Numbered from the stretch's first letter, positions 1 through 64,000 are shown. The stretch is 64,000 bases of DNA from Mobula hypostoma (GCF_963921235.1 NW_026948140.1:124001-188000); one strand, 5' to 3'. Numbers and translations are program-made. The notes: generated from the sequence alone by a model not told the origin.

Positions 1-1418
1 AAAGGATCGAAAAGTAATCCGGGAAATTATAGGCCGGTGAGTTTAACGTCAGTAGTAAGTAAGTTATTGGAGGGAGTACTAAGAGACAGAATCTACAAGC
101 ATTTGGATAGACAGGGACTTATTAGGGAGAGTCAACATGGCTTTGTGCATGGTAGGTCATGTTTGACCAATCTATTGGAGTTTTTCGAGGAGGTTACCAG
201 GAAAGTGGATGAAGGGAAGGCAGTGGATATTGTCTACATGGACTTCACTAAGGCCTTTGACAAGGTCCCGCATGGCAGGTTAGTTAGGCAAATTCAGTCG
301 CTAGGTATACATGGACAGGTGGTAAATTGGATTAGACATTGGTTCGATGGAAGAAGCCAGAGAGTGGTAGTAGAGAATTGCTTCTCTGAGTGGAGGCCTG
401 TGACGAGTGGTGTGCCACAGGGATCAGTGCTGGGTCCATTGTTATTTGTCATCTATATCAATGATCTGGATGATAATGTGGTAAATTGGATCAGCAAGTT
501 TGCTGATGATACAAACATTGGAGGTGTAGTAGACAGTGAGGAAGGTTTTCAGAGCCTGCAGAAGGACTTGGACCAGCTGGAAAAATGGGCTGAAAAATGG
601 CAGATGGAGTTTAATACAGACAAGTGTGAGGTATTGCACGTTGGAAGGACAAACCAACATAGAACATACAGGGTTAATGGTAAGGCACTGAGGAGTGCAG
701 TGGAACAGAGGGATCTGGGAATACAGATACAAAATTCCCTAAAAGGGTCGTCACAGGTAGATAGGGTCGTAAAGAGAGCTTTTGGTACATTGGCCTTTAT
801 TAATCAAAGTATTGAGTATAAGAGTTGGACTGTTATGATGAGGTTGTATAAGGCATTGGTGAGGCCGAATCTAGAGTATTGTGTTCAGTTTTGGTCACCA
901 AATTACAGGAAGGATATAAATAAGGTTGAAAGAGTGCAGAGAAGGTTTACAAGGATGTTGCCAGGACTTGAGAAACTCAGTTACAGAGAAAGATTGAATA
1001 GGTTAGGACTTTATTCCCTGGAGCGTAGAAGAATGAGGGGAGATTTGATAGAGGTATATAAAATTTTGATGGGTATAGACAGAGTGAATGCGAGCAGGCT
1101 TTTTCCACTGAGGCAAGGGGAGAAAAAACCAGAGGACATGGGTTAAGGGTGAAGGGGGAAAAGTTTAAAGGGAACATTAAGGGGGGCTTCTTCACACAGA
1201 GAGTGGTAGGAGTATGGAATGAGCTGCCAGACGAGGTGGTAAATGCGGGTTCTTTTTTAACATTTAAGAATAAATTGGACAGATACATGGATGGGAGGTG
1301 TATGGAGGGATATGGTCCGTGTGCAGGTCAGTGGGACTAGGCAGAAAATGGTTCGGCACAGCCAAGAAGGGCCAAAAGGCCTATTTCTGTGCTGTAGTTT
1401 CTATGGTTTCTATGGTCT
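1..1418 (+). mobile_element. CR1 LINE, 3' part of ORF2 (RT) plus 3' tail; starts before the window
   Basis: ORF 37..1146 has QHGF, DF-KAFD, GVPQGSVLGP and KFADD motifs; frameshift near 1125; (TTCTATGG)n tail. Close copy of 49795-51215. Confidence 0.95.
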
Positions 1419-2590
1419 GAAAACCATCCTGTGTTCAAAGCACCTGATTTTACCAAGCCATTTTCTATAGCGACAGATGCTAGTGACGAAGCTGCTGGAG
1501 CAGTACTGTTACAGAAGGGTGTGGATGACATTGAACACCCAGTAGCTTATTTCTCAAAGAAATATAATGTTCACCAGAAAAATTATTCCACTGTTGAAAA
1601 GGAGTTGCTATCACTTATTCTGGCTTTACAACTTTTTGAAATCTATGTGTGTCCTGCCCAGAAACCACTTGTGGTTTACACGGACCATAATCCGTTAGTG
1701 TTTCTAACTAAGATGAAGGATAAGAATAGAAGGTTATTAAACTGGAGTCTGATATTGCAAGAATATGACCTGAAAATAAAACATGTGAAATGTACTGACA
1801 ACATTATAGCTAATTGTTTCTCCAGATGTTAAGTTAGAAATTATACACATTTTTGCTCTGTTATCTGATGATTATACATGTATTGTTTTGAACTTTGTAA
1901 TCTACAGTTTACACTTCTGCAAGGACACTGGCAGCTTCAAAGTTCATACAGAGAGAGAAGGGAGGAGCTACTTGATGGACAGATAGTGTTCAGCATGGTG
2001 AGATAAATAGAAGGTCAGATGATAGACTCACAGACACATGATTTTGGACACTGGATGAGCTTTGTTGTGCCCACAGAAAGGGTGGCTTTTTGGAGGATCG
2101 ATCAGGAGAATTGATCAGTGGCTTTCGCAGTGTGGAAAAGGTGTGACTGGTGGGGAGTTATTCGTTTACCCAACCCTCGCCTGGGTTGATAATTCCACCA
2201 CAGAAGAACAGTCCCCTTTGTTGTGGCCACATTCGGTGACTTTTAAAGGATTTTGAAGGACAACGTGAAGATCGAAAGCATCAGCTCACCTAAAGAACCA
2301 AACACCTCTCTCTCTCTCCATTTCTACTCAACTCGATACCACAAACTGAACTGAACTTCAGTGATCTCCGTAAGACTGTATCCATTTATCCCTGGGCTTG
2401 AAGAAGCTTGGTTTCTATATTTCCACACACACACACATATATATATATATTGCTAACCTGTCTGATATATCTGCACTTCTATTACTGTATTGTGTAGTTA
2501 CTAATAAATACCATTAGTTCATAGCAATACCAGACTCTAAGGTATTTTCCATTTCTGCTGGTTCTTTAACCCGTCATGGGGTATGTGACA
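1419..2590 (+). mobile_element. Gypsy-type LTR retrotransposon 3' remnant: RNase H C-terminus followed by a partial LTR
   Basis: ORF 1431..1832 has TDAS...YFSKK...YSTVEKELL...YTDHNPL. The end TTTCTGCTGGTT...GGGGTATGTGACA resembles the end of the solo LTR at 12650-13467. Confidence 0.8.
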
Positions 2591-2609
2591 CTTGTTTGCC
2601 AATGACTTT

Positions 2610-2742
2610 GATGATGACGAAGGTCTCGGCCTGAAACGTCGACTGCGCCTCTTCCTATAGATGCTGCCTGGCCTGCTGCGTTCACCAGCAACTTTGATGT
2701 GTGTTGCTTGAATTTCCAGCATCTGCAGAATTCCTGTTGTTT
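2610..2742 (+). mobile_element. Short Penelope-type 3' end fragment
   Basis: GAAGGTCTCGGCCTGAAACGTCGAC...CAGCATCTGCAGA is the reverse complement of the end of the GIY-YIG element at 5800-5930; flanked by a TTTGATGATG repeat. Confidence 0.6.
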
Positions 2743-3172
2743 GATGATGGAATTGATGACTTTGTGCAAAGTTTATGGATGATATGAAGATAGGTGGAGG
2801 GGATGGAAGTTTTGATGAAGTAGAGAAGATACAGATGGTCTTAGACAGATTAGGAGAATGGGCAAAGAAATGGCAGATGGAATACAGTGTCAAGAAGTGT
2901 ATGGTCTTGCACTTTGGTAGAAGAAATAAAAGGGTAGACTATTTTCTAAATCAAAAGAAAATTCAAAGATCAGAGGTACAAATGGACTTGGATGTCTTCA
3001 TGCATAAGATCATGAGATATAGGAGCAGAGTTAGGCCATTTAGGCCATCGAGTCTGCTCTGCCATTTCATTATGGCTGATCCAATTTTCCTGTCAGCCCC
3101 AATCTCTTGCCTTCTCCGCATACCCCTCCATACCTTGACCAATCAAGAATCTATCAATCTCTGCCTTAAATA
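2743..3172. mobile_element. Old CR1 RT fragment (+) followed by a CR1 3' end (-)
   Basis: ORF 2775..3239 begins with LDRLGEWAKKWQMEY...HFGRRN, then switches to a reverse CR1 3'UTR. Confidence 0.75.
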
Positions 3173-3174
3173 TA

Positions 3175-4458
3175 CAGTGCCTATAAAAAGTATTCACCCC
3201 CCTTGGAAGCTTTTGTGTATTATTGCTTTACAGCATTGAATCACAGTGGATTTAATTTGGGTTTTTTGACACTGATCAACAGAAATGACTCTTGTGTCAA
3301 AGTGAAAAAATACTACAAATTGGTCTAAATACATAACAATTATTAGACACAAAATAATTTGTTGCTTAATTACTCACCCCCTTCAAGTCAGTATTTACTA
3401 GATGCACCTTTGGGAACAATTAGAGCCTCGAGTCCGTGTGGATAGGTCTCTATCAGTTTTGCACATTTGGACTGCAATTTCTCCCCCATTCTTCTTTACA
3501 AAACTGCTCAAGGACTGTTAGATTGCATAGGGATCATGAGTGAGTAACCTTTTACAAGTGTAGCCACAAATTCTCAGTTGGAATGAGGTCTGTACTCTGA
3601 CTTGGCCACTTCAGTATGTTAACTGTGTTTTCTTTAAGCCATTCCTGTGTGGTTTTGGCTTTATGCTTGGCCTCATTGTCTAGATGTGAAACAAATCTTC
3701 TCCCAAGTCGCAGTTCTCTTGCAGACTGCATCAGGTTTCCTCCAGAGTTTCCTGTATTTTGCTGCATTCGTTTTACCCTCTACCTTCACAAGCCTCCCAG
3801 GGCCTGCTGCAGTGAATCATCCCCACTGCATGATGCAGACACCACCATGCTTCACAGTAGGGATGGTGTGTTTCTGATAATGTGCGGTGTTTCGTTTCGC
3901 CAAACACAGCGTTTATTCTGATGGCTGAAAAACTTAATTTTGGTTTCATCAGATCAGAGAACCTTCTATCAGCTGACTTCAGAGTCTCCCACATGCCTTC
4001 TGGCAAACTGAGATTTCATGTGAGTTTTCTTTCAACAGTGATTTTCTTTTTGCCACTCTCCCATAAAGCTGTGACTGATTGAAGCACCCAGGCAATGGTT
4101 GTTGTATGTGCAATCTCTTCCACTTCAGCCACTGAAGCTTGTGACTCCTCCAGTTGTCACAGGTCTCTTGGTGGCCTCCCCCACTAGTCCCCTTCTTGCA
4201 CAGTCATTCTGTTTTTGAGGACGTACTGCTCCAGGCAGATTTACACCTGTGCCACGTTCTTTCCATTTCTTGATGATTGACAACTGTTCTCCAATGGATA
4301 TTCAGTGACTTGGAAATGTTCTTGTATCCATCTCCTGACTCATGCTTTTCAATAACCTCGACGCGGAGTTGCTTGGAGTGCTCTTTTGTCTTCATGGTGT
4401 AGTTTTTGCCAGGATACTGACTCACCAGCAGTTGGACCTTCCAGATACAGGTGCAATT
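3175..4458 (-). mobile_element. Tc1 DNA transposon fossil, truncated on one side
   Basis: TA|CAGTGCCTATAAAAAGTATTCACCCCC terminus. Fragments MKTKEHSKQLR...GYKNISKSLNI and WPSQSTDLIPTENLW lie in broken frames. Confidence 0.85.
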
Positions 4459-5085
4459 TCTTTTTTTCTTTCTTTTCAATATTTTTATTAATTTCTACAT
4501 AGAAGAATACAGAGTCCAAGAAAATACATATTATAAAACAAAAGAAAAAATATAATAATACCAGATATATTATAATAAATCACATTAATGAACTCCTTAC
4601 CCTATATTCGTATAGATTAGATTAATCCATATGTTAGAATATAAACAATTTTATCTAAAAAATCTATACCCACTACCAAAGTCGAAGATGTTTGGTAAAG
4701 TAAAAAAAGGGAAAGAAACTTCATCAGATAATAAAATACGCTATTAACCAGCTTCTGTACTTTAATGAGAAATCAAAGATTATGAAAATAATTTAAAAAC
4801 GGGCCCCAAAAATTTTGAAAACCTTGGTTAAATTCAAAAATTGAACAACTAATCTTTTCTAAATTTAAGCATGCCATAACATCCTGTAACCACTGAGCAT
4901 GGTTATGCGGAACAGCATCCTTCCATTTCAACAAAAGCATCCTCCTCGCCATAAGAGAGATAAAAGCCAGAATGTGTAAATCAGATGTCTTCAAAATGAT
5001 ATCTTTCCCTCCAACAACACCAAATAGGGCAGTCAAAGGATTAGGCTTAGGTGTATTTTTACTATAATCAATTGAAACACCTTGA
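4459..5085 (-). mobile_element. L1-clade LINE 3' end (ORF2 C-terminus plus A-rich tail)
   Basis: NPLTALFG...LMARRMLLLKWK...W...LEK...FWGPF in ORF 4773..5225; minus-strand AATAAA and A-rich tail near 4460-4490. Confidence 0.7.
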
Positions 5086-5795
5086 CTCCACATGGTGATC
5101 ACCATTTTATTTATCCTGTGACTTCTAAAACCAATTGGCTGCACCACTTTCTTAATCTGTCTAATTCCTTCTGTAGCCACTGCTTTATCCATTCTAGAAT
5201 CTTTCCTGTAATACCATGGGCTCATAGCTTGTTAAACAGCCTTGTGTGTGGCAGCTTGTCAAAGACCTTCTGAAAATCCAAATATACAACCTCAACCAAT
5301 TCTCTGTTATTTCTTCAAACAATTCCATCAGAGTGGAGTGTTATTTGCACTTTTCCAGTCTTTCAGAGCCTTTCCAGAATCTAGTGATTCTTGAAAGATC
5401 ATTACTAATGCCTCCATGATCTCTTCAGCTACCTCTCAGATCTCTGGGGTGTACACCGTCTGGTCCATATGACTTACCTACATTCTGATTTTTCAATTTC
5501 CCAAGAACTTTCTCTTTAGTTATGGTAACTTCACACACTTTATGCCCCGACATCTGGATTTCCACCATACTGCTACTATCTTCCACAGTGAAGACTGATG
5601 TAAAATCTTATTCAGTTCGTCTGTCATTTTGTTGTCTCCCATTACTACCTCTCCAACAATGTTTTCCAGCAGTCCGATATTCACTGTCACCTCTCTTTTA
5701 CACATTATTTATCTGAAGAAACTTTTGGTATCCTCTTTAATATTATTGGCTAGCTTTTATAGAATTCCATCTTTACCTTCTTAATTATTTACTTA
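5086..5795 (-). mobile_element. Degraded CR1 ORF2 fragments
   Basis: Reverse-strand DFQKVFDK-like and VVMGDNKMTDELN-like segments. Confidence 0.65.
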
Positions 5796-5799
5796 CGCA

Positions 5800-6560
5800 G
5801 ACACAAGGAAATCTGCAGATGCTGGAAATTCAAGCAATACACACAAAAAATATTGGTGAACGCAGCAGGCCAGGCAGCATCGACAGGAAGAGGTACAGTC
5901 GACATTTTGGGCCGTGACCCCTCGTCAGGACTAACTGAAAGAAGAGATAGTAAGAGATTTGAAAGTGGGAGTGGGAGGGGGAGATCCGAAATGATAGGAG
6001 AAGACAGGAGGGGAGGGGTGGATCTAAGACCTAAGGAAGAGGATCAATGGACGGGAAGCCTGAGGATAGAGAGAAGTGGGGAGGGGAGCCCGGAGGGTGG
6101 AGAGCAGGCAAGGAATTATAGGAGGGACAAAGGGAGAAAAAAGAGAGAGCGAGAAAAAGGGGGGAAAAATATAAATATATAAAAATAAATTAAATAAATA
6201 AATAAGTGATAGGGTGTGAAGGGGAGGAGGGATACTAATGGAAGTTAGAGAAGTCAATGTTCATGCCATCAGGTTGGAGGCAACCCAGAGGGAAGATAAG
6301 GTGTTGTTCCTCCAACCTGAGTGTGGCTTCATCTTGACAGTAGAGGAGGCCGTGGATAGACATATCAGAATGGGAATGGGACGTGGAATTAAAATTTGTG
6401 GCCACTGAGAGATCTTGCATTCTCTGGAGGACAGAGCATAGGTGTTCAGCAAAATGGTCCCCCAGCCTGCATCGGGCGTTGCCAATATATGGAAGGCCAT
6501 ACCTGGAGCACCAGACGCAGTATATCACCCCAGCCGACTGACAGGTGAAGTGTCGCCTTC
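5800..6560 (-). mobile_element. Penelope-like element, GIY-YIG endonuclease end plus 3' region
   Basis: ORF 6235..6564: FTC...VIYCVWCSRYGLPYIG...RLGDHFAEH...EEQHLI...QPDGMN. Confidence 0.85.
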
Positions 6561-7445
6561 TCAAATTTCAGGGTGAATTCTATCATATTAAGATCACTTG
6601 TCCCAAGGGTTCTTTTACCTTGAGCTATCTTATAAATTCTGGTTCATTGCACAGCACCTTATCGAGAATAGTTGATTCCCTAGTGGGCTTAACCAGGACT
6701 GTTCTGTGTACATACATCTACTGATGCTTCTGGACACATCTTCAGCGATGTTCCTGGAATCATCGGGTGTTTCGGGTCTTTCAACATCATACAACCTCCT
6801 CCAAGTGACCCAGCCAGGGCTGATCAGACCCCAGTTTGTGTCCAAATGGCTAGCTACTTATGACTCCATGGCTCCCCTCTTTTAAGCCACAGCCATCTTG
6901 AGGCCCTCTCTGCCGCATCAGTGGTACTGCGGATGGCTCTGAAAAGCCATCTCATACCTACTCTAGAAATTCCCCCTCTTGGGTTCCAGCACCAATCTGA
7001 TTTTCCCAATGTACCTGCATATTAAAGTCTCCAATGACTATTGTAAGATTGCCCTTTTGGCAATCCGTGTCTCATTGTAATTTGTAGACCACATCCTTAC
7101 TGCTGTTTGGGGCCTGTATAATACTCCTATCAGGGTCTTTTTACCCCTGCAGTTCCTTAGCTCTACCCACAGTGATTCAATACCTTCTGATGCTGTGTCA
7201 CCTCTTCCTGACGATTTGACTTCATTTTTCTCTAACAAAGCCACGTAACCCCCTCTGCCTACCTGCCTGTCTTTTCAATACAATGTGTATCCTTGGATGT
7301 TAAGCTCCTGGATATTATTTTCTTTCAGCCATGATTCAGTGATGTCTACAACATCATACATGCCCATTTGTAAAAGTTCTTCAAGTTCATCTACCTTATT
7401 CCATACACTGCATACATTCAAATGCAACACCTTCAGTCCTGTATT
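6561..7445 (-). mobile_element. Degraded CR1 endonuclease fragments with other old repeats
   Basis: ORF 7038..7244: ESLWVELRNCRGKKTLIGVLYRP. Confidence 0.65.
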
Positions 7446-7449
7446 TGAT

Positions 7450-7890
7450 ACAAATACAGCTGATAGGAAAGCACTTCAGTGGGTCATCTCTAGCGCACAG
7501 AAGATCATCGGGACACAGCTCCCAGTCCTGGCGGACACCGACAGCTCTTGCTGCCTGAGGAAAGCTACAAGCATCTATAAGGGCAATACACACCCATGCA
7601 ATCATCTGTTTGAACTTCTTCCATCTGGCAGACATTATAAGATTTTCTATGCCCGCACTTCCAGACTGAAAAATAGCTTTTCCCCAGAGCTATAATTGCT
7701 CTGAACCAATCGATCAAGCATCATCCATAAATTTGTTATGTTGTTACTTTAATACTGGTTTTATGGCTGTCATGCATCTGAGTTGTGCTTTTGTACTGCT
7801 GGACGTTGCTTGTACTGGCTGGTTACTTGATTTTATTTATTGTTCTTTTTATTTTATTTGTTGTTTGATAGCATTGAGTATGAGAGTTGC
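7450..7890 (+). mobile_element. Rex1/Babar-like LINE 3' end
   Basis: DRKALQWVISSAQKIIG...HPCNHLFELLPSGRHY...RTSRLKNSF, the typical C-terminus of these RT ORFs. Confidence 0.7.
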
Positions 7891-8189
7891 AAACTCCCTC
7901 ATCCTCAGCACTATTACTCCAGTTCCCATCCCCCGCCAAATCAGTTTAAACACTTCCGAAAAGGTTAATTTGCAGGTTTATTTTATTGCGATACTGCAAA
8001 GAATAGGCCTTCAGTCCCTTCGAGCCACTCCGACCAGCAACTCTGCCAATTTAACCCTGATCACAGGAGAATTTACAATGGAAACCGGAGAACCTGAAGA
8101 AAACCGATGCCGTCACAGGGAGAATGTACAAACTCCTTACAGACAGTGGAAGTAATGCATCCTGGATCACTGGTATGTAAAGCATTGTG

Positions 8190-11100
8190 CTAACAGGATC
8201 CTCTTTTGAGTCAATATGGGTGGAAGTCAGGAACAGGAAGGGAGCAGTTACCCTACTGGGGGTATTCTATAGGCCCCCTGGTAGCAGCAGAGATACAGAG
8301 GAGCAGATTGGGAGGCAGATTTTGGAAAGGTGCAGAAATAACAGGGTTGTTAACATGGATGACTTTAACTTCCCTGATAATGATTGGCACCTGAATAGTT
8401 CCAAGGGTTTAGATGGGGCAGAATTTGTTAAGTGTGTCCAGGATGGATTCCTGTCACAGTATGTTGACAGGCCGACTAGGGGGAATGCCATACTAGATCT
8501 AATACTAGGTAATGAACTGGGTCAGGTCAGAGATCTCTCAGTGGGTGAGCATCTGGGGGACAGCGACCACCGCTCCCTGGCCTTTAGCATTATCATAGAA
8601 AAGGATAGAATCAGAGAGGACAGGAAAATTTTTAATTGGTGAAAGGCAAATTATGATGCTATAAGGCTAGAACTTGCAGGTGTGAACTGGGATGATGTTT
8701 TTTCAGGGAAATGTACTACTGATATGTGTTCGATGTTTAGAGATCTCTTCCGGGATGTTAGGGATAACAATTGTTCATCCCAGTTTGGCAAAAAAATAAA
8801 TCAAGGAAGGTAGTGCACCCGTGGCTGACAAGAGAAATTAGGGATAGTATCAATTCCAAAGAAGAAGCATACAAATTAACCAGAGAAAGTGGCTCACCTG
8901 AGGACTGGGAGAAATTCAGAGTTCAGCAGAGGAAGACGAAGGGCTTAATTAGGAAGGGGAAAAAAGATTATGAGAGAAAACTGGCAGGGCACATAAAAAC
9001 GGACTGTAAAAGCTTTTCTAGATATGTAAAAAGGAAAAGGTTGGTAAAGACAAGTGTTGGTCCCCTGCAGACAGAAACAGGTGAATTGATTATGGGGAGC
9101 AAGGACATGGCAGACCAATTGAATAATTACTTTGGTTCTGTCTTCACTAAGGAGGACATAAATAATCTTCCAGAAATAGTAGGGGACAGAGGGTCCAGTG
9201 GGATGGAGGAACTGAGCGAAATACATGTTAGTAGGGAAGTGGTGTTAGTTAAATTGAAGGGATTGAAGGCAGATAAATCCCCAGGGCCAGATGGTCTGCA
9301 TCCTAGAGTGCTTAAGGAAGTAGCCCAAGAAATAGTGGATGCATTAGTGATAATTTTTCAAAACTCGTTAGATTCTGGACCAGTTCCTGAGGATTGGAGG
9401 GTGGCTAATGTAACCCCACTTTTTTAAAAAAGGAGGGAGAGAGAAACCGGGGAATTATAGACCGGTTAGCCTAACGTCGGTGGTGGGGAAACTGCTGGAG
9501 TCAGTTATCAAGGATGTGATAACAGCACATTTGGAAAGCGGTGAAATGATCGGACAAAGTCAGCATGGATTTGTGAAAGGAAAATCATGTCTGACGAATC
9601 TCATAGAATTTTTTGAGGATGTAACTAGTAGAGTGGATAGGGGAGAACCAGTGGATGTGGTATATTTGGATTTTCAAAAGGCTTTTGACAAGGTCCCACA
9701 CAGGAGATTAGTGTGCAAACTTAAAGCACACAGTATTGGGGGTAAGGTATTGGTGTGGGTGGAGAATTGGTTAGCAGACAGGAAGCAAAGAGTGGGAATA
9801 AACGGGACCTTTTCAGAATGGCAGGCGGTGACTAGTGGGGTACCGCAAGGCTCAGTGCTGGGACCCCAGTTGTTTACAATATATATTAATGACTTGGATG
9901 AGGGAATTAAATGCAGCATCTCCAAGTTTGCGGATGACACGAAGCTGGGTAGCAGTGTTAGGTGTGAGGAGGATGCTAAGAGGATGCAGGGTGACTTGGA
10001 TAGGTTGGGTGAGTGGGCAAATTCATGGCAGATGCAATTGAATGTGGATAAATGTGAAGTTATCCACTTTGGTGGCAAGAATAGGAAAACAGATTATTAT
10101 CTGAATGGTGGCCGATTAGGAAAAGGGAAGGTGCAACGAGACCTGGGTGTCATTATACACCAGTCATTGAAAGTGGGCATGCAGATACAGCAGGCGGTGA
10201 AAAAGGTGAATGGTATGCTGGCATTTATAGCGAGAGGATTCGAGTACAGGAGCAGGGAGGTACTACTGCAGTTGTACAAGGCCTTGGTGAGACCACACCT
10301 GGAGTATTGTGTGCAGTTTTGGTCCCCTAATCTGAGGAAAGACACCCTTGCCATAGAGGGAGTACAAAGAAGGTTCACCAGATAGATTCCTGGGATGGCA
10401 GGACTTTCATATGAAGAAAGACTGGATGAACTGGGCTTGTACTCGTTGGAATTTAGAAGATTGAGGGGGGATCTGATTGAAACGTATAAGATCCTAAAGG
10501 GATTGGACAGGTTAGATGCAGGGAGATTGTTCCCAATGTTGGGGAAGTCCAGAACGAGGGGCCACAGTTTGAGGATAGAGGGGAAGCCTTTTAGGACCGA
10601 GATTAGGAAAAACTTCTTCACACAGAGAGTGGTGAATCTGTGGAATTCTCTGCCACAGGAAACAGTTGAGGCCAGTTCATTGGCTATATTTAAGAGGGAG
10701 TTAGATATGGCCCTTGTGGCTACGGGGGTCAGGGGGTATGGAGGGAAGGCTGGGGCGGGTTTCTGAGTTGGATGATCAGCCATGATCATAATAAATAGCG
10801 GTGCAGGCTCGAAGGGCCGAATGGCCTACTCCTGCACCTATTTTCTATGTTTCTATAAATTTGTCCTGGTGAGGAAGATAAAGAATGGTAGGGTGAGGGA
10901 ACCATGGGTGACAAGTGAGGTGTAAAATCTAGTCAGGTGGAAGACGGCAGCATACATGAGGTTTAGGAAGCAAAGATCAGATGGGTCTATTGAGGAATAT
11001 AGGGAAGCAAGAAAGGAGCTTAAGAAGGGGCTGAGAAGAGCAAGAAGGGGGCATGAGAAGGCCTTGGCGAGTAGGGTAAAGGAAAACCCCAAGGCATTCT

Positions 11101-12036
11101 TCAATTATGTGAAGGAAAAAAGGATGACAAGAGTGAAGGTAGGACCGATTAGAGATAAAGGTGGGAAGATGTGCCTGGAGGCTGTGGAAGTGAGCGAGGT
11201 CCTCAATGAATACTTCTCTTCGGCCTCACTTGGAGACTTGCGCGTAGTTTACATAAGGTATAGGAGCAGAATTTGAGTTTAAGAGGGAACTTGATGAAGG
11301 TGAGGACAATATGAGTGAGGTTGATGTACTGGAGCATGTTGATATTAAGGGAGAGGAGGTGTTGGAGTTGTTAAAATACATTAGGACAAATAAGTCCCCA
11401 GGGCATGACGGAGTATTCCCCAGGCTGCTCCACGAGGCGAGGGAAGAGATTGCTGAGCCTCTGGCTAGGATCTTTATGTCCTCATTGTCCACGGGAATGG
11501 TACCGGAGGACTGGAGGGAGGCGAATGTTGTCCCCTTGTTCAAAAAAGGTAGTAGGGCTAGTCCAGGTAATTATAGACCAGTGAGTCTTACGTCTCTGGT
11601 GGGAAAGCTGTTGGAAAGGATTCTTAGAGATAGGATCTATAGGCATTTAGAGAATCATGGTCTGATCAGGGACAGTCAGCATGGCTTTGTGAAGGGCAGA
11701 TCGTGTCTAACAAGCCTGATAGAGTTCTTTGAGGAGGTGGCCAGGCATATAGATGAGGGTAGTGCAGTGGATGTGATCTACATGGATTTTAGTAAGGCAT
11801 TTGACAAGGTTCCACACGGTAGGCTTATTCAGAAAGTTAGAAGGCATGGGATCCAGGGAAGTTTGGCCAGGTGGATTCAGAATTGGCTGGCCTGCAGAAG
11901 GCAGAGGGTCATGGTGGAGGAAGTACATTCAGATTGGAGGATTGTGACTAGTGGTGTCCCACAAGGATCTGTTCCGGGACCTCTACTTTTCGTAATTTTT
12001 ATTAACGACCTGGATGTTGGGATAGAAGGGTGGGTG
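8190..12036 (+). mobile_element. CR1 LINE (family B) EN-RT fragment, interrupted by a younger CR1
   Basis: EN motifs (YRPP, DFN, SDH) at 8187..8642 and RT at 11311..12036. The sequence resumes exactly after the 8767-10855 insertion. Confidence 0.9.
8767..10855 (+). mobile_element. CR1 LINE (family A), 5'-truncated, nested
   Basis: ORFs 8771..9427, 9480..10385 and 10395..10766 match ORF2 of the 53319-57784 element; (TTTCTATG) tail; host reads GGGATA|...|TAAATTTG. Confidence 0.95.
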
Positions 12037-12149
12037 TATGTAATGTTAGCAATAATTTCAAGTGAATTAAAATATAAATGCAAGAGTGTAACATTAAGGC
12101 TTTATATTGCACTGATGCGGCCTCACTTGGAGAATTGCGCGTATTTTCA

Positions 12150-12537
12150 TAAGGTATAGGAGCTAAATTTGGCCGTATTGCCCCTCTTGTTTCCTCTGTC
12201 ATTTTATGGGGGCTCATCCATTTTCCCTCTCAGTGCCAATAACCTGCCTTCTCCCCGTATTCCTTCATGCCCTGACTAATGAAAATTATATCAACCACTG
12301 CCTGAAATATATCCAAAGACTTGGCTTCCACAGCTGCCTGTGGCACCAAATTCCACAGATTCACCACTTTCTGGCTTGGAAGATTCCTCCTCATCTCTGT
12401 TTTGAAAGGATGTCCTTCTATTCTGAGGTTGTGTGTTCTGGTCTTAGACTCTCCCATGACAGGAAACATCCCCTCTACATCCACTCCATCAAGGTCTTTC
12501 AAGATTTGATAGGTTTCAATGAGGTCACCCTCATTCC
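12150..12537 (-). mobile_element. CR1 3' end fragment
   Basis: ORF 12230..12547: GDLIETYQILK...VVNLWN. Confidence 0.8.
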
Positions 12538-12539
12538 AT

Positions 12540-14367
12540 GTAACCATATAACAATTACAGCACAGAAACAGGCCATCTCAGCCCTTCTAGTCCATACCGA
12601 ACTCTTACTCTCACCTAGTCCTTCCGACCTTCACTCAGCCCTTAACCCTTGTGACGACAGACCAAATTATCGGAAGATTGATGCCGAAAAGAAGACAATG
12701 GGGAACATTCAGAAATGTTAATGAGAGACGAGAGGGATTAACGAAAAGGAGACACAGTTCCGAGTATTGTCAGAGACCGGTGGCTTTGAAACCTGAACTG
12801 TTTGAAGTCTGATAAGAAGGGACAGGTTCGCTAAGGCAACAGACACACGACACTACGAGGTAACGAGACCCTGGAAGCGGTGTGCCCCCACAAGTTGGTG
12901 TGTGTTTTGGAGGTCTGGTCGCGGGACCAGCCATAGACGCACAGGGTGGAAAGATACAGTCGGGCGGGAACCTGGTGTGTGTGTCCGCCCTTGCCTGGGT
13001 GCCGGGTTCACCGTAGAAGAACGATCGTATCTGGAACGGAGAGGTCACAGTCGGTGACCTCAGAAGACATTACAAAGGGCTCGCTCGAAAGCTAACTGCG
13101 AGGAATATCGAAGGTCTGTTTGGAATCCGTTTTGAATATTCATTCGCTTTCGCTCTCTCTCTTCTCCCCGCCCCAACGGCACAACAGCGATTACTGCGAA
13201 CTGAACTGAACTAAATTGAACTGAACTTTGCGTCACTTGAAACTGATCATTTACCCCTAGACTGCGATAGAGCTTGATTGATCCTATTATCCTAGTTCTG
13301 TGTACATGTGTGTTTTATCATTGCTAAACTGTTGCATTTATATCCTTTTGATTAGAGTACTGTGTTGCTTATTTCTTTAATAAAACTTTCTTAGCTCCAG
13401 TAATCCAGACTCCAACTAAGTGGTCCATTTCTGCTGGTTTGGCAACCCAGTTACGGGGTACGTAACACCCTCCATTCCTTTCCTGTCCATATAGCTGTCC
13501 AATTTAACTTTAAATGACAACATTGAACCTGCCTCAACCACTTCTGCTGGAAGCTCGTTAACAGAGCTACCACTCTCTGAGTAAAGAATTTCCCCCTCAT
13601 GTTACCCCTAAACTTTTGCCCTTCAACTCTCAACTCATGTCCTCTTGTTTGAATCTCCCCCATTCTCAATAGAAATAGCCTAACCACGTCAACTCTATCT
13701 ATTCCCCTCATAATTTTAAATACCTCTATCAAGTCCCCCCTCTACCTTCTACGCTCCAAAGAATAAAGACACAACTTGTTCAATTTTTCTCTGTAATTTA
13801 GGAGATGAAACCCAGGTAACATTCCAGTAAATCTTCTCTGTACTCTCAATTTTGTTGACATCTTTCCTATAATTCGGTGACCAAAACTCTACACAGTACT
13901 CCACATTTGGCCTTACCAATGCCTTGTACAATTTCAACATTACATCCCAACTCCTATACTCAATGCTCTGATTTATAAAGGCCAGCATACCAAAAGCTTT
14001 CTTCACCACCCTATCCACATGAGATTCCACCTTCAGGGAACTATACACCATTATTCCTAGATCCCTCTGTTCTACTTCATTCTTCAATGCCCTGCCATTT
14101 AACATGTATGTCCTATTTTGATGAGTCCTACCAAAATGCAGCACCTCATATTTATCAGTATTAAATTCCATCTGCCATCTTTCAGACCACTCTTCTAACT
14201 GGCCTAAATCTTTCTGCAAGCTTTGAAAACCTACTTCATTATTCACTAATCCAACTGTTTTAGTATCATCTGCATACTTACTAATCCAATTTATCACCCC
14301 ATCATCCGGATCATTAATATATATGACAAACAACATTGGACCCAGTACAGATCCCTGAGGCACACCA
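12540..14367 (-). mobile_element. CR1 LINE RT/3' part interrupted by a solo LTR
   Basis: ORFs 13749..14363 (PQGSVLGP, KYADD) and 13451..13732; the 3'UTR continues at 12540-12649. Confidence 0.9.
12650..13467 (+). mobile_element. Solo LTR (Gypsy-type), 818 bp
   Basis: Begins TGTGAC, ends GGGGTACGTAACA; perfect 4-bp TSD CCCT (12646-12649 / 13468-13471); internal AATAAA near 13379. Confidence 0.9.
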
Positions 14368-15050
14368 CATTCTTCTGAATTCCAGTGAGTAGAGGCCCAG
14401 AATCATCAAATACTCTTTATATGACAAGCCTTTCAATCCTGGAAGCATTTTCCTGAAGCTCCTTGAACCCTCTGCAATGTCAGCACATCGTTTCTTAGAT
14501 GAGGAGCCCAAAACTTCTCAACATGTTCTATGTGTGCCCTACCAATGCCTCATAAAGCCTCAGCATTACATAGAACATAGAAATCTACAGCACAATACAG
14601 GCCCTTCGGCCCACAATGTTTTACCGACCATGCAACTTACTCTAGAAACTGCCCAGAAGTTCCCTACCACAAAGCCCTCTATTTTTCTAAGCTCCATGTA
14701 CCTATTTAAGAATCTTTTAAAAGATCCTATTGTATCCACCTCTACCACTGTTGCTGGCAGTGCATTCCACACACCCACCACTCTCTGTGTGAAGAACTTA
14801 CCTTTGATATCCCCCTTGTACCTACTTGCAAGCACCTTAAAACTATGCCTCCTCATGTTAGCCATTTCAGGAATGGGAAAAAGCCTCTGACCTTCCACAC
14901 AATCAATGCCTCTCATCATCTTATACATTCTTGCTCTTTTATTCTAATCCTCTCTAAATAAATGCTAACATTGCATTTGCCTTCCTTTCTACCCACTTAA
15001 CATGCAAGTTAACCTTCAGGGAATCCTGCAAAAAGACTTCCAGGTCTCAC
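14368..15050 (-). mobile_element. Nested CR1 fragments, including a 3' end at ~14570-14928
   Basis: ORF 14566..14928: KFFTQRVVGVWNALP; reverse (CATAGAA) tail. Confidence 0.8.
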
Positions 15051-15439
15051 TGAACATTGAACACCAAGCCAGGAAATCCAAACCTGCCTTTTCGTGATAA
15101 CCAGAGGATGATTGGAACTTGTTCCTCCATCCCGCATGAAACTCATTCCTCCGGGTTGCATGGAATTCCTACTAGTGTGTAACTCAGTCTCTGGAATCTG
15201 TCAACAATCTCATGACCCTGAGGGGCTTTTGACCACCCTCTGCCAGTCCAACATCCGATCACAGATGCCCCAAGTCCACGTTGCTGGTCTTTGAATGCTG
15301 GTCTTAGGCTCCATTCCAATCTCTAATTCCCCTACATTTCTGTTCCTAAACTCTAACCTGACATCTAACTCCCTTCTCTGTTCCTAAAACAAGTTCAAAG
15401 TTCTACCTGAAGACAACAAATGATAAATAGAAAAAGAAA

Positions 15440-15800
15440 CAGAGAAACATAGATACATAGAAAACAAACAGCACAATACAAGCACTTTGGCCCACAAAGC
15501 TGTGCCAAACATGCCCCTACCTTAGAACCACCTAGGCTTTACCCATAGCCCTCTATTTTGCTAAGCTCCATCTAGTCATGCAGGAGTCTCTAAAAAGACC
15601 CTATCGTTTCTGCCTCCGCTGCTGCCACCAGCAGCCCATTCTACGCACTCACCACTCACTGTGTAAAAAACTTACCCTGACATCTCCTCTGTACCTACCT
15701 CCAAGCACCTTAAAACTATGCCCTCTTGTGCTAGCTAATTAACCCTGGGGAAAAGCCTCGACTATCCACATGATCAATGCCTCTCATTATCTTGCACACC
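15440..15800 (-). mobile_element. CR1 3' end fragment
   Basis: Reverse tail AGAAACATAG and 3' ORF2/UTR similar to 29435-29683. Confidence 0.75.
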
Positions 15801-16660
15801 TAATAAATAATAATAAATAAATGAGAATAAATATCGAGAACATGACATGTCCTTGAAGGCGAATCCATTGATTTTGGGATCATTTCAAAGATATGGCAAA
15901 TGAAGGGTGAGTGATTCAATAGCCTGATGGTTGAACAGAGGTAACTGTTCCTTAACATGGTGGTGTGAGACCTAAGGCTCCTGTATCTTCTTTCTGATAG
16001 CAGCCGCAAGAAGGCAGCATGTCCTGGGTGGTGGGGAACCCTGATGATGGATGATGATTTCCTGTGACAGCGTTTCCTGTAGATGTGCTCAATGGTGGGA
16101 AGGACTTTACCCGTGAAGGACTGGGCTCTATCCATTACTTTTTGTCAGATTTTCTGTTCAAGGGTATTGGTGTTTCCATACCAGGCTTTGATGCAGCCGG
16201 ACAATATACACCCCACCACATCTATGGAAGTTTGTCAAAGTTTCAAATGTCATGCCAGATCTCCGCAAACTCCTAAGAAAGTAGAGTGCTTTCTTCATAA
16301 TTGCACTTTCATGCTGGCTCCACGATAGGTCCTCTGATTTAAAGTTGCTAACCCTCTCTACCTCTGATCCGCCGGTTAGGGCTGGCTCTTGGACCTCTGA
16401 TTTCCTTCTCCTGAAGTTAATAATCAGCTCTTTGATCTTGCTGATATTGTTGTGATAGCACCGCTCAACCAGATTTTTAGTCTCTCTTGTAAGCTGATTC
16501 ACCACCACCTTTGACAGTGATGTCATCAGCAAACTTGAATATGGCCTTAGAGCTGTGCTTAGCCACAAGTGAAAAACGAGTAGAGCAGGGAAATGAGCAC
16601 ATAGCCTTGTGGTGCATCTGTGTGGAGATCATGGAGGAGATGTTGTTGCGAATCCATACT
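15801..16660 (-). mobile_element. Rex1/Babar-like LINE RT 3' fragment
   Basis: FKFADDITV, KIKELIINFRR and HPGH...RRYRSLRSHTT..RNSY; TTTA-repeat tail. Confidence 0.75.
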
Positions 16661-16759
16661 GATTTAAACAATTAAAGAAACAACTAAATCTAAACTGCAA
16701 TTTAACAGAGGTTGAGCTCATCACCATCCTGAAACCAGTCAGAAATGCTCTGAACATAT

Positions 16760-18460
16760 TGAAAACCCCTGGTTTCCTTGGCAGTGTAAGTCTAGGGAAA
16801 ACACTCCCCAGTCCCGCCAAACCCGTGAGAGTGAGACAGCTCTCCAGCTCCAAAACCCGGTTTCTGCGGATACTGTGTATTTTCCTACCATATTACGAAT
16901 TAGTACCACGAAATAACAGACAGTGCACTGCATACGATTAAAAGAATTATATTTATGAATCTTCACTAAGGGGTTAATAAAGAAAAACAAAAAGAAAATG
17001 GCCCATTTTAATTCAACAGTCAAATGTGCACAAGTTGGAGCTCATCTTGAACTCCTCTGTCGCTCACGCACTGGGCCCTCGGTCAGTGTGAACGTCCACA
17101 CCACCTTCCGAATGTCGCTTGCAACAAACGAACAAACGGCTCTCCCACCGGGTCGTATCCCACGACCGGTTCTCCTCAGCATCTTCTCTCTTCATCTCCC
17201 GCCGAACCAAAAAAAAACCCAAGACCAACCTTAGTGTCCATCTCTAAGAAAACGCCTCCTAATTAGATGTGTAAGGGGTTTCTTCTTTTATGTTACTGCG
17301 AAGGCTAACAAAATGGCTTCTTTGTTATATTATACCGTAATTAAAATGGCTTTTATGTGATAACAAATGCTGAGAAAGTTTTCTCTCTAGCAGCTTGTTT
17401 GGGTTATAAAGAGTATTGAAATCATTTGTTAACCAATTGGGATAGATGTTATTCTTTCTTGTGTGTCTGTAAGCTATTGTTCGCGGTCTTGGAGGGAAAA
17501 TGCGCGATGGGGACAGAGAGAGGAGATGCGATGCTGTGACCCTGGGCGGAGGGACTGACCCTGAGCGGGAGTCCGAGGCCCAGGGTCTTCGGCGAGGAGA
17601 GGAGACGAGGACAGACTCGTGTGGAGCGTCCGGTCGACCACCGTGGTTGGTCCCAGGCGGCGGGTCGACGGGGTCGGAGGGGATCGCATGGTGGAAAGAA
17701 TACCCTGTTACTTAAGCTCCAACTGTTGTGCCCGAAGTGGTTGAACTTTGATAATTTTGGCGCCTTTTATTTTCCTTTTATATTTTATCTCTATTAATTA
17801 CATAGTTCTAGTAAGATCTATAAAATGTAATCATTTAATCGCATATGGTGTATTGTCTTTTTTTTGGCGGGATGGGGTACATCACACAGCATCCACTAAA
17901 ACTTGATGACCCAGTTTGTTGGGGCCGAAGGCTGCTCCCCCCAAACGAAAGTGAGCTGAGCGAGCCTGAGGCTTATCAGGGGGCTGCAGGTGGCACACAT
18001 TCCACATCATCCCTTATCTTCAACAATAACCCAAACAGACTGAAAGCAGAACAGACTGCTCTTACAGAACAGCAAAATGAAATACCTACAGCACAACAGT
18101 AAAGATGTGAACCAGGGCATTACTCTCCCCCACCACAAATAGCCATGTCCTCATGACTTGGAAATAATTCGTCATCCAATCATTAATAACACCATTTCAT
18201 TCCCCTCTTTTCATTTACACCCACTTCCACTTGGACAGAGCTTGTGGTTTAATCAATTGAGAAAATTTCCACATTGTTTTGGGAAATACTTGATGCCACA
18301 TTTTTCTGTGTTTTGGCATTTTGCCACACTTTTTTCATTTGGATGGGACAGGTTATCATTTGATTTATCTTGGGGCAAGTTTACCAATTGTTAATAATTT
18401 GTTGACATTTTCTTCTTGTATCAAATGGCACCCCTGCCATTAATTCACACACAACAGCCG
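16760..18460 (-). mobile_element. LTR retrotransposon 3' end (internal tail, PPT, LTR 16760-18124) carrying a nested LTR
   Basis: Minus strand reads GTGGGGGAG (PPT) then AGTAATGCCCTGG...GGGGTTTTCA. The same structure occurs inverted at 62781-64000. Confidence 0.65.
17270..17988 (+). mobile_element. Solo LTR nested in another LTR
   Basis: TGTAAGGGG...GGGGGCTGCA with a near-TSD GATG/GGTG. Confidence 0.7.
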
Positions 18461-19700
18461 TGGATGAAATTGAAATTCTCAGCTTGCAGTTTCATATTTA
18501 GAATGTTCATTTTGTCATAAAGATTGTCATAAAGTATGTCATATTTCCACGTAGAAGTTCAATCTTGTTTCCCAAGCTCTTGCTCACTTTTGAGCAAAAG
18601 TGCAACCACTGTATCAAAAAGATCAAAGAAATGTTTTAAGCAGCAGCCTTTTGACAGCCAACGCACATGCACATCAATGTGAAGAAGCAAGCTCTCGAAC
18701 TCTGTATCGTTATCTTGGCATAACTGGCTTAATATTCTGCTATTTAATTGATGAGCTTTAATTTTGATAATAGCAGATATTACAAGTTATGCTTGAAAAA
18801 TAAATTCTGGCTGAGTTTTTTAACTGCGAGCTGTTGATGATGAACGACACATTGCAAATATACTTCAAATTACTTTTTTCATAAACACCACAAAACCATC
18901 ATGGCGACCTGCCATATATGGTGTTCTATGTGTTGAAGAAGAAATCATGTTCCTAATGGGAATACTTTTATCCTCAATATACATTTTGAGCTAGTAGATT
19001 GATTCTCCTTTGATAATTATTTTTTAACTTTTTACGAAAGAGAATCTCTTCATAAACTTTCCCATTTTTGATATGCTATTAGCAATGCCTCTTGTCTCAT
19101 ATAGTTGACTCATCCAGTTGTATCTCAAATTCTGTTTTTCATAGCTCTCTGCATAGTTGATACTCAGTGTATTCACTCATTTCATCAATACGACGAGTTA
19201 CAGAGTTATTGCTCAGAGGAATTGATTTCAAAACACTGGTATCCATTTTGAGAACAATAGTGAGCACTTCTGATACAGAGTCATTATTAATCTTTCACCG
19301 ATTGTATGAGATTTTCCACACTTTGCTATCATTTTAGAAATATTATAAGAAGCAATGCGACCACTGTCAAGATCATTTTCTTTTTAGCTTTCTTGGCAAA
19401 TGACAAATGTACAATGCTTTCTAAATGATTCTTTTATCTTCTGGAACTGATTAATACCATAAGTAGCCTTTTCAGGGTGTCTTTTACGGAAGTGTTCCTG
19501 TAATCTTGATGGTTTCATGGCTCCATTAGATACTACAGTATTACAAATAAGACACACGGGGCATCGCTGGTCTTACAGGAACAGAATAAAACTATACTCC
19601 AGGTATGTGACTGTTCTGATGCACTTTCTGTATTTGGTTTCTTAGCTGAATTATAATTCAAGGCTTCACCATCTTCAGTATCTTAGAGATCCCGCTGTAC
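18461..19700 (-). mobile_element. hAT (Buster/Charlie-type) transposase fossil
   Basis: Hand translation: PVCLICNTVVSNGAMKPSRLQEHFRKRHPEK (BED-finger-like), PLSNNSVTRRIDEM, CVVHHQQLA (CxxH) and LFDTVV; many disablements. Confidence 0.85.
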
Positions 19701-20220
19701 TTATTAATCTGTCATTAACAGGGCTAAATTGAAATAAAAAGTTAACACAAACTGGGAATGCCTATCCATTGTTGATGACGACTGCAAGTTGTCATGGATG
19801 GAATGATGGTAGCAGCATGCAAAGGAACTGCGAGGCGAAGATGAGGATGATCACAACAGCAAAAATTACATTGACAAGGATTCAATGGGAATCTGAACAC
19901 TAGTCAGGATAGAGCTACCTTTATAGTCATTTACACTATTCCAGTTAGTGTGATTGACCAGTCACGTATGTCTTATTATCCCCAAATATGGTACTTGACT
20001 GCACACGTGAAGCCGAGGTCGCTTTCAACACCTCGAGGAACCCTCGGGGTCAGCAGGTTCACTGATTGGCTCTATTTCAACATTTGGTTCTGGCCAGAGC
20101 TGTATTGTTGTGCAACCTGTTTTCCATAGATCTGTAGAAAAAGTTGAGAGGGTGTACGTGACTTACGAACTGTTAAATTGTGTGAGCTGGTTCCGTGCTG
20201 TGAGTCAAGGGGTACTGTTG

Positions 20221-20950
20221 AGGCTGATTTATACTTGTGCATCAAAGGTATGCCGTAAGTATGGCGTAGCTGCGTACCCTACGCCTTAGCCTAACATGCA
20301 CCTCTCCCAAAATGTAACTACGCGTCTCATCGACACAGACCGAAACAACTGTGATAGTCCGCTTGGTAGCATTGCATTTCCTCCTACGCTGCAATAGCTT
20401 CCCATTGAGCGACTGAAGGGCAGGGAAGGAACTCTGGCTGCAATGCTTTCCAAAAAGCTTTACAGACCTCCGAAATTATGGAGGACCCTGTGCTTGATGC
20501 CAGTTTGTAGCTAGCTGCTACAGCCTGTTGACTTCTACCCGAAGTTAAAACACGAATGGTGATTGCCAGTCTCTGAGTACACTGTGCGTACATTCATGCG
20601 AAATAAATGGTTGGAGACGATGAACCAAATTGTCAAATCTACATGCCGGCATCCGAAAATATTTGAAACGCATTTCCTCGTCCATGTCTCTCAATGGCCG
20701 GACAAGCACAGAAAATTTTTCCTCTTTCAGTTTCAATCACCATTGTTTGAAGTCTGAGTTTCCTCGCGCTGAGTTTCAACACGAAGAAACTCAACACATT
20801 GGCATAGAAACCCCACTGCCAACTAGCATTTTAGCAGTGAATTGCAGAGCGATGCAGACACACCAACGCATAAGTATAAATGCTCACAACGGCGTAGCCC
20901 ACTTGCGTAGGCTACGGAATAAGCTAGTACGTACAAGTATAAATCAGCCT
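20221..20950 (-). mobile_element. PIF/Harbinger deletion derivative (730 bp)
   Basis: 18-bp TIRs AGGCTGATTTATACTTGT / ACAAGTATAAATCAGCCT; TTG/TTA flanks; transposase N-terminal fragments FKYFRM...FDNLV and [13 protein letters not shown]...[12 protein letters not shown]. Confidence 0.85.
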
Positions 20951-23900
20951 TTAGGCACCCTGGTTGCTAATGCAAGTATCTCCAATAATGTCTCCTTGGT
21001 TGGTAAGGTCGGATGAGATTGCCAAATTTCAGATAGTTATGAGGACAATAGAACATAGAACATAGAATAGTACAGCACAGTACAGGCCCGTCGGCCCACA
21101 ATGTTGTGCCGACCCTCAAACCCTGCCTCCCATATAAGCCACCACCTTAAATTCCTCCATATACCTGTCTAGTAGTCTCTTAAACTTCATTAGTGTATCT
21201 GCCTCCACCACTGACTCAGGCAGTGCATTCCACACACAAACCACTCTCTGAGTGAAAAACCTTCCTCTAATATCCCCCTTGAACTTCCCACCCCTTACCT
21301 TAAAACCATGTCCTCTTGTATTGAGCAGTGGTGCCCTGGGGAAGAGGCGCTGGCTATCCACTCTGTCTATTCCTCTTATTATCTTGTACACCTCTATCAT
21401 GTCTCCTCTCATCCTCCTTCTCTCCAAAGAGTAAAGCCCTAGCTCCCTTAATCTCTGGTCACAATGCATACTCTCTAAACCAGGCAGCATTCTGGTAAAT
21501 CTACTCTGTACCCTTTCCAATGCTTCCACATCCTTCCTATAGTGAGGCGACCAGAACTGGACACAGTACTCCAAGTGTGGCCTAACCAGAGTTTTATAGA
21601 GCTGCATCATTACATTGCTCTATCCCTTGACTTATGAAAGCTAACACCCCATAAGCTTTCTTAACTACCCTATCCACCTGTGAGGCAACTTTCAGGGATC
21701 TGTGGACATGTACCCCCAGATCCCTCTGCTCCTCCACCCTACCAAGTATCCTGCCATTTACTTTGTACTCTGCTTTGGAGTTTGTCCTTCCAAAGTGTAC
21801 CACCTCACACTTCTCCAGGTTGAACTCCATCTGCCACTTCTCAGCCCACTCCTGCATCCTACCAATGTCTCTCTGCAATCTTCGACAATCCTCTACACTA
21901 TCTACAACACCACCAACCTCTGTGTCATCTTCAAACTTGCCAACCCACCCTTCTACCCCTACATCCAGGTTGTTAATTAAAATCACAAAAAGTAGAGGTC
22001 CCAGAACAGATCCTTGTGGGACACCACCAGTCACAATCCTCCAATCTGAATGTACTCCCTCCACCGCCACCCTCTGCCTTCTGCAGGCAAGCCAATTCTG
22101 AATCCACCTGGCCAAACCTCCCTGGATCCCATGCCTTCTAACTTTCTGAATAAGCCTACCGTGTGGAACCTTGTCAAATGCCTTACTCAAATCCATATAG
22201 ACCACATCCTCTGCACTACCCTCATCTATACGCCTGGTCACCTCCTCAAAGAACTCTATCAGGCTTGTTAGACACGATCTGCCCTTCACAAAGCCATGCT
22301 GGCTGTCCCTGATCAGACCATGATTCTCTAAATGCCTATAGATCCTATCTCTAAGAATCTTTTCCAACAGCTTTCCCACCACAGACGTAAGACTCACTGG
22401 TCTATAATTACCTGGACTAGCCCTACTACCTTTTTTGAACAAGGGGACAACATTCGCCTCCCTCCAATCCTCCGGTACCATTCCCGTGGACAATGAGGAC
22501 ATAAAGATCCTAGCCAGAGGCTCAGCAATCTCTTCTCTCACCTCGTGGAGTAGCTTGGGGAATATTCCGTCAGGCCCCGGGGACTTATCTGTCCTAATGT
22601 ATTTTAACAACTCCTACACCTCCTCTCCCTTAATATCAACATGCTCCAGAACATCAACCTCACTCATATTGTCCTCACCATCATCAAGTTCCCTCTCATT
22701 GGTGAATACCGAAGAGAAGTATTCATTGAGGACCTCGCTCGCTTCCACAGCCTCCAGGCATATCTTCCTACCTTTATCTCTGATCGGTCCTACCTTCACT
22801 CCTGTCATCCTTTTTTTCTTCACATAATTGAAGAATGCCTTGGAGTTTTCCTTTACCCTACTCGACAAGGCCTTCTCATGTCCCCTTCTTGCTCTTCTCA
22901 GCCCCTTCTTAAGTTCCTTTCTTGCTTCCCTATATTCCTCAATTGACCCATCTGATCCTTGCTTCCTAAACCTCATGTGTGCTGCCTTCTTCCACCTGAC
23001 TAGATTTTCCACCTCACTTGTCACCCATGGTTCTTTCACCCTACCATTCTTTATCTTCCTGATCGGGACAAATTTATTCCTAACATCCCGCAACAGATCT
23101 CTAAACATCGACCACATGTCCATAGTACATTTCCCTGCAAAAACATCATCCCAATTCACACCCGCAAGTTCTAGCCTTATAGCCTCATAATTTGCCTTTC
23201 TCCAATTAAAAATTTTCCTGTTCTCTCTGATTCTATCCTTTTCCATGATAATTCTGAAGGCCAGGGAGCGGTGGTCACTGTCCCCCAGATGCTCACCCAT
23301 TGAGAGATATGTGACCTGACCCGGTTCATTACCTAGTACTAGATCTAGAATGGCATTCCCCCAGTCGCCCTGTCCACATTCTGTGACAGGAATCCGTCCT
23401 GGACACACTTAACAAACTCTGCCCCATCTAAACCCTTGGAACTAATCAGGTGCCAATAAATATTAGGGGAGTTAAAGTCACCCATGATAGCAACCCTGTT
23501 ATTTTTGCACCTTTCCAAAATTTGCCTCCCAATCTGCTCCTCTGTATCTCTGCTGCTACCAGGGGGCCTATAGAATATCCCCAGCAGAGTAACTGCTCCC
23601 TTCCCGTTCCTGACTTCCACCCATACTGACTCAAAAGAGGATCCTGCTACATTACCCACTCTTTCTGTAGCTGTAATGGTATCCCTGACCAGTAATGCCA
23701 CCCCTCCTCCCCTTTTTCCGCCCTTTCTATCCCTTTTAAAGCACTGAAATCCAGGAATATTGAGAATCCATTCCTGCCCTGGTGCTAGCCAAATCCCTCC
23801 AATGGCCACTACATCATAATTCCATGTATGTATCCAAGCTCTCAGTTCATCCCCTTTGTTCCTGATGCTTCTTGCATTGAGGTACACACATTTCAGCCCT

Positions 23901-25067
23901 TCTGCCTTACCGTCTTTACACCGTTTGTTCTGCTTCTCTTTCCTCAAAGCCTCTCTGTATGTTAGATCTGGCTTTACTCCATGCACTTCTTTCATTGCTC
24001 TATCGCTCTGGGTCCCATCCCCCTTGCAAATTAGTTTAAACCCTCCCGAACCATGCTAGCAAACCTACCTGCAAGGATATTGCTCCCCCTCGAGTTCAGG
24101 TGCAACCCATCCAATCTGCACAGGTCCCACCTTCCCCAGAAGAGATCCCAATGATCTAAAAATCTAAAACCCTGCTCCCTGCACCAACTCCTCAGCCACG
24201 CATTCAAATGCCATCTCCTCCAATTCTTACCATCACTGTCACGTAGCACTGGCAGCAATCCTGAGAACGTCACCCTTGAGGTCCTGTTCTTCAGCCTTCT
24301 GCCTAATTCCCGAAACTCACACTTCAGGACCTCATCCCTCTTCCTGCCTATGTCGTTGGTCCCAACATGTATCACGACTTCTGGTTGCTTTCCCTCTCGT
24401 ACCAGGATGTCGTGCACCCGATCAGAGACATCCCGGACCCTGGCGCCCGGGAGGCAACAAACCATGTCCTTCTCACGTCCACAAAATCTCCTGTCTGCTC
24501 CCCGACTATAGCGTCTCCAATGATGACAGCTCTCCTCTTCTCCGTCCCACCCTTCTGCACCACCGGGTCAGACCCAGTGTCGGAGGCCCTGCCACCGTGG
24601 CTCACACTTGGTCGGTCGTCCCCGCCAACCGTATCCAGGACGGTAAACTTATTATTCAGGGGAATGGCTATAGGGGTGCTCTGCACTACCTGTCTGTTCA
24701 CCTTCGCTTTCCCCCCTCTGACTGTCACCAAACGACCTGCTTCCGACAGCCTAGGTGTGACTACCTCCCTGTAGCTCTCATCTATGACTGCCTCATTCTC
24801 CCTTATGAGTCGAAGGTCATCCAGCTGCTGCTCCAAATTCCTTACACGGTCTTCCAGAATTGCAGAGTGACGCAAACTCACCAACACACAAGTATAAATG
24901 CTCACAACGGCGGAGCCCACTTTCGTAGGCTACGGAGTAAGCTAGTACATACAAGTATAAATCAGCCTTTAGGCACCCTGGTTGCTAATTCATGTATCCC
25001 TAATAATGTCTCCTTGGTTGGTAAGGTCGGATGAGATTGCCAAATTTCAGATAGTTATGAGGACAAT
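20839..25067. repeat. 211-bp direct duplication (20839-21049 and 24857-25067) flanking the CR1
   Basis: Hand alignment: same length, no indels, about 14 substitutions. Confidence 0.92.
21050..24856 (-). mobile_element. CR1 LINE (family B), nearly full length: part of the ORF1 SGNH esterase plus disrupted ORF2
   Basis: ORF1 IIGDAIV / HVGTND / DGLHLN; EN 23345..23995; RT 21594..22610; reverse (CATAGAA) tail at 21050. Confidence 0.95.
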
Positions 25068-26482
25068 TGCGCACGGCCTGCAGAGCTTGGTGTGCTCCAT
25101 TAAATCTGTGGAATTTGTTGCCATGAGCAGCTGTGGAGTCCAACTCATTGGGTGCATTTAAGGCAGAGATAGATAGGTTCTTGATTAACCAGAGCATCAA
25201 AGGGAACGGGGAGAGAGCAGGGGAGTGGGGATGACTGGAAGAATTGAATCAGCCCATGACTGAATGGTGAAGCAGAGATGAAGGGCTGAATGGCCCACTT
25301 CTGCTCCTATATCTTATGGTCGTATTAACAGTCGGGCAGGTCTCGTGCCTCAAGTTAAGATGCCACTTAGCATAAGCCCCCTGAGAACGTTGAACCGCCC
25401 TCCCAACCCCGGGACACATAACTGACCCCATTGTCAATCACTGCACTCGGATGTTGGCTGGGATCAAATGTTTCAATTGTGAAGACAGACTAGATTGGCT
25501 TGGTTTGTTTTCCTCAGAGTGGAGGAGGCTGAGGGAGGTGCCTGATCTGAAGGACATAGATAGTAAGGATAGTGAGAACATTTCCCTCAAAATAGAGATG
25601 TTTAATATGTAGGGATGGGGGGCATAGGTTAGTCCGGATTAAGGGGATATTTTAAAAATTTGAAACAAATTGCCTGATACGCTGAAGGAGGGAGGTACTT
25701 TCTCAATATTAAAAAAGCTGCATCAGTGCATAAATCACTAAAGCAGAGGTCGTGGACTAAGTTCTGCCAAATGGGGTCAGTGCAGATGGGTAGATAATGG
25801 CCAACAAACAACTTGTTTCTGTATCCCAGGCTTTGATACAGAAAGATGATTTTATGTTTCTCTCCACACAACCAGTATTATGCAATTGTAATACATATCA
25901 TTGCTTGTCTTGAGGAAGGGTCTCAGCCCAAAATGTCGATTATTTATTCCTCTCCATAGATGCTGCCTGACCTGCTGACTTTCTCTTGCATTTTCTTTGT
26001 TATGATGTTAAACCTTACTTGTAATTATCACCTGTTACCCAATGCAAGAACACACAGTACTACGGAAGATAAAGCAACTGTTTATTAGTAGCTCACTACT
26101 GGAGAGAGAGCACACTTCTCGGGCACACATGGGATCCGTACCAGTTGGGGGGGGGTCTCTCTCTCTCTCTCTCTCTCTCCACACACAGATACAAAGTCCT
26201 TTTTTATATCCTTTTTGTCACGTAACAGGAAACAATTTTCCTCGCTACCCCCATAATCACATGCCAACAGTAGTATTTTAAGACATAGACCCCTTGGTTG
26301 CCTTACTAGACCAAAGGTCATCAACATCAGGAAATGTGCAGGATGAGATGGCCCCTTGCTTTTTCAACCGTAGTTTCACATTCATTTGGACAGTTTTACC
26401 ATATCCCATTCTGCAGGTGAGATAAGGCTTGTGAGTTCGCATCGAACCTTTGTCCAACTTAGAAGTATTACAATACTTCTAA

Positions 26483-27127
26483 GTTGGGAGGAAAAGATGG
26501 TGGCGTGACACAGCGCGTGCGGCCGTTCCGAATGACATCATATGTGTTAACTAGGGGCCGTGCACAGTCCTGATCTGATGGAGACAGAGGTGAGAAGCAC
26601 GGAGGAACACCTGGAGAAAATTCTGAAATGCTCGCTTCGCCACCGCTGCTACTGTGCGATCGAGAATCTCCGGAGGGGAAGGCCCCAAATCCTTGGCTTT
26701 ATCTACTGCTTGTTGCCGGGACCGGGGTGGAAGCGCTCAGCAGAGACGGTGCTCGGTGTCAGAGAGCTGGTCGGAGGCTCAGAGTTTTCGGACGGATTCG
26801 GAGTCGGACTGTGGTCGGTTGCTTCCAGGATGCTGCATCGGCAAGTTTGCGGCGCTGGAGGTTCACCGCCTGCATGAGATGATGGGACTTTTGAGAGACT
26901 TTGAGACTTTTTACCGTGCCACGGTCTGTTCTTTATCAAATTACGGCATTGCTTTGCACTGTTGTAACTATATGTTACAATTATGTGGTTTTTGTCAGTT
27001 TTTCAGTTGGTTTGTCATGTGTTTCTGTGATATCATTCTGGAGAAACAATGTCTCATTTCTTAATGCATGCCTTACTAAATGACAATAAAAGAGGACTGT
27101 GAGTCCTCATAATCTAATCTAATCTAA
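26483..27127 (+). mobile_element. Unclassified non-coding retroposon-like element with (AATCT)n tail
   Basis: CpG-rich 5' part starting AAGATGGTGGCG, T-rich 3' part, AATAAA, then an AATCTAATCTAATCTAA tail; TCTAA precedes the 5' end. Confidence 0.5.
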
Positions 27128-27539
27128 TTTATAGACCTAATTTACACAACAAAAAAAAATGCTTAGCTTAATCCTTGCAGTTTCGATCCACAAAGCATAA
27201 CATCTGCAAGGTTATCAGTCAGAACAGAACAAACAAAGGTCTGTAGCAATTTTAACCCGTTATTCACAAGAGTCCAAAAATCATTTCCCGACCCCCTTAA
27301 CCCTTTAATATCTCAATCATGGACTTGAATTTAATGGTCTAATATCCTCAGTGACACCAATAAGTATTTTCAGTCATATCTAGTTTTCAATTCATGGGAA
27401 CAAACTGATATTGTAACACACTCTTTGAGTTACCTCACTGAATTCTGAAAATCCATACAAATGGTGACACAAAAGCAAAACGTAAATTCAAGAACCCAAC
27501 CAGTAACCTCCAAGACTCCATAAGTGTGTTTTCAATTAC

Positions 27540-27545
27540 TTTATT
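27540..27545 (-). terminator. Candidate polyadenylation signal (AATAAA) of the IFITM gene
   Basis: Plus-strand TTTATT about 210 nt downstream of the exon 2 stop codon, in apparently unique sequence. Confidence 0.5.
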
Positions 27546-27756
27546 AGTAACATCCAAGCCATATCTTGCCCCCAGTTTAAGGAAGAGATCTATATTGTTG
27601 CCAGTTGATTAAGTATATCAGGCCTCCATAGAGATTACAGACAAAGTAAGCAATAGTAAACAATGCATCAAGAAATTAAACAGCTCCATCACAAGGATGC
27701 TCCTTCCATGGCCAATAAACTGCTGAGACCATCACGTCTCCTCCTATGTATCTCCA

Positions 27757-27927
27757 TCAAAAATTCTTGGGGACATTCATCATGGCAACTGTTCCAGTAG
27801 CTACCAGTGCAACGATGATTATGAAGAAAAGAACACCAATCACAGTGGCTGCAATATTGAGGGACCGTGCTGTAGATCCATAGTGCTGAGCTCCTTCGAT
27901 GTCACCCACAACTTTGCGATCTCTAGA
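27757..27927 (-). CDS. IFITM: IFITM exon 2: SRDRKVVGDIEGAQHYGSTARSLNIAATVIGVLFFIIIVALVATGTVAMMNVPKNF* (56 aa)
   Basis: Acceptor ttttttctattAG|TCTAGAGATCGC (phase 0). SRDRK basic patch, GxxxG (GDIEG), A-x-x-L-N-I and a C-terminal hydrophobic TM helix. TGA at 27757-27759. Confidence 0.95.
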   Translation of the reverse strand, partial: SRDRKVVGDIEGAQHYGSTARSLNIAATVIGVLFFIIIVALVATGTVAMMNVPKNF

Positions 27928-28689
27928 CTAATAGAAAAAATATATAAATAAATATGCAAGCAGACCAAGACTACCACGTTAGTGATATCTAATTGGTGAG
28001 ACAAGTTGGTAGTCTTTAGTGCAACTACCTCTTTTTATTTAAAATAACAGATTTGGAATCAGGTTTATTATCACTGGCATTTGTCATGAAATTTGTTCAT
28101 AAAATGCCCACCAGCATAACTGTATTAATAAAATAGAGCACAGTCTTAAGCCAGGGTATTACAATAAAATACACTATAAATTATAATAATAAATATATTT
28201 TAAAAATTAAGCAGAGCAAAAGCAGCAAAACACAGTGAGCCTGTGTTGATGGGTTCATTGTCCATTCAGAAATCTGATGCCACTGAGGAAGGGGACGGAA
28301 GTACATTTTATTTATCGAGTCCCTCCGTTGGTTAGCACCTACAATGGCTAATGCATTCCAGCTGTCCACGTGATACATAAGCCAGGACAGCTCGATATGG
28401 AGAGCAGGCCATTGCCCATGTAGTGGGCTCCCCATCTCATGAATCCAAAGGAACGGCAGGGACCAATAGAGTTTGGCACCAGCGGCATTGCAATAGTTGT
28501 CAGTCAGCATTGAACTCAACTTAGTCCTGTCTTAGGGACTCTAGCTCTGGAATGTTCCTCTGGGTTTATTCCCAAAGCCTTTCTTAGAAGTGGGTACAGC
28601 ACAAAGCAGCAGAGGTTTAATATCAAAGCTTTCCATCTCCAAACTCAGCTGATGAACACCATCTGCCCAAGGTGACTGGTTTTAAGACA

Positions 28690-29433
28690 GTAAGATATAG
28701 GAACAGAATTAGGCTATTTGACCGATCAAGTCTGCTCCACTATTTCATCATGGCTGATCAAATATTCTTCTCAGTCCCAAACTCCTGCCTTCTCCTCATA
28801 TTCCTTCATGCCCTGACAAATCAAGAATTTATCAACCCTCCTTTAAATACACAGAACAACTTGGCCTCCACGCTGCCTGTGGCAACAAATTCCAGCCTCT
28901 AGCTACAGAAATTGCACCATTCTAAAACGATGCCCCTCTATTCTGAAGCGATGTCCTCTGGTGTTAATCAAGGCCTTTCACAATTTGATAGGTTTCAATT
29001 ATGTCACCCCACATTCTTCTGAATTCTGGTGAATACAGTCCCGGATCCATCAAACACTCCTCGTATGACAAGCCACTCATTCCTGAAATCATTTTCGGGA
29101 ACCTCCTTTGAATCATCTCTAGTTTCAGCATATCCTTTCTGAAATAAGGGCCCAAAACTGCTCATCATACTCTAAGTGAGGCCTCACCAGTGCTTTATAA
29201 AGTCTCAAAATTGCATCCTTGCTTTTATATTCTAGTTTTTTTGAAATGAATGCTAACATTGCATTTTCCTTCCTCACCACAGACTCAGCCTGTAAATTAA
29301 CCTTCTGGGAGTCTTGCACAACAACTCCCCACTTAGATAATACTATTGCCCCCTTTACCAAAATGCATCATACATTTCCCAGTAGTGTATTCCATCTACC
29401 ACTTTTTGCCAATTCTTCCAATTTGTCCAAGTC
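28690..29433 (-). mobile_element. Degraded CR1 RT/3' fragments
   Basis: ORFs 28964..29155 and 29125..29361 (LYKALVRPHLEY). Confidence 0.75.
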
Positions 29434-29683
29434 ATAGAAACTTAGAAAACATACAGCACAATACAGGCCCTTCGGCCCACAAAGCTATGCTGAATATATC
29501 CCTACCTTAGAACTACCCAGGCTTTACCCATAGCCCTCTATTTTTCTAAGCTCCATGTAGCTATCCAGGTGTCTCTTAGAAGACCCTATCATTTCTGCCT
29601 CCACCACCGCCCCCGGCAGCCCATTCCACGCACTCACCACTCTCTCTGTAAAAAACTTACCCCTGACATCTCCTCTGTACCTA

Positions 29684-31792
29684 CAAACCTCATTTCCAGA
29701 AAAGTTTGGATATTTTCCAAAATGCAATAAAAACAAAAATCTGTGATATGTTAATTCACGTGAACCTTTATTTAACTGACAAAAGTACAAAGAAAAGATT
29801 TTTAATAGTTTTACTGACCAACTTAATTGTATTTTGTAAACATACACAAATTTAGAATTTGATGGCTGCAACACACTCAACAAAAGTTGGGACAGAGGCA
29901 TGTTTACCATTGTGTTATATCACCTTTCCTTTTAATAACACTTTTTAATTGTTTTGGAACTGAGGATACTAATTGTAGTAGATTTGCAATTGGAAATTTT
30001 GTCCATTCTTGCTTGATATAAGACTTCAGCTGCTCAACAGTCCGTGGTCTCCGTTGTCTGATTCTCCACTTCATGATGCGCCATACATTTTCAGTAGGAG
30101 ATAGATCTGGACTGGCAGCAGGCCAGTCAAGCACACGCACTCTGTGTCTACAAAGCCACGCTGTTGTATCCCGTGCAGAATGTGGTCTGGCATTGTCCTG
30201 CTGAAATAAGCATGGACGTCCCGGGAAGAGACGTCGCCTTGATGGCAACATATGTCTCTCTAAAATCCTAATATACGCCTCAGAGTCAATGGTACCTTCA
30301 CATCCATGCAACTCACCCATGCCGTGGGCACTGATGCACCCCCACACCATCACAGATGCTGGCTTTTGCACCTTTCGCTGATAACCATCTGGATGGCCGT
30401 TTTCATCTTTGGCACGGAGAATTCGACACCCGTTTTTTCCAAAACTAGCTGAAATGTGGACTCATCTGACCACAGCGCACGGTTCCACAGTCTTTCAGTC
30501 CATCTGAGATGAGCACGGGCCCAGAGAACTCACTGGCATTTCTGCATATAGTTGATGTATAGCTTCCTCCTTGCGTAATACAATTTCAAGTTGCATTTCT
30601 GGATGCAGTGACGGACTGTGTTGAGTGACAATGGTTTACCGAAGTACTCCCGAGCCCAGGTGGCTAGAATTGTCACAGTAGCATGACAGTTTCTTAGGCA
30701 GTGCTGCCTGAGGGCTCGAAAATCACGCGCATTCAACAGTGGTCTATGATCTTGCCCTTTATGCACTGAGATATCTCTGAATTCTCTGAATCTTCTCACG
30801 ATATTATGTACTGTAGATGTTGAAAGAGCTAAATTCTCTGCAATCTTGCGTTGAGAAATGTTCCTTTTGAAATGACTAACAATTAGAGGGAGTACAAAGA
30901 AGGTTCACCAGATTGATTCCTGGGATGGCAGGTCTTTCATATGAAGAAAGACTGGATGAACTGGGCTTGTACTCGTTGGAATTTAGAAGATTGAGGGGGG
31001 ATCTGATTGAAACGTATAAGATCCTAAAGGGATTGGACAGGCTAGATGCGGGAAGATTGTTCCCGATGTTGGGGAGGTCTAGAACGAGGGGTCACAGTTT
31101 GAGGATAGAGGGGAAGCCTTTTAGGACCGAGGTTAGGAAAAACTTCTTCACACAGAGAGTGGTGAATCTGTGGAATTCTCTGCCACAGCAAACTGTTGAG
31201 GCCAGTTCATTAGCTATGTTTAAAAGGAAGTTAGATATGGCCCTTGTGGCTACAGGGGTCAGGGGGTATGGAGGGAAGGCTGGGTTCTGAGTTGGATGAT
31301 CAGCCATGATCATAATAAATGGCGGTGCAGGCTCGAAGGGCCGAATGGCCTACTCCTGCACCTATTTTCTATGTTTCTATGTTTCTAATTCTCTCATGAA
31401 TTTTGGCACAAAGGGGTGAGCCACAACCCATCCTTGCTTGCAAAGACTGAGCCTTTGATGGACGCTACTTTTATACCCAGTCATGATACCTCACTTGCTA
31501 CCAATTAACCTGCTTAATGTGGAGTCTTCCAAACCGGTGTTACTTGAATATTCTGTGCACTTTTCAATCTTATTTTAACTCTGTCCCAACTTTTGTTGAG
31601 TGTGTTGCAGCCATCAAATTCTAAATTTGTGTATGTTTACAAAATATAATTAAGTTGGTCAGTAAAACTATTGAAAATCTTTTCTTTGTACTTTTGTCAG
31701 TTAAATAAAGGTTCACGTGAATTAACATATCACAGATTTTTGTTTTTATTGCACTTTGGAAAATATCCCAACTTTTCTGGAAATGGGGTTTG
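29684..31792 (-). mobile_element. Full-length Tc1 (DD34E) transposon with ~210-bp TIRs; transposase disrupted
   Basis: TA TSDs (29682-83, 31793-94). TIRs CAAACCTCATTTCCAGAAAAG / CTTTTCTGGAAATGGGGTTTG. Transposase starts MGCGSPLC (31431) and includes QQDNARPH...[11 protein letters not shown], with 34 residues between D and E. Confidence 0.93.
30885..31387 (+). mobile_element. Young CR1 family A 3' fragment inserted in the Tc1 transposase
   Basis: ORF 30913..31290 is essentially identical to the end of 53417..55510; short ATT/AATT duplication. Confidence 0.95.
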
Positions 31793-32449
31793 TACTTCCA
31801 AGCACCTTAAAACTATGCCCTCCCATGCTAGCCAATTCAGCCCTGGGGAAAAGCCTCTGACTATCCACACGATCAATGCCTCTTATTATCTTGTACACCT
31901 CTATCAAGTCACCTCTCATCCTCCGTCGCTCCAAGGAGAAAAGGCCGAGTTCACTCAACCTATTCTCTTAAGGCATGCTCCCCAATCCAGGCAACATCCT
32001 TGTAAATCTCCTCTGCACCCTTTCCTGTAATACCATGGGCTCTTATCTTGGTAAGCAGCCTCATTTTTGCCACCTTGTCAAAGAACTTCTAAAAGTCAAA
32101 TACACAACATCAACTGCATCCTCGTTATCTATCCTACTTATAATCTCCTCAAAGAATTCCAACAGGTTCATCAGGCAGGATTTTCCCTTAAGGAAATCCT
32201 GCTGACTTTGTACTATCTTGTCCTGTGTTACCAAGTACTCCATCACCTCATCCGTAACAATTGACTCTCACATCTTACCAACCACTCAGGTCAGTTCAGC
32301 TAGTCTATAATTTCCTTTCTGCTGCCTTCCTCTTTTTTTAAAGAGTAGAGTAACGTTTATAATTTTCCAGTCCTCTGGCACCATGCCAGAGTCGAATGAT
32401 TTTTGAAAGATCATTTCTAATGCCACCACAATCTCTAACACTACCTCTA

Positions 32450-34237
32450 TTAGAATCAGGTTTATTATCATTGGCATGTATCATAAAATTTGTTAACTAT
32501 GAGCAGCAGTTCAATGCAATACATAATATAGAGGAAAGAAAAAATTAAAATAATAATAAATTACTGTATATGCATATTGAATAGATTAAAAATCATGCAA
32601 AAAAACAGAAATATATATTTTAAAAGTGCGGTACTGTCCAAGGATTCAACGTCCATTTAGGAATCGGATGGCAGAGGGGAAGAAGCTGTTCCTGAATCGC
32701 TGAGTGTGAGCCTTCAGGCTTCTGTACCTCCTACCTGATGGTAACCTGATGAGAAGATTCACTGGAATGATTCTGGAAATGAGAGGGTTAACATATGAGG
32801 AACGTTTGTCCGGTCTTGGACTGTATTCCTTGGAGTTTAGAAGAATGAGGGGGGGCCTCATAGAAACATTTTGAATGTTGAAAGGCATGGACAGAGTGGA
32901 TGTGGGAAAGTTGTTTCCCATGATGGGGGAGTCTAGTACGAGAGGGCATGACTTAAGGATTGAAGGGCGCCCATTCAGAACAGAGATGCAAAGAAATTTT
33001 TTTAGTCAGAGGGTGGAGAATCTATGGAATTTGTTGCCACAGGCAGCAGTGGAGGCCAACTCATTGGGTGTACTTAAGGCAGAGATTGATAGGTATCTAA
33101 GTAGCCAGGGCATCAAAGGTTATGGTGAGAAGGCGGGGGAGTGGGACTAAATGGGAGAATGGATCAGCTCGTGATAAAATGGCGGAGCAGACTCGATGGG
33201 CCGAAAGGCCAACTTCTGCTCCTTTGTCTTATGGTAACAGTGAGAAAAGGGCATGCCCTGGGTGCTGGAGGTCCGTAATAATGAACGCTGCCTTTCTGAG
33301 ACACCTCTCTTGAAGATGTCCTGGGTACTTTGTAGGCTAGAACCCAAGATGGAGCCAAGTAACTTTACGACCCTTGCAGCTTCTTTCAGTCTTGTGCAGT
33401 AGCACCCCTCCCCACCCACCAATACCAGACGGTGATGCAGCCTGTCAGAATGCTCTCCACGGTACATCTATAGAAGGTTTTGAATGTATTTGTTGACATA
33501 CTAAATCTCTTCAGACTCCTAATGAAGTATAGCCACTATCCTGCCTTCTTAATAACTGCATCGATATGTTGGGGCCAGGTTAGATCCTCAGAGATCTTGA
33601 CACTCAGGAACTTGAAACTGCTCACTCTTTTCAGTTCTGATCCCTTTATGAGGATTAGTATGTGTTCCTTCTTCTTACCCTTCCTGAAGTCCATAATCAG
33701 CTCTTTCGTCTTACTGACACTGAGTGCCAGCTTGTTGCTGTGACACCACTTCACTAGTTGGCATATCTCGCTCCTGTACGCCATCTTGTCACCATCTGAG
33801 AATCTATCAACAATGGTTGGATCATCAACAATTTATAGATGGTATTTGAGCTACGTGTAGCCACACAATCACGTGTATATAGAGAGTAGAGCAGTGAGCT
33901 AAGCACACACCCTGAGGTGCACTAGTGTTGATCATCGAGGAGATGTTATCACCAATCCGCATAGATGGTGGTCTTCCGGTTAGGAAGTCAAGGATCCAAT
34001 TGCAGAGGAAGGTACAGAGGCCCAGGTTCTGCAACTTCTCAATCAGGGTTGTGGGAATGGTATTAAATGCTGAGCTATAGTCGCTGAACAGCATCCTGTT
34101 GTTTGTGTTGTCTGGGTTGTCTAATGCTGTGTGAGGAGCCATCGAAATTGTTTCTGCCATTGATCTATTGTTGCAATAGGTAAATTGCAATGGCTCCAGG
34201 TCCTTGCTGAGGCAGGTGTTCAGTCTAGTCATGATCA
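32450..34237 (-). mobile_element. Rex1/Babar-like LINE RT fragment containing a CR1 3' insertion (~32747-33230, +)
   Basis: PLQFTY...RMLFSDYSSAFNTI...WILDFLTGR, KTKELIMDFRK and LPSGRRYRSLK; the insertion is flanked by ATGGTAAC repeats. Confidence 0.8.
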
Positions 34238-35192
34238 AGGATAGAATCACCTTGTTGTGGGTGATTCTATCCTCAATCACTACCTCAAAAAATTCTATCC
34301 TGGCAGAATGGCTCCAATAGCTTCCCTATTACTGCTGTACAACTGACAGCCTATAGTTTTTTGAATTATCCCCTTTTGTCTTCTGGAACAAAGGAACAAC
34401 GTTTGTAATTCCTCAGTCCTCTGTCTCATTACCTGTTGTTAGTGAGAATAGAATCATCTTTGTCAAGGCCCTAGCAATCTCCTGTCTTGCCTCTCTCAAG
34501 CCCTGAGATCCACCTTAATGCTTTTCAAAAGATCCAGCATCACTTCCTCTTGAGTGGAAACTGCCCTGGTAATTTAACATGCCGCACGTTTATCTGTTTC
34601 TTCCATGTTACAGGGTAGTTGTTGTAGGTGATCTCAACTTGTGCAATATAGTCTGGGACTCTGTATTACAAGAAATTTAGATGGGGCAGAATACATCCAA
34701 GAGGGTTTCCTAAGTCAACATGTAGATTCTGCATCTAAAAGGGGAGCGATACGGGACCTGGTTTTGGGAAATGAGCATGGCCAGGTGACTCTCCTTTCAG
34801 TGAAGAACAGTTAGAGAACAGTGATCACAACTCCACAAATTTTAAAGTAGCTATGAATAGGGTAAAACTACAAGACACAGGAGAAGAATTAGGCCATTCC
34901 CATCAAATCTGCTCCACCATTTCATCATGGTTGATTTATTATCCCTCTCAATCCCATTCTCCTGCCTTCTCACTGTAACCTTTGATGCCTTTAGTAATCC
35001 AGACCCTACCAACCTCTGCTTTAAATATGCCCAACGACTTAGCCCTCACAGCCATCTATGGCAATGAACTCCACAGACTCACCACCCTCCAGCTAAAGAA
35101 ATTCCTTCTCGTCTCTGTTCTAAATGGACATCCTCTATCCTGAGCCTGTGCCCTCTGGTCCCAGACCCACCCTCTATAAGAAACATCTTCAC

Positions 35193-35745
35193 ATGCAACA
35201 AATACAGAATGCTGGAGGAACTCAGCAGGCCAGGCAACAGGAAAAGAGAAAACAGTCATCAGGACTGGAGAAGAAAGATGAGGTCAGAGTATGAAAGTGG
35301 GGGGAGTGAAGAAAGAAATACAGGGTAGTAGATGATATGTGAGACTGGGGGAAGGGGATGGGAAGTCAATTTGTGGAAGAGATACAGGGCTGAAGAAGGG
35401 TATATCTGATGGGAGCAGACAGAATGCCATGGGAGAAAGGATAGAGGGAGGAGCACCAAAGAGAGGTGATGGGCAGGTAAGGAGATAAGGTGAGAGGGAG
35501 AAATGGGAATGGTGAAGGAGAGGGGGTGGGGCATTACCGGAAGTTTGAGAAATCGATGTTCATGCTATCAGATTGGAGGCTACCCAGACGGAATATAAGG
35601 TGTTGCTCCTCCAACTTGACTGTGCCCTCATCGCAGCAGTAGAGGAGGCCATGGACTGTGATGACGGAGTGGGAATGAGAAATAGAAAAATAAAATGGGA
35701 GATCCCACTTTTTCTGGTGGATGGAGGATAGGTGCTCAGCGAAGA
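35193..35745 (-). mobile_element. Penelope-like 3' fragment inside CR1 debris
   Basis: HGLLYCCDE...LEEQHLIFRLGSLQSDSMNIDF. Confidence 0.75.
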
Positions 35746-36049
35746 CATCCACTCTACCTAGGCCTTTCATTATTCAATAGGTTTTAGTGAGATTCACCAC
35801 CCCCCCCCCTCCATTTCTGAACTCCAATGAGTATGGGGCCAGAGCCATCAAATGTTCCTCAATAGTTAACTCTTTCATTCCTGAGATCATTCTTGTGAAA
35901 TTCCTCTGGACCTTCTATAGTTCCTGCACATCGTTGAGACCATAAGTCATAGGAGCAGAATTAGGCCATTCACCCATCGAGTCTGGTCCACCATTCCCTC
36001 ATAGCTGATCCCAGATCCCACTCCACTTTTCTTGATAAAGTGCCCAAAA

Positions 36050-39000
36050 CTTCTCACAATAATTATGGACCTTATAGGAGAGTATTAAATTGGGAGAGGG
36101 CAAATCATGAAAGTATTAGGCAAGAACTAGGGAGAACTAATTGGAGCTGTTTCTGGGCAAGTCCACACCTAAATGTTGAGGGTGTTTCAAAAGCAACTGT
36201 ACAAAGTACATAATAAGCATAGACATGGACACAGAAAAGACATAGAAAATCTACAGCACAATACAGGCCCTTCAGCCCACAATGCTGTGCTGAACATGTA
36301 CTTACTTTAGAAATTACCTAGGGTTACCTATAGCCCTCTATTTTTCTGGTTAAAGAATTTTTAATAAAGGTAATTTTAATAAAGGCATGTTCTAATAAAA
36401 AGCAAGGACAAGGATGGAAAGATGAGGGAATCTTGGATGTCAAGGGGGTGGTGAATTTAGTCAAAGAGGAAAACATACGTAAGGTTTAGGAAGCTAAACT
36501 CAGACTGAGTCTTTAATGATTATAATGATGCAAGAACTTGAGAAGGGGATTAGCTTGGCCAAGAGAGGCCATGAGTGGTCCTTGGCAAGTAGGATTAAAA
36601 AGAATCTCAAGGCATTCTAAGCATATACCAAGAGCAAGAGATTAAGTAGGGAACAGTTAGGATCACTTAAGGATAAAGGAGGTAATATGTTCTTGCTGGT
36701 GGAGATGTTAAGTGAAGTCCTAAATGAGTACTGTTCATTGGTGTTTACTGAGGGGAAGGATGTTGAAGATAGGCAGATTGGTGTGAAATACCAATGCATT
36801 TTGAGATGGAAATAGCATAGGATACACTGGCTGATTGGTAGGAGGCAGTGAGTGGGAATAAAAGGATCACAGTGAAGACTGAAGCAAAATAGTTATTCAG
36901 TTCGTCCATTTACTTGTCCCCCATTACTACCACTCCAGAGCCATTTTCCAACAGTATTATATCTACTCTCACCTCCCTTTTTCTCTTTATACACATCTGA
37001 AAATACCTTCAGTATCGTTCTTGATATGGTTGGTGAGGTTATCTTCACATTTTATCTATTCCCTCCCTATAGCTTGTTAGGTTGCCTTCTGTGGGTTTTT
37101 TAAAAACTACCCAATCCTCTAATTTCCCACTATTTTCTGTTCTTTTCTATGACCACTCTTTTGCTTTTATGTTGGCTTTGACTTCCCTTGTTAGCCACAG
37201 TTGTGACATCCTTCCTTTAGAATACTACTACTTCTTTGGGATGCATCTATCTAACGTTGCATTTGACTTCCACTCCACTGACTAAACCTGCAAGTTAACC
37301 TTTGGGGAATCTTGCACAAGGACTCCCAAGTCCTTTTCCAACTCAGATTTTTGAATTATCTCTCCATCTTGAAAATAGTCTACCTTTTCATTCCTTCTAC
37401 TGAAGTTCATGAGCATACACTACCTGACACTGTATTCCATCTGCCATGTCTGTGTTAGGAAAGTGTTTAATTGGAGTAAGGGGAAATATGAAGCTATGAG
37501 GCAAGAACTGGGAAGGACAAATTGGGAACAAATGTTCACGGGAAATGTACGGCAGAAATGTGGCAAATGTTCAGGGGATATTTGCTTGGCGTTCTGCATA
37601 GGTACGTTCCAATGAGACAGGGAATGAATACTTTGCTTCAGTATTCACTACGGAAAAGGGTCATGGCGATTATAGGGATGACTTACACGGACTGAAAAGT
37701 TTGAGCATATAGACATTAAGAAAGAGGATGTGCTGGAGCTTTTAGAAAGCATCAAGTTGGGTAAGTCTCTGGAACTGGATAAGATGTACCAAGGGCTACT
37801 GTGGGAGGTGAGATAGGAAATTGCTGAGCCTCTGGCAATGATCTTTGCATCATCAATGGGGATGGGAGCGGTTCCGGAGGACTGGACGGTTACAGATGTT
37901 GTTCCCTTATTCAAGAAAGGGAATAAAGATAGCCCAGGAAATTATAGACCAGTGAGTCTTCAGTGATTGGTAAGTTGATGGAGAAGATCCTGATAGGCAG
38001 GACTTATGAACATTTGGAGAGGCATAATATGATTAGGAATCATGGGTGACTTTAACTTCCCTAATATTGATTGGCACCTGATTAGTTCCAAGGGTTTAGA
38101 TGGGGCAGAATTTGTTAAATGTGTCCAGGATGGAGTCCTGTCACAGTATGTGGACAGGACGACCAGGGGGAATCCATACTAGATCTAGTACTAGGTAATG
38201 AACCGGGTCAGGTCACAGATCTCTCAGTGGGTGAGCATCTGGGGGACAGTGACCACCGCTCCCTGGCCTTAATAATTATCATGGAAAAGGATAGAAACAA
38301 AGAGGACAGGAAAATTTTTAATTGGGGAAAGGCAAATTATGAGGCTATAAGGCTAGAACTTGCGGGTGTGAATTGGGATGATGTTTTTGCAGGGAAATGT
38401 ACTATGGACATGTAGTCGATGTTTAGAGATCTCTTGCGGGATGTAAGGGATAAATTTGTCCCGGTCAGGAAGATAAAGAATGGTAGGGTGAAGGAACCAT
38501 GGGTGACAAGTGAGGTGGAAAAGCTAGTCAGGTGGAAGAAGGCAGCATACATGAGGTTTAGGAAGCAAGGATCAGATGGGTCTATTGAGGAATATAGGGA
38601 AGCAAGAAAGGAGCTTAAGAAGGGGCTGAGAAGAGCAAGAAGGGGGCATGAGAAGGCCTTGGCGAGTAGGGTAAAGGAAAAACCCAAGGCATTCTTCAAT
38701 TATGTGAAGAAAAAAAGGATGACAGGAGTGAAGGTAGGGACAGATTAGAGATAAAGGTGGGAAGATGTGCCTGGAGGCTGTGGAAGTGAGCGAGGTCCTC
38801 AATGAATACTGCTCTTCAGTATTCACCAATGAGAGGGAACTTGATGATGGTGAGGACAATATCAGTGAGGTTGATGTTCTGGAGCATGTTGATATTAAGG
38901 TAGAGGAGGTGTTGGAGTTGTTAAAATACATTAGGACAGATAAGTCCCTGGGGCCTGACGGAATATTCCCCAGGCTGCTCCACGAGGCGAGAGAAGAGAT

Positions 39001-41745
39001 TGCTGAGCCTCTGGCTAGGATCTTTATGTCCTCGTTGTCCACGAGAATGGTACCGGAGGATTGGAGGGAGGCGAATGTTGTTCCCTTGTTCAAAAAAGGT
39101 ATTGTAGGGATAGTCCGGGTAATTATAGACCAGTGAGCCTTACGTCTGTGGTGGGAAAAATGTTGGAAAAGATTCTTAGAAAGAGGATCTATAGGCATTT
39201 AGAGAATCATGGTCTGATCAGCGACAGTCAGCATGGCTTTGTGAAGGGCAGATCGTGTCTAACAAGCCTGATAGAGTTCTTTGAGGAGGTGACCAGGCGT
39301 ATAGATGAGGATAGTGCAGTGGATGTGATCTATATGGATTTTAATAAGGCACTTGATAAGGTTCCACACGGTAGTCTTATTCAGAAAGTCAGAAGGCATG
39401 GGATCCAGGGAAGTTTGGCCAGGTGGATTCAGAATTGGCTTGCCTGCAGAAGGCAGAGGGTGGTGGTGGAGGGAGTACATTCAGATTGGAGGATTGTGAC
39501 TAGTGGTGTCCCACAAGGATCTGTTCTGGGACCTCTACTTTTCGTGATTTTTATTAACGACCTGGATGTGGGGGTAGAAGGGTGGGTTGGCAGGTTTGCA
39601 GATGACACAAAGGTTGGTGGTGTTGTAGATAGTGTAGAGGATTGTCAAAGATTGCAGAGAGACATTGATAGGATGCATAAGTGGGCTGAGAAGTGGCAGA
39701 TGGAGTTCAACCCGGAGAAGTGTGAGGTGGTACACTTTGGAAGGACAAACTCCAAGGCAGAGTACAAAGTAAATGGCAGGATACTTGGTAGTGTGGAGGA
39801 GCAGAGGGATCTCGGGGTACATGTCCACAGATCCCTGAAAGTTGCCTCACAGGTGGATAGGGTAGTTAAGAAAGCTTATGGGGTGTTAGCTTTCATAAGT
39901 TGAGGGATAGAGCTTAAGAGTCGCGATGTAATGATGCAGCTCTATAAAACTCTGGTTAGGACACACTTGGAGTACTGTGTCCAGTTCTGGTCACCTCACT
40001 ATAGGAAGGATGTGGAAGCATTGGAAAGGCTACAGAGGAGATTTACCAGGATGCTGCCTGGTTTAGAAAGTATGCATTATGATCAGAGATTAAGGGAGCT
40101 GGGGCTTTACTCTTTGGAGAGAAGGAGGATGAGAGGAGACATGATAGAGGTGTACAAGGTAATAAGAGGAATAGATGGAGTGGATAGCCAGCGCCTCTGC
40201 CCCAGGGCACCACTGCTCAATACAAGAGGAAATGGCTTTAAGGTAAGGGGTGGGAAGTTCAAGGGGGATATTAGAGGAAGGTTTTTTACTCAAAGAGTGG
40301 TTAGTGCGTGGAATGCACTGCCTGAGTCAGTGGTGGAGGCAGCTACACTAGTGAAGTTTAAGAGACTACTAGACAGGTATATGGAGGGATCTAAGGTGGG
40401 GGCCTATATGGGAGGCAGGGTTTGAGGGTTGGCACAACATTGTGGGCCGAAGGGCCTGTACTGTGCTGTACTATTCTATGTTCTATGAATAGTCAGCATG
40501 GCTTTGTAAAAGGCAGATTGTGCCTTACGAGCCTGATTGAATTTTTTGAGGATGCGACTAAACATATTGATGAAAGTAGAGCAGTATCAGCAAGGCATTT
40601 GATAAGGTACCCCATGCAAGGCTTTTTGAGAAAGTAAGGAGGCATAGGATCCAAGGGGACCTTGCTTTGTGGATCCAGAACTGATTTACGCACAGAAGGC
40701 AAAGAGTGGTTGTTGACGGGTCATATTCTGGATGGAGGATGGTGACCAGTGGTGTGCCTCAGGGATCAGTTCTGGAACCCCTTCTCGTGGTGATTTTAAT
40801 AGAAAAGTCCTGGATGAGGAAGTGAAGGGATGGGTTAGTAAATTTGCTGATGGCACAAATGATGGGGGTGTTGTGGATAGTGTAGAAGCTGTCAGAGGTT
40901 ACAGCGGGACATTGATAGGATGCAAAACTGGGCTGAGAAGTGTCAGATGGAGTTCAACCCAGATAGGTGTGAGGTGGTTCATTTTGGTAGGCCAAATATG
41001 ATGGCAGAATATAGTATTAATGATAAGACTCTTGGCAGTGTGGAGGATCAGAGGGACCTAGGGGTCTGAGCCCATAGGACACTCAAAACTGCAGCACAGG
41101 TTGACTCTGTGCTTAAGAAGGCATACAGTGCATTGGCCTTCATCAACCACGGGATTGAGTTTAAGAGCTAAGTGGTAATGTTACAGCTGTATAGGACCCT
41201 GGTCAGACCCCACCTGGAGTACTGTGCTCAGTTCTGGTCACCTCGCTATAGGAAGGATGTGGAAACTATAGAAAAGGTGCAGAGGAGATTTACAAGAATG
41301 TTGCCTGAATTGGGGAGCATGCCTCATGAGAATAGGTTGAGTGAACTTGGCCTTTTCCCCTCTGTGCGGCGGAGGTGAGAGGTGACCTGATAGGTGTATA
41401 AGAGAGGCATTGATCGCGTGGATAGTTAGAGGCTTTTTCCCAGGGCTGAATTGGCTAACAAGAGAGGGCACAGTTTTAAGGTGCTTGGAGGTAGGTACAG
41501 AGGAGATGTCAGGGGTAAGTTTTTTTACGCAGAGAGTGGTGAGTGTATGGAATGGGCTGTCGGAAACGGTGGTGGAGGCAGATATGATAGGGTCTTTTAA
41601 GAAACGCTTGGATATGTACACGGAGTTTAGAAAAATAGAGGGTTATGGGTAACCCTAGGTAATTTCTAAAGTAAGGGCATGTTTGGCACAGCATTGTGGG
41701 CTGAATGGCCTTTATTGTGCTGTAGTTTTTCTATCTATGTTTCTA
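36050..41745 (+). mobile_element. Mosaic of older CR1 ORF2 fragments (host of the 38041-40486 insertion)
   Basis: Broken ORF2 motifs at 37450-38040 resume at 40487 (SQHGF) and run through LVRPHLEY to a tail at ~41745. Confidence 0.75.
38041..40486 (+). mobile_element. CR1 family B, 5'-truncated, nested
   Basis: ORFs 38119-40425 match the 21050-24856 element; TSD GAAT (38037-40 / 40487-90). Confidence 0.93.
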
Positions 41746-42620
41746 AAATTGCAAATGTCACTCCATTTTCAAGAAGAGAGAGAGCCAGAAGAAAGGGAAC
41801 TTTTGCCAGTCAGTCTGACCTCAGTGGTTGAGAAAATATTAGTCAATGATTAAAGATAAGGTCTCAGGGTACTTCAAGGTTCATGATAAAATACACCATG
41901 GTCAGCATATTTAGCAGACAAGGAGAGTCCTAACAGATTCTACAGATACGTTCAGAGCAAAAGGATTGCAAAGGACTGTAGAGGGGAGGGGCAGATCAGA
42001 ATTCTGGAAGATCAGAATTGTAATTCACATGTGGAGCCAAAATAGATGGGAGAAATCACATAAGTACATTTTTTTGCATCAGTATTTATTCAGGAGATGG
42101 ACACAGAGTCTATAGAAGTGAGGTAAACCAGCATCAACTTACCAGATATTTCCTGCATCCAGGCCTGATGAGCCAAAGCCTCCTACCCTAACACTGGTCC
42201 ACTCACACAACGGCCACTCCATTTATCCCTACCATTGTTGGCAAATGCAGTGACCAACATTGCGCATGCCTCCTTTACTACAGGTTCAACCTGTAAATTA
42301 TCCTTCTGGGAATCTTGCCCGAGGACTCCCAAGACCCTCTGCACCTTTTATGTTTGAACCTTCTCGCTATTTAGGTAATAGTCCACACTATTGTTCCTTT
42401 TACCAAAATGCATTATCATTCATTTCCTAACACTGTATTTCACCTGCCACTTTTTTGCCAATTCTTCCAATTTGTGTAAGTCCTGTTGGAATCACATTGC
42501 TTCCTCAGAACTACCTACCCGTCCATCTATCTTTGTATGATCCACAAACTTTGCCACAAGGCCATCAATTCCATTATCTAAATCACTGACAATGTAAAAA
42601 GTAGCAGTCCCAATGCTGAC

Positions 42621-44445
42621 AACATGCTGGAGGAACACAGCAGGTCGGGCAGCATCCGTGGAAAAGATTGGTCGACGTTTTGGGCTGGAACCCTTTGTCA
42701 GGACTGTAGAGGGAAGGGGCAGAGGCCCTATAAAGAAGGTGGGGGGAGGTTGGGAAGGAGAAGGCTGGTAGGTTCCAGGTGAAGAACAAGTAAGTGGAAA
42801 GATAAAGGGGTGGGGGAGGGGAAGCAGGAAGGTGATAGGCAGGAAAGGTGAAGGAAGAATAGGGAAAAACACAATGGGTAGTAGAAGGAGGCGGAACCAT
42901 GAGGGAGGTGATAGGCAGCTGGGGGAGGGGGCAGAGTGACATAGTGATAGGGGAAGGGGGGGAGGGAATTACCAGAAGTCGGAGAATTCTATGTTCACAC
43001 CAAGGGGCTGGAGACTACCTAGACAGTATATGAGGTGTTGCTCCTCCAACCTGAATTTAGCCTCATCATGGCAGTAGAGGAGGCCACGTACGGACATATA
43101 AGAATGGGAGTGGGAAGCAGAGTTGAAGTGGATGACTACTGGGAGATCCTGTCCATTGTGGCGGATGGAGTGGAGGTGCTCGACAAAGCGGTCCCCCAAT
43201 CTGCGCCGGGTTTCACCAATGTAGAAGAGGCCACACCGGGAGCACCGGATGCAGTAGATGACCCTAACAGACTCACAAGTGAAGTGTTACCTCACTTGGA
43301 AGGACTGTTTGGGGCCCTGAATGGTGGCAAGAGAGGAGGTGTAGGGACAGGTGTAGCACTTGCGCTTACAGGGTTAAGTGCCAAGTGGGAGATCCGTGGG
43401 GAGGGACGTGTGGACCAGGGAGTCGCGGAGGGACCGATCCCTGCGGAAAGTGGAGAGGGGTGGAGAGGGAAGATATGCTTAGTGGTGGGGTCCTGTTGAA
43501 GGTGGCGGAGGATAATGTGCTGGATCCGGAGGCTGGTGGGGTGGTAGGTGAGGACAAGGGGAACTCTGTCCCTGTTATGGTGGCAGGAGGATGGGGTGAG
43601 AGCCGAAGTGCGGGAAATGGAGGAGATGCGAGTGAGGGCATCATTGATGACAGCAGAAGGGAACCACGATCCTTAAAGAAAGAGGACATTTGAGATATCC
43701 TGGAACAGAAAACCTCATCCTCGGAGCAGATGCGGCGGAGATGGAGGAACTGGGAATAGGGAGTGGCATTTTTGCATGTAGTGGGGTGGGAAGAGGTATC
43801 GTTGAGGTAGTTATAACAGTCAGTGGGCTTGTAGAAGATGTCAGTGGACAGTCTGTACTAGAGATGGAGACCGAGAGATTGAGAAAGGGGAGAGAAGTGT
43901 CCGAGATAGACCAAGTGAATTTGAGGGCTGGTTGGAAGTTAGAAGTAAAGTCAATGAAATTGACGAGCTCAGCATGGGTGCACGAAGCAGCACCAATGTA
44001 GTTGTCAATGTACCGAAGGAAAAGTTGGGGAGCAGTACCAGAATAGGTTTGGAGCATAGACTGTTCCACATAACCAACGAAGAGGCAGGCATAGCTATGG
44101 CCCATGCGAGTTCCCATAGCTACACCCTTAGACTGAAGAAAGTGGGAAGAGCCAAAGGAGAATTTATTGAGTGTGAGAACCAGTTCCGCCAACCAGAGGA
44201 GGGTAGTGGTGGTGGGGAACTAGTGAGGTCTATTATCCAGAAATTAGCGGAGGGCTTTGAGGCCTTCTTGATGGGGAATGGAGCTGTATAGGGATTGGAC
44301 ATCCATAGTGAAAATGAAGCGGTTGGGACCGGGAAACTGGAAGTTATTGAAGAGGTGGAGGGCATGGGATGTATCTCGGATGTAGGTGGGGAGGGACTGA
44401 ACTATGGGTGACAAAATGGAGTCCAGGTAGGCAGATACAAGTTCA
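42621..44445 (-). mobile_element. Penelope-like element, RT plus GIY-YIG, 5'-truncated
   Basis: TMDVQSLY, FLQSKGVAMGT...YACLFVG, FLRYIDNY and the GIY-YIG C-terminus; 13-bp TSD TCCCAAT(G/A)CTGAC. Confidence 0.9.
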
Positions 44446-46437
44446 TCCCAATACTGACCGCTGAGGAACACCACTAGAGACAGCCTATCAGAAAAGGGCC
44501 CCTTTTTTAACATCACTCACTGCCTCCTGCCTGTTAGCCATTCCGCTATCCATGCCAATAACTTTCTTGTAACACCATCGAAATTTTTCCTGTTAAGGTG
44601 CCAGACGAGGCTGCTTATCAAACGCCCTCTGAAAATCCAAGTAAATGACATCTACTGCCTCTCCTTTGTCCACCTTGCATGTTACTTCCTCAAAGAACTC
44701 TAGCAGATTGTCAGGCAAGATTTCCCTTGACATAAACTATTCTGTATCTACCTCTACCGCAAATCCATGCACCAACCACTTAGCATAAAAATTTACCTCA
44801 GATTATCAACCCGCCCCGCCACATACTTTCATTCAAACTTGTTAGACTTATCTAGTTTGAGTCTGGAAATAAACACACTTTCAATCTCTTTTCATACAGT
44901 GTTCACCAATCACTGTGTAAAGAGTTTCCTCATCTCACCTTGCCCCCTCCCCCAATATATCATTCAGTTTTGCCAAGTTCTTGATACCCTCTGTCAAAAG
45001 GAACATTCTAAACAATGGATTCATCGGCTGTGTGGTGTACTGGGCAGTGTTGGATGTGGAGCAAGTATGGCCCATACCCTGTTCCACCACCATGGTAGTT
45101 ACCCAAGCTATCATACATTCCACCCAAGGATTCAAGATGGAGCTCATCCAGTAGGTTGAGATTTACAGAGTTTAAGGGGAAGTATACTCCACTTGCCCTT
45201 GTCCCATTATCACCTGTATTAAATGATCATCTCTATTGAGTGGGACTACAACCAGAGGTCATGGATTAAGAGTGAAAGGTGAAAAGTTTAAGGGAAACTT
45301 TAGGAGAAACTTCTTCACTCAGGGTCGCATGAGTGTGGAACGAGCTGCCAGCACAAGTGGTGCACGAGAGCTCAAGTTCAACATTTAAAATAAGTTTGGA
45401 TAGGTACGTGGATGGTAGGAGTATGGAAGACAATGATCCTGGCGCAGGATAGGAGTAGCAATTTAAATGGTTCAGCAGACCAGATGGGCTGAAGGGCCTG
45501 TTTCAGTGCTGTACTTTTCTATGACTCTGACTCTAAACTATGCGTGTGATTGACACTGGCAAGCACCAAGTGTTTCCAGGTACTGAGGTTCCACTTGTCC
45601 CCAGTGCAGCACAGGATGAACCTGGCCCATGACCATATAGTGTTCTGTTTAATTGGACACTGCTGGACAAACTGTCCTTTGCAGGAAGTATTCTTTTGAG
45701 CACACACCCATCAGGCGGCAGTCAATATGAAACTGCCTGACACCTTGTCATGATTTGGAGGCCTGTGTTCCTCAATGACTTGGAGAGCTATGCTGGGTGG
45801 AGTCACGGCTTCATGCTTTGAACCTTGGTGGGATCACCCCTGTCAAACAGGTCTAAGAGTAGTGGCCAGACCGAGAGTGATCCACCAGACCTCCAGGTTT
45901 GGGGACTCAGTTCAGGGTTAACAACCTGAACTAGTCAAATAACTGTTACAGAAATAGCGATGAAAAGCCCTTATATATCTGAGTGGCCAAGGACAGACAG
46001 TGATGGAGAATCTTCATTACTGCCCTAAATGCCAGCAGTGTAACAGACAGCAAATTTTGTGGAGCAGGACACCAGGGATCCTATGGAGTTTCCCCAAACA
46101 GATTATGGAGACCAGCTGGCAGAATGTCATCACTTGACTATACCGGATAGGTGGTTCTCCATCAGTTCCCCCTGTAGGCTTGCTGGCGGGTGAGATACCA
46201 GTTTTTCTGCACATTCACCACGCACACGACCACCCGTCCCTCACAGAGCGACAACATCCCACAGAGGATGATAATCCTCTCACAGAACGCCACCCCGAAC
46301 CCCAACAGACACAGGAACACTCATTCTGCCCCTCAGCCGCTTTCAGCTTCCATGGCTGTAAAAGGCGCGGCCCAGCAGTCACCCGCGCCGGAGGTTCGAG
46401 GGGCTTTTCCAGCTGCTCACCCCACTTCCGCACTCAC

Positions 46438-46539
46438 TTTGACCGAGAAGATGACGGCGATGAACCCGAGGCAGCAGAGGTTCATGTAGGAGAGGTTGAA
46501 GAGGGACCAGGGCAGATAATCGTGGGGCATAGCTAAAAC
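46438..46539 (-). CDS. IFITM: IFITM second exon-1-type cassette (exon 1b): (VLA)MPHDYLPWSLFNLSYMNLCCLGFIAVIFSVK
   Basis: Visible at the end of ORF 46417..46746(-). ATG at 46530; in-frame candidate acceptor CAG|GTTTTAGCTATG at 46539; ends AAA|GTGAGT (phase 0). No stops. Has the same conserved motif as exon 1a. Confidence 0.85.
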
Positions 46540-46799
46540 CTGCGCGTTTGGGCAGCGGCGGGATTCGTGCAGGGGGCGGGGCGTGTGGTGGCGGGAGCGG
46601 GAGAGGGCCCTGGCCGGGGACTGGGGATGGGAGGGCCTGGGCGTGATGAGGGGTGGGTGTTGGTTAGTAGCGTTTGGGCTGGGACCAGGCTGTGGCTGGT
46701 GGGTGGGAGGGGGTTGGGGATGAGAGGAGATGGGGAGGGGACACATTGGGTTCTGGGATGGGGAAGTGCAGTGGTTGAGGGAGAAGTGAGTCGAGTGAG

Positions 46800-47195
46800 T
46801 GGTTGAAGGAGAGAGAAAGGGGCGGAGGGAGGGGGGATACAGAGAGAGGGGGTCGGAGAGGGAGAGGGGTGGAGAGGGAGGGAGGAGGAGAGGGGCGTAG
46901 AAGGGGAGGGGGAGAGGGTCACAGAAGGGGGGAGGGGGAGAGGGGTCGCGGAGGGAGGGGGAGAGGGTCGCAGAAGGGGAGGGGGAGAGGGTCGCGGAGG
47001 GAGGGGGAGGGGGTCGCGGAGGGAGGGGGAGGGGGTCGCGGAGGGAGGGAGGAGGAGAGGGTCGCGGAGGGAGGGAGGGGGAGAGGGTCGCAGAGGGAGG
47101 GGGAGGGGAGAGAGTCGCAGATGGAGGGAGGGGAAGAGGGTCGCAGATGGATGGAGGGGGAGAGGGTTGCAGAGGGAGGGAGGGGGACAGGGTTG
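46800..47195. repeat. G/A-rich degenerate minisatellite (unit approx. GGAGGGAGGGGGAGAGGGTCGC[G/A])
   Basis: About ten recurrences of GGGTCGC(G/A)GA separated by GGAG/GGGG runs; very strong strand purine bias. Confidence 0.85.
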
Positions 47196-47444
47196 GATAA
47201 GTAGCCGGTGCATATCACAAATTCTGGTTATGCAACTACTGACGCCAGGCAGACAATCTCTGAAGAATATTGATATGGCTGGGGTCACCCGTCTTGGAAA
47301 GATACTACCTAGAAGAAGGCAATGGCAATCCATTTCTGTGAAAAATTTGTTAAGAACAATCATGGACATGGAAAAGACCTAGACTGCCTCCGGCATGGCA
47401 TATAAGAAACGAACGAATCTCTGGCCGTGTCATCCTACCCGCGG

Positions 47445-47740
47445 CTACGGAGCCCGGGGGTTTATACCCTTGCCTAGGGTATGCAGACCGGGAGAGAGCG
47501 AGTTATACATTTCCTAGGGTACGAAACCCCGGGGTTTATCCTTCCCTTGTGTACGGAGCTGGGCATTTATTCACTACTCAAGATACGGAGGTTATTTACC
47601 TCTTTACTGTAAGGAGCCCAGGGGTCATATATCCCCCAGGAGTTTATTTCCCTTTAGAACAGAGCCGGATGTTTATCCTCCCCTAGTACGAATCTGGAGT
47701 AATCCCGAGATATGAGCCCGGGGTTTAATTCCCGCGTATC
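47445..47740. repeat. Degenerate ~30-bp tandem repeat (core ACGGAGCCCGGGGTTTAT)
   Basis: Variants recur: acggagcccgggggtttat, acgaaaccccggggtttat, acggagctgggcatttat, aaggagcccaggggtcat, acagagccggatgtttat, atgagcccggggtttaat. Confidence 0.55.
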
Positions 47741-47995
47741 CCTATACCGGGTAAAGATCCCAGGAATTTCGGCATCCGGTGGATTTGGCAGCATTGCGAT
47801 CTTTTCATCGGCACTCCATTACCAGCGGTGAAGATAAACTCATTTTGCGAAGAGTCACCTCTTCCCACCCAACATTCTCCCTGCATCTCTGCGTCTCTTC
47901 TATCTCAGCCCGACTGCTGCCTCGCTTCTCCCCGGCTCGTGTCACCCATCCCCGTTTCTAGAGTTCTTTCCCTCCTATCACCGATCCCTACTCAC

Positions 47996-48154
47996 CTTAA
48001 TCGAATACACCATGGCAGTTAAGCCCAAGCAGCAGAAATTCATGTAGAACAGGTTGAAGATGGACCAGGGCAGGTGATCGCGGACGGGGAGCACGCCAGG
48101 CACCACCTGAACCGTACGAGGAGTCATTGGGGTCTGGTCAGTTCTGTACTCCAT
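47996..48154 (-). CDS. IFITM: IFITM/CD225 (dispanin) gene, exon 1a: [53 protein letters not shown] (53 aa)
   Basis: Hand translation of the minus strand. ATG is in a good Kozak context (agaATGG). D-H-x-x-W-S-x-F-N...N-x-C-C-L-G...Y-S-x-K matches the IFITM exon 1 pattern. Ends AAG|GTGAGT, the canonical phase-0 IFITM intron position. Paralogue number cannot be assigned. Confidence 0.93.
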
Positions 48155-48535
48155 TCTGGACTGGTGCGGGACAGCGGAGAGTTCAGGCGTTAGTTACTGG
48201 TCAGAGTTTGATGTGAAGGCGGGGTTTCTCAAAACCAAATATGGGGCAGCGGAGGTACGTGTGCTGGCTCTCGAAATTTAGGAGGGAGTGGCAAAACGTT
48301 AAAAGGGTGGTATGTGACGATTGAGCAAGGGTGAAATAATTTCTCCCCATTCCTTGAGAACTCAAGTGAAATTAAGTGATGGTAACGTACTGGTATTGGA
48401 GGGGTGGCGGGTGCGTCTGGAAAACACTAACATTTAAAAGCAAACGGAGAATATTTCACCACACTTTTTTAATAAACGTTTTTGTAATAATATACAGTAT
48501 ATAAAGCGAAAAGAAAAACAGCGCGAAACTCCAAG
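48155..48535 (-). promoter_or_regulatory. Putative 5'UTR/proximal promoter of IFITM exon 1a
   Basis: Apparently unique DNA between the ATG and the first repeat. GC-box-like GGCGGG near 48218; IRF-element-like AAGTGAAA (48364) and AAAGCGAAAAGAAAA (~48503). Motif calls were made by eye. Confidence 0.4.
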
Positions 48536-48693
48536 TTCTTGGCCATGTCAATGCATTCAGTCAGGTTAACTCTCCGTTTAAAATAGCACCATTAGCATTT
48601 ATTCTTCCTCTCCCCCCGAGAAAGAGCCTTGGCTGTTGTGTGTGAATTAATGGCACGGGTGCCATTTGATACAAGAAGAAAATGTCAACAAAT

Positions 48694-51215
48694 CTGCAGA
48701 GAGATAGCAGGCAACTGCAGGAAACATAAAGTTGTGGTGGTAGGGGATTTTAATTTTCCATATATTGATTGGGACTCCCATACTGTTAGGGGTCTAGATG
48801 GTTTAGAGTTTATAAAATGGGTTCAGGAAAGTTTTCTAAATCAATATATAGAGGGACCAACTAGAGGGGATGCAATATTGGATCACCTGTTAGGAAACGA
48901 GTTAGGACAAGTGACGTAAGTCTGTGTAGGGGAGCACTTTGGTTCCAGTGATCATAACACTATTAGTTTCAACTTGATCATGGACAAGGATAGATCTGGT
49001 CCTAGGGTTGAGGTTCTGAACTGGAAGAAGGCCAAATTTGAAGAAATGAGAAAGGATCTAAAAAGCATGGATTGGGACAGGTTGTTCTCTGGCAAAGATG
49101 TGATTGGTAGGTGGGAAGCCTTCAAAGGAGAAATTTTGAGAGTGCAGTTTGTATGTTCCCGTCAGGATTAAAGGCAAAGTGAATAGGAATAAGGAACCTT
49201 GGTTCTCAAGGGATATTGCAACTCTGATAAAGAAGAAGAGGGAGTTGTATGAAATGTATAGGAAACAGGGAGTAAATCAGGTGCTTGAGGAGTATAAGAA
49301 GTGCAAGAAAATACTTAAGAAAGAAATCAGGAGGGCTAAAAGAAGACATGAGGTTGCCTTGTCAGTCAAAGTGAAGGATAATTCAAAGAGCTTTTACAGG
49401 TGTATTTAGAGCAAAAGGATAATAAGGGATAAAATTGGTCCTCTTGAAGATCAGAGTGGTCAGCTATGTGCAGAACCAAAGGAAATGGGGGAGATCTTAA
49501 GTAGGTTTTTTGTGTCTGTATTTACTAAGGAAACTGGCATGAAGTCAATGGAATTAAGGGAATCAAGTAGTGAGATCATGGAAACCGTACAGATTGAAAA
49601 GAAGAAAGTGCTTGCTGTCTTGAGGAAAATTAAAGTGGATAAATCCCCGGGACCTGACAGGGTGTTCCCTCGGACCTTGAAGGAGACTAGTGTTGAAATT
49701 GCGGGGGCCCTGGCAGAAATATTTAAAATGTCGCTGTCTACGGGTGAGGTGCCGGAGGATTGGAGAGTGGCTCATGTTGTTCTGTTGTTTAAAAAAGGAT
49801 CGAAAAGTAATCCGGGAAATTATAGGCTGGTAAGTTTAACGTCGGTAGTAGGTAAGTTATTGGAGGGAGTACTAAGAGACAGAATCTACAAGCATTTGGA
49901 TAGACAGGGACTTATTAGGGAGAGTCAACATGGCTTTGTGCATGGTAGGTAATGTTTGACCAATCTATTGGAGTTTTTAGAGGAGGTTACCAGGAAAGTG
50001 GATGAAGGGAAGGCACTGGATATTGTCTACATGGACTTCAGTAAGGCCTTTGTCAAGGTCCCGCATGGGAGGTTAGTTAGGAAAATTCAGTCGCTAGGTA
50101 TACATGGAGAGGTGGTAAATTGGATTAGACATTGGCTCAATGGAAGAAGCCAAAGAGTGGTAGTAGAGAATTGCTTCTCTGAGTGGAGGCCTGTGACTAG
50201 TGGTGTGCCACAGGGATCAGTGCTGGGTCCGTTGTTATTTGTCATCTATATCAATGATCTGGATGATAATGTGGTAAATTGGATCAGCAAATTTGCTGAT
50301 GATACAAAGATTGGAGGTGTAGTAGACAGTGAGGAAGGTTTTCAGAGCCTGCAGAGGGACTTGGACCAGCTAGAAAGATGGGCTGAAAAATGGCAGATGG
50401 AGTTTAATACAGACAAGTGTGAGGTATTGCACGTTGGAAAGACAAACCAAGGTAAAACATACAGGGTTAATGGTAAGGCACTGAGGAGTGCAGTAGAACA
50501 GAGGGATCTGGGAATACAGATAAAAAATTCCCTAAAAGTGGCGTCACAAGTAGATAGGGTCGTAAAGAGAGCTTTTGGTACATTGGCCTTTATTAATCAA
50601 AGTATTGAGTATAAGAGCTGGATTGTTATGCTGAGGTTGTATAAGGCATTGGTGAGGCCGAATCTGTAGTATTGTGTTCAGTTTTGGTCACCAAATTACA
50701 GGAAGGATATAAATAAGGTTGAAAGAGTGCAGAGAAGGTTTACAAGGATGTTGCCGGGACTTGAGAAACTGAGTTACAGAGAAAGGTTGAATAGGTTAGG
50801 ACTTTATTCCCTGGAGCAGAGAAGAATGAGGGGAGATTTGATAGAGGTATATAAAATTATGATGGGTATAGATAGAGTGAATGCAAGTAGGCTTTTTCCA
50901 CTGAGGCAAGGGGAGAAAAAAACCAGAGGACATGGGTTAAGGGTGAGGGGGGAAAAGTTTAAAGGGAACATTAAGGGGGGCTTCTTCACACAGAGAGTGG
51001 TGGGAGTATGGAATGAGCTGCCAGACAAGGTGGTAAATGCGGGTTCGTTTTTAAACATTTAAGAATAAATTGGACAGATACATGGATGGGAGGTGTATGG
51101 AGGGATATGGTCCGTGTGTAGGTCAGTGGGACTAGGCAGAAAATGGTTTGGCACAGCCAAGAATGGCCAAAAGGCCTGTTTTTGTGCTGTAGTTTTTCTA
51201 TGGTTCTATGGTTCT
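48694..51215 (+). mobile_element. CR1 LINE (family C), 5'-truncated EN-RT
   Basis: ORFs 48629-51062 with stops; (TTCTATGG) tail; AAAT duplication; same family as 1-1418. Confidence 0.93.
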
Positions 51216-53416
51216 AAATTGTTAACAAATTGGTAAACTTGCCCCAAGATAAATCAGATGATAACCTGTCCATTCCAAATGAAAAAAAGTGAAAAAGGCA
51301 CACCCGACAACTTCATGCCAAAGAAAATAACTTTATCTCGAACTTCAAAACCGTTATGTATATACAGAGGCTTTCTTACAACCCATACCGCATAGCAGGA
51401 ACACCATATACAAAGCCCACCGGAAGTGAAAAGAACTGAACTCGACCCCCCCCCCCCATTATGAGAGCGGCCTGTGTGTCTGCGTGAGAATGTCCATCCT
51501 CCTCAGGACCTCGACCCCTCTGCCAACGTCTCTCCCTCTGGCAAACTCACTGGTGGACATGCTTCCACCGTAGACTGTCTCACTTTTGCCTTCATGTCCG
51601 GGCGCAGCAGGTCCAATCTTGACTTGGGCCTACGCCCCATCAGCATCTCTGCTGGAGTTCGGGCAGCCGAGGTCAGGAAGAAACTTGCCATAATAATTCA
51701 CCATGCCCAAAAATGATCTGAGTTCTGTGACGGTCTTAAGGCTTGGGGCTTCCTTAATAGCTCTCAGTTTGTCCTCCACGGGGCAAAGCCCCTCAGCTGT
51801 GATCTTGTGTCCCAGGTAAGTCACACTCGATGCCAGGAACACACATTTTCCGCGTTTCAACCGCAGCCCTGCGTCTGAGAGCCTCTTCAGCACCCGTTCT
51901 AAATTAGCCAGATGCTCCCGCTCCGTAGCCCCCGTGATCAAAATATCATCAAGGTAAACTGCTACGTGCGGAATCCCCTGCGGCAAAGTGTCCATTTTCC
52001 TTTGGGAAATGGCAGGGCTGGATGCCTCTCCAAACACCAGGCGATTGTACTTGAATAATCCCTTGTGTGTATTAATTGTGACGTATTCCTTTGAATCCTC
52101 GTCGAGCAGCAGCTGTTGGTAGGCATGGTTCGTGTCCAGCTTTGTGAACAGTTTACCCCCCGACAGGGTCGCAAACAGGTCATCCACCCATGGCAATGGG
52201 TACTCCTCCAGCCTAGAGACCTGATTCACCGTAAGTTTATAATCCCCACATATCCTCACCGTTTTGTTTGCCTTCAAAACTGGAACAACGGGAGCCGCTC
52301 ACCCTGAAAACTGGATGGGCTCAATAATGCCCAGCCTCTGTAAACCTTGCAGCTCCTCCTCGACTTTGCCTTTCATGGCATAGGGCACCGACCTGGGCTT
52401 AAAAAAAACATGGTGTAGCCTCAGGGTCGACATGGAGTTTCATTATCAAGTCCTTCAGTGTGCCCAGCTCGTCCCTAAAAACATCACTGTACCGCTGCAG
52501 AATGTCCTCCGTCGTGTGTGCATACTTAATTTCATGCCAGTTTAGCCGGATTTTGCGAAGCCAATCGCGACCCAAAAGGCTGGGTCCCCTGCCCTTAGCT
52601 ATCACTAGCCTGGCTTCAACTTTCTGACGCCCGGCTGAAATGTCCACATATAACAGCCCTAAATGAGGTATGGGCTGCCCCATGTAGGTCCTAAGTTTGA
52701 GCTTTGACGGTCTAATGGGAGGCAGGTTGAACCCCCAGGTCCTCCTGTAGGTCTCCTCACTGATGACCGATGTAGTGGCCCCTGAATCAATCTCAAACTT
52801 AATGGCCTTTCCCCTGACAGTGACTGTGGCATAATATGGTTCCGGTGGTTCCTCATCTGTTTCCACTGCAATCATGTGGTAGGCACACGCTGCCTCTTCA
52901 TCTGCTTCTTCCAGACGGTGTGTGGCTGCCTGAGGCTATTGAGCTTTCCCCTGCCCAGGCCTAATCTCACCCTTTGAACTCCTGCACTTTTTAGCTAAAT
53001 GTCCCTTTTTGCTACAAGCATGGCAGACAGTGTCTTTGAATTTGCAGTCATTTGCATAGTGCGTCCGTCCACACCAGAAACATTCCACCCGCTTTGCCTG
53101 TTTACCAGTGTCCCTCCCGACGCGGTGCACCGCCGCCGACTGCGACCCCCATGGCCTTTCTGGATATCCTTGACATTATTAGCTGCCATTTCCATGCCTT
53201 GGGCAATGTCTAAGGCTTTTTTGAAAGTCAACGGCGGGGTTTCCCCTAACAGGCGGCGTTGTATGTCGTCACTATTAATGCCGCATACCAATCGATCACG
53301 GAGCATGTCATTCAACACATAGAAACATAGAAACATAGAAAATAGGTGCAGGAGTAGGCCATTCGGCCCTTCGAGCCTGCACCGCCATTTATTATGATCA
53401 TGGCTGATCATCCAAC

Positions 53417-56415
53417 TCAGAACCCAGCCTTCCCTCCATACCCCCTGACCCCTGTAGCCACAAGGGCCATATCTAACTTCCTTTTAAACATAGCTAATGA
53501 ACTGGCCTCAACAGTTTGCTGTGGCAGAGAATTCCACAGATTCACCACTCTCTGTGTGAAGAAGTTTTTCCTAACCTCGGTCCTAAAAGGCTTCCCCTCT
53601 ATCCTCAAACTGTGACCCCTCGTTCTAGACCTCCCCAACATCGGGAACAATCTTCCTGCATCTAGCCTGTCCAATCCCTTTAGGATCTTATACGTTTCAA
53701 TCAGATCCCCCCTCAATCTTCTAAATTCCAACGAGTACAAGCCCAGTTCATCCAGTCTTTCTTCATATGAAAGACCTGCCATCCCAGGAATCAATCTGGT
53801 GAACCTTCTTTGTACTCCCTCTATGGCAAAGATGTCTTTCCTCAGATTAGGGGACCAAAACTGCACACAATACTCCAGGTGTGGTCTCACCAAGGCCTTG
53901 TACAACTGCAGTAGTACCTCCCTGCTCCTGTACTCGAATCCTCTCGCTATAAATGCCAGCATACCGTTCGCCTTTTTCACCGCCTGCTGTACCTGCATGC
54001 CCACTTTCAATGACTGGTGTATAATGACACCCAGGTCTCGTTGCACCTCCCCTTTTCCTAATCGGCCACCATTCAGATAATAATCTGTTTTCCTATTTTT
54101 GCCACCAAAGTGGATAACTTCACATTTATCCACATTAAATTGCATCTGCCATGAGTTTGCCCACTCACCCAACCTATCCAAGTCACCCTGCATCCTCTTA
54201 GCATCCTCCTCACTGCTAACACTGCCACCCAGCTTCGTGTCATCCGCAAACTTGGAGATGCTGCATTTAATTCCCTCATCCAAGTCATTAATATATATTG
54301 TAAACAACTGGGGGCCCAGCACTGAGCCTTGCGGTACCCCACTAGTCACCGCCTGCCATTCTGAAAAGGTCCCGTTTATTCCCACTCTTTGCTTCCTGTC
54401 TGCTAACCAATTCTCCACCCACACCAATACCTTACCCCCAATACCGTGTGCTTTAAGTTTGCACACTAATCTCCTATGTGGGACCTTGTCAAAAGCCTTT
54501 TGAAAATCCAAATATACCACATCCACTGGTTCTCCCCTATCCACTCTACTAGTTACATCCTCAAAAAATTCTATGAGATTCGTCAGACATGATTTTCCTT
54601 TCACAAATCCATGCTGACTTTGTCCGATCATTTCACCGCTTTCCAAATGTGCTGTTATCACATCCTTGATAACTGACTCCAGCAGTTTCCCCACCACCGA
54701 CGTTAGGCTAACCGGCCTATAATTCCCCGGTTTCTCTCTCCCTCCTTTTTTAAAAAGTGGGGTTACATTAGCCACCCTCCAATCCTCAGGAACTAGTCCA
54801 GAATCTAACGAGTTTTGAAAAATTATCACTAATGCATCCACTATTTCTTGGGCCACTTCCTTAAGCACTCTGGGATGCAGACCATCTGGCCCTGGGGATT
54901 TATCTGCCTTCAATCCCTTCAATTTACCTAACACCACTTCCCTACTAACATGTATTTCGCTCAGTTCCTCCATCTCACTGGACCCTCTGTCCCTTACTAT
55001 TTCTGGAAGATTATTTATGTCCTCCTTAGTGAAGACAGAACCAAAGTAATTATTCAATTGGTCTGCCATGTCCTTGCTCCCCATAATCAATTCACCTGTT
55101 TCTGTTTGCAGGGGACCTACATTTGTCTTTATCAGTCTTTTCCTTTTTACATATCTATAAAAGCTTTTACAGTCCGTTTTTATGTTCTCTGCCAGTTTTC
55201 TCTCATAATCTTTTTTCCCCTTCCTAATTAAGCCCTTTGTCCTCCTCTGCTGAACTCTGAATTTCTCCCAGTCCTCAGGTGAGCCACTTTCTCTGGCTAA
55301 TTTGTATGCTACTTCTTTGGAATTGATACTATCCCTAATTTCTCTTGTCAGCCACGGGTGCACTACCTTCCTTGATTTATTCTTTTGCCAAACTGGGATG
55401 AACAATTGTTGTAGTTCATCCATGCAACCTTTAAATGCCTGCCATTGCATATCCACCGTCAATCCTTGAAGTGTCATTTGCCAGTCTATCTTAGCTAATT
55501 CATGTCTCATACCTTCAAAGTTACCCCCTTTAAGTTCAGAACCTTTGTTTCTGAATTAACTACGTCACTCTCCATGTTAATGAAGAATTCCACCATATTA
55601 TGGTCACTCTTACCCAAGGGGCCTCTCACGACAAGATCGCTAATTAACCCTTCCTCATTGCTCAAAACCCAGTCCAGAATAGCCTGCTCTCTAGTCGGTT
55701 CCTCGACATGTTGGTTCAAAAAACCATCCCGCATACATTCCAAGAAATCCTCTTCCTCAGCACCTTTACCAATTTGGTTCACCCAGTCTACATGTAGATT
55801 GAAGTCACCCATTATAACTGCTGTTCCTTTATTGCACACATTTCTAATTTCCTGTTTAATACCATCTCCGACCTCACTACTACTGTTAGGTGGCCTGTAC
55901 ACAACTCCCACCAGCGTCTTCTGCCCCTTAGTGTTACGCAGCTCTACCCATATCGATTCCACATCTTCCCGGCTTATGTCCTTCCTTTCTATTGCGTTAA
56001 TCTCTTTTTTAACCAGCAACGCCACCCCACCTCCCCTTCCTTCGTGTCTATCCCTCCTGAATATTGAATATCCCTGAACGTTGAGCTCCCATCCCTGGTC
56101 ACCCTGGAGCCATGTCTCTGTGATCCCAACTATATCATAATCATTAATAACAATCTGCACTTTCAATTCATCCACCTTATTACGAATGCTCCTTGCATTG
56201 ACACATAAAGCCTTCAGGCACTCTTTTACAACTCTCTTAGCCCTTTTTAATGCTTGCCCTGGATTTGTCGGCCTGCCACTTTTACTTTTCCCCTTTGTAC
56301 TTTTTGCTTCTACGCTCACTTTACACCCCTCTGTCTCTCTGCACTGGTTCCCATCCCTCTGTTGTGAACTAACCTCCTCACACCTAGCCGCTTTAATTTG
56401 ATTCCCACCCCCCAA
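53417..56415 (-). pseudogene. CR1 ORF2 (APE endonuclease plus RT) broken by one frameshift near 55525
   Basis: The 302 aa EN ORF and the 697 aa RT ORF join if one base is restored in AAGGGGGTAAC. Confidence 0.9.
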
Positions 56416-56420
56416 CCATT

Positions 56421-57359
56421 CTAGTTTAAAGTCACCTCAGTAGCCCCCGCTAATCTCCCTGCCAGGATATTGGTCCCCCGAGGATTTAAGTGTAACCCGT
56501 CCTTTTTGTACAGGTCACACCTGCGCCAAAAGAGGTCCCAATGATCCAAAAACTTGAATCCCTGCCCCCTGCTCCAATCCCTCAGCCACGCATTTATCCT
56601 CCACCTCATCGCATTCCTACTCTCACTGTCGCGTGGCACAGGCAGTAATCCCGAGATTACTACCTTTGCGGTCCTTTTTCTCAACTCCCTTCCTAGCTCC
56701 CTATATTCTTCTTTCAGGACCTCATCCCTTTTCCTACCTATGTCATTGGTACCTATATGTACCAGGACCTCTGGCTCTTCACCCTCCCACTTCAGGATAT
56801 CTTGGACACGATCAGAAATATCCCGGACCCTGGCACCAGGGAGGCAAACTACCATCCGAGTCTCTGGACTGCGTCCACAGAATCGCCTATCTGACCCCCT
56901 TACTATCGAGTCCCCTATCACAACTGCCCTCCTCTTCCTTGCCCTACCCTTCTGAGCTACAGGGCCAGACTCTGTGCCGGAGGCAGGGCCACTGTCGCTT
57001 CCCCCGGGTAAGCTGTCCCCCCCAACAGTACTCAAACAGGAGTACCTGTTGTTAAGGGGCACAGCCGCCGGGGTACTCCCCATCACCTTCCTTTTCCCCT
57101 TCCCCCTCCTAACCGTGACCCACTTGTCTGCCTCCCGTGGCCCCGGCGTGACCACCTGCCTTCCACTCCTCTCTATCACCTCCTCACTCTCCCTGACCAG
57201 ACGAAGGTCATCGAGCTGCAGCTCCAGTTCCGTAACGCGGTCCCTTAGGAGCTGCATCTCGATGCACTTGGCGCAGATGTAGACGTCCGGGAGGCTTGGA
57301 GACTCCAGGGCCTCCCACATCCGACACCGAGAACAGCAAACTGCCCTCACAGTCATAAT
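56421..57359 (-). CDS. CR1 ORF1p (N-terminal Cys cluster, coiled coil, SGNH esterase-like domain)
   Basis: Open frame: CCSRC...CAKC, LELQLDDL, VIGDSIV, HIGTND, DGLHLN. Confidence 0.9.
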   Translation of the reverse strand: MMTVRAVCCSRCRMWEALESPSLPDVYICAKCIEMQLLRDRVTELELQLDDLRLVRESEEVIERSGRQVVTPGPREADKWVTVRRGKGKRKVMGSTPAAVPLNNRYSCLSTVGGDSLPGGSDSGPASGTESGPVAQKGRARKRRAVVIGDSIVRGSDRRFCGRSPETRMVVCLPGARVRDISDRVQDILKWEGEEPEVLVHIGTNDIGRKRDEVLKEEYRELGRELRKRTAKVVISGLLPVPRDSESRNAMRWRINAWLRDWSRGQGFKFLDHWDLFWRRCDLYKKDGLHLNPRGTNILAGRLAGATEVTLN

Positions 57360-58310
57360 GCCCCTCTCCTCAAATAGCAACAGAAAATGAATGTCAAACC
57401 TTCCTCGCCTCACCCGCTTCCGCCTAAGCCCGGTGAGCCGAAGCCCTTAAGTCTTCACTCTGCTCCCGGCTCACTCCGCCGCCCGCAAACTACGCTGCCC
57501 GCTCTATGAGGCTCTGTTCCCTTTAAATCTGCCGCGCTGCACTGCCCTACGTCACACGCCTGCGCAGTCCCGCCTCTCAGAAAGCCGTTGGAGAAAAAAA
57601 AATAACGAAAATTTCAAAAATCTCTTTTTCGGCACTCCCACTCAGACTCTCAGACTCCTTCTTCGAATCAAATCCGAAGCAGGATGTCTGCCCTTTTAAA
57701 TCTGCCGCGCTGCACTGCCCGACGTCACACGCCTGCGCAGTCCCGCCTCTCAGAAAGCCGTTGGAGAAAAAAAAAACGAAAAATAACACCACTCCGAAAT
57801 CACAATGCTCCGACAGATGCGAAAGCTTGGCCACGAAATTGGCCACAGACTGACCTGGCTTCCTGAAACGGCTGTGAAACTTACACCGTTGGACTATCAC
57901 AGAAGGTTCTGGATTGTAGTGGTTCCCCACGAGCTTGACCAGTTCGTTATATGGAATGTCCCCCGGTTTCCGCCGTGTGGCTAAATTCCTTATTAGCTTG
58001 TAATTCTTCGCCCCACACACACTCAGGAGAATAGAGCGCTTCTCAGCCTCCTCAGTAATTCCATTAGCATAGAAAAAATGTCCCAATCTTTCCTTATTCT
58101 CCGGCCAGTCATCCATTACCCCCACAAAATCAACCATAGTTCCAAAGGTAGCCATCTGAAAGGCGAAACTCCCGTTCGAAAAACGTGCCGATACGTTCAC
58201 AAAACCAGTTCACCTCGTCGCAAAAAATAGGTGGTAACATCTACTTTGAAAAAGGCACACTCGACAACTTCATGCTGAAATTCTTGGCCATGTCAATGCA
58301 TTCAGTCAGG

Positions 58311-59766
58311 GCCAGGGTCAACCGCTCGAAGAACGAAGCCATGCTCTTCGGCAACTGGCCCGACCGATCCAGCGTCCCCTTCACCATCAGGTCTGACCAC
58401 GTGAAGGTGTTGGGGATCTGGTTCGGAGGGGCTGAGGCATGCAACAACAACTGGCAGGAGCGGACTGCCAAGGTGAAACAGAAACCGGGACTGTGGGGAG
58501 GGCGCTCCCTGTCCATAACGGGCAAGAACCTGGTCATCAGCTGTGAGGTGCTCTCAGGGCTGCTGTACTTGGCGCAGGTCTGGCCCGTCCCCCGCTCCTA
58601 CAGCTCGGAAATCACCCGGGCTGTCTTCAGATTCGTCTGGGGATCCAAGATGGAGCGGGTGAGACGGACCGTCATGCACAAGTCCCTGGACAACGGGGGC
58701 AAGAACGTCCCCAATGTCGCCCTCACCCTGATGGCTAGCTTCGTAAGTGGCTGCATCAGGTTGTGTGTAGAACCCAGGTATGTGGGCACCAAGTACCACT
58801 ATGTGCACAGGTTCTACCTGTCGCCCTGGCTACGAAGGATGGGTCTGGCCCCACTCCCGCGCAACGCCCCAGTTAGCTGGTCGTTGCCGGCATACCTGTC
58901 CTACGGAGCAAAGTTCTTCCAGGAGAACGCCTTTGACCACAGGGCCATCAGGCAGTGGTCGGCACGTAGTGTCCTGCAGGCACTGCAGGAGAAGGACGTG
59001 ATGGACACAGTGGGGTGGTTCCCTGAGCAGACTGTCCAGTTCATCTGGCAAAATGCCTCATCGCCAGATCTCACCAACAGGCACCAAGACCTCGCCTGGC
59101 TGGCGGTGAGAGGGGCTCCAAGTCAGAGCCCTCCTGTACGCCCGGAACATCGTCTCCGCACCCCACTGCCCACGGGAGGACTGCAGTGAGGAGGAGTCTG
59201 TGACCCACCTCTTTGCACACTGCCAGTTCGCAAAGAGGGTGTGGAAGAGGATGGACGGGCTAGTGTCACGTTTCATCCCCAGCAGCTGCGTAACAGAGGA
59301 CTCTCTGATTTACGGGCTGTTCCCGGGGACGCACACGGAGACCAACATCCGGTGCTGCTGGCAGATCATCAACTCGGTGAAAGACGCTCTTTGGTCGGCC
59401 CGAAACTTGATGATCTACCAGCACATGGAGATGTCCGTGGGAGAATGCTGCCGACTGGCACATTCTCGGTTGCAGGAGTATGTGCTGAGGGACACACTGA
59501 AACTCGGTACAGCCACCGCAAGAGCCCGGTGGGGAAGGACCACAGTATAGGTTTCTCCGCCCGTGGGAGTGGCAGAGGTCGGTGGGCGGGGAGTATACCC
59601 CTCAACAATGATATGGTAAGCTGAACTACTGGAGTGCCACGTGGGTGGCTATAAATACGGATATGTACTGACTATAGTGGAAACGTATGTAAAGGATGAA
59701 AAGTTATTGAATGGTTTATTGTATATATTTATTTTTGGATAAAGTATATTTTGAAATTAAAAAAAA
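58311..59766 (+). mobile_element. L1/Tx1-clade LINE 3' fragment (copy 1) with poly(A)
   Basis: VNRSKNEAM, KVLGIWF, LSITGKNLVI and the C-terminal CCHC region (CPREDC...THLFAHC); A tail. Confidence 0.88.
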
Positions 59767-62720
59767 CTCTCAACTCGGTGAGCTGACAGGCTCCATCCAT
59801 CCCTTTGGGTCGGGTAAGACTCCCGGAAGCAACGGTTTACCGGCTGAGTTGTACTCGGCTCTGTGGAACTGGATGGGCCCAGACCTGCTGGAAGTGTACA
59901 ACGCTATGCTTCTGGCCGGCAGTATGTCTGAGTCCATGAGGAAGGGCATCATCACCCTCATCTACAAGCAGAAGGGGGAAAGGGAGGACATTAGAAATTG
60001 GAGACCCATCTCTCTCTTGAATGAGGATTACAAGATCCTGTCCAAGGCTATCGCCAACAGGGTCAAGTCTGCTCTAGGACAGGTGATCCACCCAGACCAA
60101 ACCTGTGCTGTACCGGCAGGAAGATCTCAGACAGCCTTGCGCTGCTGAGGGACACCATCGCCTACATGCAAGACAGGGGGGTGGACGCCTGCCTGGTCAG
60201 CTTGGACCAGGAGAAAGCCTTCGACAGGATATCGCACACGTACATGGCGGACGTGCTCTCCAAAATGGGATTTGGGAGGGAATCCGGAATAGGATTAGAC
60301 TGCTCTACACAGACATCCGTAGTGCAGTCCAGGTCAACGGGTGGGAAACAGACAGCTTCCCCATCAGGTCTGGAGTCAGGCAGGGCTGTCCCCTCTCCCC
60401 TGTCTTGTTTGTCTGCTGCATAGAACCGTTTGCGGAAGCCATCAGGAGAGATGAGGCCATAAGAGGGGTGACGCTGCCAGGCAGTGGAGGGACCCAAGTG
60501 AAAACCTCCCTGCACATGGACGATGTCACCGTCTTCTGCTCTGATCCGAGGTCAGTTCACAGGTTGATTGGCACCCGCGAACAGTTCGAGCTAGTGTCGG
60601 GGGCCAGGGTCAACCGCACGAAGAGCGAAGCCATGCTCTTCGGCAACTGGCCCGACCGATCCAGCGTCCCCTTCACCATCAGGTCTGACCACGTGAAGGT
60701 GTTGGGGATCTGGTTCAGAGGGGCTGAGGCGTGCAACAAGAACTGGCAGGAGCGGACTGCCAAGGTGAAACAGAAACTGGGACTGTGGGGAGGGCGCTCC
60801 CTGTCGATAACGGGCAAGAACCTGGTCATCAGCTGTGAGGTGCTCTCAGGCTGCTGTACTTGGCGCAGGTCTGGCCCGTCCCCCGCTCCTACAGCTCGGA
60901 AATCACCTGGGCTGTCTTCAGATTCGTCTGGGGATCCAAGATGGAGCGGGTGAGACGGACCGTCATGCACAAGTCCCTGGACAACGGGGGCAAGAACGTC
61001 CCCAATGTCGCCCTCACCCTGATGGCCAACTTCGTAAGTGGCTGCATCAGGTTGTGTGTAGAAACATAGAAACATAGAAACATAGAAAATAGGTGCAGGA
61101 GTAGGCCATTCGGCCCTTCGAGCCTGCACCGCCATTTATTATGATCATAGCTGATCATCCAACTCAGAACCCAGCCTTCCCTCCATACCCCCTGACCCCT
61201 GTAGCCACAAGGGCCATATCTAACTTCCTTTTAAACATAGCTAATGAACTGGCCTCAACAGTTTGCTGTGGCAGAGAATTCCACAGATTCACCACTCTCT
61301 GTGTGAAGAAGTTTTTCCTAACCTCGGTCCTAAAAGGCTTCCCCTCTATCCTCAAACTGTGACCCCTCGTTCTAGACCTCCCCAACATCGGGAACAATCT
61401 TCCCGCATCTAGCCTGTCCAATCCCTTTAGGATCTTATACGTTTCAATCAGATCCCCCCTCAATCTTCTAAATTCCAACGAGTACAAGCCCAGTTCATCC
61501 AGTCTTTCTTCATATGAAAGACCTGCCATCCCAGGAATCAATCTGGTGAACCTTCTTTGTACTCCCTCTATGGCAAAGATCTCTTTCCTCAGATTAGGGG
61601 ACCAAAACTGCACACAATACTCCAGGTGTGGTCTCACCAAGGCCTTGTACAACTGCAGTAGTACCTCCCTGCTCCTGTACTCGAATCCTCTGGCTATAAA
61701 TGCCAGCATACCGTTCGCCTAGAACCCAGGTATGTGGGCACCAAGTACCACTATGTGCCCAGGTTCTACCTGTCGCCCTGGCTACGAAGGATGGGTCTGG
61801 CCCCACTCCCGCGCAACGCCCCAGTCAGCTGGTCGTTGCCGGCATACCCGTCCTACGGAGCAAAGTTCTTCCAGGAGAACGCCTTTGACCACAGGGCCGT
61901 CAGGCAGTGGTCAGCACGTAGTGTCCTGCAGGCACTGCAGGAGAAGGACGTGATGGACACAGTGGGGTGGTTCCCTGAGCAGACTGTGAAGTTCATCTGG
62001 CAAAATGCCTCATCGCCAGATCTCACCAACAGGCACCAAGACCTCCTCTGGCTGGCGGTGAGAGGGGCCCTCCAAGTCAGAGCCCTCCTGTACGCCCGGA
62101 ACGTCGTCTCCGCACCCCACTGCCCACGGGAGGACTGCAGTGAGGAGGAGTCTGTGACCCACCTCTTTGCACACTGCCAGTTCGCAAAGAGGGTGTGGAG
62201 GAGGATGGACGGGCTAGTGTCACGTTTTATCCCCAGCAACTGTGTAACAGAGGACTCTCTGGTCTACGGGCTGTTCCCGGGGACGCACACGGAGATCAAC
62301 ATCCGGTGCTGCTGGCAGATCATCAGCTCGGTGAAAGACGCTCTTTGGTCGGCCCGAAACTTGATGATCTACCAGCACATGGAGATGTCCGTGGGAGAAT
62401 GCTGCCGACTGGCACATTCTCGGCTGCAGGAGTACGTGCTGAGGGACGCACTGAAACTTGGTGCAGCCACCGCAAGAGCCCGGTGGAGAAGGACCATAAT
62501 ATAGGTTTCTCCACCCGTGGGAGTGGGAGGGGTCGGAGGGCGGGGAGTATACCCCTCAACAATGATATGGTAAGCTGAACTACTGGAGTGCCACGTGGGT
62601 GGCTATAAATACGGATATGTACTGACTATAATGGAAACGTATGTAAAGGATGAAAAGTTATTGAATGGTTTATTGTATATATTTATTTTTGAATAAAGTA
62701 TATTTTAAAATAAAAAAAAA
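59767..62720 (+). mobile_element. L1/Tx1-clade LINE RT-to-3' fragment (copy 2) with poly(A)
   Basis: KTPGSNGLPAE, NWRPISLLN, LDQEKAFD, GVRQGCPLSP and HMDDV; the 3' ~1.4 kb is nearly identical to copy 1. Confidence 0.92.
61064..61719 (-). mobile_element. Young CR1 family A 3' fragment nested in the Tx1-like LINE
   Basis: ORF 61164..61709 is nearly identical to the end of the 53417 ORF; TSD TAGAA. Confidence 0.95.
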
Positions 62721-64000
62721 TTCTCGTTTTAAAATAGCACCATTAGTATTTATTCTCCCTCTCCCCCCGAGAAAGAGCCTCGGCTATGGTGTGTGAATTA
62801 ATGGCAGGGGTGCCATTTGATACAAGAAGAAAATGTCAACAAATTATTAACAATTGGTAAACTTGCCCCAAGATAAATCAAATGATAACCTGTCCCATCC
62901 AAATGAAAAAAAAAGTGTGGCAAAATGCCGAAACACAGAAAAATGTGGCATCAAGTATTTCCCAAAACAATGTGGAAATTTACTCAATTGATTAAACCAC
63001 AAGCTCTGTCCAAGTGGAAGTGGGTGTAAATGAACAGAGGGGAATGAAATGGTGTTATTAATGATTGGATGACGAATTTTTTCCAAGTCATGAGGACATG
63101 GCTATTTGTGGTGGGGGAGAGTAATGCCCTGGTTCACATCTTTACTGTTGTGCTGTAGGTATTTCATTTTGCTGTTCTGTAAGAGCAGTCTGTTCTGCTT
63201 TCAGTCTGTTTGGGTTATTGTTGAAGATAAGGGATGATGTGGAATGTGTGCCACCTGCAGCCCCCTGATAAGCCTCAGGCTCGCTCAGCTCACTGTCGTC
63301 TAGGGGGAGCAGCCTTTGGCCCCAACAAACTGGGTCATCAAGTTTTAGTGGATGCTGTGTGATGTACCCCATCCCGCCAAAAAACAGACAATACACCATA
63401 TGCGATTAAATGATTACATTTTATAGATCTTACTAGAACTATGTAATTAATAGAGATAAAATATAAAAGGAAAATAAAAGGCGCCAAAATTATCAAAGTT
63501 CAACCACTTCGGGCACAACAGTTGGAGCTTAAGTAACAGGGTATTCTTTCCACCATGCGATCCCCTCCGACCCCGTCGACCCGCCGCCTGGGACCAACCA
63601 CGGTGGTCGACCGGACGCTCCACACGAGTCTGTCCTCGTCTCCTCTCCTCGCCGAAGACCCTGGGCCTCGGACTCCCGCTCAGGGTCAGTCCCTCCGCCC
63701 AGGGTCACAGCATCGCATCTCCTCTCTCTGTCCCCATCGCGCATTTTCCCTCCAAGACCGCGAACAATAGCTTACAGACACACAAGAAAGAATAACATCT
63801 ATCCCAATTGGTTAACAAATGATTACAATACTCTTTATAACCCAAACAAGCTGCTAGAGAGAAAACTTTCTCAGCATTTGTTATCACATAAAAGCTATTT
63901 TAATTACGGTATAACATAACAAAGAAGCCATTTTGTTAGCCTTCGCAGTAACATAAAAGAACAAACCCCTTACACATCTAATTAGGAGGCGTTTTCTTAG
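62721..64000 (+). mobile_element. LTR element 3' end (PPT ~63110-63119, LTR from 63120) with a nested reverse solo LTR (63256-63974)
   Basis: From 62781 onward it is the reverse complement of 17244-18460; the ORF-track peptides of the two copies are nearly identical. Confidence 0.75.

Follow-up and report, generated by a model that had tools for sequence, protein, structure and literature searches.

Organization of the IFITM locus

The window under analysis, a stretch of 64,000 nucleotides of the Mobula hypostoma genome, carries a two-exon gene of the IFITM family and, within the intron of that gene, a second copy of part of its first exon (Table 1; positions preceded by C46 are those of the source contig). 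By direct reading of the sequence, exon 1a runs from an ATG to ATTAAG/GTGAGT and encodes 53 amino acids ending in MVYSIK, which include the N-terminal domain and the first half of the CD225 domain with its CC motif. Exon 2 follows the acceptor tctattag, starts with TCTAGAGAT (SRDRK in the protein) and encodes, up to a TGA, 56 amino acids that comprise the intracellular loop and the transmembrane helix; an AATAAA is located about 215 nt after the stop codon. Exon 1b, inside intron 1 and 1,465 nt downstream of the 1a donor, is an intact copy of the CD225 half of exon 1 only, reading from an ATG to GTCAAA/GTGAGT and encoding 31 amino acids, MPHDYLPWSLFNLSYMNLCCLGFIAVIFSVK. Both donors, AAG/GTGAGT for 1a and AAA/GTGAGT for 1b, follow a Lys codon in phase 0. 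IFITM1/2/3-like proteins are marked by two adjacent cysteines ahead of the first hydrophobic segment and by a basic motif in the loop, (S/A)RD(R/K)K; the CC motif is present in both first exons (NFCCLG in 1a and NLCCLG in 1b), and SRDRK in exon 2. The original prediction of two intact first-exon pieces with phase-0 donors was borne out by this reading, and the product lengths that it gave, 109 (53+56) and 87 (31+56) amino acids, are arithmetically right.

Table 1. Features of the IFITM locus and of related sequences on the source contig
Feature	Position	Strand	Basis or remark
Exon 1a, coding part	47996-48154	minus	sequence reading; Pfam CD225; RefSeq identity
Exon 1b	46438-46530	minus	sequence reading; Pfam CD225; unannotated
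Exon 2, coding part	27757-27927	minus	sequence reading; Pfam CD225; RefSeq identity
Exon 2, 3' untranslated part	27246-27756 (minimum extent, contig-covered)	minus	assembled contigs X1#2, X2#17 and X19#9
Intron 1 of the 1a-to-2 gene	27928-47995 (20,068 nt)	minus	transposon debris by Pfam and open frames
CpG-rich stretch	46201-48600	none	script; spans both first exons
26-bp G/A-rich minisatellite, 13.6 copies	46855-47193	none	Tandem Repeats Finder
Duplicated unit	24857-48693	none	colinear with C46:45586-70294 (1a', 1b', exon 2')
Third paralogue	exon 1, C46:272538-272696; exon 2, C46:240045-240188		without 1b
Orphan exon-2-like frame	C46:34263-34421	minus	loop motif PGDQK; hydrophobic stretch shortened

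Intron 1 carries debris of several transposons, recognized by Pfam as Tc1/mariner DDE_3 with an HTH fragment (29904-30904), LINE reverse transcriptase (33825-34325 and 39019-39903) and a GIY-YIG fragment (42969-43286). The unit of 1a, 1b and exon 2 is present twice on the source contig, about 103 kb apart. Identity between the two copies is mostly 93-98% per aligned 500-nt bin, with three lower bins of 0.846-0.898, and reaches 99% over 44857-46856. Alignment is poor or lacking in stretches of some 3.5 kb and 0.5 kb that are rich in transposons.

What the locus holds is a canonical IFITM3-like gene of two exons, for which an annotation already exists. Exon 1a joined to exon 2 agrees residue for residue with XP_062895190.1 (P0001, 109 aa; residues 1-53 from 1a and 54-109 from exon 2), named 'dispanin subfamily A member 2b-like' by NCBI. 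Two more RefSeq proteins were seen from the source contig: XP_062895188.1 (P0126), which is the product of the other duplicated copy and carries the changes Y>F and A>V, and XP_062895189.1 (P0003), a paralogue. An isoform label is absent from all three and present on two batoid orthologues. Six batoid proteins of 106-109 amino acids, XP_062895189.1 among them, pair a 1a-type with an exon-2-type sequence and are 74-91% identical to exon 1a.

CD225 domain and the single second exon

All three exons matched the CD225 profile (PF04505) above its curated cut-off of 27.1 bits: 1a with 34.0 bits at profile positions 2-30, 1b with 35.7 bits at positions 1-30, and exon 2 with 44.4 bits at positions 31-68. 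Since the two first exons fall on positions 1-30 and exon 2 on positions 31-68, they represent complementary halves of one domain and not chance matches, and the assignment of the gene to the IFITM/CD225 family was correct. Every CD225 consensus residue of the first half (CC, W and F) is retained in 1b. The exons are split at SIK/SRDRK, in phase 0 and between the hydrophobic segments, which is the gene structure of dispanin subfamily A; the predicted position of the intron, in the intracellular loop, agrees with the two-exon structure and conserved splice site given for this subfamily in PMC3282796.

Whether another exon 2 had been missed was examined in three ways. The tblastn search of the window with the three peptides (E<=50, word size 2) returned the three exons and the cross-match between 1a and 1b, and nothing else. 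The six-frame PF04505 search of the whole genome (E<=10), proposed with the prediction as a check, detected, inside the window, these three exons only, and hence no further exon 2. Two purpose-built half-domain HMMs were applied to 2,960 stop-to-stop frames with a length of 12 amino acids or more; the first-half model detected only 1a (E 2.9e-25) and 1b (5.1e-20), the next match being at E 0.089, and the second-half model only exon 2 (5.1e-30), with the next match at E 2.2. The claim of a single exon 2 thus holds within the window, as does the claim that it is the only one in reach of both first exons. That exon 2 is the sole acceptor-bearing CD225 half in reach speaks for the use of 1b as an alternative first exon.

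Presumed transcript contigs at exon 2

The transcript evidence consists of assembled contigs, from which rare isoforms are dropped; the runs are presumed to be RNA, and X3 is marked 'probably DNA'. The reference used for fitting, 27031-47030, includes exon 2 and 1b; the 1a donor lies outside, as the intron of 20,068 nt is longer than the 20,000 bases that a reference could span. Contig X1#2 (731 nt, depth 739) fits 27257-27929 and continues with 58 unmatched letters, X3#26 (246 nt, depth 1268) fits 27736-27929 and continues with 52, and X19#9 (598 nt) fits 27533-27929 and continues with 201. Contigs X1#2 and X19#9, together with X2#17 (27246-27808), define the 3' untranslated part in Table 1, and the true RNA end may differ from it.

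In three of the four runs (X1, X3 and X19) the fit of the exon 2 contigs is thus lost at 27929, 2 bases beyond the acceptor. The last letters of the intron are TTAG, those of 1a TTAAG and those of 1b TCAAA; a contig in which exon 2 is preceded by a final AG, as in 1a, would go on fitting the intron for 2 bases, which a final AA, as in 1b, would not allow. The contigs thus break at the exon 2 acceptor as a join to 1a predicts. No second piece within 27031-47030 was found for the remainders of the three contigs among the pieces listed (a few of more than 100,000), and reads are apparently cut at 27930-27962.

The junction between 46438 and 27927, by which the use of 1b was to be checked, is not among the 15 joints listed out of a total of 1,171, all from contigs for which tissue and interferon state are not given. 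This result, the break of the three acceptor-reaching contigs as for 1a with continuation outside the reference that contains 1b, and the single unlabelled 109-aa protein seen per copy all count against an alternative first exon. The architecture originally proposed, of variable first exons before a constant exon 2, was not supported: the annotated protein is 1a plus exon 2, the contig breaks fit 1a, and no 1b joint is listed.

Surroundings of the first exons

The ratio of observed to expected CpG is 0.8-1.2 in 9 of the 12 bins of 200 nt between 46201 and 48600 and 0.08-0.3 in the flanks, and this stretch probably serves the gene as its promoter island. Exon 1b has the features of a first exon: its ATG has G at -3, its frame is open, its GTGAGT donor is in the phase of 1a, and its setting is CpG-rich. 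These, with its CD225 consensus residues, favor its being one. The exact ISRE, GAAANNGAAA, is absent from 45001-50000; two overlapping sites with one mismatch are present at 48517-48502, against a window-wide background of 2.06 such sites per kb. The minisatellite of Table 1 stands between 1a and 1b. The frame of 1b is open for 265 amino acids upstream, across this 26-bp repeat, but the repeat keeps every frame open, and the proline-rich 265-aa 'ORF' is a consequence of it. The original prediction included neither this open frame, nor the second unit on the contig, nor the CpG-rich setting of both first exons.

Conservation of exon 1b

Between 1a and 1b, 18 of the 28 comparable residues are identical, and over these 28 codons dN/dS is 0.19 (dS about 1.1) with conservative replacements. 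As a comparison of the two sequences, this value shows constraint in the past and is a point in favor of an alternative first exon; it is an average over the whole history since 1a and 1b separated. The first-exon-like sequence has not drifted either, since it is nearer to the IFITM exon 1 of one shark and two frogs (22/28 each) and of Torpedo (21/28) than to its neighbor 1a.

Intactness, in contrast, is weak evidence of use, because a short exon can remain intact for a while without selection: for an unconstrained unit of 95 nt the probability of being intact is about 0.33 at 5% neutral divergence and about 0.11 at 10%. Genome-wide, 1b occurs only twice, once in each duplicated unit, and the two copies show no change in 93 nt. 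This identity, although favorable to the use of 1b, is located in a 2-kb block of 99% identity that reaches 1.5 kb into non-coding sequence, and is not specific to the exon. The third paralogue, which lacks 1b, likewise counts against an alternative first exon. Of the earlier claim that both first exons are under selection, past constraint remains (dN/dS 0.19), while as an argument for present selection it is weakened by the averaging in dN/dS, by the above probabilities of remaining intact and by the non-coding extent of the identity.

No isoform or protein with 1b was found in the protein collections searched, by two word-index searches of low reliability; both missed P0011 and P0016, each of which shares, by eye, at least six 5-residue words with 1b.

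Interpretation of the locus

Taken together, we are inclined to regard the locus as a canonical IFITM3-like gene with 1b as an unused remnant of an older paralogue in its intron, which is the probable though by no means secure reading of the data. Transcription would begin upstream of 48154, within the CpG-rich stretch, and splicing would remove the transposon-filled intron. The predicted product would have the N-terminal domain, a CC-bearing intramembrane segment of amphipathic and hydrophobic character, the SRDRK loop and a single transmembrane anchor. The remnant may have been constrained for most of its history and have gone out of use recently, and in transcripts from the 1a promoter it would be plain intron sequence. 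A later segmental duplication copied the whole 1a-1b-2 unit to its second position on the same contig. The orphan exon-2-like frame, a second isolated piece on the source contig, suggests gene loss in this cluster.

There is perhaps one chance in a few that 1b is instead a genuine alternative first exon with its own start site in the CpG-rich stretch, spliced to the shared exon 2. The product would, with the same modest likelihood, be an 87-aa IFITM that lacks the N-terminal domain and has another amphipathic segment, and it might be tissue-limited or induced. The evidence on both sides is that given above, together with a precedent in Rhinolophus sinicus and three other bat species, for which two IFITM isoforms from alternative first exons are described in PMC11801718. 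That 1b is a working, condition-specific first exon, so that one gene in two copies gives both the full-length and the 87-aa form, we hold to be slightly more doubtful still.

It is improbable that 1b is the first exon of another, older gene with the orphan frame as its exon 2, the two genes being interleaved in the other copy, and equally so that the window copy is a truncated duplicate from which the partner exon was lost. The arrangement of the other copy, in which 1a', 1b', exon 2' and, downstream of these, the extra exon-2-like frame with a good acceptor (ttttag) follow one another on the minus strand, would allow it; the orphan piece lies outside the duplicated unit, whose end is at C46:45586, and both 1b and the orphan piece are old and have diverged from the 1a and exon-2 types to which they are related. 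However, the orphan piece has PGDQK in place of SRDRK, its hydrophobic stretch is shorter by about 10 residues, and its frame overruns the usual stop. Compared with exon 2 over 30 codons, it gives a dN/dS of 0.41 and a dS of 0.55; the values for 1b are 0.19 and 1.1 (about 30 codons in both cases), and these differences do not fit a shared history. Splicing from 1b' would also need to bypass exon 2' with its good acceptor, and the protein searches, as weak evidence, gave no protein containing 1b.

An assembly artefact, by which two neighboring genes were collapsed or mis-joined and one exon 2 is missing from the assembly alone, is very improbable. The source contig is indeed a small piece (729,289 b) of a 3.48-Gb assembly with large near-identical repeats, such as window positions 91-15607, which are a 99.8% inverted copy of C46:83265-98782; but the order 1a-1b-exon 2 is found in both units, which were assembled separately and show differences of 1-7% from end to end, and a single chance mis-join would not produce it twice; the window contains no N, and the 1,465 nt from the 1a donor to the 1b ATG are colinear in both units. 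Least credible of all is an internal cassette exon, in which the AG at 46541-46540 (gcgcag/GTTTTAGCTATG) accepts the 1a donor in frame, giving a product, 1a-VLA-1b-exon 2, of 143 amino acids in which the first half would be doubled. The 1a-1b join preserves the frame, which is also open upstream of the 1b ATG, but the 10 bases before the AG (aaacgcgcag) are purine-rich and make a poor acceptor, no such joint or loose end is among those listed, no such protein was seen from Mobula hypostoma, and P0009 (toad, 361 aa), the single database protein in which the CD225 first half is repeated, in three stretches, looks like a fused gene model.

Comparison with known systems

Closest to the 1a-exon 2 gene are IFITM3-like proteins of batoids that bear the name dispanin subfamily A member 2b(-like). 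Besides the three RefSeq proteins of the source contig, they come from Hypanus, Torpedo, Rhinoraja, Amblyraja and Narcine (74-91% identity in exon 1) and include Swiss-Prot DSA2B_TORMA (Torpedo marmorata); the split falls at S(V/I)K/SRDRK. The gene of the window is itself that gene; exon 1b is in none of them.

In immune gene clusters with fast turnover, orphan or relic exons are left behind when genes are duplicated in tandem and partly deleted. Like such relics, 1b is an isolated but recognizable exon near intact paralogues in a transposon-rich, repeatedly duplicated region, and the exon-2-like frame on the source contig is a further orphan in a more decayed state; unlike them, 1b shows neither a disabling change nor a sign of relaxed constraint in the 28 comparable codons. 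If 1b is a relic, as judged from these codons, it is a young one.

In the UGT1A genes and the clustered protocadherins, constant exons lie downstream of many variable first exons, for every one of which a promoter and a transcript are proven. The ray locus shares with them the form of several same-phase first exons before a common coding sequence, but has two first exons, with evidence of use for one only.

Alternative first exons of IFITM genes as such are already published, in bats. According to a 2024 study (PLoS Pathog 2024, PMC11801718), LOC109436297 of Rhinolophus sinicus gives rsIFITMa and rsIFITMb from alternative first exons, which were found in 4 of the 22 species examined, with both transcripts detected by RNA-seq, RT-qPCR and western blot. 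The sequence of the ray locus, where one shared exon 2 is preceded by two first exons that both have a start codon and have donors of equal phase, resembles the Rhinolophus sinicus gene as described there, in which two first exons with their own start codons precede one shared second exon. The bat isoforms are, according to the same text, expressed and induced, and differ in the N-terminal domain and the endocytic motif, whereas ray 1b lacks the N-terminal domain, differs in the amphipathic and intramembrane part, is unannotated and is known from its sequence alone. If 1b were used, the ray locus would be, as far as our searches show, the first bat-like diversification of IFITM by alternative first exons outside mammals, and the first case in which the membrane-active segment itself is swapped, beyond the sorting N-terminus.

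The annotated gene and its CD225 exons

Direct reading placed the two first-exon copies of the IFITM-like gene, exons 1a and 1b, and their second exon, exon 2, on the minus strand at the positions of the original prediction (for details see the table). The Pfam scores for the CD225 domain were 34.0 bits for exon 1a, 35.7 bits for exon 1b and 44.4 bits for exon 2 (cut-off, 27.1 bits), the profile positions 1-30 being covered by both first exons and 31-68 by exon 2. The further claim that the window carries a single exon 2 was confirmed by tblastn (E<=50), by a six-frame CD225 profile search of the whole genome (E<=10) and by two purpose-built half-domain HMMs applied to the 2,960 open frames of the window, none of which detected an additional CD225 piece within the window (the next-best E values were 0.089 with the first-half HMM and 2.2 with the second-half HMM). 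The window contains no N.

CD225 features of the window and of the whole contig (C46, on which the window occupies 124001-188000; primes mark the counterparts in the second, duplicated unit; C46 features after the first three rows in their order on the contig)
Feature	Position	Strand	Remarks
Exon 1a	window 48154-47996	minus	ATG to ...ATTAAG, followed by GTGAGT; 53 aa; direct reading
Exon 1b	window 46530-46438	minus	ATG to ...GTCAAA, followed by GTGAGT; 31 aa; direct reading
Exon 2	window 27927-27757	minus	after ...tctattag, SRDRK... to TGA; 56 aa; direct reading
CD225 pair	C46, exon 1 at 527210, exon 2 at 473247	minus	Pfam search
Gene of XP_062895189.1	C46, exon 1 at 272508, exon 2 at 240078	minus	Pfam search
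Set of the window (1a, 1b, exon 2)		minus	follows the gene of XP_062895189.1; Pfam search
Second set	C46, 1a' 69578, 1b' 68195, exon 2' 48524	minus	Pfam search
Exon-2-like piece	C46:34263-34421 (34311 in Pfam search)	minus	last in order; outside the duplicated unit, downstream of exon 2'

A protein search with exon 1a retrieved RefSeq XP_062895190.1 (109 aa; source contig, C46), which is identical at every residue to exon 1a plus exon 2 and is named 'dispanin subfamily A member 2b-like' by NCBI; 'dispanin A2b' is the systematic name for IFITM3. The same search yielded like-built proteins of 106-109 aa in five other batoids (Swiss-Prot DSA2B_TORMA among them), with 74-91% identity to exon 1a, and thus the pairing of exon 1a with exon 2 is old as well as annotated. 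The split between ...K and SRDRK corresponds to the family-wide conserved splice site, and the genes of dispanin subfamily A consist of exactly two such exons (PMC3282796).

The intron between exon 1a and exon 2 (20,068 nt) is full of transposon debris recognized by Pfam, namely Tc1/mariner sequences, reverse transcriptases of LINEs and a GIY-YIG fragment. At window 29904-30904 on the minus strand, this intron includes what is left of a Tc1/mariner-type transposase (DDE_3 plus HTH). Outside 26000-50000 the window has 72 further frames with a minimum of 110 aa; no second host gene was seen among them by Pfam, and the matches, found in 21 of these frames, were all to retroelement domains. A GDSL lipase/esterase domain was observed in retrotransposon frames at window 56424-57446 and 24034-24567 (minus strand), which adjoin endonuclease and reverse transcriptase frames and represent an esterase-bearing type of LINE with several copies in the window.

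We consider that the locus is probably a plain two-exon IFITM3-like gene, already annotated, whose intron contains a young orphan copy of exon 1, the whole unit having been duplicated once. On the simplest view, exon 1b would be what gene turnover left behind in a cluster that is duplicated and rich in transposons.

Search for the use of exon 1b

Four public sequencing runs that hold exon 2 (X1, X2, X3 and X19; Logan contigs, which lose rare transcript forms) were compared with a reference of window 27031-47030, including exon 2 and exon 1b and leaving exon 1a outside; that the runs are RNA is a guess by the tool, which marks X3 'probably DNA'. In three of the four runs, one listed contig spans exon 2 together with its 3' untranslated part and loses its fit at 27929, with 58 (X1#2), 52 (X3#26) and 201 (X19#9) letters beyond the break; the X2 contig listed (27246-27808) ends short of the splice junction. 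The break lies two bases beyond the acceptor, and the last bases are ...TTAG for the intron, ...TTAAG for exon 1a and ...TCAAA for exon 1b. A contig joined to exon 1a would gain exactly two extra bases, unlike one joined to exon 1b, and the break fits a splice from exon 1a and not one from exon 1b. Read cuts are apparent at 27930-27962, according to the tool's own remark. Among the pieces listed (of more than 100,000 in total), no second piece of the three breaking contigs was found inside 27031-47030, and the joint from 46438 to 27927 was absent among the 15 listed of 1,171 joints. The mean word depth in the bin 46374-47030, over exon 1b, was 3.7 (X1), 2.5 (X2), 0.4 (X3) and 0 (X19), against 739-1811 for the exon 2 contigs and 2.5-4 for the unique intron contigs of X2; this depth was set aside as evidence for or against use, because missing contig cover is no evidence according to the tool.

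At the protein level, three RefSeq proteins were found for C46, all of 109 aa and free of an isoform label; in Amblyraja and Narcine, by contrast, the orthologues bear the label 'isoform X1'. An exhaustive phmmer search of exon 1b against 1.84 billion cluster representatives gave 117 matches (E<=0.001), the best of which, IFITM-like proteins of frog, Xenopus and shark, showed 76% identity, and included no near-identical protein, although an 87-aa isoform could have been clustered with the 109-aa protein at the 50% level and so escape detection. Word-index protein searches with exon 1b (73-2000 aa and 30-98 aa) gave zero candidates sharing three 5-residue words; this result was rejected as proof of the absence of exon 1b, because two proteins within the length range that phmmer did return, P0011 and P0016, have at least six 5-residue words in common with it by eye. 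The negatives of this search are untrustworthy for short queries. Besides, several public IFITM-like gene models look wrong: with its three CD225 first halves, P0009 (361 aa; a phmmer match) is probably a fusion of several tandem genes, and P0012, P0014 and P0018 read past the ...SVK donor into the intron.

Taken together, no evidence for the use of exon 1b was found in the contigs, the joints listed or the RefSeq proteins, and the 1a-like break of the contigs likewise speaks against the proposal that exons 1a and 1b are alternative first exons on a common exon 2. That exon 1b is a genuine, perhaps inducible, alternative first exon is rather unlikely. A single CpG-rich stretch (46201-48600) holds both first exons; no exact ISRE core was found in 45001-50000, where near-matches to the core occur at the background rate.

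A 265-aa proline-rich frame upstream of exon 1b was considered as a long, PRRT2-like N-terminal domain and rejected, since it is produced by a 26-bp G/A-rich minisatellite (window 46855-47193, 13.6 copies) that is open on both strands. The repeat yields pseudo-ORFs rich in proline, glycine or arginine and as long as 281 aa, which might be taken wrongly for a proline-rich N-terminal domain. The copy number of this minisatellite differs between the two units (the corresponding frame upstream of 1b' is 215 aa), and Pfam matched the CD225 part alone in the long frame of exon 1b.

Past constraint on exon 1b and its origin

Exon 1b retains the ATG, the frame, the CC motif and the GTGAGT donor, differs from exon 1a conservatively (dN/dS 0.19 and dS ~1.1 over 28 comparable codons), and is identical at 22 of 28 residues to a shark, a frog and a Xenopus protein each, all of which argues that it was mostly constrained over its history, within a working gene. 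The other identities were 21/28 (Torpedo), 20/28 (a catshark protein) and 18/28 (the neighbouring exon 1a), which makes exon 1b as near to the shark, frog and Torpedo proteins as to any sequence of its own genome, and no clear orthologue lineage emerged from the whole set. A search of the genome with the shark protein P0016 disclosed no complete second gene. Of the single substitutions in the 95-nt unit of exon 1b, 8.8% are disabling; with indels at 0.15 per substitution, the unit would remain intact without selection with a probability of ~0.33 once neutral divergence reaches 5%, and of ~0.11 once it reaches 10%. Of the earlier view that both first-exon copies are under selection, past constraint is upheld, but the intact state of exon 1b together with this past constraint does not show present function. 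The locus is a reminder that unused short exons may look selected, with intact frame, motif and donor.

The exon-2-like piece has a good acceptor, the loop motif PGDQK (SRDRK in exon 2), a shortened hydrophobic stretch and a frame continuing beyond the usual stop (dN/dS against exon 2, 0.41 over 30 codons), and shows that fragments of dead paralogues survive in the C46 cluster. This piece could be the former partner of exon 1b; yet its dN/dS and dS agree poorly with those of exon 1b, and a partner exon of 1b located in the other copy is improbable.

Duplication of the unit

Window 24857-48693 is collinear with C46:45586-70294, with mostly 93-98% identity per aligned 500-nt bin (three bins lower, 0.846-0.898) and poor or absent alignment in transposon-rich parts of ~3.5 kb and ~0.5 kb. 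The second set has its own 109-aa protein in the NCBI annotation, XP_062895188.1, with Y>F and A>V relative to XP_062895190.1. Between the units we observed 2 changes in 159 nt for exon 1a (one synonymous), none in 93 nt for exon 1b and 1 in 171 nt for exon 2. Because exon 1b lies inside a 2-kb block (44857-46856) that is 99% identical and mostly non-coding, its identity is hardly informative about selection on the exon, and was rejected as specific evidence for it. The gene of XP_062895189.1 contains no 1b-like exon between its exon 1 and exon 2, and in the 3.48-Gb assembly exon 1b was not found beyond the two duplicated units. An assembly artefact is very improbable, given the identical order of 1a, 1b and exon 2 in two diverged copies, and that exon 1b is a cassette exon is hardly credible.

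Window 91-15607 is an inverted copy of C46:83265-98782 (15.5 kb, 99.8% identical), situated between the two IFITM-like units and much younger than their duplication; either a late inverted duplication or a fault in the assembly of this small contig could account for it. About 20 more CD225 exon pairs exist in the genome (contigs C96, C12, C45, C71 and others), including a cluster of at least 4-5 genes on C96 (11.18-11.47 Mb), and the exon-1 and exon-2 matches outside C46 mostly alternate 1:1, in contrast to the 2:1 pattern on C46.

Comparison with known IFITM genes

As it stands the locus is of little importance: the gene is already annotated and its family is well known. Our literature search on IFITM and elasmobranchs found no paper. 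If exon 1b were used, it would be of modest importance as a cartilaginous-fish case in which the amphipathic helix itself is swapped, and would serve as a natural experiment to tell which protein part determines antiviral specificity. Diversification of IFITM through alternative first exons has been demonstrated in some bats only, the pattern being reported for 4 of 22 bat species; in Rhinolophus sinicus, an IFITM3-like gene produces two expressed, functionally distinct isoforms by means of alternative first exons (PMC11801718). The architecture proposed for the ray exons 1a and 1b is the one already described for Rhinolophus sinicus, and therefore would not be new even if true.
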